64,000 nt of DNA from Candidatus Pacearchaeota archaeon (GTDB taxonomy: Archaea > Nanobdellota > Nanobdellia > Pacearchaeales > GW2011-AR1): positions 2,792 to 66,791 of the forward strand of contig JACOYJ010000001.1 in assembly GCA_016181885.1 (NCBI GenBank), read 5' to 3'. The notes beneath the pieces are model-generated. The model had not been told where the DNA came from. It searched no databases and worked only from the letters and a program-made list of their open reading frames with translations. A program made the translations under genes and the position numbers. Below are positions 1 through 64,000 of the stretch, in pieces; positions within the stretch are counted from its first letter, which is position 1; every line of letters starts with the position of its first letter.

Positions 1-246
1 TGCAGTTAAATTTGTCGACGACTCCTCTAATTTATTTAAAATCTCTCTTGTCGAATCGTCCGGCAAAATTATTTTAGGGGAATATTTAAAGGAAACCCTC
101 TCGAAATCTCCAAAACCTGATATTGAGTTGTCTCCAACGATAATCAATTCTAAGTCTTTATGCTCCTTTAAAACCCGATGAATCGCTTTAGACAAAACCT
201 TATTTCCTTGTTCGGTCATGGCATCAAGAGCTATTCTTTTTATCAT
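1..246 (-). CDS. Partial CDS (N-terminal 82 aa, runs off the window); PlsX/phosphate acyltransferase-like N-terminus
   Basis: Own minus-strand translation from ATG at 246: MIKRIALDAMTEQGNKVLSKAIHRVLKEHKDLELIIVGDN... It resembles the PlsX N-terminus (IAVDAMGGD...L.LVGD), but GGD is replaced by TEQ. Absent from the ORF track because it is truncated. Confidence 0.3.
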   Translation of the reverse strand, partial: MIKRIALDAMTEQGNKVLSKAIHRVLKEHKDLELIIVGDNSISGFGDFERVSFKYSPKIILPDDSTREILNKLEESSTNLTA

Positions 247-278
247 TTTAATTTTAAAATAGAATCCTTTAAAAGTAT

Positions 279-1181
279 ATGTTTTGTAGAGAAAATATGA
301 TAAATTTATCTGAATTAAAAAGCAAAAAATCAATAAAAGAGCTCCTTGAATTTGGAATAATAAATATAGATAAGCCCAGCGGGCCCACTTCATTTAATGT
401 TTCTGAGTTCGTCATGAAAAAGCTAAACCTAAGAAAGACCTCGCATTTTGGAACATTAGACCCAAAAGTCACGGGAGTTTTGCCTATTGCATTAAACCGC
501 GCATGCAAACTTACAGGATATTTTCTTGGAGAAGATAAAGCTTATGTTGGAATTATGAGGCTACATGATAAAATACCTATGGAAAAACTAAGAGAAGTCA
601 TAAAAGAAAAATTTACAGGAAAGATTAAACAAACTCCACCGGTAAAATCCAGAGTTGCTAGAATTGAAAGGGAAAGGGAAATTAAAAACTTTGAAATACT
701 TGAACAAGATGGAAAGGATTTTTTATTTTTAGTTCATGTGCAGGGCGGAACCTACATTAGAAAGCTATGTGATGATTTGGGAAAAGAACTGGAAATAGGA
801 GCACATATGCTTGAATTGAGAAGAATAAGGGCTGGAATATTTGAAGAAAACAGCGAAGAATATCCTTCTGGAAATCTTTATGATTTTGAAAAAGCTGTTG
901 ATGAGTACAAAAACGGAAATGAAAAACTATTGAGAGAAATGATTATTCCTGGAGAAATAATAACAAAGCTTCATCCGATAGTTGAAATTGATGAGGAATG
1001 TGCTGAAAGAGTCTTAAGAGGACAGCCAATTTATGAAAAAAACTTGGTTAAGAGAGTTAAGATTGAGGAAGGTAAAAAGATAAGCGCATTCTCAGGAGAT
1101 AGGTTTATAGGCATGTTTAGAGTTGTGAATGAAGGCGGGATATTTGCAAAGAGTGAGTTTACGATGCAGGAGATGCGCTAG
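279..1181 (+). CDS. cbf5: tRNA/rRNA pseudouridine synthase Cbf5 (TruB catalytic domain + PUA)
   Basis: INIDKPSGPTS and HFGTLDPKVTGVLPIAL TruB motifs; GGTYIRKL; C-terminal PUA-like region. Alternative ATG at 297. Confidence 0.9.
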   Translation: MFCRENMINLSELKSKKSIKELLEFGIINIDKPSGPTSFNVSEFVMKKLNLRKTSHFGTLDPKVTGVLPIALNRACKLTGYFLGEDKAYVGIMRLHDKIPMEKLREVIKEKFTGKIKQTPPVKSRVARIEREREIKNFEILEQDGKDFLFLVHVQGGTYIRKLCDDLGKELEIGAHMLELRRIRAGIFEENSEEYPSGNLYDFEKAVDEYKNGNEKLLREMIIPGEIITKLHPIVEIDEECAERVLRGQPIYEKNLVKRVKIEEGKKISAFSGDRFIGMFRVVNEGGIFAKSEFTMQEMR

Positions 1182-1480
1182 TAAAGAACTCTTACTGGAA
1201 AAATAAGCACAAGGATAAAAAATAAAAAAATTGTTAATATAATTGATAAAAGAATAATAGATACTAGGCTAAGCTTCAGTTTATTTCTTTTTTTAAGATT
1301 ATAAAGAATGCTTAAGAAAATTAATCCTGCAAATAAAGAGAATATTAAGTGTATAATAAGATGTCTTAATTGTGAATCAAAGATTGTAATATAACTATCA
1401 CTTGGGCCAAAACATCCAGGAATGTTTCCACAACCTTCTTGAATTTTAATAAAACTCATAGTAATTAAAGCGATTTTCAT
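1178..1480 (-). CDS. Hypothetical small membrane protein
   Basis: 100-aa ORF with two hydrophobic helices; fills the gap between Cbf5 and the toxin-antitoxin pair. Confidence 0.35.
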   Translation of the reverse strand: MKIALITMSFIKIQEGCGNIPGCFGPSDSYITIFDSQLRHLIIHLIFSLFAGLIFLSILYNLKKRNKLKLSLVSIILLSIILTIFLFFILVLIFPVRVLY

Positions 1481-1636
1481 AATTTAAATCTATCGAAGAC
1501 TTCAAAAACTTTAATAATATCATTCATTTTTAAATAAAATGAGACATTTAATCTCTTTTTCAGCACAGAAACATTTAAATACATTAAATACATTAAATAA
1601 ATACAAGCAATTAAATATTTTAAATAAAACACGAAA

Positions 1637-1858
1637 ATGCCAACAATAACACTATCTGTTCCAGAGGATATAAAAAAAGAGATGGATGAGTTTAGAGATA
1701 TTAATTGGTCAGCGGTAGCTAGAGAAGCTATCAAAAGCAGGCTTTCACAACTTGTTCTTTTTAGATCAATTGTTTCCAAATCTAAGTTAACCGAAAAAGA
1801 TGCTTTAGAAATAGGGAAAAAAATAAATGCCTCTCTGCACGAAAGATATAAAAAATAA
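1637..1858 (+). CDS. Ribbon-helix-helix / VapB-like antitoxin
   Basis: MPTITLSVPEDIKKEMDEF..NWSAVAREAI is a typical RHH N-terminus. Located 12-18 nt upstream of a PIN gene. Confidence 0.6.
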   Translation: MPTITLSVPEDIKKEMDEFRDINWSAVAREAIKSRLSQLVLFRSIVSKSKLTEKDALEIGKKINASLHERYKK

Positions 1859-1876
1859 AAATCCAAATAATTGTTA

Positions 1877-2284
1877 ATGGAAGTAGTCATAGATGCTAAT
1901 GAAGTCATTTCCGCACTAATTTCTTCTTCTGGCAAAACAGCCGAGATAATATTTTCTGGCAAATTAAAGTTGTTTGCGCCAGAATATCTGCTTGGAGAAA
2001 TAAACAATCATAAAAGCGAAATTCTGCAAAAATCTGGGTTATCAAAAGCAGAGCTAGATATGCTATTGTCTTTGATTTTTTTAAATATAGAATTTATCCC
2101 ATTTTTCGAATTTGAAAAATTTGAGGAAGAAGCCTCTAAAATTTGCCAAGATCCCAATGATACAGAGTATTTTAGCTTGGCATTAAAACTTGGCTGTTCC
2201 ATTTGGAGTAATGATAAAAGATTAAAAGAACAAAATAAAGTTAAAGTTTATAATACAACTGAATTAATTGGTTTATTAAAATGA
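1877..2284 (+). CDS. PIN-domain protein (VapC-like toxin)
   Basis: MEVVIDANEVISALI... acidic PIN N-terminus and C-terminal SNDKRL; follows the RHH gene. The track start at 1871 is TTG; the ATG is at 1877. Confidence 0.65.
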   Translation: MEVVIDANEVISALISSSGKTAEIIFSGKLKLFAPEYLLGEINNHKSEILQKSGLSKAELDMLLSLIFLNIEFIPFFEFEKFEEEASKICQDPNDTEYFSLALKLGCSIWSNDKRLKEQNKVKVYNTTELIGLLK

Positions 2285-2862
2285 GACATTTCATATATTT
2301 TTCGGCGAGTGCGCGAACATACGGGAATTTTGACGTTAATAGGCTAATGGAAGCGGGAAGAATGGATATTGCGATCCATAGCTTAATACAGGGGCTTTTC
2401 TTGAGCCATGATTTTAGAAAAGATGCGGTTTTTCATCTTGTTTTTTATGGAATGCCAGACCCTCCAAAACATATTGAAATACAAGTTGAAGAAGGAACTC
2501 CTATAAGCAAGAAAGATATAGGAAATTTGATAAAAAAAATTCTCTACAAATACAAAGAAGGGCAAAAAAATGAAGTCTTTCCCGGGTGTTTTGTTGAAAA
2601 AAAATCTTTACTTAACGTCGTTAATGATTTAAAGAAGCAAGGCAGCGAAATATTTTTACTTGATAAAAAGGGCAGAAATCTAAGAGAGGTTAAAATTAAT
2701 GATAACTGCGCTTTTATTATTGGAGATCACGAAGGACTTCCTAAAAAAGAAATGAAAAGGCTTAAAGAAACTGCGACGCTGGTTTCTGTTGGAAATAAAG
2801 TTTATTTTGCATCGCAGGTTGTTGCAATTGTTAATAATGAACTTGATTTTAGGGAAATTTGA
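2281..2862 (+). CDS. trmY: tRNA (pseudouridine54-N1)-methyltransferase TrmY (SPOUT, DUF358)
   Basis: GRMDIAIHSL..LFLSHDFRKDAVFHLVFYGMPDPPKHIEI and FIIGDHEGL match the TrmY pattern (GR.D...R...FFLSHD.R.DVVF...YG.P.PP; FIIGDH.G). Confidence 0.85.
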   Translation: MRHFIYFSASARTYGNFDVNRLMEAGRMDIAIHSLIQGLFLSHDFRKDAVFHLVFYGMPDPPKHIEIQVEEGTPISKKDIGNLIKKILYKYKEGQKNEVFPGCFVEKKSLLNVVNDLKKQGSEIFLLDKKGRNLREVKINDNCAFIIGDHEGLPKKEMKRLKETATLVSVGNKVYFASQVVAIVNNELDFREI

Positions 2863-3115
2863 TGATAAAAAATGCGCCAGCTTTGACAAGTTTCTCACCT
2901 ATGAAAACAAGTTAATGAAAAAAATTTTAGCTTGGTTAATATGTTTTGATTTAATTGCTCTCGTTTGACTATGTAAAAACGCTTGGCTAAGAAAAAAATA
3001 ATAATTCGCGGGATATTTTTCACATATGGTTAATAGGTTAACTAAATAACATTAATATGATCTAATTTTTTATTAACATTATGTCAGCTTGTAAAATCTA
3101 TTCTGGATAAATAAT

Positions 3116-3556
3116 TCAACGCTTTCCGTATTTCTTCTTACCAATATACCAACTAACTAAAACCACGAAAAATCCAAAGATTATTGCATAAATCATTACT
3201 TCTACCCAATTGTTAAAAGCGAGAATTCCTATAACCGCGAAAACTACCACTGCAGTCATGACTATTGTTGAGGTTATTTTTAGAGGAACTAAACGCTTAT
3301 TCTGCTCTTTTTCAATTATCCTCCTTATCTTCCTAGAATTAATAACACCTGCGAAAAAACCAACCCAACTAAAAAATAAAACAAATCCTATATGGTAGGT
3401 GGAAAAAATAAATTTTACAAGTGCGCAGGGAGCTTTGCCCTGAATTGTTACACACTTCCAGCTGCCTGCTTCATAACCTATAGCAAATAAGATAATCCAT
3501 AATCCTAAAAAAGCTACTAAAAACCCAATCAGCCCCCCCTTAATCCACGGTTTCAT
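3116..3556 (-). CDS. Hypothetical multi-pass membrane protein
   Basis: 146-aa ORF with about four hydrophobic helices. Confidence 0.5.
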   Translation of the reverse strand: MKPWIKGGLIGFLVAFLGLWIILFAIGYEAGSWKCVTIQGKAPCALVKFIFSTYHIGFVLFFSWVGFFAGVINSRKIRRIIEKEQNKRLVPLKITSTIVMTAVVVFAVIGILAFNNWVEVMIYAIIFGFFVVLVSWYIGKKKYGKR

Positions 3557-3965
3557 AATTAAAACTAGTGAAGATTATATTTAAAGGTTTTGAAAAAGAT
3601 TTTGAAAAGATCATTATTATGAAAAAACTTCCGTAACTAAATCTGGGTGTTATGTTTAACGTATGGCATTTTACGAAGTTTCCCGTAGGGAAATTTGGGC
3701 TAATTTCTGGTCTGCACGAGGCAGATTTGCGAAGCAAAAAGAAATTACCTCCTAATCTGCTGTTGGGAGATTTTTCTCATAGAGAAAAACACGAGCTGGC
3801 TCACAAAGAGCCCTCGTGAGTCACAGATGAGTGGATGGTGGGTTTTGTCTAAAACCAAATGAATTTGAGAAATCGCCCTTTTTTGTTTCTTTTTTCTAAA
3901 AAGAAAATGGGGGAGTTCCGAGAAGAAGCGTTACATTTATATAAAATTAGGTTTTAATCTATTGT

Positions 3966-5258
3966 ATGAAGGTAAGTTGTGTCATTCCAGCATTCAATGA
4001 AGAGTCGACAATTATCAATGTAATCAAAAATGTAAAGAAAGTTAAAGTAATAAATGAGATTATAGTTGTTGATGATGGTTCTACTGACAATACTTATAAA
4101 AATGCAAAATCAGAGGAAGTTAAAGTAATTAAACACACTCAAAATAAAGGAAAAGGTGCAGCTATCAAAACCGGAGTGTCGCACTCCTCTGGAGAGATTA
4201 TCTTGTTTCTTGATGCGGATTTATATTCAATTTCGCCAAAGAAGATTGCATCAATCCTTCAACCGCTTGAAAGTGATGATGCTGATTTTGTTAAAACTTC
4301 TTTTGCAAGAGCAAGAGGCAGAGTTACAGAGCTTGTAGTAAAACCATTGTTTAGTGTAATTTTTCCATTCATAAAATTTAACCAGCCACTGAGCGGACAA
4401 TTTGCAATTAAAAGAGATTTGCTGAAGGAATTAAAAATTGATGATAAATGGGGTGTTGATATACAGATACTGCTTCAATTAGTGAAAAAAGGAGTGCGAA
4501 TATCAGAAGTGGATATAGGAAAACTGAAGCATAAAAAGCAACCTATAGAAAATTTAACTATCATGTCAGAGCAGGTTATCAAGACTATATTATCTGAATT
4601 AGGAATTATAGCCAATAAGCACAAACTCGTGATATTTGATTTTGATAAAACACTCATAAGAGAAAGCAGTATTGAAATAGTTGCAAAAGAATTTGGATTT
4701 AAGAGAGAACTTCAAAAACTGAGAGCGGATTATGAAAATGGGAAAATTAAAGATTATAATATAACATTAGAACTTACAAATCTCATTAAGGGAAAAACAG
4801 AAAAAGATTTTGAAAAAGTTATTGAGAATATAAATCTAAGAAGAACAGCAAAAGGTACGATTGAGAGACTTAAAAAAAGACAGTATGAAGTGAGCATTAT
4901 TTCTGTTGCTTTTTCTCCTATTATCCATTATTTTGCTGATATGGTTGGAATAGATAAAAATAATATCATTTGTCCTATTTTGATAACTGATAAGAACGGA
5001 AAATATACTGGAGAAGTTATTGCAAAGACAAAATATCATTCAAAATGCTGTGATAAGATTATCTGCAAGGCTGATGCTGCTAAAGAACTTATGAAAAAGT
5101 TAAATGTTAAGCCAGAAGAATGCATTGCGGTCGGTGATGGAAAATCTGATGAATGTTTGTTTCGTGTGTGTGGTCTCTCTTTGGCATATAAACCAATCAC
5201 TTCTATAGGAGATGTTAAGATTTTGAATTTAGCAGAAGTCCTGATATATGCAGAATGA
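3966..5258 (+). CDS. Fusion protein: glucosyl-3-phosphoglycerate synthase-like glycosyltransferase (N-terminal) + HAD/SerB-like phosphatase (C-terminal)
   Basis: N-terminal half: IPAFNEE, VVDDGSTD, FLDADL, RGRVTELVVKPLF....QPLSGQFA..R.LL......WGVDI.ILL, as in GpgS (GT81). C-terminal half: VIFDFDKTL (DxDxT) and GDGKSDE HAD motifs. Confidence 0.7.
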   Translation: MKVSCVIPAFNEESTIINVIKNVKKVKVINEIIVVDDGSTDNTYKNAKSEEVKVIKHTQNKGKGAAIKTGVSHSSGEIILFLDADLYSISPKKIASILQPLESDDADFVKTSFARARGRVTELVVKPLFSVIFPFIKFNQPLSGQFAIKRDLLKELKIDDKWGVDIQILLQLVKKGVRISEVDIGKLKHKKQPIENLTIMSEQVIKTILSELGIIANKHKLVIFDFDKTLIRESSIEIVAKEFGFKRELQKLRADYENGKIKDYNITLELTNLIKGKTEKDFEKVIENINLRRTAKGTIERLKKRQYEVSIISVAFSPIIHYFADMVGIDKNNIICPILITDKNGKYTGEVIAKTKYHSKCCDKIICKADAAKELMKKLNVKPEECIAVGDGKSDECLFRVCGLSLAYKPITSIGDVKILNLAEVLIYAE

Positions 5259-5968
5259 TTGTAAGGAACTCCCCATTAATCAAATGTTGGCAAAAATTTG
5301 GGAAGAACGTCAGCGAACCTTTTATCCTTTGTTATGCAAAGTGCGGAGCATTTTTTGAGTTTTGTTTTGGTTTGATAAGAGAAGTTTTTATCTGAAACGA
5401 AGTTTCAGCTATTTGTCCGAAGAACTGCGGACAATCTCTCACTATCTTTGGGCGGGGGAGCAACTTCGTGGTAGGCAGTAACTAAAAATAAAAATAAGCC
5501 GTGCGAAGTTGTGAGTTAGAAAGAAAAATTAAAATTTGGGCGAAGCCAAGCAAAATATGCGATTAAGAGAAGCGGTAATCTCCATAAATTTCCCTTCCTA
5601 TTTCGAATATCTTTCTCATCCCTATTATTCTATAGTAAGTGACATAAGTTTTTTACCATTTATTGACGATACAATTATATCAAAAAATCAAAATTAATCC
5701 TTATTGAGATATTTGCCGAAGATAACTTTAGCTAAATTAAGACAATGATTAACCTATTGAGGATATTCTAATTATTTTATCAACGATAAGCTAATAAAAA
5801 TTATTTATATTCTGGGAGAATATTAATGTCTTTTGCTATATTTCAATCCATTTTATCACTTAAAAAATTATTTTAATAGCATATGAAGATCCTGTTGTTA
5901 ATTTCCAGTACAAATGACTTTCAACAATTAATCAAAATATTTAATAACAATCCAAAATTATCCTATTT

Positions 5969-6244
5969 ATGAAAAAATCAATTAGGGTTTATGTTACTGG
6001 AACAGTTCAGGGGGTATTTTTCAGAGGTTTTATAAAGGAAAATGCCGAAAGAAACAACGTCAAGGGGTTTGCAAGAAACCTTGAAGACGGCAGAGTTGAA
6101 ATATTTCTCGAGGGAAATTCAGAAGATGTCAACAGGATGCTTGAAGTTGTAAGGGCTGGACCAAAACACGCGCAAATCAGGAATGTTGAAACAAAAGAGG
6201 AAAAATTCCAGGGCTTCAAAAACTTTAAGGTTTTGCATTTTTGA
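5969..6244 (+). CDS. acyP: Acylphosphatase
   Basis: 91 aa; VTGTVQGVFFRGF....A....V.GFARNLEDGRVEI..EG is the canonical acylphosphatase signature. Confidence 0.85.
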   Translation: MKKSIRVYVTGTVQGVFFRGFIKENAERNNVKGFARNLEDGRVEIFLEGNSEDVNRMLEVVRAGPKHAQIRNVETKEEKFQGFKNFKVLHF

Positions 6245-6249
6245 AGTTT

Positions 6250-6591
6250 TTAATAATAATCTCTAACTAATTTTTCCACCTTTGAACTCCAGATATCATT
6301 CCTACTATAGACCTCAACTGATTGAATATCGTGATTGTAGCGATGAACATTTGCTTTGTAAACAAGCAAACCATCTTGATAAATTTCCATATTGTTACGG
6401 AAGTTGTCTGATGTAAGTGTGTTTCTCCATCTATGAGTAACTGCGGACAAACAGTCTAATTTAAAGGTAGCGGTCCACCATTCATCCAATAAGCCCATTA
6501 ACCATTTTTTGTCTTTTGACTCATTTCCCAAACTTATAACTAAATCAAAAAATTTTCCCATTATTTCATCCCTAATCAATTTCTGAGCCAT
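6250..6591 (-). CDS. Hypothetical protein
   Basis: 113-aa ORF that does not overlap neighbouring genes; no recognised motif. Confidence 0.4.
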   Translation of the reverse strand: MAQKLIRDEIMGKFFDLVISLGNESKDKKWLMGLLDEWWTATFKLDCLSAVTHRWRNTLTSDNFRNNMEIYQDGLLVYKANVHRYNHDIQSVEVYSRNDIWSSKVEKLVRDYY

Positions 6592-6664
6592 AGTCTAAAC
6601 AACATCCATTGGTTTAAATATTTTTCATAGTAAAATTTATATCCGTGCCTTAACAAATGTAATT

Positions 6665-7087
6665 ATGATTTATACTAACTCGGACGGCGGCGCAAGAGGA
6701 AATCCCGGGCCGGGAGCTATTGCTGTCATTGTTCGTGACGAGGGAAAAATATTGACAAAATATAGCGCCTTTATAGGTGAGAGAGTAACTAACAATATTG
6801 CAGAATATGAGGCCTTGATTAAAGCGCTGGAGTTGGCTTCTAAATTTGGAAAAGAAATAACCTGCGTTCTTGACTCAGAACTCGTAGTTAATCAGCTTCT
6901 TGGAAAATATAAAGTTCATCACCCTAATCTGCTTGCATTGTTTCTTAAAGTTCAGAAATTGCAGGAAAGATACGAAAAAATAATATATGTTCATGTTTCT
7001 AGGGAAGATAAGTTTCAAATTATTGCTGATGAATTGGTTAATGAAGAGTTAGATAACGCGGGATTTAGGAGATATTATAAGAAGTGA
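6665..7087 (+). CDS. rnhA: Ribonuclease HI (type 1 RNase H)
   Basis: DGGARGNPGPGAIAV, NNIAEYEALIKALELA and DSELVVNQL correspond to the RNase H1 DEDD-fold motifs. Confidence 0.8.
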   Translation: MIYTNSDGGARGNPGPGAIAVIVRDEGKILTKYSAFIGERVTNNIAEYEALIKALELASKFGKEITCVLDSELVVNQLLGKYKVHHPNLLALFLKVQKLQERYEKIIYVHVSREDKFQIIADELVNEELDNAGFRRYYKK

Positions 7088-7191
7088 AGTTTAATTTTAT
7101 GTACTTAGTTACATGTAAATTATGTACTTAGTAACATATGCGACATAGTAGCGAAAAGAGTATATGCTTAATTAGATTTAATACCTTATAA

Positions 7192-7506
7192 TTAAGAAGA
7201 AGCAATACAATCTTTTATAGTTTCTTCTATTAGTTTATTCGCCTCTAAAATTGGAAATTTAACATCTGTATATCTTTTTATTTTCTTGTTGAAATTTTTT
7301 AATGCTTCTTGCCTTATTTTATCTTTATCTTTATCATTCCAGTTAAATTCTTGCGCCATTTCAAGAGCATTATCTCTATATGTGCCTATTTCTTCTAATA
7401 GATGATGCACTGATTCTGGCTTGTTTGTATATTTAACTAGAATCTTGTGGACAACTACATTGCCAATAATATTCCCTAGAATTTTTATAATTCTATTTTT
7501 TCCCAT
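7192..7506 (-). CDS. Hypothetical protein, downstream partner of the nucleotidyltransferase gene
   Basis: 104-aa helical ORF overlapping the upstream NTase gene by 22 nt. Confidence 0.4.
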   Translation of the reverse strand: MGKNRIIKILGNIIGNVVVHKILVKYTNKPESVHHLLEEIGTYRDNALEMAQEFNWNDKDKDKIRQEALKNFNKKIKRYTDVKFPILEANKLIEETIKDCIASS

Positions 7507-8312
7507 AATTCATCTCCTATCTCTTTTTCAGTTTGCTCTAATAAGGTTTTCAGGCAGCTTAAAGCTATTTTTCTATCAATATTAGATTCCTGATTATTTT
7601 TTAATCTTTCAAGCAGGTTTTTTCCGATTTCTTCATTTAAAGATTCTCTCAATTTTCTGTTATCAATTATCTTTTTAAGCAACAATTTAACAAGAATAAT
7701 ATTCCTTAATGCTTTATAAATCTCAATGCCTTTTGGATTATCTTCTAGATCGCTCCAATCCAGTTTCATTTTTAGGTCAATATTGTAAAGTTCTATTTTA
7801 TTCTTTAAATTTAATCTGCCATAAATCACTTTTTTATCTTTAAGCTGGTAGATTAAGGAAGGGCTATGGGGATAATTTTTCTCTATGGCCTTTTTATCAT
7901 AAAGCTCAATGTCTGCTTTGATATTGTGTTTATTTAATATTTCTTTTATTTCTATTATTTTCTTGTATTTTTCACTAATGGGGCTTATCTTATGTTTAGT
8001 CACAATTAAAATATCAATATCATTATACTCTTTGTAATTTGTCTGAATTGCAGAGCCATAGATAACTATTGCCTGAACATCTTTTATGCTTTTAAGTATA
8101 ATTTTCCTTAGTTTTCCTTCTATTGACTTTATTTTTTGGTTGTATTCCATTTTATCTAGCAAAAACTTTGAGTCTATTGAATTTATTTCCTTTAATTTGG
8201 GCCTAATAAATTTCGTGAGATAGTTTGAATCCACTTGGGTCAGCTTCTTATTTTTCATTTTTTTGCCTATGACTTCTAATTCCTTATTCGTGAAAATTGT
8301 GCTTTGATTCAT
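7485..8312 (-). CDS. Nucleotidyltransferase-domain protein (Pol-beta superfamily)
   Basis: VIYGSAIQTNYKEYNDIDILIV is a GS...D.D NTase motif; followed by a helical C-terminal domain. Confidence 0.6.
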   Translation of the reverse strand: MNQSTIFTNKELEVIGKKMKNKKLTQVDSNYLTKFIRPKLKEINSIDSKFLLDKMEYNQKIKSIEGKLRKIILKSIKDVQAIVIYGSAIQTNYKEYNDIDILIVTKHKISPISEKYKKIIEIKEILNKHNIKADIELYDKKAIEKNYPHSPSLIYQLKDKKVIYGRLNLKNKIELYNIDLKMKLDWSDLEDNPKGIEIYKALRNIILVKLLLKKIIDNRKLRESLNEEIGKNLLERLKNNQESNIDRKIALSCLKTLLEQTEKEIGDELWEKIEL

Positions 8313-8494
8313 ATAATTAATATATTGGTTATTAGGTATATAAATCTTTCTGCATGGTAAAAGTTATTGGGTTAATATAAATTGAGCTGTATTGGTTTTT
8401 TAAGCCGTACATTAGATTAATGTTTTCGGTTTATTTAGATGATTTGAGCTGTTGGAGAAAGTAGTTTTATAAATATCCTTTTCTTAATAATATC

Positions 8495-9961
8495 ATGTCG
8501 CGTGAAGAACAAATAATCAACGAAAGGCTGAGAAAGATTGATGAGCTGAAAAAGAAAGGAATTGACCCTTACCCACATAAGTTTGAGAAAAAACATACTT
8601 CCAGTCAGTCGCTAAAATCAAAGCTAGGAACTAAGGTTGTAACTGCAGGGAGAATTATGACAAAAAGGAATATTGGAAAGATTATCTTCTCTAACTTAAG
8701 GGACCATACAGGAGATATTCAAATTGTTTTACAGGAAGGAGAAACTCCATCTAAGTCAATTGAATTTTTTAAGAGATATATTGATGTTGGGGATTTTGTT
8801 GGAATAGAAGGAAGGGTTTTCAAGACAAAAACAAAACAAACCTCAATTCTTGTTGATAAATTAACAATATTAAGCAAGAGCATTCTTCCTCTGCCTGAAA
8901 AATTCCACGGCTTGCAAGACAAGGAAGAAAGATACCGAAAAAGGTATCTCGATTTAGTTATGAATCCAGAGGTAAAGTTAGTTTTTGAGAAGAGAACTAA
9001 AATATTGAATGCCATAAGAGAATTCATGGATTCAAGGCAATTTGAAGAAGTTGATACGCCTTATTTGCAAGGCGTTTATGGGGGAGCAAATGCAAGGCCT
9101 TTCAAAACACACTTAAATGCTTTAGATATTGATTTATTTTTATCCATTTCTCCGGAATTATACTTAAAAAGATTAATTGTCGGGGGATACGATAGAGTTT
9201 ACACTATTGCAAGAAATTTCAGAAACGAGGGAATTGATAGATGGCATAATCCTGAATTTACAATGATGGAAGTTTATGCAGCTTATTGGGATTATAATGA
9301 CATGATGGAGCTAGTTGAAGATATATTTGTTTATGTTTGCAAAAAAGTAAATGGCTCTACTAAAGTTAAATTTAGGGATAAAGAAATTGATTTCAAAAAA
9401 CCTTGGAAGAGAATGACGATGGTTCAGGCAATAAAAAAATACGCAGAAATTGATGTTGAGAAAAAATCTGACAAAGAACTTTTAGATTTTATGAAGAAAA
9501 ATAACATTGAGAAAAAAGGCGACAGTTGGGGTTGGCATGTTCAGAGCATTTTTGAGCATTTCTGCGAGGATAAGCTAGAACAGCCAATATTTATAACAGA
9601 TCATCCTTTGGAGACAACTCCTTTATGCAAACTTCATAGGAATGATAAATCATGCAGGTTTATTGAAAGGTTTGAGCCTTTCTGCATGGGGGCTGAGTTG
9701 GGAAATGCTTATTCTGAGCTTAATAATCCAATATTGCAAAAAGAACTTCTCCAAGAACAGCAAAAAGAGCTTTCAAAGGGAAATGAAGAAGCCAATCCTT
9801 ATGACGAGGATTTTGTGAATGCTTTGGAAATTGGAATGCCTCCAACTGGCGGGCTGGGGGTTGGAATCGATAGAATGATAATGCTTCTTACAGGACAAGA
9901 TTCAATAAGAGATGTCTTGCTGTTTCCTTTTATGAAGCCGGAGACTGATGAGAAGAAATAA
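8495..9961 (+). CDS. lysS: Lysyl-tRNA synthetase, class II
   Basis: N-terminal OB anticodon-binding region; class II motifs FRNEG, EFTMMEVY, GGLGVGIDRMIMLLTG. Confidence 0.92.
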   Translation: MSREEQIINERLRKIDELKKKGIDPYPHKFEKKHTSSQSLKSKLGTKVVTAGRIMTKRNIGKIIFSNLRDHTGDIQIVLQEGETPSKSIEFFKRYIDVGDFVGIEGRVFKTKTKQTSILVDKLTILSKSILPLPEKFHGLQDKEERYRKRYLDLVMNPEVKLVFEKRTKILNAIREFMDSRQFEEVDTPYLQGVYGGANARPFKTHLNALDIDLFLSISPELYLKRLIVGGYDRVYTIARNFRNEGIDRWHNPEFTMMEVYAAYWDYNDMMELVEDIFVYVCKKVNGSTKVKFRDKEIDFKKPWKRMTMVQAIKKYAEIDVEKKSDKELLDFMKKNNIEKKGDSWGWHVQSIFEHFCEDKLEQPIFITDHPLETTPLCKLHRNDKSCRFIERFEPFCMGAELGNAYSELNNPILQKELLQEQQKELSKGNEEANPYDEDFVNALEIGMPPTGGLGVGIDRMIMLLTGQDSIRDVLLFPFMKPETDEKK

Positions 9962-9984
9962 AAAGGGAGAAAATTTATATTAAT

Positions 9985-10371
9985 ATGGAGAAATATAAGA
10001 TAATTCATTTAACAAACACGATTATTTTTTTAATACTAATACCTATTGGACTATTTTTATTATTTCGGTCTTTTTTTATATTTAATCCCATAGTGATAAT
10101 TATCGCTCTATTAATGATAACAACGTTAATACTTTGCTTTTCTGCATTTAAAAAATGTAATTTAAATAACAAATTTTTTAAGACATCTTTTATAATAAAT
10201 TTGTTTATTATTCTAATAATAATTATCCCTATCTTATTGGGAGGAGTTTCTGAAGGAGAAAGTGGCTTTATCGTCATGTTCATATTATACTACCTTGGAA
10301 TTCCGGTATTAATTACTACCTCCTCGATATTAATTTTGATTGGTTACTTCAAGAATAGAATAAAAAATTAA
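9985..10371 (+). CDS. Hypothetical membrane protein
   Basis: 128 aa, four hydrophobic segments. Confidence 0.5.
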   Translation: MEKYKIIHLTNTIIFLILIPIGLFLLFRSFFIFNPIVIIIALLMITTLILCFSAFKKCNLNNKFFKTSFIINLFIILIIIIPILLGGVSEGESGFIVMFILYYLGIPVLITTSSILILIGYFKNRIKN

Positions 10372-10430
10372 AACCCATACTTCTTCAGTTTTTCCCTCAT
10401 TTTAAAATTTATGCGATGGAACTTCACATC
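10368..10430 (-). pseudogene. Truncated paralogous fragment of the 3' end of the 11797..11997 gene
   Basis: Own translation: DVKFHRINFKMREKLKKYGF*, compared with ...DVGLEFYNMNLKMREKLKKYGV* at 11797..11865. Stop codons lie upstream of the fragment. Confidence 0.5.
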
Positions 10431-10474
10431 AATTATAATCTTATTTTAAGGCAGTTTTTTAGTGCTAATTAATA

Positions 10475-11785
10475 ATGAAAACATTTATAAACAAGTGCTC
10501 ATTGATAATGAGCATGATAAATAATCAAGACCTGCGGAGAATCGTCTTAAAGCAGAAAGAAGAAATAGAAAAATTAGATGGAGCTATAAAAAGAGATATT
10601 TTAGATGAAATACTAAATTGGTTTAAAGATAATAGAGTAATAATTCTTACAGGCATTAGGCGATGCGGAAAATCAACATTATTAAGGCAAATAATGAATC
10701 AAAAGAAAAACTATTGCTATGTAAATTTTGAAGATGAAAGATTCTTAGATTTTAAAGCTCAGGACTTTGAAAAATTAAATGAAATTCTAATTGAAATTTA
10801 CAACAACCCTAAAATTTATTTTTTTGATGAAGTGCAAAATATAGACAAATTTGAAACTTTTGTTAGAAGACTGCAAGATGAAGGAAAAAAGGTCGTTATT
10901 ACCGGAAGCAATGCTTCTTTATTAAGCAAAGAATTTGGAACAAGGCTTACAGGAAGATATAAGCTATTTGAAATATACCCTTTTTCATTTTCTGAGTATC
11001 TCCTATTTAAAAATGTTGAAATTGAAAAAAACTGGAGTTATAAAACACAAAAAAGAGTGGAAATAAAAAAAGCTTTTAATGAATATCTTGAAGAAGGGGG
11101 ATTTCCAGAATATCTTAAAACAAAAGATAAAGAATATATAAAAAACGTTTTCGATAACATATTGTATAAAGATGTAATAGCAAGATATGCAATTAAGAAA
11201 CAAAAAGTAATAAAAGAATTAATAAGCATTTTGGCAACGAACATTTCTTCAACATTCACATACAATTCAATAAAAACAGCTCTTAATCTGGGAAATTCAA
11301 TAACAGTAAAAGAGTACATATATTATTTAGCTAATTCATACTTCTTATTTGAATTGCCCAAGTTTGATTTTTCTTTAAGAAAATCTCTGAATGCTCCAAA
11401 AAAAGCATACTTAATTGACACCGCATTCAACCAAATAACTGGATTTAACTTCTCTCCAAATGTTGGAAAGAATCTTGAAAATGTTGTTTTTATAGAACTC
11501 AAAAGAAGAAGAAAAGAGGTTTATTATTTTTCTGAAAAAAACGAATGTGATTTTGTTATAAAAGATGGCTCACATATTATACTTGCTATCCAAGTTTGCT
11601 ATGACTTAAATAAAGATAATAGAGACAGAGAAGTGAAAGGATTATTAGCGGCATTAAATAATTTCAAGCTGAAAGATGGGTTTATTATAACTTCTGATCA
11701 AGAAGAAAATTTTGAGCAGGAAGGGAAAAAAATAAAAGTGATGCCTGTATGGAAATGGCTTTTAGAATACAAATCTCAGCCATAA
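10475..11785 (+). CDS. AAA-type ATPase (COG1373-like: AAA domain + DUF4143-like C-terminus)
   Basis: Walker A GIRRCGKST; Walker B YFFDEVQ; length and C-terminal region typical of the archaeal COG1373 ATPases. Confidence 0.75.
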   Translation: MKTFINKCSLIMSMINNQDLRRIVLKQKEEIEKLDGAIKRDILDEILNWFKDNRVIILTGIRRCGKSTLLRQIMNQKKNYCYVNFEDERFLDFKAQDFEKLNEILIEIYNNPKIYFFDEVQNIDKFETFVRRLQDEGKKVVITGSNASLLSKEFGTRLTGRYKLFEIYPFSFSEYLLFKNVEIEKNWSYKTQKRVEIKKAFNEYLEEGGFPEYLKTKDKEYIKNVFDNILYKDVIARYAIKKQKVIKELISILATNISSTFTYNSIKTALNLGNSITVKEYIYYLANSYFLFELPKFDFSLRKSLNAPKKAYLIDTAFNQITGFNFSPNVGKNLENVVFIELKRRRKEVYYFSEKNECDFVIKDGSHIILAIQVCYDLNKDNRDREVKGLLAALNNFKLKDGFIITSDQEENFEQEGKKIKVMPVWKWLLEYKSQP

Positions 11786-11796
11786 AAAACATAATC

Positions 11797-11997
11797 TTAA
11801 ACACCGTATTTCTTCAATTTTTCCCGCATTTTGAGATTCATATTGTAGAATTCTAAGCCAACATCTGACTTTTTCTTCAAATGACTTATTATTTCATTGA
11901 CGCTGAATTCTTCATTGAAAACAAAAAGACACTTTTCATCTTTATTCATTATCTTTCCAAGTTCTTGGATTATTTCTTGGGTAATTTTATCATCCAT
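11797..11997 (-). CDS. Hypothetical small protein
   Basis: 66-aa ORF; its C-terminal 21 codons are duplicated at 10368..10430. Confidence 0.4.
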   Translation of the reverse strand: MDDKITQEIIQELGKIMNKDEKCLFVFNEEFSVNEIISHLKKKSDVGLEFYNMNLKMREKLKKYGV

Positions 11998-12205
11998 AAA
12001 GTTCCCTGTAGAAAAAAGTATATAAATGTTGTTAATACTTTATTGATTATGAAAACTAAAGCTGTTAAAACAATAGACAAAACACTTTTTATAGATAGAA
12101 ATTTATCTGATAAGGAAGCGGAGGATCTAATAAATATTATTTTAGAGTCAAGAAAAGAAAAAGGTTTTAGGGAATAATTTTAATCAAAAACTAAAAATAT
12201 TAAAA

Positions 12206-12790
12206 ATGGAAAAACTTTCAATATCAAGACAAGAAGCACTAGAGTTAGTTAAAAAATATAATTCTGACGAGAGAGATTTAATTCATTACTTAGAAAGCGA
12301 AGCAATTATGAGAGAGGTTGCTTCTAAATTAGGCGAAGATGTTGGATATTGGGGTATGCTTGGACTTTTGCATGATATTGATTGGGGGTTGACTAAAGAA
12401 GACGTTTCAAGCCATTTAACTAAAGCTCCTAGATTGCTGAAAGAAGCTGGATTTGATGATGAATTTATAAGTGCGGTATTAAGTCATGGATATGATTATG
12501 AAGAATTGCCTCATTTAAAAGACAAGAAGAGAATAAAGAAAATAGAATTTGCTTTGGCTGCTTCTGAAACGCTGACAGGATTAATTCATGCTTATGCCTT
12601 AATGCGTGGTGGAAAAATTTCTGATATGGGAGTCGCGGGACTTAGAAAGAAATTCAAGGACAAGGCTTTTGCAGCGGGCTGTGACAGAGAAATTATTAAA
12701 GAAGCTGAAAACTTTATGAATTTTGATGAGTTTTTGCAGTGCGGAATAGAAGGAATTAAAAAGATAAAAGAGAAAGCTGGATTATGCTAA
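12206..12790 (+). CDS. HD-domain phosphohydrolase
   Basis: LGLLHDIDW (HD motif), SHGYD, about 190 aa. Confidence 0.7.
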   Translation: MEKLSISRQEALELVKKYNSDERDLIHYLESEAIMREVASKLGEDVGYWGMLGLLHDIDWGLTKEDVSSHLTKAPRLLKEAGFDDEFISAVLSHGYDYEELPHLKDKKRIKKIEFALAASETLTGLIHAYALMRGGKISDMGVAGLRKKFKDKAFAAGCDREIIKEAENFMNFDEFLQCGIEGIKKIKEKAGLC

Positions 12791-13135
12791 AGCTGCCTTT
12801 AACCTTTCTATCGAGGGAGGATTACTTGCCCGATACCTAAATCCTTCACTATAAGAAAAATGCGCAATATCGTAAGCTAATTTTTCTAATGGTTTGGATA
12901 AATTGGCACTGGTTACAAGGCTTACAATATTGTCTTGATAATTTGCCCTATACATCCTAGCATAAGTCGGATCATCACTATCCAATTTTTCTCCAATAGC
13001 ATATCCATCTTCAGCGCTCATTAATAATTTGGCGAATAATTCCTTGCTTTTAGAATCAATGGCTTGAAAACTTAACCCTTTAACTAATTCATCTACAGAT
13101 AAATTAGACAATAACGATACGTTAAACCTTCCCAT
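12782..13135 (-). CDS. Hypothetical protein
   Basis: 117-aa ORF; no recognised motif. Confidence 0.4.
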   Translation of the reverse strand: MGRFNVSLLSNLSVDELVKGLSFQAIDSKSKELFAKLLMSAEDGYAIGEKLDSDDPTYARMYRANYQDNIVSLVTSANLSKPLEKLAYDIAHFSYSEGFRYRASNPPSIERLKAALA

Positions 13136-13253
13136 GAAAAATTTATAGATTTATGGTTTAATAAGATTGTTGTGTTTGACATGAACCAGCTAAATGCAAT
13201 CCCCTTAGCAATGGCGGATATGACCCGGTTGCTTAATGTTCATTGCTCTCGCT

Positions 13254-13649
13254 CTATGGAAAATGTCTTTTAGGCCTTTCCTGTTTTGGAAAAGCTCTCC
13301 TTGATTCTTTTGCTTGTTCTGTTTGCGGCTTTATTGAGCCTCGCCTTTCAGCTTTTGGCGAATGTGGAAAGGCTGGCTTATTTGGTGCATACTGAAAAGC
13401 GCTTTGATTATGATAATTTTGATATCTAAATTCTAAAAAATACCTATCATAATAGTAATTTGGATAATGACAATTATAACCAGGCCACCCGTATTCTAAT
13501 ATCAATATTGGTGGGACATTCTTAGGATGTTCGTGATAAACAACTCTTGGCCTTACATGTCTTTGAGTATAAACAGAAACTGCGCATCCGCTTGTTAGCA
13601 AAGAAGCGCTAACAATGGCCCCTAACGCTAAATTGACTAGTTTATTCAT
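13254..13649 (-). CDS. Putative lipoprotein (Tyr/Pro/His-rich)
   Basis: N-terminus MNKLVNLALGAIVSASLLTSGC has a lipobox-like LTSGC. Confidence 0.5.
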   Translation of the reverse strand: MNKLVNLALGAIVSASLLTSGCAVSVYTQRHVRPRVVYHEHPKNVPPILILEYGWPGYNCHYPNYYYDRYFLEFRYQNYHNQSAFQYAPNKPAFPHSPKAERRGSIKPQTEQAKESRRAFPKQERPKRHFP

Positions 13650-13699
13650 ATTTTATCATAGTGAACAAAGTTTATATATTTTGAGTTTTTTGTATAATA

Positions 13700-13885
13700 A
13701 TGGGATTAATAATAAAATCAAATATAAGAAAGGTTGTCAAGGAATTGGATAAGGAAAATTCAATAGGAAGCGTCGCTGATGAAGTTGAAACTTCTTTAGA
13801 AAGAAAATTCGAAGATGTTTTAAGAGATGCGATAAAGCGAGCAAAAGCGAATAAAAGAAGAACCATGTTGGCGAGAGATTTGTGA
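13700..13885 (+). CDS. Small histone-fold-like (DUF1931-like) protein
   Basis: 61 aa; ...VLRDAIKRAKANKRRTMLARDL resembles the histone-fold C-terminal helix (A...A...gRKT....D). Confidence 0.45.
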   Translation: MGLIIKSNIRKVVKELDKENSIGSVADEVETSLERKFEDVLRDAIKRAKANKRRTMLARDL

Positions 13886-13894
13886 GCGTATAAA

Positions 13895-14064
13895 GTAAAC
13901 CCACAATTTTAACATAAAAGATTACTCACTCCTATCGTCGTGTATTTTATTATTAACAATTAACAGCAAATCTGCGAATGAAATGAGCAGGTAATTATCT
14001 TTATTATTTATAGATTGTTTAAGGAATTAAACTATGAAATGATGACCATGAACTTGACTTAACA
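13895..14064 (+). repeat. Intergenic repeat family, short copy A (about 170 bp)
   Basis: Aligns along its whole length with 36932..37101. Its ends match the two ends of the reverse complement of 45951..46408. Confidence 0.85.
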
Positions 14065-14104
14065 GAGTGGTTAGATTTTTATAGTTTTATTTACTTCTTA
14101 GATT

Positions 14105-14560
14105 ATGACGAAAAAAAATTCCAAGCGAGGTAAAAAAGCACGTGCTTCGGGGGTTAGGTTCGAACTGAAGGTTCGGCAGAATCTTGAAAGCATGGGCTGG
14201 ATTGTGTCAAAGTGGATGAACACAGTAGACAAAGACAAGACAAACATTTTAAGACTTATGCCTGCTAAGAGAAAATACAACCCATTCTTTAAAGTTCTTG
14301 GAATTGGCACCGGGTTTCCGGACTTTGTTGCTTTCAAAAAAGTTAAAAAGTTTGTTGATGCAGATGGGACTGAAAATGATGTCGGATATGAGGTGATAGG
14401 AATTGAAGTTAAGGCAAATGGCTATCTTGACAAAATCGAGAAAGACATGTGTTCTTGGCTTTTAGAAAATAAGATATTCTCAAGAATCTTGATTGCCAAG
14501 AAAAGCAAGGAAAGAGGGAAGATCGATTATGTGGATTTCGGGAAAAAATATAAGTTATAG
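14105..14560 (+). CDS. PD-(D/E)XK nuclease, Holliday-junction-resolvase (Hjc)-like
   Basis: G.RFE..VRQNLESMGW.V.K ... GFPDFVAF ... VIGIEVKA matches the Hjc-type layout (E...D...E.K) with a larger insert. Confidence 0.5.
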   Translation: MTKKNSKRGKKARASGVRFELKVRQNLESMGWIVSKWMNTVDKDKTNILRLMPAKRKYNPFFKVLGIGTGFPDFVAFKKVKKFVDADGTENDVGYEVIGIEVKANGYLDKIEKDMCSWLLENKIFSRILIAKKSKERGKIDYVDFGKKYKL

Positions 14561-14611
14561 TATATTTATAGCAACAATAATCATTATAAGCAAAGTTAAT
14601 CAAGAATAAAG

Positions 14612-15340
14612 ATGAGCAATAATTATAATATTCCTTTTAGAAAAATACTCTTATTTTTTATATTAACAATATCGTTGGTTTCTCAAATTTCTGCAATAAT
14701 TATAAGCGAGATAGAGATAAATCCAGCGAACGGCAAAACCGGAAAAGAGTGGGTGGAAATTTACAACGACGAAAATAAAGACATCGATATTTCTGGATGG
14801 AGTTTATGGGATGGATTAACAAGCGAAAAAAAGAGGTACACTTTTCCAGAAAACACGGAAATAAAAGAGGGGGATTTTTATGTCGTTGAATTCAGCAATG
14901 TTCTTAATAATGGCGGAGATTTTGTAATTTTTAAGGATGATAATGGAAAAATTAAAGATAAAACGGAAAACCTAAAAGAAGAGTCGGCTTCTTCAAAGAC
15001 ATGGCAATTCTGCAACGGAGAATGGATTTTCGATGAACAAACAAAGGAAAATGATAATGAATGCAAAAAAGAAAGTAATGATGAAGAATCAAATGCAGGG
15101 AACAATGTTAATGAAACTAACGATGAAGAAGATAATAATTATACCGGTGAAGAAATAAAAAATATAAACGCTCCTAAATCACTCAGCCCGATAAAACTTG
15201 GGGCAAAAACTATAAAAAGCGAAGAAAACAAAGAATTACCAATCAAGAAATATGCAATTTATGGTTTAATTGGCTTTGGAATTTTGATATCATTATTGCT
15301 TTTCTTCAGGAATAAAAAATATAAAACAGAATTCAAATAA
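14612..15340 (+). CDS. Membrane-anchored lamin-tail-domain (LTD) protein
   Basis: N-terminal signal/TM segment; IISEIEINPANGKTGKEWVEIYNDENKDIDISGWSL...FPENTEIKEGDFYVV is an LTD signature. Followed by an acidic linker and a C-terminal TM helix with a basic tail. Confidence 0.65.
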   Translation: MSNNYNIPFRKILLFFILTISLVSQISAIIISEIEINPANGKTGKEWVEIYNDENKDIDISGWSLWDGLTSEKKRYTFPENTEIKEGDFYVVEFSNVLNNGGDFVIFKDDNGKIKDKTENLKEESASSKTWQFCNGEWIFDEQTKENDNECKKESNDEESNAGNNVNETNDEEDNNYTGEEIKNINAPKSLSPIKLGAKTIKSEENKELPIKKYAIYGLIGFGILISLLLFFRNKKYKTEFK

Positions 15341-15778
15341 ATGGAAAATAAAATAGAGGCTATGCTTGTTTTTGAAGCGCTTGGAAAGCCAAAAGAGCAT
15401 TTAACTGGTTTCTTGAACGAACTTGTGAAAAAAATCGGCGAAGAGAAAGGAGTAAAAATTATCAGCAATAATTTAAGCGAGCCGATTTTGGCTAAGGATC
15501 AAAAAGAAATTTACACCAGCTTTGCAGAGCTTGAGCTATCACTGGACAAAATCCAAACACTAGTAATGATAATATTCAAATACATGCCGGCCCACATAGA
15601 TATTTCTTACCCGGAAAAAGTTTCAATGAATAATCATGAGTGGAATGAAGTTGTCAATGAAATCGTCAGGAGGCTTCATGCTTACGATGAGGTTGCAAGA
15701 GTCATGCAGATGGAAAGAATGGTTTTGGAGAATAAACTAAAGGAGATGTTGAAGAAGCTTAAGGATACCAATAAGTAG
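15341..15778 (+). CDS. Hypothetical protein; ATG immediately follows the stop of the LTD gene
   Basis: 145-aa ORF; the upstream stop codon abuts its ATG. Confidence 0.45.
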   Translation: MENKIEAMLVFEALGKPKEHLTGFLNELVKKIGEEKGVKIISNNLSEPILAKDQKEIYTSFAELELSLDKIQTLVMIIFKYMPAHIDISYPEKVSMNNHEWNEVVNEIVRRLHAYDEVARVMQMERMVLENKLKEMLKKLKDTNK

Positions 15779-16142
15779 ATTTTATAATTTTGTCGCTTAC
15801 GCGAGATTTATTATGGTTAACCAAATATTCTTGCCAAAATGTTGAGATGGGGTATAATGATAGAATTTTATTATTAATAGTAAATTACCTGGGAAGATGG
15901 TAATTGGTAAACTTTATCCTTATTTTAATAAACATTGCCCCTATCAAACCTATTAACCAAAGTATTGCCCAAAATTAATTACATCAACTATAGCAAAGAG
16001 CATTAATATTCTACCAAAATATATTTGACATTTAATTTATCTAAACTTATCCTAGACAAATATCCCGATAACGCCATCTCTCACATTTTTTCTATAGTTA
16101 TGTCTTCGGTAAATGGTTAAAAATTTATGTCTTCTATTATAT

Positions 16143-16212
16143 ATTTCACTTTGTTAAATGAGTTAATGTAATTAATAATGCAGATTAATAATGCAGATTA
16201 ACAAAGTGAAAT
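16143..16212. repeat. Perfect 15-bp inverted repeat enclosing a 13-bp tandem duplication
   Basis: ATTTCACTTTGTTAA (16143-16157) pairs with TTAACAAAGTGAAAT (16198-16212). The loop contains TTAATAATGCAGA x2 (16172-16197). It lies 13 nt beyond the stop of the 642-aa gene. Confidence 0.8.
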
Positions 16213-16224
16213 TCTGTATTAATC

Positions 16225-18153
16225 CTAGAACCCCCCACCGCCAATCTTAGCAAGATTTGGAGGCATTCTTCTTGTTCTTTTGTATTTTATATAGAAGAAA
16301 ACAAGTATAATAAACAAAAACCCTATTAACAGCCAGCCGACAATTTTTGAGCCTCCGCCAGACGGCTCTTTAGAGCATCTTGCAAGACAACAAGCGCTAC
16401 CTCCAAGGCTAACTGAAGTACCGTTGCAATACTGGTCGCTTAAACATCTTGTCCCGTTAATTTCCGGGCATGTTCTCGTTGAGTTTCTCTGCGGCAAATC
16501 ATCCTTCTCGACGCACTCGCCATTATCGCATTCTTCATCTGCCCTGCAATTCCTGTCATACTTGCATTCATCGCCTTTTTCAATGCATGTTCTTTTTACG
16601 CATCTTTCACTTGATGTGCAATTGGAATTTGAAGTGCATTCTATAATCTCTTCTGGGGGATAGCATTGATTGTTTACACATTCCCAAAATTCACGTGTGC
16701 AATCAAAATTGCTGGCGCATTCTGCTTCGCCAATGCAGAATCCAGAAGCGCATTCGTATCCGTAAGCGCAGTTTTCATCTTCAGTGCATTCGTTTCCAAC
16801 TTTTAAAGAGCAGAAGTCATTCTTACATTCCATTAGTGAGCTGTTGCAATCGCTGTTCTTTGAACAGCTCTGGCCAATAAAGATGCACTTATCATTAATA
16901 CAATCGTATCCTGGCTGGCAATCTTTTTTATATGCGCACTCCGGCTTAGGCACGCAAATTCCGTCATCGCACGTGTAATTGCTTGGGCAACTTTTGAAGA
17001 ACGAGCATGTTATTACTCCCGTGTTATTTGAAGGGTTATTTTGAACTATATTGTTAAAACACTTTGAAGTATTAAAAACACATAAGTTTGAACAGCTTAA
17101 TGTCCCATTATCAAATCCCCAATTTACACATCCGGTTATTCCCCCCCAATTATTTAAATCGCATAGTTCTCCTGGATTTATTATTGAATTTCCGCAAGGA
17201 ATGTCTTCCGGCTCCGGGTTTGGAGTTGTGCATTTATTTTGATAGCAAATCTGCCCTTGAAAGCAAGCAGTGGATTCTGTTGCAATAGTGCATTCTACCG
17301 TTGATGCAGTATAACAATTTGATAAATCAATTTTACATTCTTCGGTTGTTCCTGGAGCGTTGCATGAAATGCTTCCAGAGTTAAATCCATAAGATGAACA
17401 TCCGCTTATTGGCCCGAAATCATTTACATCGCAAGTTTCTCCGGCAACATTAATATCTCCATCCCCGCAATAAAATTGTTCTGGAGACGGCGGATTGGTT
17501 CCATTGGTATTATTATTTGTGTTGTTTGTTGGCTTTGGAACAACTGTAATCTGCAATGGAATTAAATAGCTCAATCCGGAACTTGAAAGAGTCATCGCGC
17601 TAATTATCGATTCTGTCAAACCACTTATATCAAATGCGAATGAATTTGTCTGCCCCGCACTTAATGAAATCTGAGAAGTTGAAATTCCCGAAGGCGAAGA
17701 TGATTGAATGTCTAGCGAATAATCTTTAAGATTTTGAATAGAGATTATGAAATTCTTGTTTGCTGTTAAAAAACCTGGATTTACCGAGAATGGGGCTAAT
17801 TCCTGAGTTATTGTGAAGTTTTTGGCAATTTCATTGCTCGTAATTAAACCATTTTCATAATACCTTGCATTTTTTATTTTTATAGTATAATTTCCCGAAG
17901 ACTTTCCAACAAGAGAAGCCTTTAAATAATAATCACCGCCTACTTTTCCAACATCGTAGCTCATGGGAATTTTTATATAACCATCTCTATAAAAAAATAA
18001 ATTAGACTCTAGTATAGAATCGTAAAAATTTCCTGATATTTTAGCAATTATTGTTTCGCCTTGGGAATAAGATTGTTTTGTATCTATTGTTGCCGAAGAG
18101 ATTAGAGGGGTTATTGATAAAATGCATAAAATAAACAACACTCTTTTTTCCAT
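16225..18153 (-). CDS. Cysteine-rich, sequon-rich type-I membrane surface protein (642 aa)
   Basis: Signal peptide; two CGDG/CGN..i.pGE.CD units resembling the Myxococcus-type Cys-rich repeat; at least 8 short C..D.DC..GY.C..G.C modules; many N-x-S/T sequons; C-terminal TM helix followed by KYKRTRR. Confidence 0.7.
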   Translation of the reverse strand: MEKRVLFILCILSITPLISSATIDTKQSYSQGETIIAKISGNFYDSILESNLFFYRDGYIKIPMSYDVGKVGGDYYLKASLVGKSSGNYTIKIKNARYYENGLITSNEIAKNFTITQELAPFSVNPGFLTANKNFIISIQNLKDYSLDIQSSSPSGISTSQISLSAGQTNSFAFDISGLTESIISAMTLSSSGLSYLIPLQITVVPKPTNNTNNNTNGTNPPSPEQFYCGDGDINVAGETCDVNDFGPISGCSSYGFNSGSISCNAPGTTEECKIDLSNCYTASTVECTIATESTACFQGQICYQNKCTTPNPEPEDIPCGNSIINPGELCDLNNWGGITGCVNWGFDNGTLSCSNLCVFNTSKCFNNIVQNNPSNNTGVITCSFFKSCPSNYTCDDGICVPKPECAYKKDCQPGYDCINDKCIFIGQSCSKNSDCNSSLMECKNDFCSLKVGNECTEDENCAYGYECASGFCIGEAECASNFDCTREFWECVNNQCYPPEEIIECTSNSNCTSSERCVKRTCIEKGDECKYDRNCRADEECDNGECVEKDDLPQRNSTRTCPEINGTRCLSDQYCNGTSVSLGGSACCLARCSKEPSGGGSKIVGWLLIGFLFIILVFFYIKYKRTRRMPPNLAKIGGGGF

Positions 18154-18226
18154 TAATTAAATAAAGCAAGTGGATTAATAAAGTTTTATGAGAAAAGTAT
18201 ATAAAGAATATTCATATCAAAGAGGT

Positions 18227-18361
18227 ATGGAAATGGTGAAGATACCTAAGGCAGAGTATGAACTGCTTAAAAAACAATCTGATATAGACGTTGATTTATT
18301 AAATCAGTTAATCGAGAGTCTAAAGGATATAAGGGAAGGAAGAATTAGAAGAGTTAAGTAA
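18227..18361 (+). CDS. Small antitoxin-like protein (44 aa; an in-frame ATG at 18188 would give 57 aa)
   Basis: Own translation: MEMVKIPKAEYELLKKQSDIDVDLLNQLIESLKDIREGRIRRVK*. Pattern typical of small antitoxins. Its 3' end overlaps the RelE stop convergently by 8 nt. Confidence 0.4.
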   Translation: MEMVKIPKAEYELLKKQSDIDVDLLNQLIESLKDIREGRIRRVK

Positions 18362-18683
18362 GGTCTTCTTCGCTAATTAATTTTTCTATTTCGTCTCTAA
18401 AAAAATCAAAGAATAACCTTATTGTATTTATTATTTTTTGCTGGTCTTTCTTTTCACTTATTGCAACCATAAAAACTGCTTTCAAATCATCATAGACCAA
18501 ATAATAAACCCTATATTTATCAACTCTCTTCTCTCTAAACCATTTTGTCCCTAAGGGATCTCCGGTGTAAGGATTATCCCTTAATTGTTCTTCAATTTTA
18601 TCAACACGACCTTGAAAGAAAGTATCAAATTTATTTAATTCCTTGTCAAATCTAGAAGAATGATACACTCTATAGGAATTCAT
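18354..18683 (-). CDS. RelE/ParE-family toxin
   Basis: ...DNPYTGDPLGTKWFREKRVDKYRVYYLVYDDLKAVFMVAISEKKDQ is a typical RelE-family core. Confidence 0.7.
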   Translation of the reverse strand: MNSYRVYHSSRFDKELNKFDTFFQGRVDKIEEQLRDNPYTGDPLGTKWFREKRVDKYRVYYLVYDDLKAVFMVAISEKKDQQKIINTIRLFFDFFRDEIEKLISEEDLT

Positions 18684-19045
18684 TAAAAGTAAAATTAAAA
18701 TGGATTAATAAAGTTTTATTTATTGTTTGATTAGCAACTAATTAAGGTATACCGCTCACTCATAAGACTCGTTCGCGTATTAATGCACTCAGAAATTGAC
18801 ATTGTCTAATTTCTTCGCTAAAGAATAATATTAATCCAAAAACAATTTTCATAGTAGGATAATATAATTTTAAGTTAAGCGATTAGTAGAACAAAAAACG
18901 AATTTTGATTAAAATTTATGAAACATCGCGGAGCTTGCGGAGCGGCTAAATTTGGGTTGGGCGAGCAACTTTACGAAGGAGCAGTTTATAATTAATAACC
19001 TAGCGGGGTTACGATGAGGGAGGGAATAGATGCGGATCATTAATT

Positions 19046-21925
19046 TTACTTCCCAATTTCCTTCAATTTTTTAAGAACATCGTCTAATTCCCCGCCTTTT
19101 TCTTTTGGCTTTTCTTGTTTCTTAATTTCTGGTTTCTTAGGAGGCTCTCTTGACAATGGTTGAGGTGGTTGAGGTCTTGGAACTCTTGACATTGGCGGTT
19201 GAGGCATTGATCTGCCTTGAGAAGGCAAAATTGACCTTGGTCTCGAAGGCATTGGTCTCATTTGAGGTTGAGACATCATTCCAGGCATTGGTGGAAATCC
19301 AGGACGCCTTGGCATATCTCTCTTTGAACCTGGAAGCATTGATTTTAATTTCATTATCAAAGGCCTTAACCTTTCCCTTAAGATTATTCCGATAACTGCA
19401 AGAATTATTAATGTTAAAAGTATCCAAAGCCATAGATAACTTCCTTTTTTCTCTCTTATGCATTTTCCATCTTTACAAATTCTGCCATCAGTGCAGCCTG
19501 AATTTGAGGTGCAAGCGGGTGTGCTCTTTGAAATACAGCAAACATCTGACGAGCCGTCTTCACAGCCCTGGCTTACCTTCTCTTCTATGGTTGAGTCGCA
19601 AGAAGATTTGCATGTTCCTGAAACATACCATTCACAATCTGTATAAGAGCCGCCTGTTCCTGATTTTTCACAAGTTCCGCCAACGCAACAAACTTGGCTT
19701 GAAGTGAGATTATCCGCTGAAATTATCAAGCCATCTTGGCAAAATTCATTTGATTCACAAATATCTCCATTCATTCCGCTGCAGGAATTGTCTGTTGTCA
19801 AATCCTCATCGCAACAAACAAAAGTTCCGGGGCAGGAATATCCAGACTTTTCATTTCCGCTATCTAATCTGCATCCTTCCCTTGACCTGCAGAAAAATCC
19901 AGAATCGACGCATTTTAGAGCCGCCCCTTCTTTTTTGCATTTATTGTCAGCGCCGCAAATAAATCCAGCGCCATAAACGGCGACACATTCTTTGTTAAGC
20001 AAACACTCAACTGAATCCTTTCTGCATTGTGAAACATCAAACTTGCATGCATTTGAACTATTTTTAGGGTAGCAGGAGATAGTTCCTCCGTCGTAAGAGA
20101 AATAAGAGCAGGTTATATTTTTTACTGTTCCATCGCAATCTTCACCCGGGTCAACTTGCCCGTTACCGCATAATGAAGTCGCATTTATTGGAGCGCATCT
20201 ATTTGTTGCAAGATTGCACTGCATTCCTGATGGGCAAGGCTTTGTTGAATTACATTCGTCACGAGGGCTTGTGAAACATCCTGTTGTATTAAAAGTGCAT
20301 TGTTTTGAGGCTCCAGAAGAATAACATGAAAGAGTTCCATTATTGAAACCTTGTTGAAGACTTGAACAACTAGTTATTGCGCCCCAATTTGCTCCGTCGC
20401 AGGTTTCATTTAAGGTTAAGTCAATATTTCCGTCGCCGCATCGCGGCGGCTGAGTTGGCTGTCTTGCGCAAGTCCCGTTTTGAAGACAAATCCAATTTGC
20501 TCCGAATAGTGCGACGCATTGAGTGCTACTTGTACAGCCTTGCTGTGTTATGTTTTTAGGAACGCAAACACCATCAACACAGTCTTGAGTATTCGGGCAT
20601 GGGTTTGAAGCAGAACACTGAGGCTGCTGCAAAACACAATTTCCTTGGGGGGAGCAGATATAATTGCTTCCATAGTTTGACTGGCACCATGCATTGCTTG
20701 TGCATTCTGGCTGAGGCTTTCTTAAGCAATTTCCGTCGGCACTGCAGTAATAACTGCTGTTGTATAAAGAAACGCAGGTTTGATTATTCGTGCATTCTGG
20801 AGAAACTGGGGCTGATTCTGGCCAGACAGAATGAAGAACAAAAGCTGTATTTCTTATTGTGTCTCCTTCTCTCCAGCATCCCTTATCTGCCCCTGATTTT
20901 GTCTGCATTTTTCTGAACCAATCTTTTGTTTTTTGTGACGCACCCTGCTCCAAAGTGTAAACAGCGAGCGCAGTATCATAATATTTATCACCTGAGACAC
21001 TCCAATATTCGTTGAAGAAGAAATTTTTATGGCCTAATATTTGGAGATAAAAATCGTTGCTTGCAGTTATCGAGTAAAGGAAAGCTGCTGGCAGATATTT
21101 CTCATTCTCTGTTTTTGTCGAGCCTGCCTGCAAGTAAGGGACGAATGGCGCAATGTTGTAATTAGGGCTTATGTATCCTAAAACCATTGCTGACCACAAT
21201 CCGCCTTCATAGTCGCATGATGTTCCCTGCTTGAAGCATAAAGATTTTATATTTTCAAAAGTTTTTCCATCTTTTGCTGCACTGTGAGTTTCAGAAGATA
21301 CAAAAATCGTCGGAGACGAGCCTTCTTTATACAAAAGATTTGTTAAAAATCCGCTGTCGCATTGAATCTGAAATTCTTTATTGTAGCAAGCCCGATTAAT
21401 TTGAAGCCAATAATTCTGCTGGCCAAAAGTAAAGCATGAGCCTAAATTTCCTGCTGATATTTTTTTATCGGCTCCGATGGAGATTGTGATGGGAGACAGA
21501 TCATATGGAGTTACAGTGCATGTTACAGGATCTGAACTTTCAATCTGCAAAAACCAGTCAATTCCCTCGGGAACCATCTGCTGGGAGTAAAGCCAATCAG
21601 CCTGCTTTGAGACATCTTCTCCCTCCTTATATAATGCAAGTATCGCTTGAGCGGTTGTTTTTATGTCACATCCCAAAGAAGAAGTTTTTCCCCAGCACAA
21701 ATCATTTTTCTTGTCTGCCAGCAACTTTGTCTTGCAGATTGCATTATCATCGAGAGCAAGCAAAGAAAAAGCCTTCTGCTCTGTTGTTGCAAACGCGCAA
21801 TTCTGGGAATTTATCTTCGACAGGAGGCAGTTATATCCGTCCTGAACATCTGACGATTCATCTGCAGATACGAAAGCTAACAGAGTTAAAAATAGCACTA
21901 AAAAAACCACGCCCCCTTTTTTCAT
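19046..21925 (-). CDS. Giant Cys-rich type-I membrane surface protein (959 aa) with a Pro/Met/Gln-rich cytoplasmic tail
   Basis: Signal peptide; N-terminal about 370 aa with spaced A.SLLAL / TAQAILAL / DTALAVYTL / TAFVLHSVW motifs (alpha/alpha-toroid-like; inference). Cys-rich modules including CGDGNID...ETCD and CGNGQVDPGEDCD. TM helix followed by a 110-aa tail. Confidence 0.7.
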   Translation of the reverse strand: MKKGGVVFLVLFLTLLAFVSADESSDVQDGYNCLLSKINSQNCAFATTEQKAFSLLALDDNAICKTKLLADKKNDLCWGKTSSLGCDIKTTAQAILALYKEGEDVSKQADWLYSQQMVPEGIDWFLQIESSDPVTCTVTPYDLSPITISIGADKKISAGNLGSCFTFGQQNYWLQINRACYNKEFQIQCDSGFLTNLLYKEGSSPTIFVSSETHSAAKDGKTFENIKSLCFKQGTSCDYEGGLWSAMVLGYISPNYNIAPFVPYLQAGSTKTENEKYLPAAFLYSITASNDFYLQILGHKNFFFNEYWSVSGDKYYDTALAVYTLEQGASQKTKDWFRKMQTKSGADKGCWREGDTIRNTAFVLHSVWPESAPVSPECTNNQTCVSLYNSSYYCSADGNCLRKPQPECTSNAWCQSNYGSNYICSPQGNCVLQQPQCSASNPCPNTQDCVDGVCVPKNITQQGCTSSTQCVALFGANWICLQNGTCARQPTQPPRCGDGNIDLTLNETCDGANWGAITSCSSLQQGFNNGTLSCYSSGASKQCTFNTTGCFTSPRDECNSTKPCPSGMQCNLATNRCAPINATSLCGNGQVDPGEDCDGTVKNITCSYFSYDGGTISCYPKNSSNACKFDVSQCRKDSVECLLNKECVAVYGAGFICGADNKCKKEGAALKCVDSGFFCRSREGCRLDSGNEKSGYSCPGTFVCCDEDLTTDNSCSGMNGDICESNEFCQDGLIISADNLTSSQVCCVGGTCEKSGTGGSYTDCEWYVSGTCKSSCDSTIEEKVSQGCEDGSSDVCCISKSTPACTSNSGCTDGRICKDGKCIREKKGSYLWLWILLTLIILAVIGIILRERLRPLIMKLKSMLPGSKRDMPRRPGFPPMPGMMSQPQMRPMPSRPRSILPSQGRSMPQPPMSRVPRPQPPQPLSREPPKKPEIKKQEKPKEKGGELDDVLKKLKEIGK

Positions 21926-22031
21926 ATGGGAATAAGGCTTGCTCTATTTTTAAAATTATCCTTAATTATGGGAAATGTCTGTATTTATTTTTTGCAATAA
22001 TCTTTATAAATTGACTGCTTTTACTTTGAGA

Positions 22032-22882
22032 ATGCCAAAAAATGGAGCTTTAGATCTTTCAGTTATAATTCCGGTTCATAACGAAGAAGGAAATATAGAA
22101 TACCTTTACAAAGAGCTAAAGGAAGCAATAAATTTTTCAAAAAGATATGAGATGATTTTTGTTGATGACGGCTCAAGGGACAACTCGTTTGCTATTCTTT
22201 CTCGAATTGCAAGAGAGGACAAAAATGTGAAAGTCGTGAAGCTCCGCGGAAATTACGGCCAGACTGTTGCAATGAGGGCCGGGCTTGATGTCTGCTCAGG
22301 GGAAAAAATAATAACCATGGACGGCGATGGGCAGCATCATCCGAAATACATTATTGATTTTTATAAGAAGCTTGATGTTTATGATGTTGTTTGCAATAAT
22401 AGGCTTAACAGAAGGAAGAAAACAACCCCCCTAGGGAATTTTTTAGTTAGGCTTTTGTTTAAAGTTCCATACAGAGATTCTATTGGCGGAATGAAAGGTT
22501 TTACAAAAAAGGTCAAGGAAGAGATATATCTTTATGGAAATATGCACAGATATCTCCCCCTTCTTGCAAGATGGAGGGGATTTAAAGTCGGCGAACAGGA
22601 GATAAGTTTTTTGTTTCGTATTCAACGAGGCCGAGCCACATTTTTGGAAGTGCTGGGTTATTTAGTCTGGGGATAGGCTCCTTGGCTTTATTTTATTTAT
22701 TTATAGCCAGATTATTCTTCGGGGTTCCGGTAGCAGACCACCTGCCCATTTTTTTAGGGGGAATAATGCTGACACTAATAGGCTTTAATTTCTTATTTTT
22801 TGGATTTTTAGGGGATATGATTTCTTACAATCATTTATCTAAGAACAAAGATAAAAATTACATTGTTGAAAAGATTGCTTGA
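22032..22882 (+). pseudogene. GT2 polyprenol-phosphate glycosyltransferase (DPM1/GtrB-like), disrupted by a frameshift
   Basis: Catalytic part: VIIPVHNEE, FVDDGSRDNS, MDGDGQHHP. The C-terminal TM part (STRPSHIFGSAGLFSLGIGSLALF..., continuing into ORF 22682..22882) is in another frame that is open from 22586. A T6 run sits at 22607-22612. Confidence 0.55.
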
Positions 22883-22887
22883 ATAAA

Positions 22888-23841
22888 TTATGGGAAAAGA
22901 TTTTGATTCGCTAAAATCCATTTGTAAGATTCCTTTAATCCATTTCTCAAGCTAAATTTTGCATTAAAGCCAAGATTTGCCGACGCTCTTCTTATGTCAA
23001 CAGTATTCTTTTCCGGGTCTCCTTTTAATGGGGGCGTGTTTCTAATAATTGCTTTTTTTCCCGTAACAAACTCTATTTCCCTAACTAAGTCGTTGATGCT
23101 AACTTCTTCAGGAGCTGCAATATTGTAAACTTCGCCTTTGCCTCTTGCCTTTTCGTAAACAGATAAAATGCCATGAACAGCATCAGAGACAAATGTAAAG
23201 CTTCTTTTTTGGCTTCCATCACCATACACTTCTATTGGCTTGCCTGCGTGAATGTTGTGGATAAATTTGGGTATTACAGCTGCGTAAGTTATATCCGGCC
23301 GCTGCCTTGGCCCAAAAACGCTGAATAGCCTTGCCGTGGCTGTCTGGATTCCGAATAATTCGTGGAATACTCTGGCATAATTTTCTCCAGCCAGTTTCCC
23401 GACACCATAGGGATGCGGGGGAATTAATTCATTATCTTCATGCCTTGGATATTTAAGCGAGTTTCCATAAACAGACGAGCTCGAGATATTTACAACTCTT
23501 TTAACATTATTTATTCTGCAGGATTCTAGGACATTTATTGTTCCGTCGATATTTGCCTTGTGGGCCACTATTGGGTTGTCAATGCTTCTCTGCGCCCGAT
23601 TCATTGCTGCTAAATGTATAACCCCGTCAACACCGTCGAAAATTGGAGATATTGCATCAAAATTAGATATATCTGCAACATGAAGTTCAGCGCCTAAGTC
23701 GTTTAACCTTGAGACATTGTCCCTAGTCACGGACAAGTTATCTATAACTTTAACATTAAATCTTCTCCTTATCAGCTCATCCACTAAATGACTTCCAATA
23801 AAGCCGGCGCCGCCAGTAACTAAAATCACTTTTCTTGCCAT
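22888..23841 (-). CDS. NAD-dependent nucleotide-sugar epimerase/dehydratase (SDR)
   Basis: VTGGAGFIGSHLVDEL Rossmann motif; YGVGK (YxxxK); 317 aa. Confidence 0.85.
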   Translation of the reverse strand: MARKVILVTGGAGFIGSHLVDELIRRRFNVKVIDNLSVTRDNVSRLNDLGAELHVADISNFDAISPIFDGVDGVIHLAAMNRAQRSIDNPIVAHKANIDGTINVLESCRINNVKRVVNISSSSVYGNSLKYPRHEDNELIPPHPYGVGKLAGENYARVFHELFGIQTATARLFSVFGPRQRPDITYAAVIPKFIHNIHAGKPIEVYGDGSQKRSFTFVSDAVHGILSVYEKARGKGEVYNIAAPEEVSINDLVREIEFVTGKKAIIRNTPPLKGDPEKNTVDIRRASANLGFNAKFSLRNGLKESYKWILANQNLFP

Positions 23842-23927
23842 AGATTCATCCGCTTTTTACGCTCACCACTAAAAAACATTAATTAAATGATTTAAATGCT
23901 TTCTTATACTTTAATACATAGTATGGA

Positions 23928-25187
23928 TTATTGTTTTCTGATTCCTTTAGAATTTTTTTTAATAAGATAGTTTACTGGATTTTTTAGCTTGAGTTCGTCC
24001 TCTGTCGGCACTGCCCCTATGGCGGCATAATAATCTTTATCATAATTTGGGGGAAGTATTGTCTTGTTCCTATAAGCCCATGCAAGCTGTGCCTGAATGT
24101 AGCCTTTAAGCAACGGAACTTTATTTTTCTTATTCCATTCTTCTATTCTTTTTTCCAGCTCGTCTTTTTCAACACCTATTGCCCTAAAGAAATTTATCAA
24201 AACAAAAAGCGCCCTTTTTCTTCCATCACCAACCCCTAAAAGAATTGTTTTAATTGATGGCGGAAAATGGGTGTCAGAAAGATTTTCAAATTTAATTGGC
24301 TGGAAATCTCTTTGATGTTTCTCGCTGTTTTCTTTAGGAGCGTGTTCTTTATACCAATCCAGCGCCTGAACCAGGAGTTCTGATGCTTCGCCTTTTTTTA
24401 CTTCAGGAATAAAATTCCTGATATTTATTTTCATTGGGTCAGCGCTTTTTAAATCAAAATCATCAAGCTCTTTTGGCAGAATTACTACACTAGCGAGGGC
24501 AGTCTTTTCATGGAGGGAATATGGAGCTCTAAAAAGATGCCTTGGAGCAACTAAAACCAAATCCGGGATTACCTCTTTGGAAGCCTGAAAATTCCTTACA
24601 TATTTGCCCGGTTTTTCCAAATTTGAAATTTCCTTGACTAAATCTTTTTCTATTGTTGAATTAATGTATTTCAGGATTATTCTGGGCCATTCCGGAAACA
24701 TCGATGCTGTTTTAACGCCGTTGACTTCTTTCGGAAAAGCCTGCCAAGGAATTATCAAATGGAACCCTTTGCTTCCGGAGAATTTTATTCCAATGTTTTT
24801 TACGCCGTGGAAGTTAAGGGTTTTTAATATCAGCTTCGCCATTACTTTGCTGTAATCGGCATATTTTGAGTCAATGTCTATAATCAAATCCCAGCCAATT
24901 CTCAAATCGCGAATTTTTTGCTCTGGAAGATTTAATTCAAGCTTGAGGGGGTCTTCCCACAATTCTTCAGAGCAGTGAAAAGAAGTCGCGCCTTTTTTAG
25001 CCAATTCAAAAACATCGCTTTGATATTGCAGAGCATCTGGGCGCTTGCCAAAGCCTTCAAAATATCTCGGAACTGTCTCCCTATTGTTAGAAAAAGAAAA
25101 AATTGCTTTCTGAATTTCCGAGCGGGAATAATATAGTGAAGTTATCTTTCTTATTCTCTGCTCTTTTATGCTTTCCTCTTCCCCCAT
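23928..25187 (-). CDS. priS: DNA primase, PriS-type catalytic subunit with an extra C-terminal helical domain
   Basis: GWDLIIDIDS (DxD), FSGSKGFHLIIPW, RAPYSLHEKT. The C-terminal about 120 aa (GDGRKRALFVLINFFRAIG...) is helical and lacks the Fe-S cysteines. Confidence 0.8.
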   Translation of the reverse strand: MGEEESIKEQRIRKITSLYYSRSEIQKAIFSFSNNRETVPRYFEGFGKRPDALQYQSDVFELAKKGATSFHCSEELWEDPLKLELNLPEQKIRDLRIGWDLIIDIDSKYADYSKVMAKLILKTLNFHGVKNIGIKFSGSKGFHLIIPWQAFPKEVNGVKTASMFPEWPRIILKYINSTIEKDLVKEISNLEKPGKYVRNFQASKEVIPDLVLVAPRHLFRAPYSLHEKTALASVVILPKELDDFDLKSADPMKINIRNFIPEVKKGEASELLVQALDWYKEHAPKENSEKHQRDFQPIKFENLSDTHFPPSIKTILLGVGDGRKRALFVLINFFRAIGVEKDELEKRIEEWNKKNKVPLLKGYIQAQLAWAYRNKTILPPNYDKDYYAAIGAVPTEDELKLKNPVNYLIKKNSKGIRKQ

Positions 25188-25271
25188 GGGAAAAAATGCA
25201 AAGCCCTCTTTAAATAATTACCTTATTTTCATCATAACAATACTTAAAAACGAAGCACTCTCTTGAATAAT

Positions 25272-26009
25272 ATGCTGCTTAAATTAGACAATCCAAGCCT
25301 GCTTTTAAAAGGAGTTGATATGATTTCAGAGCTAGTTACTGAAGTTAAAATAAAGTTCAACGATTACGGACTTTCAATAACTGCAATGGACCCTGCGAAT
25401 GTTTCTATGGTTGGATTCAAGCTTCCAAAAAGCGCTTTCAGCCAGTTTGAAAGTGAAAATACCACTATTGGGATAAATCTTGATAGTTTTAAAAAAATAC
25501 TTAAGAGAGCAGGACCCGGGAGCTCGATGATAATTGAAAGAAAGGAAAATTTGTTAGGAATACAAATACAGGACAAGATAAAAAGAAGTTTTGACTTAAG
25601 CCTTATAGATATAGAATCTGAAGACATTGACTTTGACGCTAAAGTTGGCAGGATGGAATTTACTTCTAAAGTCGAGCTGGATTCTATAGACTTCATTGAT
25701 GTTATAGAGGATGCTATTGTTGTCTCTGATGCCTGCGCTTTTATCGTTGACAATGGAAAATTTATAATTGAGGCTAAGGGCTTGAATTCTGCAAGGGCTG
25801 AGTTTTCCAGCGACGAAGCGAAAATAAATGCTGAAAACTGCAAAGCGAGATACAGCCTTGAATATTTGCAGAAATTCTTAAAAGGAGCAAAGGTCTGCGA
25901 TAAAACACTTATTTCTTTCGCTGACGACCATCCCTTGAAGCTTGACTTTAACTCTTCTGGAATGCAGATAAGTTTTGTTTTGGCGCCACGCGTAGAAACA
26001 GAAGACTAA
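25272..26009 (+). CDS. pcn: DNA polymerase sliding clamp PCNA
   Basis: About 245 aa; ...DYGLSITAMDPANVSMV..., ends ISFVLAPRVETED like archaeal PCNAs (LLAPRVEE). The track start at 25263 is TTG; the ATG is at 25272. Confidence 0.88.
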   Translation: MLLKLDNPSLLLKGVDMISELVTEVKIKFNDYGLSITAMDPANVSMVGFKLPKSAFSQFESENTTIGINLDSFKKILKRAGPGSSMIIERKENLLGIQIQDKIKRSFDLSLIDIESEDIDFDAKVGRMEFTSKVELDSIDFIDVIEDAIVVSDACAFIVDNGKFIIEAKGLNSARAEFSSDEAKINAENCKARYSLEYLQKFLKGAKVCDKTLISFADDHPLKLDFNSSGMQISFVLAPRVETED

Positions 26010-26191
26010 AAATTTAGCAAAATAAGAGTATTAACGGAAATCGCTTGTCCGAGCAGAGGTAATCCGCAAAAACATTTATATATGGGGGTTGGTTAGTATT
26101 ATTAAGTATATTAAATGTTACTAAATTTATTAGATTAGATTAAGTAGCATAAAATTTATTTAATAAGCTAAAATATTATAGGGTAATACTT

Positions 26192-26344
26192 ATGAAAGAA
26201 AGGGTCTCGGCAACAATAGATAAAGAAACTTCTAAAATAATTGATGAAATGTTAAAAAAAGGAAATTATAGAAATAAATCCCATGTCATAGAGGACGCTA
26301 TTAAAATATTAAAAGAGGTTAAAAATGGAAAACAAAACAAATAA
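26192..26344 (+). CDS. Ribbon-helix-helix (CopG/Arc-like) protein, 50 aa
   Basis: Own translation: MKERVSATIDKETSKIIDEMLKKGNYRNKSHVIEDAIKILKEVKNGKQNK*. Overlaps the first gene of the pilin-like locus by 20 nt. Confidence 0.6.
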   Translation: MKERVSATIDKETSKIIDEMLKKGNYRNKSHVIEDAIKILKEVKNGKQNK

Positions 26345-27116
26345 GAAATCTCAAATAACTATCTTCGTAATCGCCGGGATATTAATTGTTGCAATAGTTT
26401 TATTGTTCTTTTTCCTTAAATCAAAGGGAGATGAGCCCGAACGGGGAGCGACTTCCCCTGAATCTATCCTTGAAACTTGCCTTAAGCAAGATGTTTATGA
26501 TGCTCTTCAAGTTATTGGAGAACACGGCGGAGATGACAACCCTGAATTAGGTTTATCTTTCAGGTTTGAAAACGAACCTGCTGTAAAGATAGCATACTTG
26601 TGCTACACTTCTAAAGACCGCGAACCATGCACAAACCAAGAGCCCTTGTTATTCTGGAAAGTAGAGAGAGAAATGGAAAGCTATCTAAATGATACTATTA
26701 ATTACTGTGTTGATGCTATGGGAAAAAGTCTTGAAAAAAAAGGGTATGCTGTTGATATAAGATACTTTCGTGGAGATTTTGAAATTGATATTAATGAAAA
26801 CGGAATTGATATAAAGATAAATGCGGATATGACTCTCTCTAAAAACAATCAAAATAAAGTAAAAAAAGGACTTAAAGCTGTATTCAAAACAAAGTTTTAT
26901 GATTTAATTTACACTTCACGAAGGATAATTTATGACGAGAGAGTGAGCTGCAGCTTTGACATAGCCAGTTATGTCGGGAAATATCCTGATTTTTCCATTG
27001 ATAGAGAGATAACATTGTCTCCCGACTTCTCCAAAATTTATACTGTTAAGACTAAAAATTCGCCTGAGATTTTCAGGTTTGCTGTAAGAAGCTGCGTAGA
27101 TCAGCCAGGAGCTTAA
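26325..27116 (+). CDS. Pilin-like (class III signal) protein A1, paralog of 30691..31476
   Basis: N-terminus NKKSQITIFVIAGILIVAIVLLFFFL. Shares YLCYT...C..Q.P and the C-terminal F.FA.RS....PG with A2. Confidence 0.65.
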   Translation: MENKTNKKSQITIFVIAGILIVAIVLLFFFLKSKGDEPERGATSPESILETCLKQDVYDALQVIGEHGGDDNPELGLSFRFENEPAVKIAYLCYTSKDREPCTNQEPLLFWKVEREMESYLNDTINYCVDAMGKSLEKKGYAVDIRYFRGDFEIDINENGIDIKINADMTLSKNNQNKVKKGLKAVFKTKFYDLIYTSRRIIYDERVSCSFDIASYVGKYPDFSIDREITLSPDFSKIYTVKTKNSPEIFRFAVRSCVDQPGA

Positions 27117-27117
27117 A

Positions 27118-30100
27118 ATGAGAAATAAAAATAATTGCAAAATTAATGGAGTGTTAAAGATTTTATTAGTTTTATGGATGTTAATGATTGCTGGAACAAT
27201 CAGCGAGAATATTCATAAAAATTATAAAATGGAAAGCAAAACATTAAATTCTCCACTAAACCAAGCAAATTATAATCCTATATTAAATAAAATAAACATT
27301 ATAATTAATTTTTTATCAATAAGACAAATTTCAGTTGTCAGCGCAGCAGAAGTTTGCTGTGAAAAGGTTTCTGGAGGAGGATGGTGTCTTGATACTGAAG
27401 ATGGATGGTGTTCTCCCGGCTCTCCAAAATCAAGATGCGAGATATATGGACCGAACGGACAGCTAAAGGGAAAATGGAGTGAAAATCCAGGACCAGAATG
27501 CGAGCCTGGTTGTTGTGGTTTGTATGAAAACACAAAATACACGACAAGAAAAGCGTGCGAGATATTATCTGGAGATTTTAAAGATTCTGTGAGTGAAGAA
27601 AACTGCAAATTTTTAACGACAGAATTTGGAGCATGCATAATTCCTGGAGGTTGTATGTGGGCAACAAACGAAAAATGTTATGGGGTTGGAGATTTAGGTG
27701 GAATTGATTTCAAAAAAGGAGTTTATTGTTCTAATGAAGGGTTAGAAACTGAGTATGGATATAACTATGTACCGAACTCATCAAAGTTATGTTATGATGG
27801 AGATGTTTATTGGCAAGATAATAATGCAAACATGGAAGGAATTGCAGAAGATTGCAAAGAAGGAGAGGAGACATGCGATATAAATAGCGTTGGAGAATAC
27901 TATTGCAAAAGCACAAGCTGTGTTTATGAAGGGAAAAAGAGAGTCGATAAAGAAAGCTGGTGCGTGTATGATGCTTATGTTGGAGACAGCAGAGATTATC
28001 CTGGAAGCGAGCATTTCAAATTCTATTGTGATAATGGAGAGGTGAAAGTGGAAACAAATCCGGGAGAGCATAGAAATATGATATGCGCAGAAAATGTTGA
28101 CCCCGTTACCGGAATTTCAACAGCACAGCTAAGAGATAATTTATGGAAAGAATGTTTTTTGATAGACAATGCTGCTGAATGCAACAACCATCCTGATTGT
28201 CGTTTGCATAGCGTTTATGTCGATACTTACTTTAAGTTTGATGCGTGTGTTCCAAAATATCCTCCAGGGTTTGATATTTATTCTGAAAAACCTCAAGAGA
28301 ACGGAGAAGCTATATGCGGGTTGGCTAACATTGATTGTCTTCAAGTGTGGGATGATGACAGCACCAGTGATAACGACCTTGAAGCAAACGGAAGATGTGA
28401 TGACCCTAGCTATTATTTGCTGCAAATGCATAGTTTTTGCGCTTCTTTAGGAGATTGCGGAAGCTCATTTAACTATAAAGGAAATTATACTTATAGCAAT
28501 AAAGAAGGCTCATGGAGCGCGCTTTATTTTGCGGAAAGGGTGTGTAATGATATTGTGCGTGAATATGAGGCAAGAAGCGGAAATGGGATAACATCAGATT
28601 GGAGCACTACACTGCCAGATTTGAATATTAAAATACCAGGTCGGAATGTAATAATACCTAGTTCTGGTTTAAATACAAACATATTTGATTTAGATAAAAG
28701 AAATTATAATGCCTGCCTTGGCTTTTTAGCTGACTTTGAAAAGAGCAAAGATAAATTTAGTGTTACTGGAGGAGTTTATCCTGAGTGGATTAGAAATGCT
28801 CAAAGAAGAAGTGATGGAGATATAACATCAATTGAACTTATAAACAGCTTGATAGCAGGACGGGGAGAGGCTGTAGGAAATAAGTATTGGGAAGACCAAG
28901 GGATAAGTGATGGCGCGGCGGGAGCACCGGATATTTATTATGAGCCTTATTCATTCACTTGCGCTCCGTCGAGACCTCCTGTTGGAGGAGGTGAGTGTTA
29001 CAAGTGCAATGACAATCCTCTAATAAAATGCACTAATTATAGATGTAATAGTTTAGGAGGAGCCTGCGAGATTTTGGGAGAGACAAAAGACACTGATAAT
29101 CCTCTTTGTGTAGATAGATTTGGCTATAGAACTGACCTTATTCCTCCGCAAATATCTTTTGGAACAATATCGCCTGATTATAGAGTAACTCCTGGAGCGG
29201 ACGGAGTTTCTATTTCTCTTGCAGATGGAACATGCTCTGAAAAATACAGCAATGTTTCATTTACTCTTAATACAGACGAGAATGCAAAATGCTACACTTC
29301 AGAAGACAAATCAACACTTTTAGAAAATTTGGAAGATGGGCATGATTACAACACAACTCATTTTATTGAAAAAAACTTGGGAATCGATAATAAATTAAGA
29401 TTATTCACTATATGCCAGGATGTAAACGGAAATCCAAATACTAAAGAGTATATTGTAGACATATGCGTAAGCCCGCAGCCTGACCATAAAGCTCCAGAAA
29501 TAAGAAGATTTATTCCTGAAAGCGGAAGCTATTTACCTTTTGGAGAGACAAAAAGAATTGTAACTTTAAAAATAAATGAGCCTGCAGTATGCAGATATGC
29601 TAAGACTCCTTATGTGCCTATTGAAAGCATGAGCTATTTATGTGAAACTGATGACGAAGGAATTGGGCCTTACTCCTGCACAGCAGAAATTGAAGATTTG
29701 ACAAGTCCTCAAAACGACATTTATATAAGATGCAATGATACTCTTGGAAATTTCCATCAATCAGATATACTTTACACATTATTCCAAACAAGAGAAGCAT
29801 TAAAAATAGAGATAGTATCGCCTCTAAGCGGCAGTATAAGAGAAACTCCAATCAGCGCAAGTAATCCTTTGATATTAGAAGTAAAAACTTCAAAAGGAGC
29901 TTATAATGGCGATTCTATATGCAGTTACAAATTCTTAGAACAGGGATGGGGAGCAGAATTTTTTGAGACTGGTTTAAAAAAACATAGGCAGGAATTTAGC
30001 ACCGGAGCGCTTGTAAATGGCTATTACAATATTAAAGTGAAATGTGAAGATGCAGCCGGCAATAAAGCAGAGACCATAGTAAGCTTCTCAATCAATATAG

Positions 30101-30663
30101 ATAAAGAACCTCCAGTTATAATCAACAAAAGTGTTTCCGGAACAACTATGACTTTGGCTACAGACGAACCTGCCGAATGTGTTTATAATACAACATCATG
30201 CAATTATTTATTTAGAGATGCTTTAAAAAACGATATCAGCTACGGAAGAACGACAACTCATAAAATATATGACTTCAGCAAGAGAATCGATTACTATGTT
30301 AGATGCATGGATGAATTCGGCAATGAGGATTGCACTGCTATATGGGCAACTGAAAAGAATGATGGACTGCCTCCTGAAGCTGTGAGGGTATTTTATGACA
30401 GTGATGAAACTGGAGACTTAAAATTAATAACTGATGAAGATGCGCAGTGCAGATACAAAACTTCAACCTGCAGTTTTAACTTTGAGGAAGGCCAAGAAAT
30501 GAGCAGAGGGTATTCTCAAAACAGCGAATATTCCAGAGAACATTATGCTCCTTGGAATTTAAACACCAAATACCACATTAAATGCAAAGACAGCTGGGGC
30601 AATGTTAACACGGGATGCTTAATAATTGTTGAACCAATTAAAATAGCAGAGATAGAAGGATAA
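27118..30663 (+). CDS. Giant Cys-rich secreted protein B1 (1181 aa)
   Basis: N-terminal hydrophobic anchor. The N-terminal half is homologous to 32102..33676 and the C-terminal half to the C-terminal part of 34392..36638. Contains five repeats of about 100 aa. Confidence 0.75.
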   Translation: MRNKNNCKINGVLKILLVLWMLMIAGTISENIHKNYKMESKTLNSPLNQANYNPILNKINIIINFLSIRQISVVSAAEVCCEKVSGGGWCLDTEDGWCSPGSPKSRCEIYGPNGQLKGKWSENPGPECEPGCCGLYENTKYTTRKACEILSGDFKDSVSEENCKFLTTEFGACIIPGGCMWATNEKCYGVGDLGGIDFKKGVYCSNEGLETEYGYNYVPNSSKLCYDGDVYWQDNNANMEGIAEDCKEGEETCDINSVGEYYCKSTSCVYEGKKRVDKESWCVYDAYVGDSRDYPGSEHFKFYCDNGEVKVETNPGEHRNMICAENVDPVTGISTAQLRDNLWKECFLIDNAAECNNHPDCRLHSVYVDTYFKFDACVPKYPPGFDIYSEKPQENGEAICGLANIDCLQVWDDDSTSDNDLEANGRCDDPSYYLLQMHSFCASLGDCGSSFNYKGNYTYSNKEGSWSALYFAERVCNDIVREYEARSGNGITSDWSTTLPDLNIKIPGRNVIIPSSGLNTNIFDLDKRNYNACLGFLADFEKSKDKFSVTGGVYPEWIRNAQRRSDGDITSIELINSLIAGRGEAVGNKYWEDQGISDGAAGAPDIYYEPYSFTCAPSRPPVGGGECYKCNDNPLIKCTNYRCNSLGGACEILGETKDTDNPLCVDRFGYRTDLIPPQISFGTISPDYRVTPGADGVSISLADGTCSEKYSNVSFTLNTDENAKCYTSEDKSTLLENLEDGHDYNTTHFIEKNLGIDNKLRLFTICQDVNGNPNTKEYIVDICVSPQPDHKAPEIRRFIPESGSYLPFGETKRIVTLKINEPAVCRYAKTPYVPIESMSYLCETDDEGIGPYSCTAEIEDLTSPQNDIYIRCNDTLGNFHQSDILYTLFQTREALKIEIVSPLSGSIRETPISASNPLILEVKTSKGAYNGDSICSYKFLEQGWGAEFFETGLKKHRQEFSTGALVNGYYNIKVKCEDAAGNKAETIVSFSINIDKEPPVIINKSVSGTTMTLATDEPAECVYNTTSCNYLFRDALKNDISYGRTTTHKIYDFSKRIDYYVRCMDEFGNEDCTAIWATEKNDGLPPEAVRVFYDSDETGDLKLITDEDAQCRYKTSTCSFNFEEGQEMSRGYSQNSEYSREHYAPWNLNTKYHIKCKDSWGNVNTGCLIIVEPIKIAEIEG

Positions 30664-30690
30664 TTTATAAAATAATATAACGTTATAAAA

Positions 30691-31476
30691 ATGGTGAAAA
30701 AAATGGGTGAAAAAATCTCGCAAAGAGGGCAAGTCACATTATTTATAATCTTGGCTATAATAATAATTGCGCTTGGCTTATTAATTTACTTTTTATTTCC
30801 AAAAATAAAAACAAGCCTTGGATTTCAGGAAGAAAGCCCTTACCAATATTTAGAAGGATGCCTTGACAAAAATTATCTGCAGGACAAAATAAATGAAATT
30901 TCTCTGCAAGGCGGCTCTTTGAACCCCGAACATTATTTAGTTTATAATGGAAAAAATTTAGAGTATCTATGCTACACGAATAAATATTATGAGTCTTGCA
31001 TTGTTCAGCAGCCTTTCCTAAAGAGACATGTTGAAACTGAAATAGAAAATATTATCAGAGAAAATGCGAATGATTGTTTTGCTCAATTGGAAAATGAATA
31101 TAAAGACAAGGGATACGAAACGAGCTCGCGAAAAGGCGGGGTTGAAGTTGAATTGCTGCCAAAAAGGATTATATTCAAATTCAACAGCACATTGACTATT
31201 TCTAAGGACGGAAACTCTGAAAATTTCAATTTATTTAGAGTAGTTTTGAACAATAATCTTTATGAATTAGTTGCGATTGCTAGCAGCATAGTGGAGGGAG
31301 AAACTCTCTTCGGAGATATTGAAACAACTTATTACATGAGCTTATATCCAGAATTAAAAGTTGAGAAAAAAATTCAGACAGACGGCTCGACAGTTTACAT
31401 ATTAACTGACAGAAACACTGAAAATAAATTCCAGTTCGCATCTAGAAGCATGGCGTGGCCTCCCGGGTATGGATAA
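30691..31476 (+). CDS. Pilin-like (class III signal) protein A2
   Basis: N-terminus ISQRGQVTLFIILAIIIIALGLLIYFLF; paralog of A1. Confidence 0.65.
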   Translation: MVKKMGEKISQRGQVTLFIILAIIIIALGLLIYFLFPKIKTSLGFQEESPYQYLEGCLDKNYLQDKINEISLQGGSLNPEHYLVYNGKNLEYLCYTNKYYESCIVQQPFLKRHVETEIENIIRENANDCFAQLENEYKDKGYETSSRKGGVEVELLPKRIIFKFNSTLTISKDGNSENFNLFRVVLNNNLYELVAIASSIVEGETLFGDIETTYYMSLYPELKVEKKIQTDGSTVYILTDRNTENKFQFASRSMAWPPGYG

Positions 31477-31813
31477 GATGAAAAATATAATTCATAAAAT
31501 AAAAGAATCTTTTAATGAAAGAAATAGAGGTGGAACTCAGATGATAATATTATTATCAGCAACTGTTTTGTTTGTTGGAACACAAGTGTATGGCATGGTT
31601 TCTGCTCCAAATATAAAAGTTGCTCGTGAATTTGATTATTGCGGTAAAAAGGCTAAGATAATTGTCGAAGAAAGAAAACTGATTTATAATAGCGGATATG
31701 TTTTATTAAATGACAATGATGTAGTTAGAGGCACTTTAATAAGTGACAATGGTGATACAATAACCACGAGTATTGATGGATACACAATTAACGGTGAGCT
31801 TAAAAGATGGTAA
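31469..31813 (+). CDS. Hypothetical small protein with an N-terminal hydrophobic helix (possibly pilin-like)
   Basis: NRGGTQMIILLSATVLFVGTQVYG; overlaps both neighbouring genes. Confidence 0.45.
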   Translation: MDKMKNIIHKIKESFNERNRGGTQMIILLSATVLFVGTQVYGMVSAPNIKVAREFDYCGKKAKIIVEERKLIYNSGYVLLNDNDVVRGTLISDNGDTITTSIDGYTINGELKRW

Positions 31814-32115
31814 TTAAAAATAAAAATTTGGACTCAAAGACAATAATAAGGAAAATAGAAGAAAATAAAAAATCTCTCCAGAAATGGGGGGTTAAAAAGA
31901 TTGGCCTATTTGGCTCTTTTTTAAATGGAAAACCCACTAAAAGAAGCGACATAGACGTTTTGATCGTCTTAGAAAAGCCTGGCTTTGATAATTACATAGA
32001 GCTTAAACTCATGTTAGAGAGAATGTTCAAAAGAAAGATAGACCTTGTTATAGAAGAAGATTTAAGACCTGAATTAAAATACGTGAGAAAAGAGGCGAAA
32101 TATGCGAGATTATAA
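31807..32115 (+). CDS. Minimal nucleotidyltransferase (MNT-type, type VII antitoxin-like)
   Basis: GLFGSFLNGKPTKRSDIDVLIV is a GS..RG....SD.D motif. No HEPN partner is adjacent. Confidence 0.7.
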   Translation: MVIKNKNLDSKTIIRKIEENKKSLQKWGVKKIGLFGSFLNGKPTKRSDIDVLIVLEKPGFDNYIELKLMLERMFKRKIDLVIEEDLRPELKYVRKEAKYARL

Positions 32116-33676
32116 AATTTATTTAATTTTAGGAATTACAATAATTTTCTTTATTGGAATTCTGCCTTTAATAAATCCAGTCGGCGAGAAGAGATTTTGC
32201 TGCGAGAAAACAACTGAGGGAGCCTGGTGCATGGATGTCAAGGAAGAAAGCCAGTGCGCGACAGGCGCAAACTTAAATGTTCCTGTGCCGACTCCCTGCC
32301 AGGCAACTTCTTACTGCAAACTTGGATGGTGTTATGACAGCCAGCAAGGAACTTGCATGCCTAATGTTCCTCAAAAATTATGCAGCGCAAATCAAGGAAC
32401 CTGGAGTTCTGGAAGCGAGGCTCCCCCGCAATGCTCTTTAGGATGCTGTACTCTCGGAGACCAGGCAGCTTTTGTCACGCAAGTCACTTGCAAGAGAATG
32501 TCTGCTCTTTATGGAATTGAAACTGACTTCAGCACAGAATTTTCTAATGAACTTGAATGCATTGCATCAGTCACTTCTGAGGATAAAGGAGCGTGTGTAT
32601 TTGAAAAAGAATACGAAAAAACATGCCAGTTCTTGACGCAAAGAGAATGCGCGACACTTGGAACAAGCGAACAAAATGTTGAATTTCACAAAGGGATTTT
32701 GTGTTCTGCTGAAGAACTTGGAACAAATTGCGGACCTACAAAAAAAACAACTTGCGTTGAAGGAAAGGATGGAGTTTATTTTGTAGATTCCTGCGGAAAT
32801 GTTGCAAATATTTACGACGCTGATAAAGAGAAAGATAAAGATTATTGGAAAAGAGTTTATGATGCAGATGAAAGCTGCAATCCCGGCTCAAGCAACGCTG
32901 GTTCTGCTAAATGCGGGAATTGCGATTATTATTCGGGAAGCAATTGCAAACCTTATCAAAGAAGCGTTGATGGAGTAAGGCCAAATTTAGGAGAGAATAT
33001 TTGCAGGGATTTGGCCTGTGATTATCAAGGCACGAGATATGACCATGGAGAAACTTGGTGCGTAAGCAATACAAACAAGGGAAAAAATATTCCTGGAAGC
33101 GAGTATTTCAGATTTGTGTGCTATGATTCTGAGATAACTGTTGAACCTTGCGATGCATTCAGGCAAAGCATTTGCGTGGAGGAAAATGACAACGGATTTT
33201 CATATGCAAGATGCTCTGCAAACTTATGGAGAGATTGCATTGCGCAAGATAATCAATTAGATTGTGAGAATACTGACAAAAGAGACTGCAGGTGGATGGC
33301 TCACGACAAAGAGGATAATGGAGATTTAATATTTGCGTGCGTTCCAAAATTCTCTCCGGGATTTGACTTCTGGGGCTCAACAGAAGATGTTGAAACAGTT
33401 TCTGAAGGAGAAGGAATTTGCGCTATATCAAACACTGAATGCGTTTCCACTTTCACTAAAGGCTTGACTGGGGGGAAATGGGAGTGCCAGTCAAATTGCG
33501 GCTGCTGCCTTAATGATGATGAACATGAAGGATGTGATGGAGATGAATGGGCATCTAACAAAGTAAATCTCTGCAATGCTCTTGGAGACTGCGGAAACAA
33601 AATAAATTATATTGGAAATAAAGGATATCCAAACCGAACTGTAATTACTAGGGACGGGAAGGTGACTTCAAAATAA
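32102..33676 (+). CDS. Cys-rich secreted protein B2N (524 aa), homolog of the N-terminal half of B1
   Basis: CCEKTTEGAWC / GSEYFRFVCYD / ACVPKFSPGFD / CNALGDCGNKINY align with CCEKVSGGGWC / GSEHFKFYCDN / ACVPKYPPGFD / CASLGDCGSSFNY of B1. Confidence 0.75.
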   Translation: MRDYKIYLILGITIIFFIGILPLINPVGEKRFCCEKTTEGAWCMDVKEESQCATGANLNVPVPTPCQATSYCKLGWCYDSQQGTCMPNVPQKLCSANQGTWSSGSEAPPQCSLGCCTLGDQAAFVTQVTCKRMSALYGIETDFSTEFSNELECIASVTSEDKGACVFEKEYEKTCQFLTQRECATLGTSEQNVEFHKGILCSAEELGTNCGPTKKTTCVEGKDGVYFVDSCGNVANIYDADKEKDKDYWKRVYDADESCNPGSSNAGSAKCGNCDYYSGSNCKPYQRSVDGVRPNLGENICRDLACDYQGTRYDHGETWCVSNTNKGKNIPGSEYFRFVCYDSEITVEPCDAFRQSICVEENDNGFSYARCSANLWRDCIAQDNQLDCENTDKRDCRWMAHDKEDNGDLIFACVPKFSPGFDFWGSTEDVETVSEGEGICAISNTECVSTFTKGLTGGKWECQSNCGCCLNDDEHEGCDGDEWASNKVNLCNALGDCGNKINYIGNKGYPNRTVITRDGKVTSK

Positions 33677-33714
33677 AATGTTAAAACAAATTAATTCAAT
33701 GTTAAGGGAGATGG

Positions 33715-33830
33715 ATAATAATAATAATAATCTTCATGATGGTAAATGCTTAATAAAATTAAATTTTGAGGACGGCGATTCCTCACAAAACTTAAAAGAT
33801 TGGGTATTTTCGCCGTTGATGTAATGAAAG
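33715..33830 (+). repeat. Intergenic repeat family, fragment D (includes an AAT microsatellite)
   Basis: About 75 nt are near-identical (2 mismatches by eye) to the reverse complement of 46251..46330. Weaker similarity continues into the start of the next gene. Confidence 0.85.
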
Positions 33831-34306
33831 CAAAAAAAATTATATTAACTGGACTGGCTGGGTTAATCATTGGATGCGGCATAACAAACAGAGAACTAGT
33901 GCCTGCAATAAATTTTGGAGTTCCAAGGGAAGAAAACTACAAAGCAAGTTTTTTTGTCGGGAAAGAATGGTACGACAGAAATAAAAACAATTCCATGGAC
34001 AAAAGCGACGGGTATTACAATCCTGAAGTTTTCAAAGGAAAAGAACCGATAGTGGTAATTGCGGAGATTGAGGGATACAATGGAAATTTAACGACAAAGA
34101 TATGGAATAGCAAAACAGGAAATGTGGTAAAAACTGCAAGAAGAGAGATTCATGGCAAGACATTGATTCAATATAATTTTACAGCAGAAGACATAATGAA
34201 AAATCAGTTTGGAGGAGATGGTAATTACAATGTTGCATGGTATATTGGAGAGGGTGTTGATAGTGAAAGAATAGAAGAAAGAGGATTTAAAATAAAAAAT
34301 GAATAA
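33824..34306 (+). CDS. Putative lipoprotein (160 aa)
   Basis: MKAKKIILTGLAGLIIGCG has a lipobox-like IIGC. The track start at 33800 is TTG; the ATG is at 33824. Confidence 0.55.
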   Translation: MKAKKIILTGLAGLIIGCGITNRELVPAINFGVPREENYKASFFVGKEWYDRNKNNSMDKSDGYYNPEVFKGKEPIVVIAEIEGYNGNLTTKIWNSKTGNVVKTARREIHGKTLIQYNFTAEDIMKNQFGGDGNYNVAWYIGEGVDSERIEERGFKIKNE

Positions 34307-34391
34307 GAAAAAAATTATTTTAATTTGAGACGGTAGTTCAAGATGTTAGAAAAGTTTGTTCAGAAAATTAGAACAGGGGGGCTGAGATAAA

Positions 34392-36638
34392 ATGGCTAAA
34401 AAATTAAGCTCAATAAAAACGCTTTCAATATTTGAAATATTTATTTTAGTTTTGGGGGTTGTTGCAGTTGGGTATGCTATCGGGAGCAGTATTGGAGAGG
34501 TGAGTGCGCCAAGTCCTAGTGAAACCGATGAAGTTGATGAGATGGGGCAAGGAGCAACTTCTAAGGGAGCGCCGGTAGCAGCTACTGCAGTCGCCGGAGT
34601 ACAAGCAATTGGAAAAAAGGGATTGAACATTATTAAAGAACTAGTTCCTGGCTTGAAAAAGAGATCAGCGGTTGGTGGCTTGAAAACTGTTGTTGGTGAT
34701 GGAATTAAAGAAGGTTTGTTTAAACAAGTAGTTGGATCTGTTTGGCAAGTCGGAGTTAATGCAGTAGTTGCTTACGGTTTTGTTCAGGCTGTAAGATTAT
34801 TTGGACCTCTTATTGGTCTGGATAAATCTACAACTGCTGCTGCAGCAAAAGCTGTAGGATGGGGATATTTTGCTGAAAGAACCTCATTCGATTTATTAGT
34901 CAAAGAAGGAGGCCCAAGATTGTTAGGAAAAAAATTTGCAGAAGTCCTAGGTGGAAAAGTTTTAGGACCAATCACGGGAGCAGGACTAATTGGATTAGGT
35001 CTTGCCGTTGTTATATTCTTATTATCATACAAACGTTCACAAGAGCAAAGAGTCAGCTTTGCGTGTTATCAATGGGATGCGCCAACTGGAGGGGCAAATT
35101 GCGAGAAATGCAACCAGCAAGGATTAATTCCATGCACGCCATATCAATGCAAATCACTTGGACAGGGATGCGAATTTATAGATCAAGGAGATGAATCTTT
35201 ATGCGTTTGGCAAAATAGAAATGACCCCAGGCCTCCGACAATACAGCCTTGGCCTGATGCGCTTCCTAATGCAGATTACAGATATAAGCCAGATACAGCA
35301 ATAAGGCCTCCGGAAAGAGGAGTTTACATAACTTATAATGGCGAGAGAAGAGACGAAAAAGGATGCATTCCGCCTTTCACCAAATTCAGCTTCGGAATAA
35401 CTATTGTCGGCGGCGGAGTAGATAATAAACCAGAGCCGGCGGTTTGCAAGATAGATACAGAAAGAAAACAAGGATTCGATGAAATGATGGACTATTTCGG
35501 GCAAAACTCTAATAAAAGATATAACCATACACAAATGATGAATTTGCCAAGCAAAGAATCTTTGGAAGCTGAAGGATTGACTGTTGTAAATAATGGGGAG
35601 AGTCAATTGTTTGTAAGATGCCAGGATGTTAACGGAAATTTCAACACAGAAAATTTTGTCTTCAAGTATTGCGTCCAGCAAGGCCCGGATTTGATGGCGC
35701 CGGAAATTCTTGGAACAAGCATAGAAAACAACGCTTACATAGGATATAACACCTCTTCAACTCCCCTGACTCTTTACATGAATGAGCCGTCAGAATGCAG
35801 ATGGAATTATGATAGAGACATGAGTTTTGATGAAATGCCTAAAAACATGACGTGCTCTAAAAGTGTTTATGAAATGGGCTCGGATATGACTTATCCTTGT
35901 TCAACAACTCTTGATGGATTAAAGAGCCAGGCAATAAATGCATTTTATTTTAGATGCAAAGACAAGCCATGGACGCCAAAAGAAGGAGAACAAAGAATTG
36001 AGATGTCTCAAGGATACAGGTTCACTTTAATTGGAACCCAGCCTTTAGTAATTACAGATGTTGGACCAACAAGAACTATAAAAGATTCTACTGAAAATGT
36101 TAAAGTAACTTTGACTGCTGAGACTTTTGCTGGAGCAAACCAGGGAGCAGCGCAATGTTTTTACAGCGAATCGTGTTTTGACGAAGCTGGCTCAAAAGAA
36201 CTTTTAACTTCTTTCGCTTATGAAGACGAATTGTACACCGCTCATACTCACTCCCAAGATATAAGGCCTGGAGCTGGAACTTTCAATTGTGTGATCTTAT
36301 GCCAAGACGCCGGGGGAAATTACGACGAGAAAGAATTTAGTTATAGTGTTGAAGTTGATTTCACTGCTCCTGAAGTTGTAAGGGCTTACAAAGATGAGAA
36401 TTCATTAACAATAGTAACTAACGAAAAAGGGGAATGTGTTTACGGAACGCAGGAATGCACTTACTTATACGAAGATGGCTTGTCGATGAGCTCGTTCGAC
36501 GGAACAGACCACCATACTCCATGGAATGCGCAGACAACCTATTATATAAAATGCGCCGATGATTATGGAAACCCGCCATCACCAAATGAATGCTCAATAA
36601 TTGTAAAGCCGTTTGAGCTGTACATCGATGAACAATAA
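34392..36638 (+). CDS. Membrane-anchored Cys-rich protein B2C (748 aa), homolog of the C-terminal half of B1
   Basis: The N-terminal about 220 aa has three hydrophobic segments and is Ala/Gly/Val-rich. From FACYQWDAP.GGANCEKCN onward it aligns with FTCAPSRPPVGGGECYKCN... of B1, including CQDVNGNFNT and YYIKCADDYGN. Confidence 0.75.
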   Translation: MAKKLSSIKTLSIFEIFILVLGVVAVGYAIGSSIGEVSAPSPSETDEVDEMGQGATSKGAPVAATAVAGVQAIGKKGLNIIKELVPGLKKRSAVGGLKTVVGDGIKEGLFKQVVGSVWQVGVNAVVAYGFVQAVRLFGPLIGLDKSTTAAAAKAVGWGYFAERTSFDLLVKEGGPRLLGKKFAEVLGGKVLGPITGAGLIGLGLAVVIFLLSYKRSQEQRVSFACYQWDAPTGGANCEKCNQQGLIPCTPYQCKSLGQGCEFIDQGDESLCVWQNRNDPRPPTIQPWPDALPNADYRYKPDTAIRPPERGVYITYNGERRDEKGCIPPFTKFSFGITIVGGGVDNKPEPAVCKIDTERKQGFDEMMDYFGQNSNKRYNHTQMMNLPSKESLEAEGLTVVNNGESQLFVRCQDVNGNFNTENFVFKYCVQQGPDLMAPEILGTSIENNAYIGYNTSSTPLTLYMNEPSECRWNYDRDMSFDEMPKNMTCSKSVYEMGSDMTYPCSTTLDGLKSQAINAFYFRCKDKPWTPKEGEQRIEMSQGYRFTLIGTQPLVITDVGPTRTIKDSTENVKVTLTAETFAGANQGAAQCFYSESCFDEAGSKELLTSFAYEDELYTAHTHSQDIRPGAGTFNCVILCQDAGGNYDEKEFSYSVEVDFTAPEVVRAYKDENSLTIVTNEKGECVYGTQECTYLYEDGLSMSSFDGTDHHTPWNAQTTYYIKCADDYGNPPSPNECSIIVKPFELYIDEQ

Positions 36639-36648
36639 GATAAAACCG

Positions 36649-36780
36649 ATGCTGATAAATTACATTGTTGGATTTTTATCAATATTCCTTGCGACAATAA
36701 TTTTACTAAATCTTATAATAAACACTGGCAAGCTGATAATAGCTTTTATGGGAATTGTAATATTCGTATATATCTATTGA
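36649..36780 (+). CDS. Possible small hydrophobic protein (43 aa)
   Basis: Own translation: MLINYIVGFLSIFLATIILLNLIINTGKLIIAFMGIVIFVYIY*. Starts 10 nt after the B2C stop. Confidence 0.3.
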   Translation: MLINYIVGFLSIFLATIILLNLIINTGKLIIAFMGIVIFVYIY

Positions 36781-36931
36781 TACGATTTATCAATAATTAT
36801 GAATCATTATTTTTAGAGTAAATAAATTAAGGCATAATATTAGAATAGATCGATAAAGATCAGATAAACAAAAGGGTATTCAAATTAATCCTAATCCATA
36901 TATAACGAGCTTGCGAACATTATTCTGTAAG

Positions 36932-37101
36932 GTAAACCAACAATCTTAACATAAAAAATTACTCACTCATGTCATCGTGCATTTTATTATTAACATTAAT
37001 GGCAAATCTGCGAATGAAATGAGCAGGTAATTATCTTTATTGTTTGTGGGTTATTGAACGAATTTAACCATGGAATGTTGAGTTATGAACCTGGCTTAAC
37101 A
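36932..37101 (+). repeat. Intergenic repeat family, short copy B (about 170 bp)
   Basis: Aligns with 13895..14064 and with both ends of the reverse complement of 45951..46408. Confidence 0.85.
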
Positions 37102-37142
37102 ATTCTCTAAAGTTTTATAAGTTCTGCATCTCTAATTAGTTA

Positions 37143-37637
37143 ATGGAAATAATGGGGCGTAATTCGCAAATGCAGCTATCATTTGGCATGATTTTCTCTA
37201 TAATATTAATTATCTTTTTTCTTGCTTTTGCGTTTTTTGGGATAAAGATTTTTCTGGGGGCGAGCGATAATGCGAGAAATGCGCAGTTTGTCAAAAATCT
37301 GCAGAATGATATTGACGATTTATGGAAATCTCCCCAGGGCTCACAGGAGAAAGTTTATGATGTGTCCTCAAAAATAGAAGAGATATGCTTTATAGAAGAT
37401 GATTATGAAAATATTGTTTTTCTTCCTCCAGAATCAGAGGAACTGCCTCCAATAATTATAAAAAATATAGATATTGGCAACATAACAAGGTCTGGCGGTT
37501 CTGAGATGAAAGATTTTCCTATAGCGGACGATTATCCAAGAATATTAAGGGCTTTGTGCTTTGGCATTGTCGACGAAGAAATAGAACTGATTTTAAGGAA
37601 AGACTTCGGAAAAGATTTGGTGTTGATACAGAAATGA
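37143..37637 (+). CDS. Pilin-like (class III signal) protein, 164 aa
   Basis: GRNSQMQLSFGMIFSIILIIFFLAFAFFG. Confidence 0.6.
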   Translation: MEIMGRNSQMQLSFGMIFSIILIIFFLAFAFFGIKIFLGASDNARNAQFVKNLQNDIDDLWKSPQGSQEKVYDVSSKIEEICFIEDDYENIVFLPPESEELPPIIIKNIDIGNITRSGGSEMKDFPIADDYPRILRALCFGIVDEEIELILRKDFGKDLVLIQK

Positions 37638-37686
37638 AAACTATAAGACGCTCGCTCATTTCATTCACTCGCAAATTTATGCACTT

Positions 37687-37710
37687 AGAAATCGCCTTTG
37701 GCAGATTTCT
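37687..37710. repeat. Hairpin AGAAATC-N10-GATTTCT; second copy at 44463..44486
   Basis: agaaatcgcctttggcagatttct compared with agaaatctgccaacggcgatttct: the stems are the same and the loops are near reverse complements. Confidence 0.7.
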
Positions 37711-37996
37711 TCGCCGATAAAAAATATTAATCAAAAACAATTTATCATATTTTGGGTTTAGTGAAAAAAGAAGTTAACATTAAATCTGCTTAAAAAAATA
37801 ATTTTTCTTTTATCATTTTCTTTAGAGCGAGAAACGTGGCGAGAGCCTGTTTCGAAGCCATCAATCTCGCGAAGCGCATTTTAGGGGGCTGGTAGTCGGA
37901 AAGATGGTGGCGGACTATAATAGAAATCAGAAGTAATAAACGCGTTTTAGGTTAATTTAATAAATCTCCTTAGCTTAATACGAATGGGAGTTTTAT

Positions 37997-38932
37997 ATGG
38001 AAAAAAGAATGGGTTTTATGCAATTGTCTTTCGCTTGGATTTTTGCACTCATAGTTGGAGCCTTCATATTGTTTCTTTCAATTTATATTGCAATAAAGTT
38101 CAGCGGAATTGAGGAAAAAAAACAGGATGTTGTTGTCAGCAAAGAGCTTGGAATTCTGCTGAATCCTCTTGAAAGCGGATTTGAGCAGGCAAGAACGGCA
38201 AAAATTGAACTCCAGAAAAAAACACGAATACAAAATAGATGTGAAAAAGAAGAGCCGTTCGGCAGGCAGGTGATTTCGGTTTCAGAAGAGACATTCGGGA
38301 AGTGGTCAGCTAATGGAAGCGAGGCTGGCTTTTTGAACAAGTATATTTTTTCAGACAAGCTTTTAGAGGGGAATAATTTCTATCTCTTTTCAATGCAATT
38401 TGAGTTTCCCTTCAAAATTGCAGACTTGATTGTGATGACTTCGGCAGATAAGATTTATTGTTTTGTTGACGCTCCTGAAGAAGTGCAGGAAAAAATAAGA
38501 GGGCTGAAATTAGATAATGTTTTAAATAAATCTGCAGGCTCACAATGCCCTCATGGAAGCAAAAAAGTCTGTTTCAGCGGAAATTGCGATATAACCATAA
38601 ATAAGAATCTTGGAAAAGTCACAAAAAGAAACGAAGACTCTGTTGAGTTTTACGGAGATGCTTTAATGTATTCTGCTATTTTCTCCGACAATGAAATTTA
38701 TGAATGCCAGTTTAAGAGACTGATGCAGAGAACAAAACAGCTTGCATCTTTGTATAATCAAAAAGCAACGTTCATAAATAGATATGGATGCTCAACAAAT
38801 CTTCCTCTAGCATCCTTAATAAATCTTGCGGATAATTTTGAAAATTCGCGGGACTTGTCTGGAGCATTGCTTGGAGTTGTTGATGAAATTAAAACAAGAA
38901 ATGAAGAGAATCAGGCGTGCAGGCTATGGTGA
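37997..38932 (+). CDS. Pilin-like (class III signal) protein, 311 aa
   Basis: KRMGFMQLSFAWIFALIVGAFILFLSIYIAI; shares the MQLSF motif with the 37143 gene. Confidence 0.6.
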   Translation: MEKRMGFMQLSFAWIFALIVGAFILFLSIYIAIKFSGIEEKKQDVVVSKELGILLNPLESGFEQARTAKIELQKKTRIQNRCEKEEPFGRQVISVSEETFGKWSANGSEAGFLNKYIFSDKLLEGNNFYLFSMQFEFPFKIADLIVMTSADKIYCFVDAPEEVQEKIRGLKLDNVLNKSAGSQCPHGSKKVCFSGNCDITINKNLGKVTKRNEDSVEFYGDALMYSAIFSDNEIYECQFKRLMQRTKQLASLYNQKATFINRYGCSTNLPLASLINLADNFENSRDLSGALLGVVDEIKTRNEENQACRLW

Positions 38933-38935
38933 AAA

Positions 38936-39295
38936 ATGGCAAATGACAATAAATTAGTTGATGAATATGAAAAACTGCAGAATTTAAAAAATGAATTAGA
39001 TGTAAAAATTGAAGAATTAAAAAAAGAGATTGTTAATCTTGCCAGAGAAAAAAATACTGATATGCTGCTTGGAACCAGCAAAAAATGCTCGATAAGGGAA
39101 TACATTAAAGTAATTTATCCGGAGAACAAAACCAGAATTATAGAGTTAATTAAAGAAAAGGGGCTTTATGAAAAATTTTCTTCAATTAATTATTTTAAAT
39201 TGGGGCCGGCAATAGTTAAAGGAAACATTGATTATGACATACAAAATTTAGTTAGAAAAGAGAAGGCATTTAGGCTTTCTTTACTGGATATTTAA
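38936..39295 (+). CDS. Hypothetical coiled-coil protein (no signal peptide)
   Basis: 119-aa ORF, tightly packed between neighbours. Confidence 0.45.
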   Translation: MANDNKLVDEYEKLQNLKNELDVKIEELKKEIVNLAREKNTDMLLGTSKKCSIREYIKVIYPENKTRIIELIKEKGLYEKFSSINYFKLGPAIVKGNIDYDIQNLVRKEKAFRLSLLDI

Positions 39296-39297
39296 AA

Positions 39298-39717
39298 ATG
39301 AAGATAAAATACGTTTATCATGGGAGTTCAAAAAAATTGAATATTCTAAAAACTAAAAGGGCAAAAGGAGGGATATTAAAAGACAAATTAAATGGAGTTT
39401 ACGCAACACATGAAATGAAAAGCGCGATAATGATGGGCTTATTATCGGGAAAAGGAATTAAAGGGTCAAGTTTTCATGAAACTAATAATAAAATGCATGG
39501 AATAATTTATCGGGGTGGTTTAAAAAATCGTGTTTTTTATGTTTATTTTCTGTCTCCAAAAACTTTCAAGAAGATTGATTCATGGCAGTGGGTTTCAAAG
39601 GAAGAAGTTAAACCTATTAAGGTAAAAAAATTATTTATTAAAGATTATAAAAGTTGGATAAGAAAGGCAACGAAAGAAGAGAAAGAAAGATGGTTAAAAA
39701 AATATGAGAATAAATAA
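39298..39717 (+). CDS. Hypothetical basic protein (no signal peptide)
   Basis: 139-aa ORF, Lys-rich. Confidence 0.45.
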   Translation: MKIKYVYHGSSKKLNILKTKRAKGGILKDKLNGVYATHEMKSAIMMGLLSGKGIKGSSFHETNNKMHGIIYRGGLKNRVFYVYFLSPKTFKKIDSWQWVSKEEVKPIKVKKLFIKDYKSWIRKATKEEKERWLKKYENK

Positions 39718-40231
39718 AATAAGGGGACAAATGAAAATACAGCAGACTGCATTCATGCTTTTAGCTGTGACTTTGTTTTTTGCGCTGGTTGGACTGGCCT
39801 TCGTGAGTTTCCAGCTTTCTGGAATAAAAGAATCAGCTGCAGATTTGGAGGAAAAAAATGCGAGGCTTTTGGTTTCGAAGCTTGCGAATTCTCCCGAGTT
39901 CTCCTGCGGGGAAGCGTTTGGGACAGCTGGAGCTTCCTGCGTGGATTTAGACAAGGTAATGAAATTGAAAGAAAATGAAGCAACTTATTCTGGGTTTTGG
40001 GGTGTTTCTGAAATTAATGTTAGAAAGATTTATCCGAAAATGACTGAAGAGGTTATATGCACGCCTGCCATCTATCCAAATTGCAACTTGATTCAAATAA
40101 GAGCTGGCGGAAGGGGCGGGACTTTTGTTCCAAATTACGTTTCACTTTGCAGGAAAGCTTCTGAAGAAGGAAGACTTTATGATAAATGTGAACTTGGATT
40201 GTTAATGGTTAGTTACGAGGTTAGAAAATGA
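39704..40231 (+). CDS. Pilin-like (class III signal) protein, 175 aa
   Basis: NKIRGQMKIQQTAFMLLAVTLFFALVGLAFVSF. Confidence 0.6.
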   Translation: MRINKIRGQMKIQQTAFMLLAVTLFFALVGLAFVSFQLSGIKESAADLEEKNARLLVSKLANSPEFSCGEAFGTAGASCVDLDKVMKLKENEATYSGFWGVSEINVRKIYPKMTEEVICTPAIYPNCNLIQIRAGGRGGTFVPNYVSLCRKASEEGRLYDKCELGLLMVSYEVRK

Positions 40232-40830
40232 TGAATTTAAAAAATAAACGAAAAAGCTTAACTCGCGCTTGCACTCGTAATATAATGAAAGATTTTGTCT
40301 CGTGCAAACGCTCTACTCGCACCTTCGCTCAGCCAATTCAGCACCTCGTGTCGCGAAAACGCTCGCAGGAAGAGATGGTGGGTTTTGCAATAATAATGGT
40401 TATTGTCTTTGTGATAATACTTGTTTTTCTTGGGTTTTCACTTTCAAATTCTGAAAAAGATGCTGTTGAAAGCTACGAAGCAGAAAGTTTTATGAATTCA
40501 ATGTTATCATATACTACCTATTGCGGCGATTACAGAGAAGTCTACTTAGATGTTAAAGATGTGATATTTCGATGTTATGAAAATCGGACATGTGTTAATG
40601 GGAATGAAAGTTGTGATATTTTAACCACTACATTGAAGGGGCTTCTGTTAGAGAGTTGGAAAGTAGGGGCTAATTCTTCAGTTAAAGGTTATTCTTTAGA
40701 TATAATTGGCGGAGAGGAAGTTTTAGTTACTTTGGAAAGAGGCATTAGAACAAACAACGCAAAAGGAGCTGTCGAGACTATTCCGCAAAGAGGGAAATCT
40801 GTTGAAGTGAGGTTCATAGCTTATTATTAG
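40228..40830 (+). CDS. Pilin-like (class III signal) protein with an unusually long, GC-rich N-terminal leader
   Basis: ...SRKRSQEEMVGFAIIMVIVFVIILVFLGF. The start codon is uncertain (in-frame ATGs at 40228, 40231 and internal MKDF). Confidence 0.55.
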   Translation: MMNLKNKRKSLTRACTRNIMKDFVSCKRSTRTFAQPIQHLVSRKRSQEEMVGFAIIMVIVFVIILVFLGFSLSNSEKDAVESYEAESFMNSMLSYTTYCGDYREVYLDVKDVIFRCYENRTCVNGNESCDILTTTLKGLLLESWKVGANSSVKGYSLDIIGGEEVLVTLERGIRTNNAKGAVETIPQRGKSVEVRFIAYY

Positions 40831-41180
40831 ACCCTAAAGTGGACTGTTATTGTATCTACAACAACTACCGGCCTTAGACGCCTGCGTTTTTTTGTGGATT
40901 CTGGCAGAAACTCGACAAAGCCGAATCTCTCAAGCAGTTTTACATCATCACTTACTGACTTAAAGTTTCTGCCTAATTTCTTGGCCAGTTCATATATGGA
41001 TTTGGGTTTTTCGTACTTTATTATATGGAGGATTCTGGCTTTTTCATTGTTCAAAAGCTGCCTTAAAACGTGAATTCCCTCAAAATCAAAGGATTCTTTA
41101 GATGAAAAGGGGTTTTTAAAAATAGAGAAAGTTCCCTTTGACTCTGTAATTGTTATTTCCCGGGTTTTTGTCCTTGCCAT
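40827..41180 (-). CDS. Winged-helix transcriptional regulator (ArsR/MarR-like)
   Basis: ARILHIIKYEKPKSIYELAKKLGRNFKSVSDDVKLLERFGFVEF is an HTH plus wing. Confidence 0.6.
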   Translation of the reverse strand: MARTKTREITITESKGTFSIFKNPFSSKESFDFEGIHVLRQLLNNEKARILHIIKYEKPKSIYELAKKLGRNFKSVSDDVKLLERFGFVEFLPESTKKRRRLRPVVVVDTITVHFRV

Positions 41181-41548
41181 GTTGTCGACGATAAAAATAT
41201 ATGGTATTTTTAAATATATATGTGAATAATATATATTATACTTATATTGCTAAAACGCCCCCATATATAATTAAGCTAATTCCCATTAATAAAGGTTGCG
41301 GTTTGCGCTCATTAAAATAGTGTATTAATAAATAAGTGACAACATAAGCTTTATAAATAAAAATAGCCGAAAGCTGACTATTTTAGTGAAAAGCTGAAGA
41401 AACAGCAATAACCTTTTTAAAGCAAAACCTTTCTTCCTATTAAGTAAAAGTTGTCTGATAGGGGGTTATATTCACTCAGTCAAAGGCTTTCCCCTATGGC
41501 GTTTGATTGGTGGAAGTTGTCTTAGACAACAATCACAAACAGGTGAAA

Positions 41549-41554
41549 GGAGGT
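41549..41554 (+). promoter_or_regulatory. Shine-Dalgarno-like GGAGGT upstream of the S-layer gene
   Basis: gtgaaaGGAGGTataaaaaaacgatATG; 13-nt spacing to the ATG. Confidence 0.6.
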
Positions 41555-41567
41555 ATAAAAAAACGAT

Positions 41568-44201
41568 ATGAGATTTAATTTTAGAAAAATCTCAGCAATT
41601 GCGACCAGCGCGTTAATGGTTGGAATGACTGCGGGAATTGCAGCTGCTGCTAACTACCCTGCTCCATTTATAAGTGGAGGAGTGGCAGACGTAGCAGTAG
41701 TTATGAGTACAGGAACAGGATATTCTGCTTTAGACCACATTGAGGCTACTAATATATTTAGCGACCTTCAATCTAAATCAAGTGGAACAGGCGGAACAAC
41801 TGGAACTGTAACTGGAGAAGCATTTGCTCTTTTCACTGGATCTTCCAAGGTGTACATAAACGATAGTATTAACCGTGTAAAGTCAACACTTACAGATTCT
41901 GAATTAGGCACAACTCTCGCTGATAGCGACTTTGAAGGTGATGTTAGCGCTGACGTTACACAAACAATTACTCTTGGTGCAAACCCAAGATTACTATTTG
42001 GAAAATATCCAACAAGTGATGACGACCCTAGCCTTGCTGTAGCATTGTCAACAACAGTTAGCAGTGGATATATCTATAATGCCACTATAAACTTTAACAA
42101 AGCTGTAAACTTGACCCATTCAGATTCTAAAGGTGAAACTATTACAATGTTTGGGCAGGATTTCACAATAGCTTCAGCTACTACAGCAACAGACCTTGTT
42201 CTGTTCAAGTCTTCACAGGAAGTTAGCTTATCTGTGGGAGGGGTTGACCCTACATCTACAGAAGTGACTATTGAAGACAAGACTTATACTGTAGAGCTTA
42301 CAGGAGCTACTGCAACTACAGCCACAGTTAAGGTTACTGATTCAAATGGAGTTTCTGAAGTAAAAGAAGTTGCAGAGGATGGCTCAAAAAAGATTCAGGG
42401 ACTTGATGTAGCTGTAAAGCTTGCTTCATCATCTGAAGCAACAAGCACAGAATCTGCAACATTGCTCATTGGTGCTAATAGGATAGAGCTTACCGTAGGT
42501 GCCGAGATTAAAGTCGGATCTGACGAAGACACCCTTGATAACACTAACGTAGCAAATACGAGCGGAGTTAACTGGGGAGCTATATCCAGTTTCACAATCC
42601 AAGTAGCTGCACAAGACAGCGACATGGATGCTATAAAGGCAGGCGGAGAATATGTAGACCCTGTGTTTGGAACTTTCAAAATCAACTTTGCTGGATTGAA
42701 CATCGCTGATGATTCAACAGCAAGAGAAATGATTGAAATAAAGCCAGCTGGAAACGATAAGGCAAATGTGAAGTTCATGAATCACAATAACAAGGAAGCA
42801 ACACTTGAATGGTACTACAATGTATCTTCAGCTGCTATACTTGCAGATGGTGATGGTGATGATTTCCATGTGCTTGAAATGGAGTTGGTTAACAGGTCAG
42901 AATATGTTGTTGTAGGCAATGAAGATGAAGGTTATTTACTTGAGGTGAAAACCATAAGCAATGTCACTACCGGATTTGCCGACGACGAGGTTAAATTCCA
43001 AGATGCCTTTGATTCAACAAAGACCTATGACGCAACAATCACTGCTGAAGGTACAGGTACAGTAACCATTGGTGGAAAATCTTATACAGTAACTTATGCT
43101 GGACTTAACAGTCAAGACTCTTCATTAAGAACTGTAAGATTAAACTATCCTGATAGTACGGCTTCTACAACTGATGCCATAATCTTCCCAACAATAGAAA
43201 CAAGCAAAGGAGCAAAGCTCGCCTTCTATGAGCCTACAACAGTAGACTTAGATGATTGGGATGGAACAAACAATTTGGCAACCTTAAGATTCCCTGATGG
43301 AGATGGATATACTGATGTGGCGTTCACCTATAATAGTGGAAACACAAGCAACTGGACAATTGGAGGAACATATGTAAATACCTCTGATACTACTACTTGG
43401 GTTGCTGCTACTATTGGACAGCTTACGTATAACATTACTTCGACGGGAGCAAACGAGACTAAGGTATTCCTTCAAGACGCTGCAGGCACTGACAATGTTA
43501 GGAACCCTGGTATTATATTGTTCGAAGAACAAGACGATAGTTCAAGCCAGCTTTACAATGCGTTAATTGTGAAGATGGGAGGACTTGGAACAACAACTAC
43601 CCCTGTAACTATAAGTGATGTTGAAGACACATGGAGCGATGATGCTACTGCCTGGAATGAAATCCAAACAGAAACCGATGATGATATATACAAGAGTATA
43701 GATTATTACGGAACTATGGAAACTACAGACAGAAGTGATACTGACTCTTATGTCACAACATTAAGTTATCCTGACGAGCAAGTCTATCCACAGCTATATG
43801 TGGGAGAAGTATCTTCTGCAGTAACTGCTGGAACATCTGGGTCGGGCGCAGTCTCCTTTAATGGAGTTGTAGTGACTGATTCAGAGGTTGGAAGTGTATC
43901 TGGCAAGAATTTAATCATTGTTGGCGGAAGCTGTGTAAATTCAGCTGCTGCGACACTGGTTGGAGGCGCATATTGTGGATCTGATTGGACCGAAGCAACA
44001 AATGTAGGAACAGGACAATATCTTGTTAAGGGTTATGCTACAAATAGCTTAACTTCTAAACTTGCATTATTGGTTGCTGGTTACGAAAAAGAGGACACAG
44101 TAAACGCTGCTAAGTTCTTAAGAACACAAACTGTTGACACAAGCAAAGCGTACATCGGTACGACTTCGACAACTGCTGAGATGCAAGTAGAAACGGCTTA
44201 A
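41568..44201 (+). CDS. Putative S-layer protein (877 aa)
   Basis: Signal peptide ...GMTAGIAAAANYPAPFISGG, resembling the archaeal S-layer N-terminal DYPAPFV motif. Thr/Ser/Ala/Val-rich and acidic. Only two Cys, near the C-terminus, within IIVGGSCVNSAAATLVGG (similar to the VGGP.VN S-layer motif). Strong SD, long leader, oligo-T terminator. Confidence 0.7.
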   Translation: MRFNFRKISAIATSALMVGMTAGIAAAANYPAPFISGGVADVAVVMSTGTGYSALDHIEATNIFSDLQSKSSGTGGTTGTVTGEAFALFTGSSKVYINDSINRVKSTLTDSELGTTLADSDFEGDVSADVTQTITLGANPRLLFGKYPTSDDDPSLAVALSTTVSSGYIYNATINFNKAVNLTHSDSKGETITMFGQDFTIASATTATDLVLFKSSQEVSLSVGGVDPTSTEVTIEDKTYTVELTGATATTATVKVTDSNGVSEVKEVAEDGSKKIQGLDVAVKLASSSEATSTESATLLIGANRIELTVGAEIKVGSDEDTLDNTNVANTSGVNWGAISSFTIQVAAQDSDMDAIKAGGEYVDPVFGTFKINFAGLNIADDSTAREMIEIKPAGNDKANVKFMNHNNKEATLEWYYNVSSAAILADGDGDDFHVLEMELVNRSEYVVVGNEDEGYLLEVKTISNVTTGFADDEVKFQDAFDSTKTYDATITAEGTGTVTIGGKSYTVTYAGLNSQDSSLRTVRLNYPDSTASTTDAIIFPTIETSKGAKLAFYEPTTVDLDDWDGTNNLATLRFPDGDGYTDVAFTYNSGNTSNWTIGGTYVNTSDTTTWVAATIGQLTYNITSTGANETKVFLQDAAGTDNVRNPGIILFEEQDDSSSQLYNALIVKMGGLGTTTTPVTISDVEDTWSDDATAWNEIQTETDDDIYKSIDYYGTMETTDRSDTDSYVTTLSYPDEQVYPQLYVGEVSSAVTAGTSGSGAVSFNGVVVTDSEVGSVSGKNLIIVGGSCVNSAAATLVGGAYCGSDWTEATNVGTGQYLVKGYATNSLTSKLALLVAGYEKEDTVNAAKFLRTQTVDTSKAYIGTTSTTAEMQVETA

Positions 44202-44206
44202 ACAAA

Positions 44207-44241
44207 TTTTATTTTTTATTTCTTTTTTCTTTTCTTTTTTT
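44207..44241 (+). terminator. Oligo-T tract cluster (archaeal-type terminator) after the S-layer gene
   Basis: ttttattttttatttcttttttcttttcttttttt directly after the stop codon. Confidence 0.6.
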
Positions 44242-44462
44242 AGAGATTAGCTGGAGCTTTGAGAAATGATGGGCTCACTTCGTTCGCTTATTAATGGCTC
44301 CGCGTCTGACTATGTCAAGACGCTCCGCTAGGAAAAGATGTTAATGCCGAAACGATTTTTATGGTGGTTAAATAATCTGGATTAATGTAAGGATATTTTT
44401 AGCTTAGTGAACTGATTAACTACTGAAGATATTTTAATTGGATTAATTTATCTTGTCAGCAA

Positions 44463-44486
44463 AGAAATCTGCCAACGGCGATTTCT
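44463..44486. repeat. Hairpin AGAAATC-N10-GATTTCT (copy 2)
   Basis: See 37687..37710. Confidence 0.7.
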
Positions 44487-44571
44487 GAGCCATCTATTCT
44501 GCGAAGCTACAATATTTAAGACAGGCATAAACCAGAGAAATGTTTTTATACTGAAAATCTCTTTTTTAAAA

Positions 44572-45156
44572 ATGATTCAAAGGATAATCTCGAAGGAAGA
44601 GCAGGAAAAGAGGAAAAGAAAAAATCAGTTTATACTTGGGGGAATTTTGATATTTGTAATGATTGCCAGCACCTTAGGATATAGCTTCAGCAGTTCAGAT
44701 AAGAACAATGTTAACAATGAAAACAGCAACAAAATCAGCTACAATGGATATGAATTTGTAAATCAAAATGGGTTCTGGCAATTGAATCTTGGAGATTTTC
44801 AATTTTCTTTCACGAACAATCCGAATCAAGTTCAAGAGATAAATGCTGTAGTAAATCCGCTAAGCGTGTATTCTGGGAAAGCCCTTTATGTTTCATCCGA
44901 AAATATCCGGGCAGAGTTTGAGCTTAACAGGGTTTTCAATAGCGTTATTTTAAGAAAGCAATATGCGTGCCTTGAAGGAGAGAACTGCAATAACGACTAT
45001 CCTGTAAAAACCTGCGTTGATAATTTTATCATCATAAAAGAAGATGAGGTTGCTAATATAACAAGGCGGGACAACTGCGTTTTTATAAGCGGACCTGAAG
45101 AAAACCTTACAGCCGTCGTAGACGAATTCCTGTTCAAAACTATTGGAGTGAAATAG
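44572..45156 (+). CDS. Hypothetical N-terminally anchored (possibly pilin-like) protein, 194 aa
   Basis: RKRKNQFILGGILIFVMIASTLGYSF; four Cys in the C-terminal half. Confidence 0.5.
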   Translation: MIQRIISKEEQEKRKRKNQFILGGILIFVMIASTLGYSFSSSDKNNVNNENSNKISYNGYEFVNQNGFWQLNLGDFQFSFTNNPNQVQEINAVVNPLSVYSGKALYVSSENIRAEFELNRVFNSVILRKQYACLEGENCNNDYPVKTCVDNFIIIKEDEVANITRRDNCVFISGPEENLTAVVDEFLFKTIGVK

Positions 45157-45205
45157 CATATTTTCCTTCTATAAAATTTATAAACTGAAAAAACGGGAAA
45201 CATTG

Positions 45206-45853
45206 ATGGAAGAAGAAAATAAACCTGCGGTTAAAGAGGAGATAAAAACTGATAAAAAGACATCCGATAACCATAATAAAATATTGAGAAACTTTTTCAT
45301 ATTTATTGGAATAGTAATCTTAATTTTTGCAGCTTGGATAGTTTTCAGCTATCTTCAGTCAACTTTTGATTATCGCGGAGTGCAGTTTGCAAAGGTTGAT
45401 GAAATAGCCCCTTATGTGACGAGCTTGCCTGTAAATTATGGAGTCACTGGAAAAGCTGTTGAGGAAACTGCAAATTTTAATTTTTATTTCAGAAATGACC
45501 CGAGAGAGTTGGATAAAATACCTTTTGATGGAGACGTTACTTTTTTGAAGAATATTGTCATGAACAGCACAGGGGACATAATGTGCAAAGGAATGGGGGT
45601 TGTTGGAACTGTGAATCTTGCAAATCTTTATGGAGTTTTGGGAGCCAGGGTTGTAAGAGACCCGAATGTCAGCTGTGATGACGGAGGGAGATATACATTC
45701 ATTCAAATTGAGGCTGGAGATGAAACAAAAATAAAGCAAATTGGAAATTCATGCTATCTTCTGACATTTAAAGACTGCGAAGTTTTGCAGGTTACGGAAA
45801 GAATGATGACTGAAATGCTTGTCAAGCTAAGAGAAATTGTTCCTAACCCTTAG
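45206..45853 (+). CDS. Hypothetical N-terminally anchored protein
   Basis: Single TM segment FFIFIGIVILIFAAWIVFSYL after a Lys/Glu-rich N-terminus. The ATG is at 45206 (the track start at 45203 is TTG). Confidence 0.5.
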   Translation: MEEENKPAVKEEIKTDKKTSDNHNKILRNFFIFIGIVILIFAAWIVFSYLQSTFDYRGVQFAKVDEIAPYVTSLPVNYGVTGKAVEETANFNFYFRNDPRELDKIPFDGDVTFLKNIVMNSTGDIMCKGMGVVGTVNLANLYGVLGARVVRDPNVSCDDGGRYTFIQIEAGDETKIKQIGNSCYLLTFKDCEVLQVTERMMTEMLVKLREIVPNP

Positions 45854-45950
45854 ATTTGAAATAAGATTTTTAATATAAATATCTCAAATCATAATAAAAC
45901 CGGATCAATGGAAAGATTATTCTTTATGCTTGGTTTAAATGTAGGTTAAG

Positions 45951-46408
45951 CGTTAAGCCAGTTCATAACTTAACATTCTGCAGTTTAATTCCTTCATCAT
46001 TATTGTCGCAAGGTTTAATGGAAGAGTATAAAGTTGCAAGATGAAACAATTTCCCAGATAAACATTTACCTTAATTATCAAATAAAACTAAAGATTGAAT
46101 ATTGGTAAAAGCACATTAGGTTAGACGCCCTTCTCTTATCGATGATAAAATGTAATTATTAGTTTAATAAGATATTGTTCATGGATTGCATTTTTTGGGA
46201 ATATTAATGTTCTTTACTGTAACTGCTCATTACATTCACGGCGGGATGCCCCATCTTTTAAGTTTTGGGAGGAATCGCCGTCCTCAAAATTTAATTTTAT
46301 TAAGCATTTACCATCATGAAGATTATTATTATTATTATTATTATTATTAATAATAAAATGCACGATGACATGAGCGAGTAATTTTTTATGTTAAGATTGT
46401 TGGTTTAC
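45951..46408 (-). repeat. Intergenic repeat family, long copy C (about 458 bp) with an (ATT)9 microsatellite at 46322..46348
   Basis: The reverse complement starts GTAAACCAACAATCTTAACATAAAAAATTACTC... like copy B and ends ...GTTATGAACTGGCTTAACG like A and B. Its interior contains the D-matching segment. No ORF longer than about 60 aa. Confidence 0.85.
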
Positions 46409-46478
46409 TTTGTATTAAGGTAGGTGAGATAATCCAAGCGAGTTAAAATTAATGTAAAAAATCCATGAATTGGCTAAT

Positions 46479-47012
46479 TTAAGATTTCAAAGAAGATTTT
46501 TTATAGAGATATTTTAAATCTGAATAGAAAGGCATTTCTTTTATCTTGAATATTTTTACCTCTAAAAACCAGATTCCAATGACAAAAACTGTGCTAAGGC
46601 CATACCAGAAAAGCTTGTGTGTGAAATCAAACCATTGAGAGCCTGAAATATAAAGAATACTCAATAAAAAAATCCTTAGTATGTTTATTAAAATAAAAGT
46701 TAAAAATGAAAAAGAAATCATGGCTATTCTCCTCATTAATTTTATCTTTGGAAGAGCAAGATTTAAAACGAATAACAAAGAATAGGCCGAACCGGCAATG
46801 CATGGGCCAATTATTTCTATAGGAATTTTCTCGATGAAAATAACATTTCCCTGAAGATAAACATTGAAAAGAAGGCCGAGCAAAAAGTAAACTGGATAAA
46901 TTGTCAACGGGCTGAAAATAAGATAGAAAAAATAAAGTCCTGGCAGAGAAACCAAAGTTATTATCAAATACCTTGCAAAAATCCCAAGAAACATTGTTCT
47001 TTTGCCGTCCAT
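46479..47012 (-). CDS. Exosortase/archaeosortase-family protein (short form)
   Basis: 177 aa, polytopic. IEIIGPCIAGSAYSLLF (Cys71), INILRIF (Arg113) and FTHKLF (His132) correspond to the exosortase Cys/Arg/His triad in the expected order. Confidence 0.6.
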   Translation of the reverse strand: MDGKRTMFLGIFARYLIITLVSLPGLYFFYLIFSPLTIYPVYFLLGLLFNVYLQGNVIFIEKIPIEIIGPCIAGSAYSLLFVLNLALPKIKLMRRIAMISFSFLTFILINILRIFLLSILYISGSQWFDFTHKLFWYGLSTVFVIGIWFLEVKIFKIKEMPFYSDLKYLYKKSSLKS

Positions 47013-47060
47013 TATTTAAAAAGGGGAAACCTATTTAAATAATTTAACCTTTCAGCAACA

Positions 47061-47678
47061 ATGAGAAAAAGAAACATTTTGTTAACTATATTTTTTGCTT
47101 TATTGATATTGATAGCTTTTAAATTTGATAATGAAATTGTTTCTGCGGTATCTTCAATACGATTCGAATTACTTACAGATATTCTCATGGGAATTATTTT
47201 TGTAAGTTCTGAAATTGTTATTTTTATATTTTTGACAAGCTTGTTTTTATGGAAAGAGCACAAAAGAAGATGGATTCTTCCTCTATGGATAAGCCTGGCA
47301 GCGTCGGTAATTTTGAGTTTCTTGCTTAAGATAACAATTCAAAGAGCAAGACCTTATCAGCTTGGAATTGTGACGAGTATTGAGGCTTTGCAAAAAGCAG
47401 GCCATTTAATATGGGATTTTTCATTTCCAAGCTTTCAGGCAATGCTCGCTTTTTGCGCGCTGCCGATATTGGACAAGGAATTCCCAAAATTCAAATATGT
47501 CTGGCTGGCTCTCGCGAGCTTGATAGCTTTTTCAAGAGTTTATTTTGGACTGCATTTTGCCAGCGACGTTATTGCAGGAGCTTTAATTGGATATCTCATA
47601 GGAATTGGAATAGTTCACTTGGAAATTGAGAATGGATTTGGGAAAAATATTGCGAATAGGGTTTGGAAGAAGAAATAA
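47061..47678 (+). CDS. PAP2-family membrane phosphatase
   Basis: C1 motif KITIQRARP; C3 motif SRVYFGLHFASD. The C2 motif reads SFPSFQA instead of PSGH. Confidence 0.7.
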   Translation: MRKRNILLTIFFALLILIAFKFDNEIVSAVSSIRFELLTDILMGIIFVSSEIVIFIFLTSLFLWKEHKRRWILPLWISLAASVILSFLLKITIQRARPYQLGIVTSIEALQKAGHLIWDFSFPSFQAMLAFCALPILDKEFPKFKYVWLALASLIAFSRVYFGLHFASDVIAGALIGYLIGIGIVHLEIENGFGKNIANRVWKKK

Positions 47679-47679
47679 A

Positions 47680-48297
47680 ATGAAATTTACACAATTTAAA
47701 GAATCGCGACCTATTCTAATATCAAATGGCTTTTCAATTATTCTTTCGCTCTATTTAGTATTGGGGATAATTACAAGCGCCTTTCTTGGGTTTGAAATTC
47801 CTTTGCTTTCAAAAGAAGTATTGGAAAGTTTATTTGTTATACTTGGCTTTTCATTATTTTATTTATTTGTTGTAAATTCTTGGTATAGCTCTGAAGGTGG
47901 AGACTACATATCTTATGCTTTTTTAATTACTTCGATTATGCTTCCATTTTTTATAAGCATATACTCTATGATTAAATACTCTCCAATTTATCTTATTAAT
48001 TTAATACCAATATTTCTTTCTCCAGTTGTCACGGCAATAGAATATGCCACATTATTGTTTATAAAAAATAAAACTAAAGACTGTCAAAAAAGAGCAAAGG
48101 ACTTATTTTTTCCAACTAAAGTAGCACTTATAATGCTCTTATTTTACATAATTATCTGGCTTATTTTAATTTATATTTTTAAAGAGAATGTTGAATTAAT
48201 TGGAAAACATTTTTATGCGATTCCAATAATATGGTACTTATTATCTGCATACATGAATGTCAAACATTTTAAGAGATTTTTTAATAAATCAAAATAA
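47680..48297 (+). CDS. Hypothetical polytopic membrane protein
   Basis: ATG at 47680, one nt after the PAP2 stop. About six hydrophobic helices. Confidence 0.5.
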   Translation: MKFTQFKESRPILISNGFSIILSLYLVLGIITSAFLGFEIPLLSKEVLESLFVILGFSLFYLFVVNSWYSSEGGDYISYAFLITSIMLPFFISIYSMIKYSPIYLINLIPIFLSPVVTAIEYATLLFIKNKTKDCQKRAKDLFFPTKVALIMLLFYIIIWLILIYIFKENVELIGKHFYAIPIIWYLLSAYMNVKHFKRFFNKSK

Positions 48298-48325
48298 ATA
48301 AAGGTGATTAATTATCCAGTATTAT

Positions 48326-48670
48326 TCAAAGATTATCTAATGCTTTTCGATATCTCCTAACAATACTATCAAATTGTTTTTTTAGTTGATCGTCTGGTTT
48401 CTCATCCCAATAGACTAAAGGATTATCGCCATAAGGAGGAACATCGTTAGCACCACATTGCCAAGTTAAGTTAACATTTACCTCTGAATAACCTCTTTCA
48501 TGTATAACTTCTTCAACTACTACTTTTAGACCCTTAGACAAAGATATTCTCTCTCCTGCACGAATTGGATTATTAAAATTCACAATATTAGATTTAAGCG
48601 TTCTTTCATAATAATTATCTCCCCAAAGGGATTCGAAGTTTAGTACAACTTGATATCTATTTGAATTCAT
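48326..48670 (-). CDS. Hypothetical protein
   Basis: 114-aa ORF. Confidence 0.4.
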   Translation of the reverse strand: MNSNRYQVVLNFESLWGDNYYERTLKSNIVNFNNPIRAGERISLSKGLKVVVEEVIHERGYSEVNVNLTWQCGANDVPPYGDNPLVYWDEKPDDQLKKQFDSIVRRYRKALDNL

Positions 48671-48689
48671 CTTCTAAAAAAAATAAATT

Positions 48690-50507
48690 TTACTTTCTCT
48701 TGGCAACCTTCATTGCCACAGAAATGATTATTACTATTAACACCAAATTCAGCGCGGCAATGAGCCAGATGTACCAATTTCCGCCAAGCTTGAAACCGCC
48801 CTTGCTTTCGCTTATTGAAATAGAAACTGGCTGAACTGCAACCAATTCGTTTTCTGAAACAACTTCAAGGTCAAAGGTGTTGTCTCCCGATGCATCTTTA
48901 TTAACGTTAAAAGTTAAAAGCACGCTTGCGGATTTCCCTGCGTCAAGAGTCAATGATTCTGGAACAGCCTTCGCTGATTCTGCCCAGGATGAATAGCCTG
49001 CTGCATTCAGCAAGAATTTGGCTGATTTGCTCCCAGAGTTTGTTAAAATAGCTTTTATAACCAACGGCTTTCCTGCCTCTCCTCCAGATTCAACTTCTGC
49101 AGAAACAAGAACACTGCCTTCACTATCTCCTCCTGTTTGAGAGCCTCCTCCAGAACAGGAAACCTGAACAGCCTTTGTAAATTTGGCATCCTGGTCATCG
49201 TAATCATTTTGGTATATATCATCATCTTCGTCGTAAACTTCAAATGTTAAAAGATAAGACTGCGATTTTGCATTTGATGGAATTGTGAGTGTTTCCTCCA
49301 AGGCTTCGCTTTCAAATGAATCTATATCACCAACCTCAACAAGCTTGTTTATTCCCAAATCTTTATTGAATATTTTAACACTAACGCTGTCTTGGTTTCT
49401 CGAGCCAATATTCCAAACATCTGCGCTAACCTGCAGGCTGCACGAAGCGCTTTCCGGAACTTCAATATCTTTTACTATTACAAAATCTTTCTCCAAAACA
49501 AATTCCATGGTGTCTGAATCAGCATCGCATGTTGGATCATCGTCAGCGTTGTCAACCTCGCCTGTTGCCCTTACATAAAGAACATAGTGGCTGCCATCAT
49601 CTAAATCCTCCAAATCAATGTCCATGTCCTCGTCGATTGTGAATGAAAAAGTAACTGTTTCATCATCATCTTTATCTATATCGTAATCATCTTCCTTGTC
49701 CACTTCAATAACCCATTCATCAGCTTCATTATCATATAATCCCCACTCTAAATCTATATCTCGAACATCGTCATTTCCGTTGTTTTCTATGCTTACCTCA
49801 ACTTCAACTTTATCGAAAGGAAGAAATTCATTATCATCTCCGAATCCCGTAACTGAAATATCTTCTATTGTAACATCAAGGTTTCCTGGATTATTCGCTT
49901 CGCCGTCGTCAAAAACGCAGAAATTATTTTCCCAATTTACTACTGGCGGAGCTGTCAAGGAAGTTCCTTCAACTGCGAGATTATCGACTCTCCATGTTCC
50001 AACTGTTGATGAAGCATTCTGCGTTGAGAAAATTCTGAATTTAGCATTTGAAATATTATTTAATCCTGTGACAGATGAAAAGCCGAAAGTATGAGCTAAG
50101 AAAGAAGCAGAAGTATTTGTTGTGCTTGAGGCTAAATCGGTGAAATTTGTTCCATCAGCACTATATTGCATTTTGAATTCTGTGGGGCCTGTTGAAGATT
50201 TCATCTCGTCAAACCTCAAAACCAAGTCCTTATATCCAAGAGTGTTAATGGTTACTTCGAAATAATCTCCCGCATCCCAATTATCATAATGCAAAGCATT
50301 TCCAGTTGAAGGATTGCCGGCAGTGAAGTTTTGGGTACCATCAGCATTGTTTACACTTAAAACCGCACTTGAAGTAATATCTGTAGACGGAACCAAGTTT
50401 TCTGCTTCAAAATTCCAATTTGCCAAGGTTGTTGCGCTCGCCAATCCTGCCAAGAAAACCAATACAAAAAGCCCTGCGAAAACCAACAATGATTTTTTTC
50501 TGTTCAT
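48690..50507 (-). CDS. Acidic cell-surface protein with a C-terminal TM anchor
   Basis: Signal peptide MNRKKSLLVFAGLFVLVFLAGLASA (internal ATG at 50507). Asp/Glu-rich repeats. C-terminus GGNWYIWLIAALNLVLIVIIISVAMKVAKRK. Confidence 0.65.
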   Translation of the reverse strand: MNRKKSLLVFAGLFVLVFLAGLASATTLANWNFEAENLVPSTDITSSAVLSVNNADGTQNFTAGNPSTGNALHYDNWDAGDYFEVTINTLGYKDLVLRFDEMKSSTGPTEFKMQYSADGTNFTDLASSTTNTSASFLAHTFGFSSVTGLNNISNAKFRIFSTQNASSTVGTWRVDNLAVEGTSLTAPPVVNWENNFCVFDDGEANNPGNLDVTIEDISVTGFGDDNEFLPFDKVEVEVSIENNGNDDVRDIDLEWGLYDNEADEWVIEVDKEDDYDIDKDDDETVTFSFTIDEDMDIDLEDLDDGSHYVLYVRATGEVDNADDDPTCDADSDTMEFVLEKDFVIVKDIEVPESASCSLQVSADVWNIGSRNQDSVSVKIFNKDLGINKLVEVGDIDSFESEALEETLTIPSNAKSQSYLLTFEVYDEDDDIYQNDYDDQDAKFTKAVQVSCSGGGSQTGGDSEGSVLVSAEVESGGEAGKPLVIKAILTNSGSKSAKFLLNAAGYSSWAESAKAVPESLTLDAGKSASVLLTFNVNKDASGDNTFDLEVVSENELVAVQPVSISISESKGGFKLGGNWYIWLIAALNLVLIVIIISVAMKVAKRK

Positions 50508-50622
50508 TTTTGTAATCATTCGAGAGTTACTAAGGTTTATAAGCTTTTCTATGTTAAAAAATATAATTCTTGACATTGTTGTTCAAAAGATTTATATATT
50601 TGAAAGTTTTTTACCTAACATA

Positions 50623-51015
50623 ATGACGATAAAATCCCAAGAAAATTCTTTCGGCGCGTGGGCGTTTCTTATTGGAGTAATACTTGCAGTAGTAATAGGG
50701 GTAAGCGCTTCCTCGCTCCTTTCATTAGACAGCGTCAGGGCATACAGCGCGCAGATATATGCTATTTTAGTGGTGATAGGAATAATTGTCGGATTCTCAA
50801 TAAAAGTTTCGGGCAGAGACGCGCAGAGTTTTCTTATTGCCGGAACTATTTTAGTTATAGTAAGCAGTTTTGGAAAAGACAGCGTTACTGGTTCATTAAT
50901 AGGAATAGGCTTGGGGGATACTGTTACATCGACTTTCTCTGCATTGCTTGCATTGTTCGTTCCTGCAACAATAATTGTGGCGATGAAGACTGTGTTTTCG
51001 CTGACGGAGATTTAA
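50623..51015 (+). CDS. Hypothetical membrane protein (130 aa)
   Basis: Internal ATG at 50623. The longer track ORF from 50314 overlaps the minus-strand gene. Four hydrophobic helices. Confidence 0.5.
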   Translation: MTIKSQENSFGAWAFLIGVILAVVIGVSASSLLSLDSVRAYSAQIYAILVVIGIIVGFSIKVSGRDAQSFLIAGTILVIVSSFGKDSVTGSLIGIGLGDTVTSTFSALLALFVPATIIVAMKTVFSLTEI

Positions 51016-51439
51016 AGTTCTGTTAAGCCAACTAACAATGAGTTGGCAAATTTTGCTTTTATAATATATGAACATTAAATAATTTAATTTTTATTAAATG
51101 GCTCTTCACACTATCTAATAATATATAAGATATCTTTGATTAATCATTATTTTAATGGCATCTTGTCAAGTTATCTTTATCTCTTGAATTACTTATTCAA
51201 ATTATTATATGGACAACCGCTTATTAAAAATTTTCATAAATTATCAGCGGAAAAAGGAGAGCTGGAAAAACCACAAAACAAATTTTTACATTAATAATAT
51301 AAAATTGAAAAAAGCAAGTAACTTTGAAGGTATAATATCCTATTATAACTAACTCGTTAAGAGTAATTCTAGATTCATGCTTGAACTCAACGTCTTGTTT
51401 AATAAAAATGTTAAATAAAATCAAGAGAAATCTTTCAAT

Positions 51440-52465
51440 CTAAGGACTTGGGTTTCTTCCCTTCAATTGCCCGAACAAAGGATTGTCTGTCCCAATAATC
51501 ATCTTGGTATCAGCATTAACAGAATTTCTGTAAAGTTCAAGTCTTCTCGTAAAACCGTAGAAATCCGGGTCTCTATCAAAAACAGATTTTATCCTTGTAA
51601 CTCGGCCATCTGCAGTTCCTTTAATCTCTTGCGCTGTTCTGTATGCTGCAGAATTTATGCTATCAACAATTCTATTTTTATCTCCAGTTATGCTTGCATA
51701 AGCCCCTTCTCCTTCAGAAATGTACTTTTTAGCAATTCTCAATCTCTCTGAAATCATTCTTTGCTCTACTGCTGTTTTAACTTCCGGAACATATGTCAAT
51801 CCTTTTAACAACACTCCTTCTCTATGGATTCCAATTCCATATTGCCTGCAAACATCTATTGCCTTATCAGTTATGTCTTTTACTATTTTTTGCCTGCCTT
51901 CATTGACAATTCCCATATTTGTAGTCTCTCTTAACTCTTCTTCAGCAACTTGCATTGTCCGATTATCTGTTCTAACTACCTCTATCAAATCCCTTCTTGT
52001 TATTTCGGTCCTAACCATATTGTCTAAGTTATCGTCAAGCCTAGCATGAGCCTGTTCTTCTGTTGCAGTTGTTCTCAAAAATAACAATGGGTCTTCAATA
52101 TACCATCTTGCTGTCGCATCTACCCATATATATCTTTTGTCTTTTGTTGGAACTTGCTCTGGGAAACCATTCCATCTTAATAACCTTCTATCATAATTTA
52201 TTACTCCCTGAATAAATGGAACCTTAAATCTCAGCCCCGCTCCCTTTGAAATAGAAACCCCCTCGGAAGCATACTTCTCTGTTAATCTTTCAACCAACCC
52301 GCTATCTGCGCCGTCAGGTGGATTAACAATAACTTTTACTGGTTTTCCTCCAAATTGACGAACAACTGCTTGTTCATTTTGATCTACAATATACGCTGAA
52401 TTTATTGCTGCGACTGCCGCAAGCCCAAGAAATCCTTTCTTTACTATACTTCCAACTAATCCCAT
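51440..52465 (-). CDS. hflC: SPFH/band-7 protein, HflC-like
   Basis: N-terminal TM segment, SPFH core, C-terminal ...RIAKKYISEGEGAYASITGDKNR.... Immediately downstream of the HflK-like gene. The ATG at 52465 removes the overlap. Confidence 0.75.
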   Translation of the reverse strand: MGLVGSIVKKGFLGLAAVAAINSAYIVDQNEQAVVRQFGGKPVKVIVNPPDGADSGLVERLTEKYASEGVSISKGAGLRFKVPFIQGVINYDRRLLRWNGFPEQVPTKDKRYIWVDATARWYIEDPLLFLRTTATEEQAHARLDDNLDNMVRTEITRRDLIEVVRTDNRTMQVAEEELRETTNMGIVNEGRQKIVKDITDKAIDVCRQYGIGIHREGVLLKGLTYVPEVKTAVEQRMISERLRIAKKYISEGEGAYASITGDKNRIVDSINSAAYRTAQEIKGTADGRVTRIKSVFDRDPDFYGFTRRLELYRNSVNADTKMIIGTDNPLFGQLKGRNPSP

Positions 52466-52466
52466 T

Positions 52467-53558
52467 TTATTTTTTTGGTCCTTCCATCCCAAGAACATTT
52501 AAAAGTCCACCGCCTTCAAGACCTTTATCGTCAATTATAATTACCTCTCCTGCATTAGGAATAACCTCTTCCATTGCCTCAAGATAAAGTCTTTGTCTGG
52601 TAATTGCTGGGGCATTTCTATATTCTGTCCATTGTTTCATAAATCTTGCAGAATCTCCTTGAGCTTCATTAACAGACCTTATAGCATAACCTTCAGCTTC
52701 TTTTACAACTTGTTCAGCTTCTCCTCTCGTCTTTGGAACAAATTCATTATACACTTTCATCGCATCATTAATTTTTTTCTCTTTATCTTGCTGGGCTTTA
52801 TTAACTTCATTAAAAGCATCTCTTACAGCACGAGGAGGATTTGTTGATTGGAATCTCACTGTAACAATCTGCATCCCAGTGCCGTAACTATTCATAAGCT
52901 CTTGCATCTCTTCTTTCGCGAGAATCTCGTTATCAACTCTTCCAATATTTATGGCTTCATCAACGCTGCTATTCCCCATTATTCTCTTCATTGTTGCGAG
53001 GCTTGCATCTCTTAATGTCTGCACTGGGTCATTTACATTAAACAAGTATGCTCTAGGGTCTCTTATTTGATACTGAACAATCCATTCCACATCTGCCATA
53101 TTCAAATCTCCGGTTAACATTAAGTATTCACTTCGGAAAATGCTTAATACCTGCTCAGTCAGATTTTGGGAAATAGTTCTTACTCCAGAATTTCTAACAA
53201 AATTTTCCAAATCACTGCCACTTGCATCTCCAGAAATAATTTCACTCTCCCCTAAATACTTTGAATCAATGCCTGGCTTAAGTGTTCTAAATCCAAATGC
53301 CTCCGTGTAAACTTTTGTTACCGGAACCTTTGTCACGCTTTCTACAAAAAGAGGAATTTTTGCGTGCGGACCTTCACCTGTAGTTTCTGAATATGCCCCC
53401 AATCTTTTAACAACTCCTCGAGAACCCGTTGGAACAACATACCAAGAGGACCATGCAATGTTTGCGGCAACTAATCCAGCAAGCCCCCATTTTATATTGC
53501 TTTTTACACTATTCCAAGCATTCTTCACATAGTCAAAAGTAAGATCACTAGATGCCAT
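52467..53558 (-). CDS. hflK: SPFH/band-7 protein, HflK-like
   Basis: ...GSRGVVKRLGAY..., QYQIRDPRAYLFNV, NPPRAVRDAFNEV, ITRQRLYLEAMEEV closely follow the HflK pattern (ITRERLYIETME). Confidence 0.82.
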   Translation of the reverse strand: MASSDLTFDYVKNAWNSVKSNIKWGLAGLVAANIAWSSWYVVPTGSRGVVKRLGAYSETTGEGPHAKIPLFVESVTKVPVTKVYTEAFGFRTLKPGIDSKYLGESEIISGDASGSDLENFVRNSGVRTISQNLTEQVLSIFRSEYLMLTGDLNMADVEWIVQYQIRDPRAYLFNVNDPVQTLRDASLATMKRIMGNSSVDEAINIGRVDNEILAKEEMQELMNSYGTGMQIVTVRFQSTNPPRAVRDAFNEVNKAQQDKEKKINDAMKVYNEFVPKTRGEAEQVVKEAEGYAIRSVNEAQGDSARFMKQWTEYRNAPAITRQRLYLEAMEEVIPNAGEVIIIDDKGLEGGGLLNVLGMEGPKK

Positions 53559-53626
53559 AAAAGATTTTATTTTAAAACCATTTTTAAATATAACTATGAT
53601 AGAGAATATAAATTATTTTTCAGTAC

Positions 53627-54250
53627 TCACTTGAAGTGATTTTCTATTTCTGTTAGATTAATCAGGCTTCTGTCAAAATCCATCCTCGGGCAGGCGGTAT
53701 TTATCCAGCAATCCAGTCCAAAATTCTCAAACTCTTTTAATTCAACGTTATTAGATAAAAAGAAATATGTTTTCTTTTCTGTTTTTTTGCTGACTTCCAA
53801 AGCGCGCCTCAATCTTTCCTGCCCCGGCTTGTTAGAAATTATAACGCCGATTTTTTCTGAATGCAAAAATTTTAATAGATGAACTTTATGCCTTTCTTCC
53901 AGTTTTTTTGTTTCTTCTTCTGTTATTCTCTCCATTTTATTTTCTGTTAAAATATAAACTGGAATTTTTGTTTCAAAAGCTAATCCTATTGCGTGGAATT
54001 TTCCAGAGCCAACAAGAAGAATTGCTTCTGTGTTTTTTGGGAAATTCGGCTTCGAACATCCTAAAACCTGCGTGAAGTAAGTGATAATATGGCTTTCAGA
54101 AAGCTTTTCTTTTATCTGCCCGGCAATCTCCTGAAACTGAACAGAATACGCGACTGCCAGATTTTTTGGAAGCGATTTTGAAATTGCGGATATTTTGCTG
54201 CCGCTAATTTTTCTTCTAGAAACTGCCGGAATAAAAATTCTCTTAATCAT
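53627..54250 (-). CDS. Dph2-like diphthamide-synthesis protein lacking the first domain
   Basis: 207 aa. QVLGCSKP, LLVGSGKFHAIGLA, IGVIISNKPGQ and INTACPRMDFD align with domains 2-3 of archaeal Dph2 (about 340 aa). The ORF begins at the equivalent of about residue 93. Confidence 0.6.
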   Translation of the reverse strand: MIKRIFIPAVSRRKISGSKISAISKSLPKNLAVAYSVQFQEIAGQIKEKLSESHIITYFTQVLGCSKPNFPKNTEAILLVGSGKFHAIGLAFETKIPVYILTENKMERITEEETKKLEERHKVHLLKFLHSEKIGVIISNKPGQERLRRALEVSKKTEKKTYFFLSNNVELKEFENFGLDCWINTACPRMDFDRSLINLTEIENHFK

Positions 54251-54280
54251 ATAAAAACTCAGAAAAATGGGCTTTTAAAC

Positions 54281-55108
54281 TTAATGCTCTCCTCTTTCAA
54301 GCTTCTTCAGCTCTTCCTGCTCTTTATCAATCCTCTTTCTCATCTCAGTAATTCTATCTTGATTCTTCATCCTTCTTATTTCTCTTTGGGCTTCTTCCAC
54401 TTTTCTTTCAGCCTCTGCCAGCGCTTTAGAATAATTAGCTGCTTTTTCTTTTTCTCCTGCTGGGTCGCTTAATTTCTTGACTCTAAAATCTCCGGGGCCT
54501 TTCCAGGAATTTTTCTTCTTTATTTTAAAAATAACGAATGCTATTATTATAACCAAAACTGCTCCGCCCAATATATAATACAATTTATTGCCTGAAAAAA
54601 CTCCGACATCATCTGAAGTTGCCAGCCCGGTTAACCCGGAACCTTGAGATTCGGTCTCTTCTTCAGTAATTGATTCGTTAACAGTAGTGTCATTTTGCTG
54701 CTCTTCAGTTTCATTTTGAACAGTCTCGTTTGCGGTTGTGTTAGAGGCTAATTCTATTCCTTTTACAATTTCTTGCTTGTCAGTGTATAGTTTCAACAAT
54801 ACATTTTCTCCAGGCGTATTTTCATTAAACCTATAACGAACCAAAACTTCGGTTCCGTCTTTTACAAATGCGTTTATGTCGAAAGTTCTCTCGGTTGTTG
54901 AGAACTTGACCTCGGCCTTTCCTAAAGCATCAGAATTTACTCTTGCAGTATAGAGATTTTCCAACGGCGAGGGCTTCAGGAAATTAATCTCCAATTTTTT
55001 ATTTGGATAGGTTTCAATTTGAACAATTGTGTCAACGGCTGAAATAAAATTGGGCACGATGAAAAATAAGAAAAATAACACGAGCAAAAATAAACCCTTT
55101 TTTTCCAT
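54281..55108 (-). CDS. Type-I membrane protein with a charged coiled-coil cytoplasmic tail
   Basis: Signal peptide MEKKGLFLLVLFFLFFIVPNFISA (ATG at 55108); TM segment YYILGGAVLVIIIAFVIF; tail rich in E/K/R. Confidence 0.55.
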   Translation of the reverse strand: MEKKGLFLLVLFFLFFIVPNFISAVDTIVQIETYPNKKLEINFLKPSPLENLYTARVNSDALGKAEVKFSTTERTFDINAFVKDGTEVLVRYRFNENTPGENVLLKLYTDKQEIVKGIELASNTTANETVQNETEEQQNDTTVNESITEEETESQGSGLTGLATSDDVGVFSGNKLYYILGGAVLVIIIAFVIFKIKKKNSWKGPGDFRVKKLSDPAGEKEKAANYSKALAEAERKVEEAQREIRRMKNQDRITEMRKRIDKEQEELKKLERGEH

Positions 55109-55366
55109 CAATAAAACAGAATTTAATAATTTATAAACTTTTTTGCATAGCGGAAGATATATGCTTTTGGACATTGAAACAAAATTTTAAAATAGATTAA
55201 GGATATTAGTTCAGTTAATTAATAAGATGAATACTTTTAATTGATAAAGCCGATATATCGATTTCTTATATTTTTATGTGCTTTAGCTTCTTCTAACGTC
55301 GATAGTATCAAAATAATAGTCCATCAATTCAAAAAATAGCCGGCTTGATTTGGGCAATAAAAAATC

Positions 55367-55759
55367 TTAATCAAATCTTGACCGCTTCATCTCTTCTTTC
55401 ACTACTTTTGGAGCCTCTTTGTGAATCTTAGCGAAAGAGGGGGTTATTATTATAATGTTCTCTCCAAATCCTGCAATATTTCCTTCCAGCGCATCAGCTG
55501 TTTTCTTGATTTTTGAAACAGCCCTTTTCAATTCTATAGGGTCTTTCTGTCTCAGGACTTTTATATCCACTATTGCAATGGTGTATCCTTCTCTCAAGAC
55601 ATTTAAGATTTCATTGACTTCTTCGTATTGTTTTAATACAAAAAGCTTGACAAGAACCTTGTTATCTCTTTCGACCTGATTCAAGTCTATTTCCAGATAC
55701 TCTTCCCCTGAAGATTCCGAGTCAGAACCAGTGAACATCCTTTTTAATTTACTTAACAT
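55367..55759 (-). CDS. sepF: Cell-division protein SepF
   Basis: 130 aa. ...KVLVKLFVLKQYEEVNEILNVLREGYTIAIVDI..L........RAV.K.K......G.I has the SepF/DUF552 layout. Confidence 0.75.
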   Translation of the reverse strand: MLSKLKRMFTGSDSESSGEEYLEIDLNQVERDNKVLVKLFVLKQYEEVNEILNVLREGYTIAIVDIKVLRQKDPIELKRAVSKIKKTADALEGNIAGFGENIIIITPSFAKIHKEAPKVVKEEMKRSRFD

Positions 55760-55833
55760 AATAGATTGAACTAGAAGACGTTTATAAATATTTCGTAGCT
55801 TTTGAATATATTTTTAACTAAAATATAGTAAAT

Positions 55834-56217
55834 TTATTCGTTAAGATATTGCAACCTTATAGCAATTTCTCCCAAGCAGGTAAAGAAATAACTCAAATCA
55901 CTTAGGGTATTTATCTCTGTTTTTGCCCCTAATAAAGATTCTATTCTATTAAGAACTCGCTTTTCAACATACCATCCATCAAAAGGTCTTGCAACATCTG
56001 GATCTTACATTCTTCCTTCTAGAGATTTATTAAAAACTCTTACCCCTAAAACATAAGGAGTGATATTAACTTCCCTTCTATAGGAGATTATTCTTCTTCT
56101 AATTGGATTCAACTTAAGTGTTGAAATTGCAATTTCCCTTTTTCTTACATCTCTATTGATAAGGGAAAATATTTTTTCTGCGCATTCTCTTGCTGATAAT
56201 AAACTATTCTCAACCAT
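55834..56217 (-). pseudogene. Hypothetical ORF interrupted by an in-frame TAA (70 aa + 56 aa)
   Basis: The ORF 56005..56217 ends ...SLEGRM*. The same frame continues DPDVARPFDGWYVEKRVLNRIESLLGAKTEINTLSDLSYFFTCLGEIAIRLQYLNE* (own translation). Confidence 0.3.
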
Positions 56218-56297
56218 ATTATCAATAAATAAAGCCAGTATAAAAATAATGTTATATTATAGAATATATCCTTCACAAGATTTTGAAATAAGAAAGG

Positions 56298-56630
56298 TTA
56301 TTTTTTCTTAGCAGATTGTCTCTCCTTAATAACATCATCTCTCAGCTTTTCCATCTTCCCGGCAAGGCCGGATTCCTGCTTTTCAAGGGTTTTCAGCCGC
56401 AAATTCAGCAGCTTTTCCTTGTTCTCAAGCTCTTCTTTAACCATGGATTTCTCAGATTTTATCATTAAATGCCCAATAATCTTAAAAATCTCATCGCCAG
56501 ACGCTGAAATTTCCTTCAGAGCTGATTGAGTCTCTGAAAGTTCCATATGAAAGGCTTGTTTTTGAAGAAGAACATTCTGCAAACTCTGCTCTAAAAGCTG
56601 CATTTCCTGTATTTTTTGTTCGTATGACAT
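56298..56630 (-). CDS. pfdB: Prefoldin beta subunit
   Basis: 110-aa coiled coil. ...EMQLLEQSLQNVLLQKQAFHMELSETQSALKEI... Lies in the conserved L37Ae-RpoP-prefoldin neighbourhood. Confidence 0.75.
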   Translation of the reverse strand: MSYEQKIQEMQLLEQSLQNVLLQKQAFHMELSETQSALKEISASGDEIFKIIGHLMIKSEKSMVKEELENKEKLLNLRLKTLEKQESGLAGKMEKLRDDVIKERQSAKKK

Positions 56631-56631
56631 T

Positions 56632-56772
56632 CTATTCTGCCTTTATTTTCTTAACTCTGGTTCTTGGCTTGAAAAAAATCTTGCTGCCGCAATACTGACA
56701 GACGAATCTCTTTTCAAGATTTACAGTCGGAATTTTTTTCCCGCATTTGAAGCACTTGTATATATTTGTCAT
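56632..56772 (-). CDS. rpoP: DNA-directed RNA polymerase subunit P (Rpo12)
   Basis: Own translation: MTNIYKCFKCGKKIPTVNLEKRFVCQYCGSKIFFKPRTRVKKIKAE*. A CxxC...CxxC zinc ribbon followed by KPR, as in RpoP. Confidence 0.7.
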   Translation of the reverse strand: MTNIYKCFKCGKKIPTVNLEKRFVCQYCGSKIFFKPRTRVKKIKAE

Positions 56773-56777
56773 TTTAA

Positions 56778-57089
56778 TTATTGATTTATTTGGCTATTTA
56801 TTTTATAATCTTCATAATTTGGACTGAATGGAAAAGTTACAATTTTAGCAAGATTTGGTTTTCCTTCGTTCGCAACTATCTTTCTCCTTTCCTCTAAAAA
56901 TTGATTAAAACCTTCTTCCGTTGTTAATGATCTTCCAATTGAAAACTGGTTAATTACCGGCCTAGCAATATACCTTGAAAAAGGGCTATCTGCCCCAAGC
57001 CCTAAATCTAATGTTGGTCTTGAAGAAATGTACATTCCTCCAAGAAACAAAAGTAAAATCATTAATTCATTTTTTGTTTCTTTTTCCAT
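56778..57089 (-). CDS. Hypothetical protein with an N-terminal TM segment
   Basis: 103-aa ORF between L37Ae and RpoP. Confidence 0.4.
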   Translation of the reverse strand: MEKETKNELMILLLFLGGMYISSRPTLDLGLGADSPFSRYIARPVINQFSIGRSLTTEEGFNQFLEERRKIVANEGKPNLAKIVTFPFSPNYEDYKINSQINQ

Positions 57090-57090
57090 T

Positions 57091-57309
57091 TTAATTTAAA
57101 TAAAATATATCTGACGCGAATTTTTTTCCGCATTTATTGCACTGCCAGATTCCCTTGGATAATCTTTTAACTCCTAATTTCTTGCAGTAAGGGCATTTTT
57201 GCTTTTTTCTCTGTTTTTCCTCAACAGCCACCAAGCTAACTCTAACTCTTTTTCCATATCTGGCGCCGAATCTTCCAGCTGATTTTGTTTTTTTTAGTTT
57301 TGATGGCAT
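57091..57309 (-). CDS. rpl37ae: Ribosomal protein L37Ae (eL43)
   Basis: MPSKLKKTKSAGRFGARYGKRVR...KCPYCKK..VKR...GIWQCNKCGKKFA. ATG at 57309 (the track start is TTG-extended). Confidence 0.88.
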   Translation of the reverse strand: MPSKLKKTKSAGRFGARYGKRVRVSLVAVEEKQRKKQKCPYCKKLGVKRLSKGIWQCNKCGKKFASDIFYLN

Positions 57310-57424
57310 TTTAAAACCTACGGTTTTAGATCCCTCGAGCAACTTTCTCTAATTGCCTCCGATGAAAGTTAGATCAAAACCTTATTATTAATAAGTTGAA
57401 AAGAGTATTTTTAAATGTTGGGAA

Positions 57425-57498
57425 TGGGGTCGCTGGGATTTGAACCCAGATTGAGAGGTCCCAAACCTCTAGTCGTTGCCAGATTGGACCACGACCCC
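57425..57498 (-). tRNA. tRNA-Pro (anticodon UGG)
   Basis: Hand-folded 74-nt cloverleaf: acceptor GGGGTCG/CGACCCC plus discriminator A; anticodon stem AGAGG/CCTCT with loop TTTGGGA; T arm CTGGG-TTCAAAT-CCCAG. No encoded CCA. Confidence 0.9.
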
Positions 57499-57499
57499 G

Positions 57500-58300
57500 T
57501 TATTTTATCCAACTAATTTTATTTATAAACTTATTGACATCAGATGATTTAACCTTAAAATTAATTTGCTTTGTTATTTCTCCATCTTTCCTAACGTTTC
57601 CTTTACTGACCCAAACATTTGTAGTTTCAATGTCAAAATTTTTCAACATATTTTTAAGAGAATTCATGAATTTAATTCCATCATTTAAAAGTCTCTCTGA
57701 CTTATTGAAGTTAATTCTAATTTCCTCTTTTCCATTTAAACGTTTATATTTACTTCCTTCACAATAAAAGATAGTTTTTAAATACTCTTTAGCAAATTCT
57801 TTGTTTTCTTTTATCCATTTTGGAACATCAAAAGAGGTAATCATTTTGTCTCCGACAGGAGTTCCACTATCTCTTAAAAACAAAACAATCTTTTTATTGA
57901 AAATCTTATACCTAAAACACTTGCCATAACCACTTCCTTCACCATAAATACCTTTCAATCCAAATTTCTTATAGATTATTTTTTCTAGCCTATTTAATAC
58001 TGCCTTGTTATTTGAATAAAGATGAAATCCTTTCAAATCTTTATACAAATGTCCATCTGCTGTCAAAAAAGATATTATTGTAACTAAATCCGTATCTAAC
58101 TTAAAGGCATTTTTAGGAAAGTTAACTACTCTTATATTTACTATTTTTAATCCTGCTTTTTTCTTTGCCTTGTTAAAAGAACCAAAATGACTGTAGCATT
58201 TCCAAGCAAGAACTGGAATATCTCTTCTCTTTGGAGAGTGTCCCAATTTTTTAGCCTCTTTCTTTAAATCTTTTAGTATTTTTAACTGAATTTTATTCAT
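57500..58300 (-). CDS. LAGLIDADG-type homing-endonuclease-like protein with an N-terminal homing-endonuclease-associated repeat
   Basis: IISFLTADGHL and YLKTIFYCEGS resemble the two LAGLIDADG helices. N-terminus GHSPKRRDI......YSHFGSFNKAKKKAGL is like the G..P......FGSW..A...AGL repeat. Confidence 0.55.
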   Translation of the reverse strand: MNKIQLKILKDLKKEAKKLGHSPKRRDIPVLAWKCYSHFGSFNKAKKKAGLKIVNIRVVNFPKNAFKLDTDLVTIISFLTADGHLYKDLKGFHLYSNNKAVLNRLEKIIYKKFGLKGIYGEGSGYGKCFRYKIFNKKIVLFLRDSGTPVGDKMITSFDVPKWIKENKEFAKEYLKTIFYCEGSKYKRLNGKEEIRINFNKSERLLNDGIKFMNSLKNMLKNFDIETTNVWVSKGNVRKDGEITKQINFKVKSSDVNKFINKISWIK

Positions 58301-59004
58301 TTTTTAGCTATTTTCCAGAGAAGGTTGAACTGAGTAAGATACGATTTGACAATATCTTTATTTTTGATTAAAATTTGAATATAAGGTTCTTTCCATATAA
58401 ATAAAGCCACTTTATGTCCGTAAATAATCATACTGGATAAAAAGATGTATTCTTTAGGCAGGCATCTATACTCATGCTTCTTCGCTTTTATTATTTTTAT
58501 TCCCTTTTCTAATATAACCCTTTCCCTAAGTCCTTGATTATTAACTTTTAATAAAAATTGCTCTGAAAAAATTGGTAAAATTTTTTCAAACTCTTTAACA
58601 GAGCCAATAGCACAATAATCCTTACCTTCCTTTATTATATCATTAAGAATCGTCTTAATTCCCTCTTTGCCCTTATATGTTTCAACTTTAGTTTCTTCTT
58701 TAGATTCTTTCTTTATTTTATTTAATTCGGGAATTAGCTTATTAATATTATCAACCTTCTCCAATAAATATTCCCTAATTCTTTCCGGGTCAACTGCCTG
58801 AAAATACTGTTTATTTTCTTCTTTTACTTGACTTACAAGACCTTTTTCTCTTAGCTTCTCAATAAGGTCATAAATGTAAGTTCTATGAATTCCTGTTTCC
58901 TGTGTTAATTGGGTAGCTGTTGCTTTTCCTAATCTTAAAAGCGATAGATAAATTTCAGACTCACTCTTTCCTAAACCGGCTTCAATTAACTTTATCTTAT
59001 CCAT
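58297..59004 (-). CDS. TrmB-family transcriptional regulator
   Basis: LGKSESEIYLSLLRLGKATATQLTQETGIHRTYIYDLIEKLREKGLVS is the TrmB wHTH; 235 aa. Confidence 0.75.
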   Translation of the reverse strand: MDKIKLIEAGLGKSESEIYLSLLRLGKATATQLTQETGIHRTYIYDLIEKLREKGLVSQVKEENKQYFQAVDPERIREYLLEKVDNINKLIPELNKIKKESKEETKVETYKGKEGIKTILNDIIKEGKDYCAIGSVKEFEKILPIFSEQFLLKVNNQGLRERVILEKGIKIIKAKKHEYRCLPKEYIFLSSMIIYGHKVALFIWKEPYIQILIKNKDIVKSYLTQFNLLWKIAKK

Positions 59005-59115
59005 AGAATTTTTAAGTAAGGATATTATATAAATTTTTCGTCTTTTTTCAGACTACATTAATTTAAATATATAAATTTCTAACTAATTTTAACTAAATTA
59101 ACAAGGAATTATAAA

Positions 59116-59388
59116 ATGATACAAGCATGTGGAATGCCTAATGACTTGATTAAAACACAAATTAATAGGGCGGTAAGAAAATACAGTCTTGAAAGTAAAA
59201 CAGACGAAGAACTGGTTCACATTTGGAGAGAATGTAGGACAAAACTTATAGGTCAAAAACTAGATATGATTAGTTTTTGCTCTGGGACTTGTTCACAAGA
59301 ACAATACAAAAGCTCGGCAATATTGACTATTTTAAGTGAGAGAAATGGGGAAAATTATATAGAAGGACTTTTAACTGAAAATAAATAA
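59116..59388 (+). CDS. Hypothetical protein
   Basis: 90-aa ORF; four Cys. Confidence 0.35.
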   Translation: MIQACGMPNDLIKTQINRAVRKYSLESKTDEELVHIWRECRTKLIGQKLDMISFCSGTCSQEQYKSSAILTILSERNGENYIEGLLTENK

Positions 59389-60135
59389 TCATTTTTTCTT
59401 CTTAGCTTCTTCCTTCTTTGGAGCTTCTTTTGCGGCAGGCGCTGCAGCGACAGGTGTTGTTGCAGCGGCAACGGCAGTGCCGGCAGCAGCAGTTGGAACA
59501 GCTCCAGTAGCAGGTGTTGTCGTTGCTGTGGCAGCAGCTGCAGCAGCTTCGGCAGCCTCCTTGGCAGCTTGTTCCTGCTTGATAACTTTCTCCTGCTCTT
59601 CTCTAACTTTGTTAAAGTGTTCCTGTAATTTTGATTTCTTTTCTTGGGAAAGATCTGTTTTTTCAGATGATATTTCTTTTGCGAACTTTCCTTCATCAAT
59701 CTGAACTCCAACAAGCGAAGCCGGCTCGTTTTCAACTAAAACACCAAGGCTAACGCAAGTGCCTATAACTGTTTTGACAGCAGATTTCAAATCCTTGCAG
59801 AGCAAATTAGGCATTTTTGTTTTTGCAACAGATATAATTTGTTCTATGGAAATATTTCCTGCATATTGTTTCTTCTGCAGACCAGAACCCTTCTCCAGGC
59901 CAAGTTCTTTCTTCAATAATTCTGAGACTGGCGGGGAGAAAACTTTAACTTCAAATGTTTTTGTTGAAGAATCAACATTTAATTCAACTGGGACTTTCAT
60001 CCCGGGAAAATTTTTCGTAGAATCATTTATTTTTTGGATTACTTGGCTGATATTAATTCCTGCTGGACCAAGCTTCTGGCTAAGAGTAGGACCTGGTTTC
60101 ATTTCCCCGCCTTCGACTAAAAGTTTTATGTTCAT
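59389..60135 (-). CDS. rpl11: Ribosomal protein L11 (uL11) with a C-terminal extension of about 88 aa
   Basis: LLVEGGEMKPGPTLSQKLGPAGINI..., ...PPVSELLKKELGLEKGSG... form the L11 core (about 160 aa), followed by a charged helix and an Ala/Thr/Pro-rich tail ending KKEEAKKKK. Confidence 0.85.
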   Translation of the reverse strand: MNIKLLVEGGEMKPGPTLSQKLGPAGINISQVIQKINDSTKNFPGMKVPVELNVDSSTKTFEVKVFSPPVSELLKKELGLEKGSGLQKKQYAGNISIEQIISVAKTKMPNLLCKDLKSAVKTVIGTCVSLGVLVENEPASLVGVQIDEGKFAKEISSEKTDLSQEKKSKLQEHFNKVREEQEKVIKQEQAAKEAAEAAAAAATATTTPATGAVPTAAAGTAVAAATTPVAAAPAAKEAPKKEEAKKKK

Positions 60136-60136
60136 T

Positions 60137-60373
60137 TTAAAACCCTACTGATTTAACTGCTCTAAAAAAGTTATAATCTCTTTGAAATTTTTCTCTCTCC
60201 ATTTTGTATATATCTCTATCTGTTTTTGTTTCACGACGAGCTGTAATTAATTCATAAAACATTCTCCATCTTCTCATTTCTATTTCATCAATTTGGTGCT
60301 GTATATTTTTACGTTTATGCGAACGCACACCTGTTGATTCAATTACTTCTTCTGGTAAAATTAGCCTATTCAT
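60137..60373 (-). CDS. Hypothetical small basic protein between spt5 and L11
   Basis: 78-aa ORF filling the gap exactly. Confidence 0.4.
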   Translation of the reverse strand: MNRLILPEEVIESTGVRSHKRKNIQHQIDEIEMRRWRMFYELITARRETKTDRDIYKMEREKFQRDYNFFRAVKSVGF

Positions 60374-60374
60374 T

Positions 60375-60821
60375 TTATTCTTCCTCGTCTCTTCTTACAA
60401 CCCTGACGTTATCCAATTTAATTGTGACCGGCAATGGAACAACTGCTCCAAGCAAGCTTACCACAACTTCTTCCTTCTGCTTGTCTATTCTTATAACTTT
60501 CGCTTTTTCTTTTTTGAATGGTTCGGCAATTATCTCTACAATGTCCCCGTCTTTTATTGAAATCGCCTCGACAGAAGGCTCAACCATATTTTTTATTTCA
60601 TCGTAGCCTATTGTCTTCCCTATAATTCCTTTTACATATGGCAGATTAAAAACTGCTTCCTCTGCAGAATCTCTGTCTTCTGCTTCCAAAAGAACATAGC
60701 CTCTAAGCCCGTGCGGTCTTGAAACTGAAAATACATTTAACGCTTTTTTTTCCGCTCTTTCAGCTATCATGTCGACGGCTCTTTCTTCCTTGTTTGTCGT
60801 GACTTTTATTATGAAAATCAT
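60375..60821 (-). CDS. spt5: Transcription elongation factor Spt5 (NusG homolog)
   Basis: NGN domain (IFIIKVTTNKEERAV...GYVLLEA) plus a KOW domain (IKDGDIVEIIAEPFKKEKAKVIRID). Confidence 0.85.
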   Translation of the reverse strand: MIFIIKVTTNKEERAVDMIAERAEKKALNVFSVSRPHGLRGYVLLEAEDRDSAEEAVFNLPYVKGIIGKTIGYDEIKNMVEPSVEAISIKDGDIVEIIAEPFKKEKAKVIRIDKQKEEVVVSLLGAVVPLPVTIKLDNVRVVRRDEEE

Positions 60822-60894
60822 AATCAGCTCCGACTACGCCTTAACAATCTAAGGAGTAGATAATATTATTTAAAGAGGATGGTTTATAAATCTT

Positions 60895-63186
60895 TCACTT
60901 CGGCGACCATTTAGGATTTAAGTCACTATAAGAGTTATTTGTTATTCTTTTTTTGCCAGTGCCGTCAGATTTCATAATCCAAATTTCATAGCTGCCAGTA
61001 TTTCTTTGTTTAGAGGTATAAACAATAAATCTCCCATCGGGAGAATAACAAGGCATATCGTCATCAGTATTTTGATCGTTTGAAATATTTCTTTGATTTG
61101 AGCCATCAGAATTCATAACATAAATCTCAGAGTTTCCGTCAAATCTTGAAAACACTATTTTTGTTCCGTCGGGTGAAAAACACGGATAGCCGGCTGATTC
61201 AGAAGCATTTGTAAGTTTTTTTGCATTCGATCCGTCAAGATCCGTCACATATAAACTAAGATCGGAAGAATTAACAAATGCAACTTTTTGTCCATTTGGA
61301 GACCAGGCAAGATTCCAATAGTCATAAACGTCAGAACCTACTTTTCTCTGATTAGAACCATCAACATTCATTAGATACAGTTGCGACGGATCTGGATAAC
61401 TCCTGAGATACAATATTTTCGTTCCATCGGCAGAGAATATTGGCTCCTCTTCTTGTCTGTCTGGAGTTGCAGTAATTTGAACTCTATTTGTCCCATCTGC
61501 ATCCATCACATAAATATCTATTCTACCTCCAACAGGAGGATAAGATGCGGAATAGGCTATTTTTCTTGCATCCGGAGACCAGGAAGGAAGAACTTCAATA
61601 GGAAAACTGCTTGAAGTCAGTTGCTTCTCTTGCGTCCCGTCGACATTGATAGTAAATATGTCCCAGCTATGATAGCTTGTTTGAGCATAATATAATATTT
61701 TCCCGCTTGGCATTCCAACTTCAGAAACATTAATTGTATCTTTTGCAACAGATTGATCGGCATTCTGATTTAATACTGTCACGCTTGGAATATAAGTTCC
61801 GGAAACATTGTAAGTATGCCTTGTTTTTCCGTCGAAGATTCCGTCTGGAGCTAAGCTGCTTTTCTCATTATAGCTGTTGCCATCGCCAAAGTTAAATTTG
61901 TATTCAACAACTCCTCCAGTAGAAGCTGACGCGTCAAGCAAAACTTCCAAAGGAGCGTTTCCGCTGTCGGGTTTTGCTGTTAATCTTGAAACAAGAGGAG
62001 GAGTTGTATCTTTTGCAAGTGTTTTTTTATAATTAATAATATTTATATCATAATCTATCCATCCAAATATTTTGTCTTCAACGCCAAGAGAAGCTTCCAA
62101 ACCTGCTGATAATTCCCATCTCGGACTTTGAGAAGCGGCATTTAGTTCAAGAAAACCATCTACGTCTCCATAAACTCCAGCAAGACCATAAACCAGCAAG
62201 CTCATTTTCGGGCCAAGATATCCTTTAAACTTCACATCTCCGGAAACTGTTGGTTCCTGATAATCAAAGTCTGCCTTAAACTCAAATGGAGCAGACCACT
62301 CTTCATTTTCCCTTATTATTCCTGCCCTAAGTGTTGCGCTTTGAGAAACTCCTGTGCCGAATCTTGCATATGCTTCTCCGCTAATTCCGGCGACAAGCTC
62401 AAGGTACGGGATAACGAATAAAGGGGTTGATGGGATTGGAACAGGAGCAAAAAAATATTCTGCTAACCTAATCTCTTTGCCAACCCGGAAAAGCGCTGCG
62501 CCAACTGTCAAGTTCTGAGATTCTGTTATTCTATTATCAAATCTCAATTTCTTAAGCTTAAAATCACTAACTTTTAAATCGAAAGCAAAGTCATAATTAA
62601 AGGAAATATCCCCGTTTAATATTACTTGGTCATGAATTGTATTTGGATTGCCATCATTGTCGTAAACAACTAAATTATTAAATGAAATAATAAAATCAAA
62701 ATTCTCGGAAGAAGCGGGCTTTGCAAGCCCATTCAATGAATTATTTCCAATTATCTCTCTGGGAGTTAAACGCTTTGAAATAGAGATGTCTGCCTCTTTT
62801 ATTGCATCTTCAAGTGTTGCCTGGCTTGCAAGCAGGGTTTTCCTATCATCAGAAATTGAAGTGACTCTTCGCAAAAATCCTAATTGAGCCAATGAATTAG
62901 GAACTTCGCTGATTATTATATCTCCTTTATTTAAAGATTCTACTTGGGGGGTTGGGGTTTGAAAAATAATTGTGTCCCCATGATAATAAGAAAGATTTCC
63001 CATAGTTCCTTCATCCAATATATTAACGCTCTCGGCAAATTCTATTTTTTCTTTTGGAGGCTCAACTGGTTTTGTCGGCTTGCCGCCCCCGCACGCATTG
63101 ATAAATAAATAAGACGCTGTTAATGCAGCAGCCAACGGTGTTCTTGAGAATTTCTTTGCCTTTCCCAACAAACGCTCGAGTTCCAT
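60895..63186 (-). CDS. Lipoprotein with a PKD domain and a TolB-like beta-propeller
   Basis: Lipobox-like FINACGGG. PKD domain: GNAPLEVLLDASAS...YKFNFGDGNS...HTYNVSGTYIPSVTV. At least five WD40-like PD40 repeats (SWSPDARKIAYS, FSADGTKILY, AWSPNGQKVAF, FSPDGTKIVFS, YSPDGRFIVYTS). Confidence 0.7.
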   Translation of the reverse strand: MELERLLGKAKKFSRTPLAAALTASYLFINACGGGKPTKPVEPPKEKIEFAESVNILDEGTMGNLSYYHGDTIIFQTPTPQVESLNKGDIIISEVPNSLAQLGFLRRVTSISDDRKTLLASQATLEDAIKEADISISKRLTPREIIGNNSLNGLAKPASSENFDFIISFNNLVVYDNDGNPNTIHDQVILNGDISFNYDFAFDLKVSDFKLKKLRFDNRITESQNLTVGAALFRVGKEIRLAEYFFAPVPIPSTPLFVIPYLELVAGISGEAYARFGTGVSQSATLRAGIIRENEEWSAPFEFKADFDYQEPTVSGDVKFKGYLGPKMSLLVYGLAGVYGDVDGFLELNAASQSPRWELSAGLEASLGVEDKIFGWIDYDINIINYKKTLAKDTTPPLVSRLTAKPDSGNAPLEVLLDASASTGGVVEYKFNFGDGNSYNEKSSLAPDGIFDGKTRHTYNVSGTYIPSVTVLNQNADQSVAKDTINVSEVGMPSGKILYYAQTSYHSWDIFTINVDGTQEKQLTSSSFPIEVLPSWSPDARKIAYSASYPPVGGRIDIYVMDADGTNRVQITATPDRQEEEPIFSADGTKILYLRSYPDPSQLYLMNVDGSNQRKVGSDVYDYWNLAWSPNGQKVAFVNSSDLSLYVTDLDGSNAKKLTNASESAGYPCFSPDGTKIVFSRFDGNSEIYVMNSDGSNQRNISNDQNTDDDMPCYSPDGRFIVYTSKQRNTGSYEIWIMKSDGTGKKRITNNSYSDLNPKWSPK

Positions 63187-63347
63187 GCGGTTAACTTAAT
63201 TCAATGGTTTAAATATGTTACGAAAAATTAGCTATGTGTAAATCCTAAACCATAAACTTTGAATTATTAAGTAGAGAAAAAGTGAATTCTGGATACAATG
63301 AAATAAATATCTCGGAGCTTTGCAAAGCGCCAAAATTTTCCAAAATA

Positions 63348-63524
63348 TCAAAAAAGCGCCTTCATAAATAAAGAAACCAAAAAACCGAAAAGCCCAAGGA
63401 TTGCGATTCCAATGGCTGCGACTTTTGCGACCTGCTCGTACTCTGGCTTTGTCGGTTTTCTCAATGAATGCCAGACTCTTGTGCATTTAACAAAAAATGA
63501 TTTTGTTGATTCTGTAAAGCTCAT
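63348..63524 (-). CDS. secE: Protein translocase subunit SecE (Sec61 gamma)
   Basis: Own translation: MSFTESTKSFFVKCTRVWHSLRKPTKPEYEQVAKVAAIGIAILGLFGFLVSLFMKALF*. Has the KP...E motif plus a single C-terminal TM segment. Different frame from track ORF 63232..63486. Confidence 0.65.
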   Translation of the reverse strand: MSFTESTKSFFVKCTRVWHSLRKPTKPEYEQVAKVAAIGIAILGLFGFLVSLFMKALF

Positions 63525-63605
63525 ATTAAAAACAAAGATTGGGAGTTTTTAAAACTACTGACTTAATAAAAACAGAATTGAAATATTTAGATTAATAATT
63601 TTTAT

Positions 63606-63851
63606 CTAATCTTCAACAAAGAGATATTCTACACTCGTTCCGTATGGATGAATTGAAATATATTCCTCTACAATAAAGTCAGAATCTCTCGTAGTGGTAA
63701 TTAAAGCATAATCTTCCTGAGTTAAAATAACCCTGCGTTCTCTATCTCCACCAATTTTAGCGATAACAAATTTTTTATTATTACTTTTCAATATATCAAA
63801 AGCTTGCTTCAATGTTATAGCATCTTTTAATAAATCTTCAATATGGGTCAT
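63606..63851 (-). CDS. Hypothetical protein
   Basis: ATG at 63851, one nt after the FtsZ stop; 81 aa. Confidence 0.35.
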   Translation of the reverse strand: MTHIEDLLKDAITLKQAFDILKSNNKKFVIAKIGGDRERRVILTQEDYALITTTRDSDFIVEEYISIHPYGTSVEYLFVED

Positions 63852-63852
63852 T

Positions 63853-64000
63853 TTACTCAAAAAATTCAATCCCCAATTCTTCCTCGATTTCTTGGTGTTT
63901 TAGGGAGCTGATTGTGTCTGTGCTTCCTAAAAGCTGAGAACTTTTAACCCCTGTTACAATAAGGAGAACTCGAATTGATTTGTCCATATCCGGAGCAATT
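63853..64000 (-). CDS. ftsZ: FtsZ, C-terminal fragment (runs off the window)
   Basis: Own translation: ...IAPDMDKSIRVLLIVTGVKSSQLLG...EEELGIEFFE*. Resembles the end of the FtsZ C-terminal domain (..D..irVtviaTG...) plus a C-terminal tail. Confidence 0.55.
   Translation of the reverse strand, partial: IAPDMDKSIRVLLIVTGVKSSQLLGSTDTISSLKHQEIEEELGIEFFE

Follow-up and report, generated by a model that had tools for sequence, protein, structure and literature searches.

A conserved DPANN operon that combines prepilin-type proteins with giant cysteine-rich proteins beside an S-layer-like gene, a candidate attachment apparatus

Pacearchaeota and Woesearchaeota are tiny, abundant, uncultured and metabolically minimal archaea that are thought to live attached to hosts. 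A block of genes in the genome of Candidatus Pacearchaeota archaeon (assembly GCA_016181885.1, contig JACOYJ010000001.1, positions 2,792-66,791 of the forward strand; these 64,000 nt are referred to below as the window) raises the question of which surface apparatus its products may build. A sequence-only reading of the window, which had rightly allowed for a DPANN source, had seen pilin-like proteins interleaved with giant Cys-rich ones and had proposed a self-contained filament or adhesion apparatus. The present analysis favors a modified explanation, to which a probability of roughly 0.55 is assigned: the operon would supply a known type IV filament (TFF) system with a second set of substrates, specific to the lineage, and would also encode giant adhesin-like proteins as its cargo, anchored or displayed at the S-layer.

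The locus is a same-strand operon spanning positions 26192-40830 of the window (Table 1), and the reading frames reported earlier are all present there, each on the plus strand. The tight packing described for them applies to most junctions, which overlap or are separated by less than 30 nt, but not to four gaps of 123, 85, 504 and 359 nt (after positions 33676, 34306, 36638 and 37637, respectively); the two large gaps contain no conserved ORF. The gene order, namely RHH, A-B, A-C-D (or A and a fused second B), E-F-G-H, a convergent wHTH gene and an S-layer-like gene, is found again in about 80 DPANN genomes at the species level, as well as in metagenome contigs, which bears out the conservation of the neighborhood on which the earlier proposal had been made to depend. 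The operon belongs to the Pacearchaeales/Woesearchaeales and is conserved there. In nearly all loci there is an A gene before B, always immediately adjacent (A-B order), and each protein with a Cys-rich head (B1, B2 or the head fragment C) is preceded by an A gene of its own.

Table 1. Features of the operon and its downstream neighbors (positions in the window; a slash marks a predicted cleavage site)
Feature	Position	Strand	Description
RHH (CopG-like) small DNA-binding protein	26192..26344	+	First gene of the operon, overlaps A1; PF01402 E 5.7e-6
A1, 263 aa	26325..27116	+	Predicted class III signal KKS/QITIF; partner of B1; 30% identical to A2, E 5e-36
B1, 1181-aa secreted giant	27118..30663	+	100% identical to HYT23_00175; 59 Cys
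A2, 261 aa	30691..31476	+	Predicted class III signal QRG/QVTLF; partner of C; +1 Q invariant (51 A2 sequences)
114-aa orphan, non-core insertion	31469-31813	+	No orthologue in 80 loci; absent from L001
102-aa MNT-type nucleotidyltransferase, non-core insertion	31807-32115	+	PF01909 E 1.6e-15; absent from L001
C, 524-aa secreted Cys-rich head	32102..33676	+	29% identical to B residues 88-462, E 8e-38; 45 Cys
168-aa ORF, probably insertion	33800..34306	+	No orthologue in 80 loci, no family match
D, 748-aa membrane-anchored stalk	34392..36638	+	28% identical to B residues 612-1069, E 2e-41
E, 164 aa	37143..37637	+	Predicted class III signal RNS/QMQLSFGMIF
F, 311 aa	37997..38932	+	Predicted class III signal, non-Q site RMG/FMQLSFAWIF; largest of E-H
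119-aa ORF and 139-aa ORF, non-core insertion	38936..39717	+	One orthologue each in 80 loci
G, 175 aa	39704..40231	+	Predicted class III signal IRG/QMKIQQTAFML; family consensus [KR][GAS]/Q[ML]KIQQ[MT]AFM
H, 200-aa precursor	40228..40830	+	46-aa leader, predicted cleavage at KRS/QEEMVGF; Q codon at 40366
Winged-helix regulator, HVO_A0114 family	40827..41180	-	PF25212 E 1.2e-18
S-layer-like protein, 877 aa	41568..44201	+	Conserved downstream neighbor

The flanking genes are equally regular. The RHH gene noted earlier at the head of the operon is confirmed by its Pfam match, and near-identical orthologues of 44-61 aa lie before A in at least 12 loci and in locus L082; its product is a likely regulator of the operon. 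The wHTH gene occupies the same position in 28 loci, as well as in L001, L082 and L083. Its assignment to a winged-helix family stands, but it had been called divergent, whereas it converges with H, tail to tail, and diverges from the S-layer-like gene alone. Wherever the flank is long enough, a large gene of the S-layer-like type comes after the operon. The match of the 877-aa protein to S_layer_C (E 1.4e-4) lies below the Pfam cut-off, and the corresponding matches in L081 and L082 are not marked as such.

Six small proteins of five families (A1, A2, E, F, G and H) bear a prepilin-type (class III) motif directly before a hydrophobic helix of about 20 aa that has no Sec-type cleavage site behind it; the motif reads [KR][GAS]/Q in A, E, G and H and [KR][GA]/[FYIL] in F. 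When the distinct N-termini of orthologues from 80 loci are scored for [KR][GAS]Q directly before the helix, the motif appears in 131 of 146 A proteins, 28 of 40 E, 22 of 33 G (most of the others reading xGQ) and 28 of 31 H, the latter with the extended form [KR][GAS]/Q[EQ]E[MI]VGF, i.e. in 67-90% of the members of the Q-type families, and in 6 of 35 F. Control ORFs with an N-terminal hydrophobic helix carry it in 2 cases out of 267, both of them genuine small pilins. The six N-termini read as originally quoted, and far above chance. The two weaker candidates of the sequence-only reading fall away: the ORF at 31469 has neither orthologues nor the motif, and in the family of the gene at 44572 position -1 is occupied by K, N or R instead of by a small residue. 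The F family, with 944 representatives at 50% clustering (E<=1e-3), shows the N-terminal consensus [KR][GA]/[FYIL](L)E(I/F)SFxW[LI]FA in 150 cluster representatives. Ser occupies position -1 in 27 of 254 sequences (about 11%), mostly long-leader ones, which we take to be outside the FlaFind rule.

A, E, G and H share the EppA/Epd-type site found in Methanococcus pilins: the Epd pilins of M. maripaludis are processed at RAQI, KGQV, KGQL and KGQI, and EppA requires Gln at +1 (PMC4371748), a residue that F replaces with F, Y, I or L. The Glu at +5 is absent from the operon proteins (A begins QVTIF, E QMxLSF, G QMKIQQ and H QEEMVG), in contrast to the pilins linked to assembly machinery in the same lineage. 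No Pfam or NCBIfam pilin model matches any operon family, the DUF361/Class_IIIsignal and PilA N-terminal models match neither the window proteins nor 126 E-H members, and no member of the E family has a Pfam match. Profile-profile comparison nevertheless links A, E, F, H and the machinery-linked pilins, mostly through the N-terminal module only (hhalign probabilities of 96% for E and F and 93% for A and E). The comparative evidence is strong, and these N-termini are accordingly assigned, from their sequences, as predicted class III signal peptides.

The next question is what might process and assemble such proteins. The statement that the window holds no assembly machinery is upheld, T2SSE, T2SSF and Peptidase_A24 being absent from its roughly 40 ORFs by Pfam and motif scan. 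The notion of an apparatus that dispenses with known machinery is not, since a canonical type IV filament cluster of the Epd-like kind is present in the lineage, with genes for a T2SSE ATPase, a pair of T2SSF platform proteins, a KaiC-like ATPase and pilins of the canonical Q+1/E+5 form. Among 102 relatives at 57-77% identity an 11-gene order is conserved, and the cluster occurs widely in metagenomes; it also houses the VWA protein of the lineage. Its pilins likewise use [KR][GAS]Q, with E at +5 (e.g. pil143, KRGQ followed by AAMEFLMTYGWAIL), and include the same long 'SKRSQ' leader variants as are seen in the operon families. The search for an ATPase and a platform protein elsewhere was successful in part: in one Pacearchaeota genome (L084) the distance from A-B to the genes for T2SSE, two T2SSF proteins and a KaiC-like protein is 6-16 kb, but 82 of 83 operon loci have no linked machinery. 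A complete TFF locus, in which T2SSE, T2SSF and pilins occur together, was consequently rejected for the window and for these 82 loci. With operon and machinery unlinked in all cases but one, it is only the shared signal motif that points to their functional coupling. Peptidase_A24 was found neither in the 64-kb window nor within 10 kb on either side of 83 operon loci and 80 machinery loci; FlaK has been reported in Woesearchaeota (PMC8407392).

The failure to find a peptidase in these regions, the lack of a pilin family or fold match and the Ser residues at -1 would all suit N-termini that serve as ordinary, uncleaved type II membrane anchors, with the KGQ motif as a quirk of the lineage. This is very improbable, as the motif is kept in five unrelated globular families and occurs in 2/267 other anchored ORFs, is identical to the experimentally verified Epd sites and is shared by the bona fide pilins that lie beside T2SSE/T2SSF machinery.

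The giant proteins had been singled out for their Cys richness, which is indeed extreme (5.0% of the 1181-aa protein, 8.6% of the 524-aa protein and 3.1% of the 748-aa protein). They do not form three independent families, since by alignment B equals C plus D: C is the N-terminal half of a B2-type protein, split in this genome, and D is its C-terminal half. B-type proteins consist of a disulfide-rich head and a stalk of about five Ig-like domains. In B1, a Sec-type signal ending in VSA is followed by the Cys-rich, beta-rich head (residues ~88-462), a low-confidence helical linker (463-603) and a C-terminal part (605-1176) in which a Cys knot precedes the Ig-like domains; the protein has neither a membrane anchor nor a central hydrophobic segment, and is fully secreted. 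The head protein C shows about 45 invariant Cys columns in 36 orthologues and has no relative in PDB or Pfam. D carries a B-like signal (IFEIFILVLG...VSA), a variable linker and a Gly-rich hydrophobic hairpin ending at 194-212, conserved in 33 orthologues, before its own Cys knot and Ig-like domains. It is by this hairpin that the second B copy, D in this genome, is held in the membrane, and about two thirds of the fused B proteins have the same central hydrophobic region. The B proteins vary in their heads and linkers.

The AlphaFold model of B1 (pLDDT 75.8) retrieves Ig, FN3 and cadherin chains in Foldseek (E 2e-13), with probability 1.00 against PTP-delta Ig-Fn, titin, cadherins and GhpA, and the stalks of B and D give weak Pfam matches to Big_3_3 and Big_13. 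B1 thus combines the tandem beta-sandwich domains and the signal peptide of an Ig-like repeat surface adhesin. The resemblance of the B and D stalks to tandem-Ig adhesins (cadherin-like, Big-domain and GhpA grappling-hook proteins; Foldseek E 1e-13 to 1e-8) is at the level of fold, with 9-13% identity, and nothing in them corresponds to the ~45-Cys head, the Cys knot (C..CN.DPL.PC..YRC.SLG..C) or the Gly-rich hairpin. No DUF2341, VWA or beta-propeller domain was found in B, C or D by Pfam and in the B model. B, C and D are undescribed families with a head of about 45 invariant Cys and a tandem Ig-like stalk; profile and fold searches agree with the earlier statement that they belong to no described family, and the stalks fit the surface or adhesion role that it had given them.

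A2, the only A protein modelled (pLDDT 87.6), comprises a helix (residues 11-35), a linker with pLDDT of 63-68 and an alpha/beta domain, for which Foldseek returned no fold match in PDB or BFVD. A type IV pilin fold was rejected for this model, since no pilin is among the matches and TM-scores are <=0.21; as modelled, the globular part beyond the apparently flexible linker does not look like a pilin. A2 has 1330 homologues, the best 120 of which are 52-60% identical, a degree of conservation that is unusual for a surface-exposed pilin and may point to an enzymatic or chaperone role.

Taken together, the proteins of the locus do not resemble pilins that form filaments: the +5 Glu is missing, A has a non-pilin fold as modelled and the operon encodes no candidate major pilin. 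Because the +5 Glu is present in the polymerising pilins of the lineage, we do not think, judging from the sequences, that the operon proteins form the shaft of a long filament. According to the substrate-set explanation, a prepilin peptidase encoded elsewhere would remove the leaders, and the freed hydrophobic N-terminal helices would be handled by the Epd-like ATPase/TadC machinery. The helices could then stay in the membrane as bindosome-like anchors, or make a short priming, tip or pseudopilus-like assembly, in which case E-F-G-H would correspond to a set of minor pilins. The Cys-rich heads would be docked by the A proteins, so that B, C and D are retained and presented at the neighboring S-layer or through it, and the whole would serve attachment to a host cell or surface. 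The operon is a strong candidate for the attachment apparatus of these cells; both the attachment or filament function and the host cell as a target are predicted.

The operon may be likened to the bacterial minor-pilin/PilY1 priming complex (FimU-PilVWX-PilY1) and the GspH-I-J-K tip of the T2SS. In these, too, at least four pilin-like proteins of unequal size are encoded in one operon with a non-pilin protein of ~1100-1200 aa, the N-terminus of one member is atypical and the +5 Glu is missing in tip subunits. There is, however, no sequence or fold homology, B has neither a beta-propeller nor VWA, every head-bearing giant has its own A protein and one giant is membrane-anchored. The bindosome of Sulfolobus (Sivabalasarma & Albers 2026 preprint) ('functionalised TFF') similarly places a class III signal on a non-pilin globular part, which in A follows the helix by way of a flexible linker, and its TFF ATPase and platform are encoded elsewhere, as is proposed for the operon; the globular domains described here, in contrast, are not substrate-binding proteins, match no known fold and are coupled to giants rather than to ABC transporters. 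Another parallel is offered by the Epd pili of M. maripaludis, or archaeal TFF 'system 1' (clade 1, Makarova et al. 2016), which has the same [KR][GA]/Q EppA-type site, minor-pilin-like proteins, large adhesin-like proteins and an S-layer-like gene nearby. Archaeal clade-1 T4P loci combine at least five minor pilins, large adhesins and S-layer-like genes, and T4P ATPases can serve several pilin sets (PMC4858521). The machinery cluster of the lineage bears the system-1 hallmark of two TadC/T2SSF proteins and one ATPase, with pilins that begin Q...E(+5). The operon differs from Epd loci in that it is unlinked from ATPase and platform genes, lacks the +5 Glu and any Epd/DUF361/PilA model match, and encodes giants with a novel Cys-rich head and Ig-like stalk instead of a DUF2341/PilY-like domain; no EppA homologue was found near operon or machinery loci.

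Other roles for the same components were considered. E-F-G-H (and A) could act as a piston of the T2SS kind, by which B1 and C would pass through the S-layer and be released as effectors; the four pilin-like proteins, of which one is large and has an atypical +1 residue, recall the set of minor pseudopilins GspH-I-J-K, to which we presume them comparable, the operon proteins lack E+5, and B1 and C have no anchor. Yet B, C and D each bring a Sec-type signal, display accords better than release with the Ig-like stalk and with a paralogue, D, that is anchored in the membrane, and we know of no established T2SS-like export in archaea; a secretory role is hence considered improbable.

Alternatively, the operon might build the membrane anchors or pillars of the S-layer, with D and the processed class III proteins tethering the anchor-less S-layer protein of the neighboring gene, much as SlaB holds SlaA in Sulfolobus, and with the Cys-rich heads associated with the lattice. 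The S-layer-like gene follows the operon even in the distant L081, whose upstream context differs, its 877-aa product has a Sec signal peptide and no C-terminal anchor, and D offers a membrane hairpin with a long Ig-like stalk; A, C and F are highly conserved, as would suit a housekeeping envelope role, and S-layer-like genes are known companions of archaeal T4P loci. However, the adjacency may merely reflect strong synteny, because PCNA and primase are equally constant on the other side. Five prepilin-type families that conserve a cleavage site are more than anchoring alone would call for, B1 is secreted and has no anchor, and there is no similarity to SlaB or known S-layer anchors, so that this scaffold is regarded as doubtful.

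A bolder explanation, which is quite unlikely, is a hitherto unrecognised host-contact organelle. In it, E-F-G-H would make up a short stalk driven by the TFF system, and the A proteins would serve as pilin-like adaptors or chaperones dedicated to the disulfide-rich heads. The hairpin of B2/D, which resembles a Gly zipper, would assemble into an oligomeric ring or pore in the membrane, and this structure and the secreted B1 would jointly bridge the envelope of the host or break through it. If true, it would provide the molecular basis of episymbiotic attachment and of the exchange of cell contents in DPANN archaea.

These findings bear on a groundwater study in which type IV pilus components were stated to be missing from DPANN genomes and pili were used to tell CPR from DPANN cells. 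Both the conserved Epd-like filament machinery of these lineages and the separate, highly conserved operon of prepilin-type proteins and Cys-rich Ig-stalk giants beside an S-layer gene are relevant to that claim. The operon proteins all come from undescribed families. The catalogue of archaeal surface proteins grows by eight families or more (A, B/C/D, E, F, G and H), and F alone contributes its 944 cluster representatives at 50% identity. They offer concrete targets for metaproteomics, cryo-ET labelling, prediction of complex structures and heterologous expression.

The operon also receives insertions. The ORFs at 31469, 31807, 33800, 38936 and 39298 were rejected as core genes when orthologues from the 80 loci were compared, and toxin-antitoxin-like nucleotidyltransferase genes are frequent insertions in operon loci. 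Such insertions, and the variability of the B heads and linkers, might suggest a mobile or viral module whose giants are the receptor-binding proteins of an integrated element. This is scarcely credible, given that the position between PCNA/primase on one side and the S-layer gene on the other is fixed across about 80 species, that Pfam reveals no integrase, capsid or terminase in the window and that the base composition of the operon is that of its surroundings. The 119-aa and 139-aa ORFs (38936..39717) have no significant family match, and an ORF of the 139-aa type sits at the same F/G junction in locus L050.

The window covers nearly the entire 68.8-kb contig of a Candidatus Pacearchaeota MAG, in which the giant protein B1 is represented by HYT23_00175 (100% identity). 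An all-against-all BLASTP of the locus reveals an operon made up of repeated modules. A1 and A2 are paralogues (30% identity, E 5e-36), while C matches B residues 88-462 (E 8e-38) and D matches B residues 612-1176 (E 2e-41), so that the locus reads RHH, A1-B1, A2-[C+D] and finally E-F-G-H. Among all locus proteins, Pfam and NCBIfam recognize only RHH, nucleotidyltransferase and wHTH domains, and weak Big-domain matches in B; the suspicion of the sequence-only reading that the giant Cys-rich proteins fit no known family is thus borne out.

Features of the operon, its surroundings and the loci compared with it
Feature	Coordinates	Strand	Description
Operon	26192-40830	+	every gene on this strand
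A1	26325	+	263 aa, class III signal
B1	27118-30663	+	1181 aa, Cys-rich
A2	30691	+	261 aa, class III signal
Insertion	31469	+	non-conserved
Insertion	31807-32115	+	non-conserved, nucleotidyltransferase (PF01909)
C	32102-33676	+	524 aa, head
Insertion	33800	+	non-conserved
D	34392-36638	+	748 aa, stalk
Small ORF	36613		55 aa, after D
E	37143	+	class III signal
F	37997	+	class III signal
Insertion	38936	+	non-conserved
Insertion	39298	+	non-conserved
ORF pair	38936-39717	+	the two preceding insertions, 119 aa and 139 aa
G	39704	+	class III signal
H	40228	+	class III signal
H leader	40228-40365	+	leader site
Leader sites, other loci	L069:4388 vs 15989; L034:19396, 20877, 21498; L074:8674 vs 14575		
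Cys-rich protein	16225-18153	-	642 aa
Cys-rich protein	19046-21925	-	959 aa
Membrane-anchored protein	44572-45156		194 aa
Membrane-anchored protein	45203-45853		216 aa
Sortase-like/PAP2 pair	46479-47012; 47061-47678	-; +	exosortase/archaeosortase-like protein (PF09721) beside PAP2 phosphatase
Surface or oddity genes	14612-15340; 51440-53558; 57500-58300; 60895-63186		
Machinery cluster	L084:10001-20361		11 genes; class III: pil129, pil155, 820-aa VWA protein, p305, pil143, pil156; others: KaiC-like ATPase, two T2SSF platform proteins, 585-aa T2SSE ATPase, 212-aa protein (p212)

Scanning one genome for each GTDB species with a sequence pattern yields 159 B-encoding stretches, all in MAGs of Pacearchaeota, Woesearchaeota or Nanoarchaeota, and a collection of 5.8 billion proteins holds only 47 relatives of the B family, all unnamed and derived from Pacearchaeota, Nanoarchaeota or unclassified archaeal MAGs. 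In 80 loci, whose ORFs were called and assigned to families by iterated HMM searches, the order (RHH)-A-B-A-(C-D or fused B)-E-F-G-H-wHTH(-) is near-invariant, and the neighbourhood singled out by the sequence-only reading is therefore conserved across DPANN MAGs. The fused second B comprises 1200-1400 aa, some loci contain three A-B modules, and precomputed gene calls of independent contigs support and extend the same order. The upstream neighbours are Hjc, MJ0538, two Cys-rich proteins, primase and PCNA; locus L081, from a more distant archaeon, keeps the order B-A-B-E-F-G-H-S-layer in a different upstream context. One B homologue (P0036, locus L082) bears the NCBI label 'Candidatus Paceibacterota bacterium' (a CPR bacterium), which is probably a wrong taxon, since the synteny of its contig (Hjc, primase, PCNA, operon, S-layer gene) is archaeal. 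No paper describing the operon was found in a literature search. A large S-layer-like gene follows the operon in every locus with enough flank, and this unbroken adjacency, together with how strongly A, C and F are conserved, would fit the main rival of an attachment function, namely that the operon is an S-layer anchoring scaffold, a tentative reading of rather low probability.

The core order is interrupted in the window by five non-conserved genes, which are insertions in the operon. Small MNT-type nucleotidyltransferase genes (PF01909), of the kind found in the window, account for 36 ORFs in 23 of the 80 loci; they are probably toxin-antitoxin parts, and their sites between core genes vary (A/B, A/C, C/D and D/E junctions). 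The 119- and 139-aa pair occupies the F/G junction, where locus L050 has a related ORF. It looks as though the operon is a hot-spot for insertions; that it is itself a mobile element is scarcely credible. The small ORF after D was considered as a conserved membrane component and rejected by the conservation check.

With each family aligned on its first hydrophobic segment, [KR][GAS]Q directly precedes the helix in 131/146 distinct N-termini of A, 28/40 of E, 22/33 of G (where most of the remainder read xGQ) and 28/31 of H, compared with 2 of the 267 other ORFs carrying a helix at the N-terminus, both of them textbook small pilins. In the F family [KR][GA] stands before F, Y, I or L, and the consensus is K[KR]G↓F(L)E(I/F)SFxW[LI]FA (the arrow marks the predicted cleavage site), a motif confirmed on 150 cluster representatives, and the Gln at +1 is invariant in the A2 alignment (n=51 sequences). 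These sites match the processing sites RAQI, KGQV, KGQL and KGQI of the M. maripaludis Epd pilins, whose peptidase, EppA, needs the +1 Gln (PMC4371748). Because the motif is conserved and equal to the Epd processing sites, the class III assignment, already proposed in the sequence-only reading, is well supported at the sequence level: A, E, G and H have both the motif and the +1 Gln, and it is quite improbable that the small operon proteins are plain signal anchors. Two weaker candidates of the same reading fall away, as 31469 is without orthologues and the family of 44572 has K, N or R at -1. In several loci the latter and its neighbour at 45203 recur downstream of the S-layer-like gene; both have N-termini that are basic, then hydrophobic, and not of class III, because the -1 residue is not small.

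Pilin models of Pfam and NCBIfam match neither the A proteins nor any of 126 E-H members, and Pfam as a whole gives no match to the 126 E-H orthologues. Profile searches of the PDB with A, E, F, C and D return nothing significant; for E the best match, limited to the helix, is PilE1, a type IV pilin (E 0.14). In the confident AlphaFold model of A2 (pLDDT 87.6), a TM helix (residues 11-35) is joined by a low-confidence linker to a compact alpha/beta domain, for which Foldseek finds no usable match in PDB or BFVD. A2 is far more conserved (52-60% identity among the best 120 of 1330 matches) than B (25-50%), and Glu at +5, a feature of the lineage's own pilins, is missing from A, E, G and H. In profile-profile comparison A, E, F and H are weakly linked (A~E 93% and E~F 96% probability, in alignments partly restricted to the N-terminal module). 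The combined results point to prepilin-type substrates with an anchoring, priming or decorating role and not to filament-shaft subunits; a secretion pseudopilus is unlikely. Paralogy of the operon families with machinery-linked pilins was also rejected, their similarity being limited to the N-terminal module. JGI annotates two A2 homologues as 'cell division protein YceG', which finds no support here.

Among the giant proteins, the B family starts with Sec-type signals that end in VSA, ahead of the first CC..G..C motif, and D begins with the same type of signal. The Cys content is 5.0% in B, 8.6% in C and 3.1% in D, and about 45 Cys columns are invariant among C orthologues. In the AlphaFold model of B (pLDDT 75.8), a head rich in beta structure and disulfides (88-462) is followed by a helical linker that is predicted poorly; the C-terminal half is made of consecutive beta-sandwiches, which Foldseek relates to PTP-delta Ig-Fn, titin, cadherins and the GhpA grappling hook (E 2e-13 to 1e-8); C and D have no sequence relative in the PDB by profile search. 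A conserved Gly-rich hydrophobic hairpin, just N-terminal of the Cys knot C..CN.DPL.PC..YRC.SLG..C, is present in all D and about two thirds of the fused B proteins and absent from the B1 type, including that of the window. The module 1 product is thus a fully secreted head-plus-stalk and the module 2 product is membrane-anchored, the latter being split here into a head (C) and an anchor-plus-stalk (D). Each of the two further Cys-rich secreted proteins of the window (642 and 959 aa) combines a signal peptide and many CxxxC-type repeats with a C-terminal TM anchor that carries a basic or Pro-rich tail, and neither has a Pfam match; similar-sized proteins occupy the same position in loci L001, L002, L082 and L083.

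Pfam on about 40 ORFs of the window finds no T2SSE, T2SSF or A24 peptidase, in agreement with the sequence-only reading, and Walker-A and GxGD motif scans of the 80 loci find no machinery. Two small canonical pilin genes lie 7 kb upstream in locus L071, and one of them (P0168) led to L084, a locus of the same Pacearchaeota genome with an 11-gene cluster 6-16 kb from A-B. Its two T2SSF genes and one T2SSE resemble the archaeal type IV filament 'system 1' (Epd-like), whose hallmark is two platform genes with one ATPase and which is reported in DPANN (2026 preprint). The ATPase retrieves 102 metagenomic relatives (57-77% identity) with the same gene order; in L084 and L085-L164 it reads pil129, pil156 | p212, T2SSE, T2SSF x2, KaiC-like, pil155, VWA, p305, pil143. 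The cluster is widespread in DPANN-rich metagenomes, and only in L084, in none of the other relatives, does an A-B operon lie within 10 kb. It contradicts the statement of a groundwater study that DPANN genomes are without type IV pilus components; FlaI, FlaJ and FlaK are reported in Woesearchaeota (PMC8407392). Cluster pilins have the site [KR][GAS]↓Q with Glu at +5 (pil143 reads KRGQ followed by AAMEFLMTYGWAIL), and the VWA protein has G↓Y, comparable to G↓F or G↓Y of the F family. No A24 peptidase was found within 10 kb of the operon (83 loci) or of the cluster (80 loci); near the cluster, Pfam assigns multi-pass membrane ORFs to SpoIIM, rhomboid and MFS. The main argument that one peptidase may serve both gene sets, and probably one machinery as well, is the site they share lineage-wide. 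According to Makarova et al., one archaeal ATPase/TadC pair works with several pilin sets, and clade-1 loci combine at least five minor pilins with large adhesins and S-layer-like genes (PMC4858521).

The best explanation of the whole, to which we give a probability of roughly 0.55, is an attachment apparatus served by an unlinked peptidase and Epd-like machinery. The leaders of A and E-H would be removed by a prepilin peptidase encoded away from the operon, and the processed helices would be handled by the Epd-like machinery, serving as membrane anchors or for short priming or tip-like assembly. Each A may bind the Cys-rich head of the adjacent gene, and the Ig-like stalks would push the heads to or through the S-layer. 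The operon would then work like the pilin-plus-adhesin part of an Epd-type filament; it also has analogies with the minor-pilin/PilY1 module of bacteria and with the Sulfolobus bindosome. Its proteins belong to no described pilin, adhesin or S-layer-anchor family, as they show no +5 Glu, no pilin model, no PilY domain and no co-localized machinery, and A has no pilin fold; the operon is built from at least eight undescribed families. The same groundwater study inferred strong host attachment for Pacearchaeota, for which the operon is a source of candidates.

About 28% of the precursors in families A, E, G and H begin with a long leader (18-47 aa), typically M..KRG(T)..AL(T)....KSKRSQ, and leaders of this type also occur on machinery-linked pilins; Ser at -1 is associated with the long form (19 long vs 8 short). 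Within one genome the leaders and 5'UTR of different families share 85-95% DNA identity, which suggests gene conversion of a leader cassette. Short inverted repeats are present in some leaders. For the GC-rich H leader of the window an RNA structure was rejected, as this leader folds no better than shuffled sequence (z +1.08), and Rfam gives no match to it.

The short exosortase/archaeosortase-like membrane protein of the window (E 2e-6) lies in a contig whose operon and S-layer-like proteins have no PGF-CTERM-like C-terminal sorting signal. The four remaining regions of surface or oddity genes hold a lamin-tail-domain protein, two tandem SPFH/Band-7 paralogues, a LAGLIDADG/HNH-repeat homing-endonuclease-like ORF and a 763-aa PKD plus PD40 beta-propeller protein.

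Follow-up and report, generated by a model that had tools for sequence, protein, structure and literature searches.

This locus raises the question of whether a giant surface protein was cut into two genes or assembled from them. The window (the whole stretch of 64,000 nucleotides analyzed here, from a Pacearchaeota chromosome) holds two A-B modules, and the giant protein B is a single chain in module 1 (B1; NCBI HYT23_00175 of Candidatus Pacearchaeota archaeon) and two genes, B2N and B2C, in module 2 (Table 1). The original prediction took this to be a gene fission driven by insertions, or else a fusion, captured within one locus. Our comparison with related genomes suggests that the region is probably a conserved cell-surface operon with an ancient A-B duplication, in which the B protein of module 2 was broken in an ancestor and the break point turned into an insertion site.

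Table 1. Features of the A-B locus, in window coordinates
Feature	Position	Strand	Length	Description
A1	26325..27116	+	263 aa	Module 1; ORF and paralogy to A2
B1	27118..30663	+	1181 aa	Module 1 giant protein, single chain
A2	30691..31476	+	261 aa	Module 2; leader RGQVTLF
ORF114	31469..31813	+		Small membrane protein between A2 and B2N, overlaps both neighbors
MNT	31807..32115	+		Orphan nucleotidyltransferase, antitoxin type, at the A2-B2N junction
B2N	32102..33676	+	524 aa	Sec-type signal and Cys-rich N-domain
Repeat fragment D	33715..33807	+	93 nt	Directly 5' of the lipoprotein gene
Lipoprotein gene	33824..34306	+		MKAKKIILTGLAGLIIGC...; ORF 33800-34306
B2C	34392..36638	+	748 aa	Leader, spacer, hydrophobic block, Ig-like C-half
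W164	37143..37637	+		First of the four conserved proteins 3' of B2C that bear a leader; leader …SQMQLSFGMIF…
W311	37997..38932	+		Conserved downstream protein; leader …GFMQLSFAWIF…, related to that of W164
W175	39704..40231	+		Conserved downstream protein; …RGQMKIQQTAFML…
W200	40228..40830	+		Conserved downstream protein; …KRSQEEMVGF…

Every ORF was found where it had been predicted, and the claim of two paralogous modules in tandem held in pairwise BLASTP comparisons. A1 and A2 are 30% identical over 220 aa (E = 3e-29), and comparison of the profiles of their families gave 100% probability (E = 3e-92). B1 residues 88 to 462 match B2N residues 75 to 512 (29%, E = 2e-38), and B1 residues 612 to 1069 match B2C residues 222 to 727 (28%, E = 4e-42, with a second segment at E = 3e-17); the aligned stretches correspond to nucleotides ~27379 to 28504 and from ~28951 onward in B1 and start at 35055 in B2C, in agreement with the original prediction. 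For all three pairs, the similarity goes far beyond a common cysteine composition. The giant protein of module 2 is indeed encoded by two genes, with both ORFs intact and the same arrangement in ~80 assemblies. In the trees, the B proteins of positions 1 and 2 are separated by a bipartition (POS1/B2), and BN and BC form clades separate from the corresponding halves of the full-length proteins (Bfull-N and Bfull-C). The paralog clades of the two positions part at 100% bootstrap and are only 28 to 30% identical; the A-B duplication is ancient, not recent.

The series A-B-A'-B'N-B'C (primes denote module 2), together with the four small leader-bearing proteins, constitutes a conserved operon adjoining the PCNA and primase genes and is present in all ~80 species-level genomes with enough flanking sequence. 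The 80 GTDB species-level loci have the order A-Bfull-A'-BN-(gap)-BC-W164-W311-W175-W200. The L001 and L002 loci have a gene order identical to that of the window and clean orthology, including A1 at the same position (47% identity in L001) and B2C (44% in L001 and 40% in L002). Orthologs of B2N occur in 80 loci (41 to 58%), nearly all of the 47 B1 homologs are single chains of 990 to 1370 aa, and A2, with 1330 homologs, is better conserved than any other operon protein. The N-terminal 82 columns of W164 and W311 match in hhalign (94.7%), and the real start of W200 probably lies inside the ORF as listed.

A1 has a conserved leader at its N terminus (KKSQITIF...), together with a hydrophobic helix and an alpha/beta ectodomain, and its stop lies 2 nt ahead of the B1 start. 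The AF2 model of A2 (pLDDT 87.6) is not pilin-like and has no significant fold neighbor in the PDB. B1 begins with a signal, followed by a Cys-rich N-domain (residues ~88 to 462), a disordered soluble linker (463 to 566), and a C-half (605 to 1177) of tandem Ig/FN3-like sandwiches; the N-domain and the C-half are confident in the AF2 model (pLDDT 79.3). B2N contains 45 Cys residues and stops 19 aa past the N-domain, without a membrane anchor. B2C starts with a family-specific leader (residues ~1 to 39, with EVSA at its end), followed by a variable spacer, a Gly/Ala-rich hydrophobic block closed by a strong TM segment, and the tandem Ig-like C-half, which begins at residue ~222 (nucleotide 35055). 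In Foldseek, the C-half of B1 matches PTPdelta Ig-Fn and protocadherins (E = 1.6e-13), and the C-half of B is also tied to the grappling hook protein GhpA of Aureispira. Like these tandem Ig/FN3/cadherin ectodomains, it has a predicted series of beta-sandwiches, five or six in a row (E values of 1e-13 to 1e-10). However, the likeness is at the level of fold only (9 to 14% identity), and the B domains have conserved pairs of Cys and come after a membrane block instead of ahead of a C-terminal anchor.

From these features we infer that B combines a secreted Cys-rich domain with a membrane-anchored tandem-Ig adhesin that has prepilin-like partners. The two A proteins and the four W proteins appear to share a [KR]-x-[GAS]-Q motif plus a hydrophobic leader similar to the class III signals of archaeal prepilins, a likeness which suggests that the operon may specify an attachment complex that is pilus-tip-like or fixed to the envelope. 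Archaeal TFF/type IV pilus loci and bacterial minor-pilin/PilY1 tip complexes likewise include small proteins with a basic N terminus, a small residue plus Q, and a hydrophobic helix; such proteins are encoded beside giant Ig-fold-rich surface proteins, and the four conserved small proteins of the operon recall the four minor pilins. Large Ig-rich adhesin-like proteins are often found at archaeal type-4-filament loci (preprint 10.64898/2026.04.22.720090), and Pacearchaeota-specific protein modules, which are without functional prediction, are mostly membrane or extracellular (PMC8204110).

It is possible, though we consider it the less probable reading, that the operon is unrelated to pili. 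A, W164, W311, W175, and W200 would then be plain single-pass membrane proteins, and B would be an S-layer-associated or structural envelope protein or would insert into a host membrane via its glycine-zipper-like block. Unlike type IV pilus loci, the operon lacks an ATPase, a platform protein, and a prepilin peptidase, none of which was found among the window ORFs scanned, and neither pilin sequences nor pilin folds were matched. The A, B, W164, W311, W175, and W200 proteins have no Pfam or NCBIfam match, the leaders match no family of class III signals, and a FlaFind-like pattern matches A2 only. Another difference from pilus systems is that neither the A fold nor the N-domain of B, with >40 Cys in about 375 aa, has known relatives. 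Furthermore, an S-layer-like gene (41568-44201; weak PF05124 match) lies just 3' of the operon and is kept in all contexts, an archaeosortase-like gene is found at 46479-47012, and the Gly/Ala-rich composition of the hydrophobic block would also fit a non-pilus role. However, the leader motif is common to five or six operon proteins, is conserved in their orthologs, and is missing from the other ~100 of the 104 window ORFs scanned, and its invariant Q and F at fixed spacing (Q14, F18, and also I20 in the A family, numbered as in A2) exceed the needs of a plain TM anchor.

The hydrophobic part of B bears directly on the history of the split. The contrast drawn originally between a TM-rich B2C N terminus and a soluble B1 linker is correct, as B2C has hydrophobic segments at residues 5 to 37 and 189 to 215 and B1 has none beyond its N terminus. 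The TM-rich domain is not new, however: residues ~55 to 220 of B2C align with the middle of the single-chain proteins P0014, P0021, and P0029, and the block, with a conserved sequence layout, is found in 54 of 59 single-chain position-1 proteins, most homologs having internal TM segments. On this evidence, the block is the ancestral feature, lost in the B1 subclade, and the soluble linker of B1 is the derived state. By the positive-inside rule, the positive charges past the last TM segment of the block (YKKES/GKTKK) would place the Ig-like half in the cytoplasm, which clashes with the extracellular reading unless the block forms a hairpin.

Nor is the relation between single-chain and split forms a simple linear cut: B2C carries the family leader of single-chain N termini and B2N a generic signal peptide. 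An HMM built from BC N termini (threshold, at least 15 bits) recognizes 46 of 60 Bfull N termini (median, 24.6 bits), compared with 1 of 82 BN proteins, 0 of 133 A proteins, and 1 of 1018 other ORFs; in fused B2 proteins, it matches the N terminus only. Some split forms (L002-type loci) have a B'N that retains an internal hydrophobic segment and a B'C with a full leader, which indicates that the leader is not simply that segment.

Whether B2 underwent fission or fusion is a real evolutionary question because single-chain B2 orthologs exist in other genomes, and this much of the original idea stands. The position-2 B protein is encoded by two genes in about 90% of representatives (102 split representative clusters), whereas, among the best 148 representatives, 10 join a BN-type N-domain and a BC-type C-domain in one chain, 4 of them confirmed at position 2 of the operon. 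The event was not captured here, as the split is common to the closest relatives of the window, L001 and L017, and to all ~80 species-level loci retrieved; B2 was inherited in a widespread split state and was not broken afresh in the window genome. The split state is also not monophyletic: monophyly of all split forms received 0% bootstrap support, the fused P0187 and the split L073 form a sister pair at 100%, and the BN end points differ along a recognizable ancestral linker. The search for the ancestral state in relatives found both forms of B2. The single chain is probably ancestral, with recurrent fission, although the trees are neighbor-joining trees of very divergent sequences in which the fused B2 lineages are basal with only 42 to 58% bootstrap support. 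In either direction of change, the family leader would have had to arise on one of the two proteins and degenerate on its counterpart.

In the favored reading, the region would be the core of a cell-surface operon of Pacearchaeota (DPANN archaea), with the ancestral B a single chain of family leader, disulfide-rich N-domain, short linker, Gly/Ala-rich hydrophobic block, and five or six Ig/FN3-like domains. After the duplication, the module 2 chain would have been broken in the linker that joins the N-domain to the membrane block, probably more than once across lineages, giving a secreted, anchorless B2N and a membrane-anchored B2C with an Ig-like stalk; the B1 of this subclade would have lost its block secondarily. 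The B proteins may be extracellular and adhesin-like, anchored by the block or, in the case of B1 and B2N, kept at the membrane through partners, and each may act with its translationally coupled A partner. As in gene fission/fusion (“Rosetta stone”) pairs, a single protein of some genomes is the counterpart of two neighboring genes elsewhere, the break coincides with a domain boundary, and selection has kept both products. Unlike in such pairs, fused and split B2 coexist in one archaeal order, next to a paralog of the operon that is permanently fused, the break is tied to a relocated family leader, and the junction is a hot spot for insertions.

An unlikely alternative is that the B family started out as two genes and that B1-type and fused B2 single chains are independent fusions. 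It would agree with the predominance of split B2-type representatives and with the nesting of the fused P0177, P0187, P0194, P0215, and P0235 within split forms; in addition, the segment after the N-domain in fused B2 proteins (e.g., KKAGRLGTLSAIIVPLARGASWLVGMAVASG) resembles a decayed signal or leader at the position of the B'C leader. However, all position-1 proteins and all fused B2 proteins share the order leader, N-domain, block, and C-half, which would need repeated origin, and a plain fusion of B'N and B'C would keep the generic B'N signal at the N terminus, where the family leader is found instead. Fused forms make up the earliest branches of B2, with weak support, and the L002-type loci also count against this alternative.

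Far less probable, and refuted by the comparison with other loci, is a recent fission in this genome by insertion of ORF114, MNT, the repeat, and the lipoprotein gene into B2, with gain of the TM domain. The inserted genes are truly there and are window specific or rare, and the 97% identity of the 93-nt repeat to a second copy indicates that the repeat piece is recent. However, the nearest relatives have the identical split, B2N and B2C were already separate orthologous lineages before these species diverged, the TM block is ancestral, and ORF114 and MNT sit between A2 and B2N, away from the break. In L001, the split genes overlap with no insert at all, and at about 16 other loci B'N and B'C likewise abut or overlap. 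Insertions may nevertheless relate to splitting more generally, since the split L073 has a 2.6-kb gap with MNT/HEPN-like genes at the break and its sister P0187 is fused. An artifact (pseudogene, misassembly, or frameshift) can be set aside: although the contig belongs to a metagenome-assembled genome and has a repeat within 33.7 to 34.4 kb, misassembly there is irrelevant to the split because separate full-length ORFs are kept in about 80 independent assemblies and in the 102 clusters, each window ORF has its own start codon and signal or leader, and no piece is lost between them relative to single-chain homologs.

ORF114, MNT, and the lipoprotein gene are cargo added secondarily at two hot spots that recur among the loci. 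The BN-BC gap spans 918 bp at the median and up to 6.7 kb (above 300 bp in 36 of 53), compared with a median near 0 at all other operon junctions, and MNT/HEPN cassettes occur in it along with lipoproteins of a recurrent family. The break point and, less so, the A'-B'N junction would have become landing sites for toxin-antitoxin cassettes of this type, lipoproteins, and glycosyltransferases, which would account for the three window genes. ORF114 has no Pfam or NCBIfam match and a homolog at only one related locus, L017, where it likewise lies between A' and B'N. MNT passes the cutoff as a true nucleotidyltransferase (PF01909, E = 1.6e-15; PF18765 also matched), with orthologs at the same junction in L005, L023, and L043 (58 to 61%). 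As in MNT-HEPN toxin-antitoxin modules, MNT in related loci is followed by a HEPN-like protein of ~110 aa with an Rx4-6H-like motif; unlike in such modules, the window MNT is solitary, the partner being absent, and is embedded in a surface-protein operon, where its start and stop overlap the neighboring genes. The predicted repeat fragment D is also real, being an inverted copy of 46246-46338. The lipoprotein gene, which likely starts at the ATG at 33824, belongs to a family (iterative HMM, E = 1.4e-32) with members in the B'N-B'C gap at 18 loci, all on the + strand and all with a lipobox.

In the window, an ancient paralog is present in a two-gene form that is widespread and was inherited; it lies within a conserved and uncharacterized surface operon of the Pacearchaeota. 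The window is part of a DPANN archaeal chromosome (~31 to 41% GC), and besides primase and PCNA, other archaeal housekeeping genes (TruB, an aspartyl/asparaginyl-type tRNA synthetase, and diphthamide synthesis) lie near the operon. ORF mapping gave exactly the gene positions of the original prediction, and pairwise BLASTP bears out the paralogy between module 1 (A1 and the single-chain B1) and module 2 (A2, B2N, and B2C). A1 and A2 are 30% identical (E = 3e-29), and their families match with 100% probability in profile-profile comparison; B1 residues 88 to 462 align with B2N (29%, E = 2e-38), and residues 612 to 1069 align with B2C residues 222 to 727 (28%, E = 4e-42). The MNT nucleotidyltransferase in copy 2 is genuine (E = 1.6e-15), as is repeat fragment D (part Y in the table), whose two copies are 97% complementary. 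As an observation (paralogies, split, MNT gene, and repeat), the original prediction stands; its interpretation holds in part only.

Features of the operon, its neighbors, and the intergenic repeats (window positions)
Feature	Position	Basis or remark
Primase	23928-25187	neighbor of operon
PCNA	25263-26009	neighbor of operon
A1	26325-27116	ORF map
B1	27118-30663	ORF map; identical to NCBI protein HYT23_00175 (Candidatus Pacearchaeota archaeon)
A2	30691-31476	ORF map
ORF114	31469-31813	ORF map
MNT nucleotidyltransferase	31807-32115	ORF map; PF01909
B2N	32102-33676	ORF map
Lipoprotein ORF	33800-34306	ORF map; likely ATG 33824
B2C	34392-36638	ORF map
Repeat part X	13889-14045 (+), 36928-37081 (+), 46340-46414 (-)	72-155 nt, 85-94% identical
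Repeat part Y	33715-33807 (+), 46246-46338 (-)	93 nt, 97%

Comparison of the N-domain alignment with one genome per GTDB species gave >548 relatives, and the genes of the best 80 loci were classified by ORF calling and BLASTP. All flank-sufficient loci among these 80 have the order A - Bfull - A' - BN - (gap) - BC - W164 - W311 - W175 - W200, in which Bfull is the single-chain B at position 1 and the last four are small leader-bearing proteins. The relative of B2N is a separate short gene in 80/80 of these loci, and the split form is common to the window and its nearest relatives, L017 and L001, so that the split or fusion was not captured at this one locus as had been proposed. On the contigs of two B1 homologues (P0002 and P0014), primase/PCNA is followed by A, a B of ~1150 to 1200 aa, a second A, and proteins of ~550 and ~700 aa; four genes for small proteins come next, and after them a divergent gene of the HVO_A0114 family and an S-layer-like gene. 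The orthology is clean: identity to the ~550-aa proteins is 52% and 44% for B2N, and to the ~700-aa proteins it is 44% and 40% for B2C.

In the window, the HVO_A0114-family gene (40827-41180, minus strand) precedes the S-layer-like gene (41568-44201, plus strand), which encodes an 877-aa protein with a weak S_layer_C match (PF05124, E = 1.4e-4). All related contigs inspected keep a gene of this kind downstream of the operon. Between W311 and W175 are two extra ORFs (38936-39717, plus strand) that encode 119 and 139 aa; they are absent from most related loci, and a homologue of the first was found only in L017. This interval is another small insertion point in the operon. The number of modules also varies among genomes, as L004 (1479-9065), L014 (37-9061), and L015 have three B-type single-chain genes, with the extra module upstream.

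In neighbor-joining trees, the N-domains of the position 1 proteins and of BN form separate groups, as do the C-domains of the position 1 proteins and of BC, and the bipartition between the two positions has 100% bootstrap support in the concatenated alignment. The duplication of the A-B module is thus ancient. An early conclusion that the split is universal was true of the 80 genome loci and was overturned when B2N was compared exhaustively, by phmmer, with 1.84 billion representatives, which gave 1339 relatives (633 at E <= 1e-30). Among the best 148 of the 1339, 102 are of BN type with no C-half, 26 are of position 1 type, and 10 are single chains that join a BN-type N-domain to a BC-type C-half. 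The fused proteins that were located on contigs (P0177, P0211, P0194, and P0187) are at position 2, between the second A and W164. A third database search, with a whole-family profile, added only five sequences. Overall, B2 shows a genuine fission/fusion polymorphism throughout the order, linked to a hot spot of insertion.

The first B2 branches of the rooted concatenated tree are fused (P0228 with P0196, 58% support, and then P0251 with P0211, 42%), and the remaining fused B2 proteins branch among split ones. Support is 0% for a single clade of all split forms and 100% for the pairing of fused P0187 with split L073, which implies at least two transitions between the fused and split states. 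Because all single chains, of either paralog, have the same order of parts behind an N-terminal family leader, and because the basal B2 branches are fused, the single chain was probably the ancestral form of B2. The same two observations run counter to gene fusion, in which a two-gene B would be ancestral and the single chains derived, and which we consider unlikely. The BN tails, of 4 to 64 residues, end at varied points of a recognizable ancestral linker (GY..GYKI.. acidic .. GGLFGLxLILxKLGITGKAV), a pattern consistent with independent breaks or with erosion after a break. Trans-splicing of B2N and B2C by a split intein was rejected, since the B2N tail is short (19 aa past the domain; family median, 18.5) and B2C begins with a signal-type leader, leaving no room for intein halves. 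At L072 (4801-8656), the position 1 B is itself broken into ORFs of 875 and 387 aa, the first of which retains the family leader (25.6 bits). Either a frameshift or an error of assembly would account for this, or the other paralog has newly undergone fission there.

The junction between BN and BC is an insertion hot spot. Its gap has a median of 918 bp and a maximum of 6665 bp and exceeds 300 bp in 36/53 cases, with 17 junctions tight or overlapping; the medians for A-Bfull, A-BN, W164-W311, W311-W175, and W175-W200 are near 0. Clustering of the gap ORFs gave 22 MNT nucleotidyltransferases (12 at BN-BC and 8 at A-BN), 8 HEPN-like partners of MNT, a lipoprotein family of 20 (19 at BN-BC, all on the plus strand), 4 GT4/MraY-like membrane proteins, and RelE/AbrB-like pairs; larger gaps carry glycosyltransferases, a radical SAM protein, a subtilase, and a phosphatase. 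An iterative HMM places the window lipoprotein in the recurrent gap family (E = 1.4e-32), which has a BN-BC member in 18 loci. Its signal peptide ends in a lipobox Cys (MKAKKIILTGLAGLIIGC), and all 21 of the 21 family members found have ...G/S-C after a hydrophobic stretch. The window MNT protein matches PF01909 at 57.7 bits (cutoff, 21; NTP_transf_2 domain) and has orthologues (58 to 61%) at the same A-BN junction in L005, L023, and L043. The MNT genes of these three loci and of L050 have a HEPN-like partner; none adjoins the window gene, which ends at 32115, past the start of B2N at 32102, and so leaves no room for one. The minus strand at 7485-8312 encodes another, larger protein with a nucleotidyltransferase domain (PF18765/PF01909).

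The original suggestion that insertions accompany splitting is plausible in general but is no evidence for such an event in this genome. At L073, which pairs with fused P0187 in the tree, BN corresponds to residues 7 to 550 of P0187 and ends immediately ahead of its internal hydrophobic segment, BC corresponds to residues 742 to 1351, and the 2.6 kb between the two genes carry MNT/HEPN-like genes.

The TM-rich domain at the start of B2C had been described as new and as a replacement for the soluble linker of B1. Neither description holds: B2C residues ~55 to 220 align with the middle of long single-chain homologues, and 54/59 position 1 proteins in related loci keep an internal TM. B2N and B2C are each 33 to 35% identical to these long homologues, compared with 28 to 29% to B1. 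Internal hydrophobic segments lie right before the C-half in most homologues but are lacking in B1 and its ten closest relatives. The middle region runs from a soluble stretch through a Gly/Ala-rich hydrophobic block, a strong TM, and a basic motif to the C-half motif FxCxPWxxPxGG. The TM-rich block is thus ancestral, and the soluble, disordered linker of B1 is the derived state.

The BC leader consists of basic residues, often G, then hAh-S-[QE]-I-hhL...A-[FI]-[SG]-[YF], with VSA or VSG at its end; BN begins with an ordinary signal peptide that ends in VSA directly ahead of CCEKT. An HMM built on BC residues 1 to 60 gave the N termini of single-chain B proteins a median score of 24.6 bits; the threshold of >=15 bits was reached by 46/60 of them and by 1/82 BN, 0/133 A, and 1/1018 other ORFs. 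Scanned over the single-chain proteins, the HMM had no internal match. The leader is therefore always on the polypeptide with the hydrophobic block and C-half, and the split is not a plain cut of the chain. A simple origin of the BC leader from the internal hydrophobic segment of fused proteins was rejected, given that HMM scan and the coexistence of both elements in L002-type loci.

For A2, AF2 confidently predicts (60 aligned sequences; pLDDT, 87.6) an N-terminal TM helix and a two-lobed alpha/beta ectodomain, with no Foldseek match in PDB at E <= 1e-3. Sequence-profile searches of PDB found no relative of the A family or of the B N-domain. In the B1 model (49 sequences; pLDDT, 79.3), the N-domain (88-462), which is Cys-rich and mostly beta, and the all-beta C-half (605-1177) are both confident, and the linker between them is disordered. 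Foldseek matches the C-half to PTPdelta Ig1-Fn2 (1.6e-13), to tandem Ig/FN3/cadherin ectodomains, protocadherins, and GhpA fragments (E = 1e-13 to 1e-10), and, in BFVD, to viral FN3/Ig fiber proteins; B also has weak Pfam matches to Big_3_3 and Big_13. The modeled C-half thus has the consecutive beta-sandwich fold of Ig-like/FN3-like tandem-repeat adhesins. Generic Ig/FN3 repeats dominate the full-length B1 search, which hides neighbors of the N-domain. Pfam and NCBIfam gave no meaningful match for A, B, W164, W311, W175, W200, ORF114, or the lipoprotein. Judged by signal peptide and Cys content, B would be extracellular. An archaeosortase-type C-terminal sorting signal on B was rejected, as B lacks a TM at its C terminus. 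The minus strand at 46479-47012, ~10 kb downstream of the operon and near the S-layer-like gene, encodes an exosortase/archaeosortase-like membrane protein (PF09721, 27.6 bits; cutoff, 25.7); as the B proteins lack the signal, this enzyme-like protein probably acts on other substrates.

Of the 104 window ORFs, only five (A1, A2, W164, W175, and W200) combine [KR]-x?-[GAS]-Q with a strongly hydrophobic stretch, and W311 has a variant. The leaders are kept in orthologues (GQMKLSFGMIF, KGYLQISFAWLF, AQMKIQQMAFML, and AQEEMVGF), the A family shows no variation at Q14, F18, and I20, and profile comparisons connect the A and W proteins via the N-terminal 30 to 80 residues only. With its Q at +1, the motif resembles the class III (prepilin) signals of archaea, for which the criterion was basic residues, [GA] at -1, and a hydrophobic helix of ~20 aa, or recognition by pilin models or FlaFind. 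The isolated leaders matched no pilin or class III signal family in Pfam, and an approximate FlaFind-like pattern found A2 only. The A2 model lacks the pilin fold of an N-terminal helix on a beta-sheet or Ig-like head, and no assembly ATPase, platform protein, or prepilin peptidase was found among ~40 window ORFs scanned with Pfam. Archaeal type 4 filament loci often carry large, Ig-rich, adhesin-like proteins (preprint 10.64898/2026.04.22.720090). The operon resembles them in its putative prepilin-like leaders and giant Ig-like B but differs in having no pilin family match, pilin fold, or assembly machinery in the window; the analogy is reasonable but not proven.

Pacearchaeota are abundant, uncultured archaea with tiny genomes, and their means of attachment to a host or surface is not known to have been described. 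Their lineage-specific proteins of the membrane and extracellular space are reported to have no functional prediction (PMC8204110), and a vent chimney metaproteome paper mentions them as “hypothetical proteins” only. For the operon proteins, we infer that B may be an exported surface protein whose common architecture uses the hydrophobic block as a membrane anchor, perhaps aided by a leader that stays uncleaved or is specially handled. The distal and probably ligand-binding part would be the Cys-rich N-domain, the Ig-like repeats would form the stalk, and translational coupling would provide each B with its A partner. Most species would free the module 2 N-domain as a separate secreted subunit that must reassociate with B2C or A2 to remain on the cell; B1 in this genome, having lost the anchor, would likewise depend on partners. 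However, basic residues after the last TM favor a cytoplasmic rather than an extracellular C-half, unless the block is a hairpin.

Taken jointly, the operon could be a lineage-defining attachment apparatus of the Pacearchaeota in which six prepilin-like proteins present two giant disulfide-rich adhesins. The glycine-zipper block and family leader would be a dedicated anchoring or host membrane-inserting device, and recurrent breakage of adhesin 2 at a fixed linker, a landing pad for toxin-antitoxin and lipoprotein genes, would be an adaptive release of the receptor-binding N-domain as an exchangeable subunit. We hold this combination to be quite improbable as a whole. Fission/fusion is an ordinary phenomenon, and current concepts are not overturned. 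What can be tested is a surface operon conserved order-wide; the A ectodomain and the Cys-rich N-domain of B, two new folds or domains that are confidently modeled, together with a distinctive leader; and a natural experiment in which the same giant protein occurs as one chain or two in close relatives. The last could be used to study fission tolerance of multidomain surface proteins and signal sequence reallocation and to ask whether intragenic linkers act as insertion hot spots.

Repeat part X lies upstream of the genes at 14105 and 37143 (W164), and part Y lies upstream of the lipoprotein gene and adjoins a part X copy at 46.3 kb. The composite looks like a mobile promoter or 5'-UTR module; the intergenic repeats matched no RNA family in Rfam. 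Elsewhere in the window, a LAGLIDADG/HNH-repeat homing endonuclease-like ORF (57500-58300, minus strand) adjoins tRNA-Pro(TGG) at 57425-57498. Two tandem SPFH/Band-7 paralogs (352 and 363 aa) with overlapping ORF ends occupy 51440-53558 on the minus strand, and a lamin tail domain protein (PF00932, E = 2.8e-15) is encoded at 14612-15340 on the plus strand.
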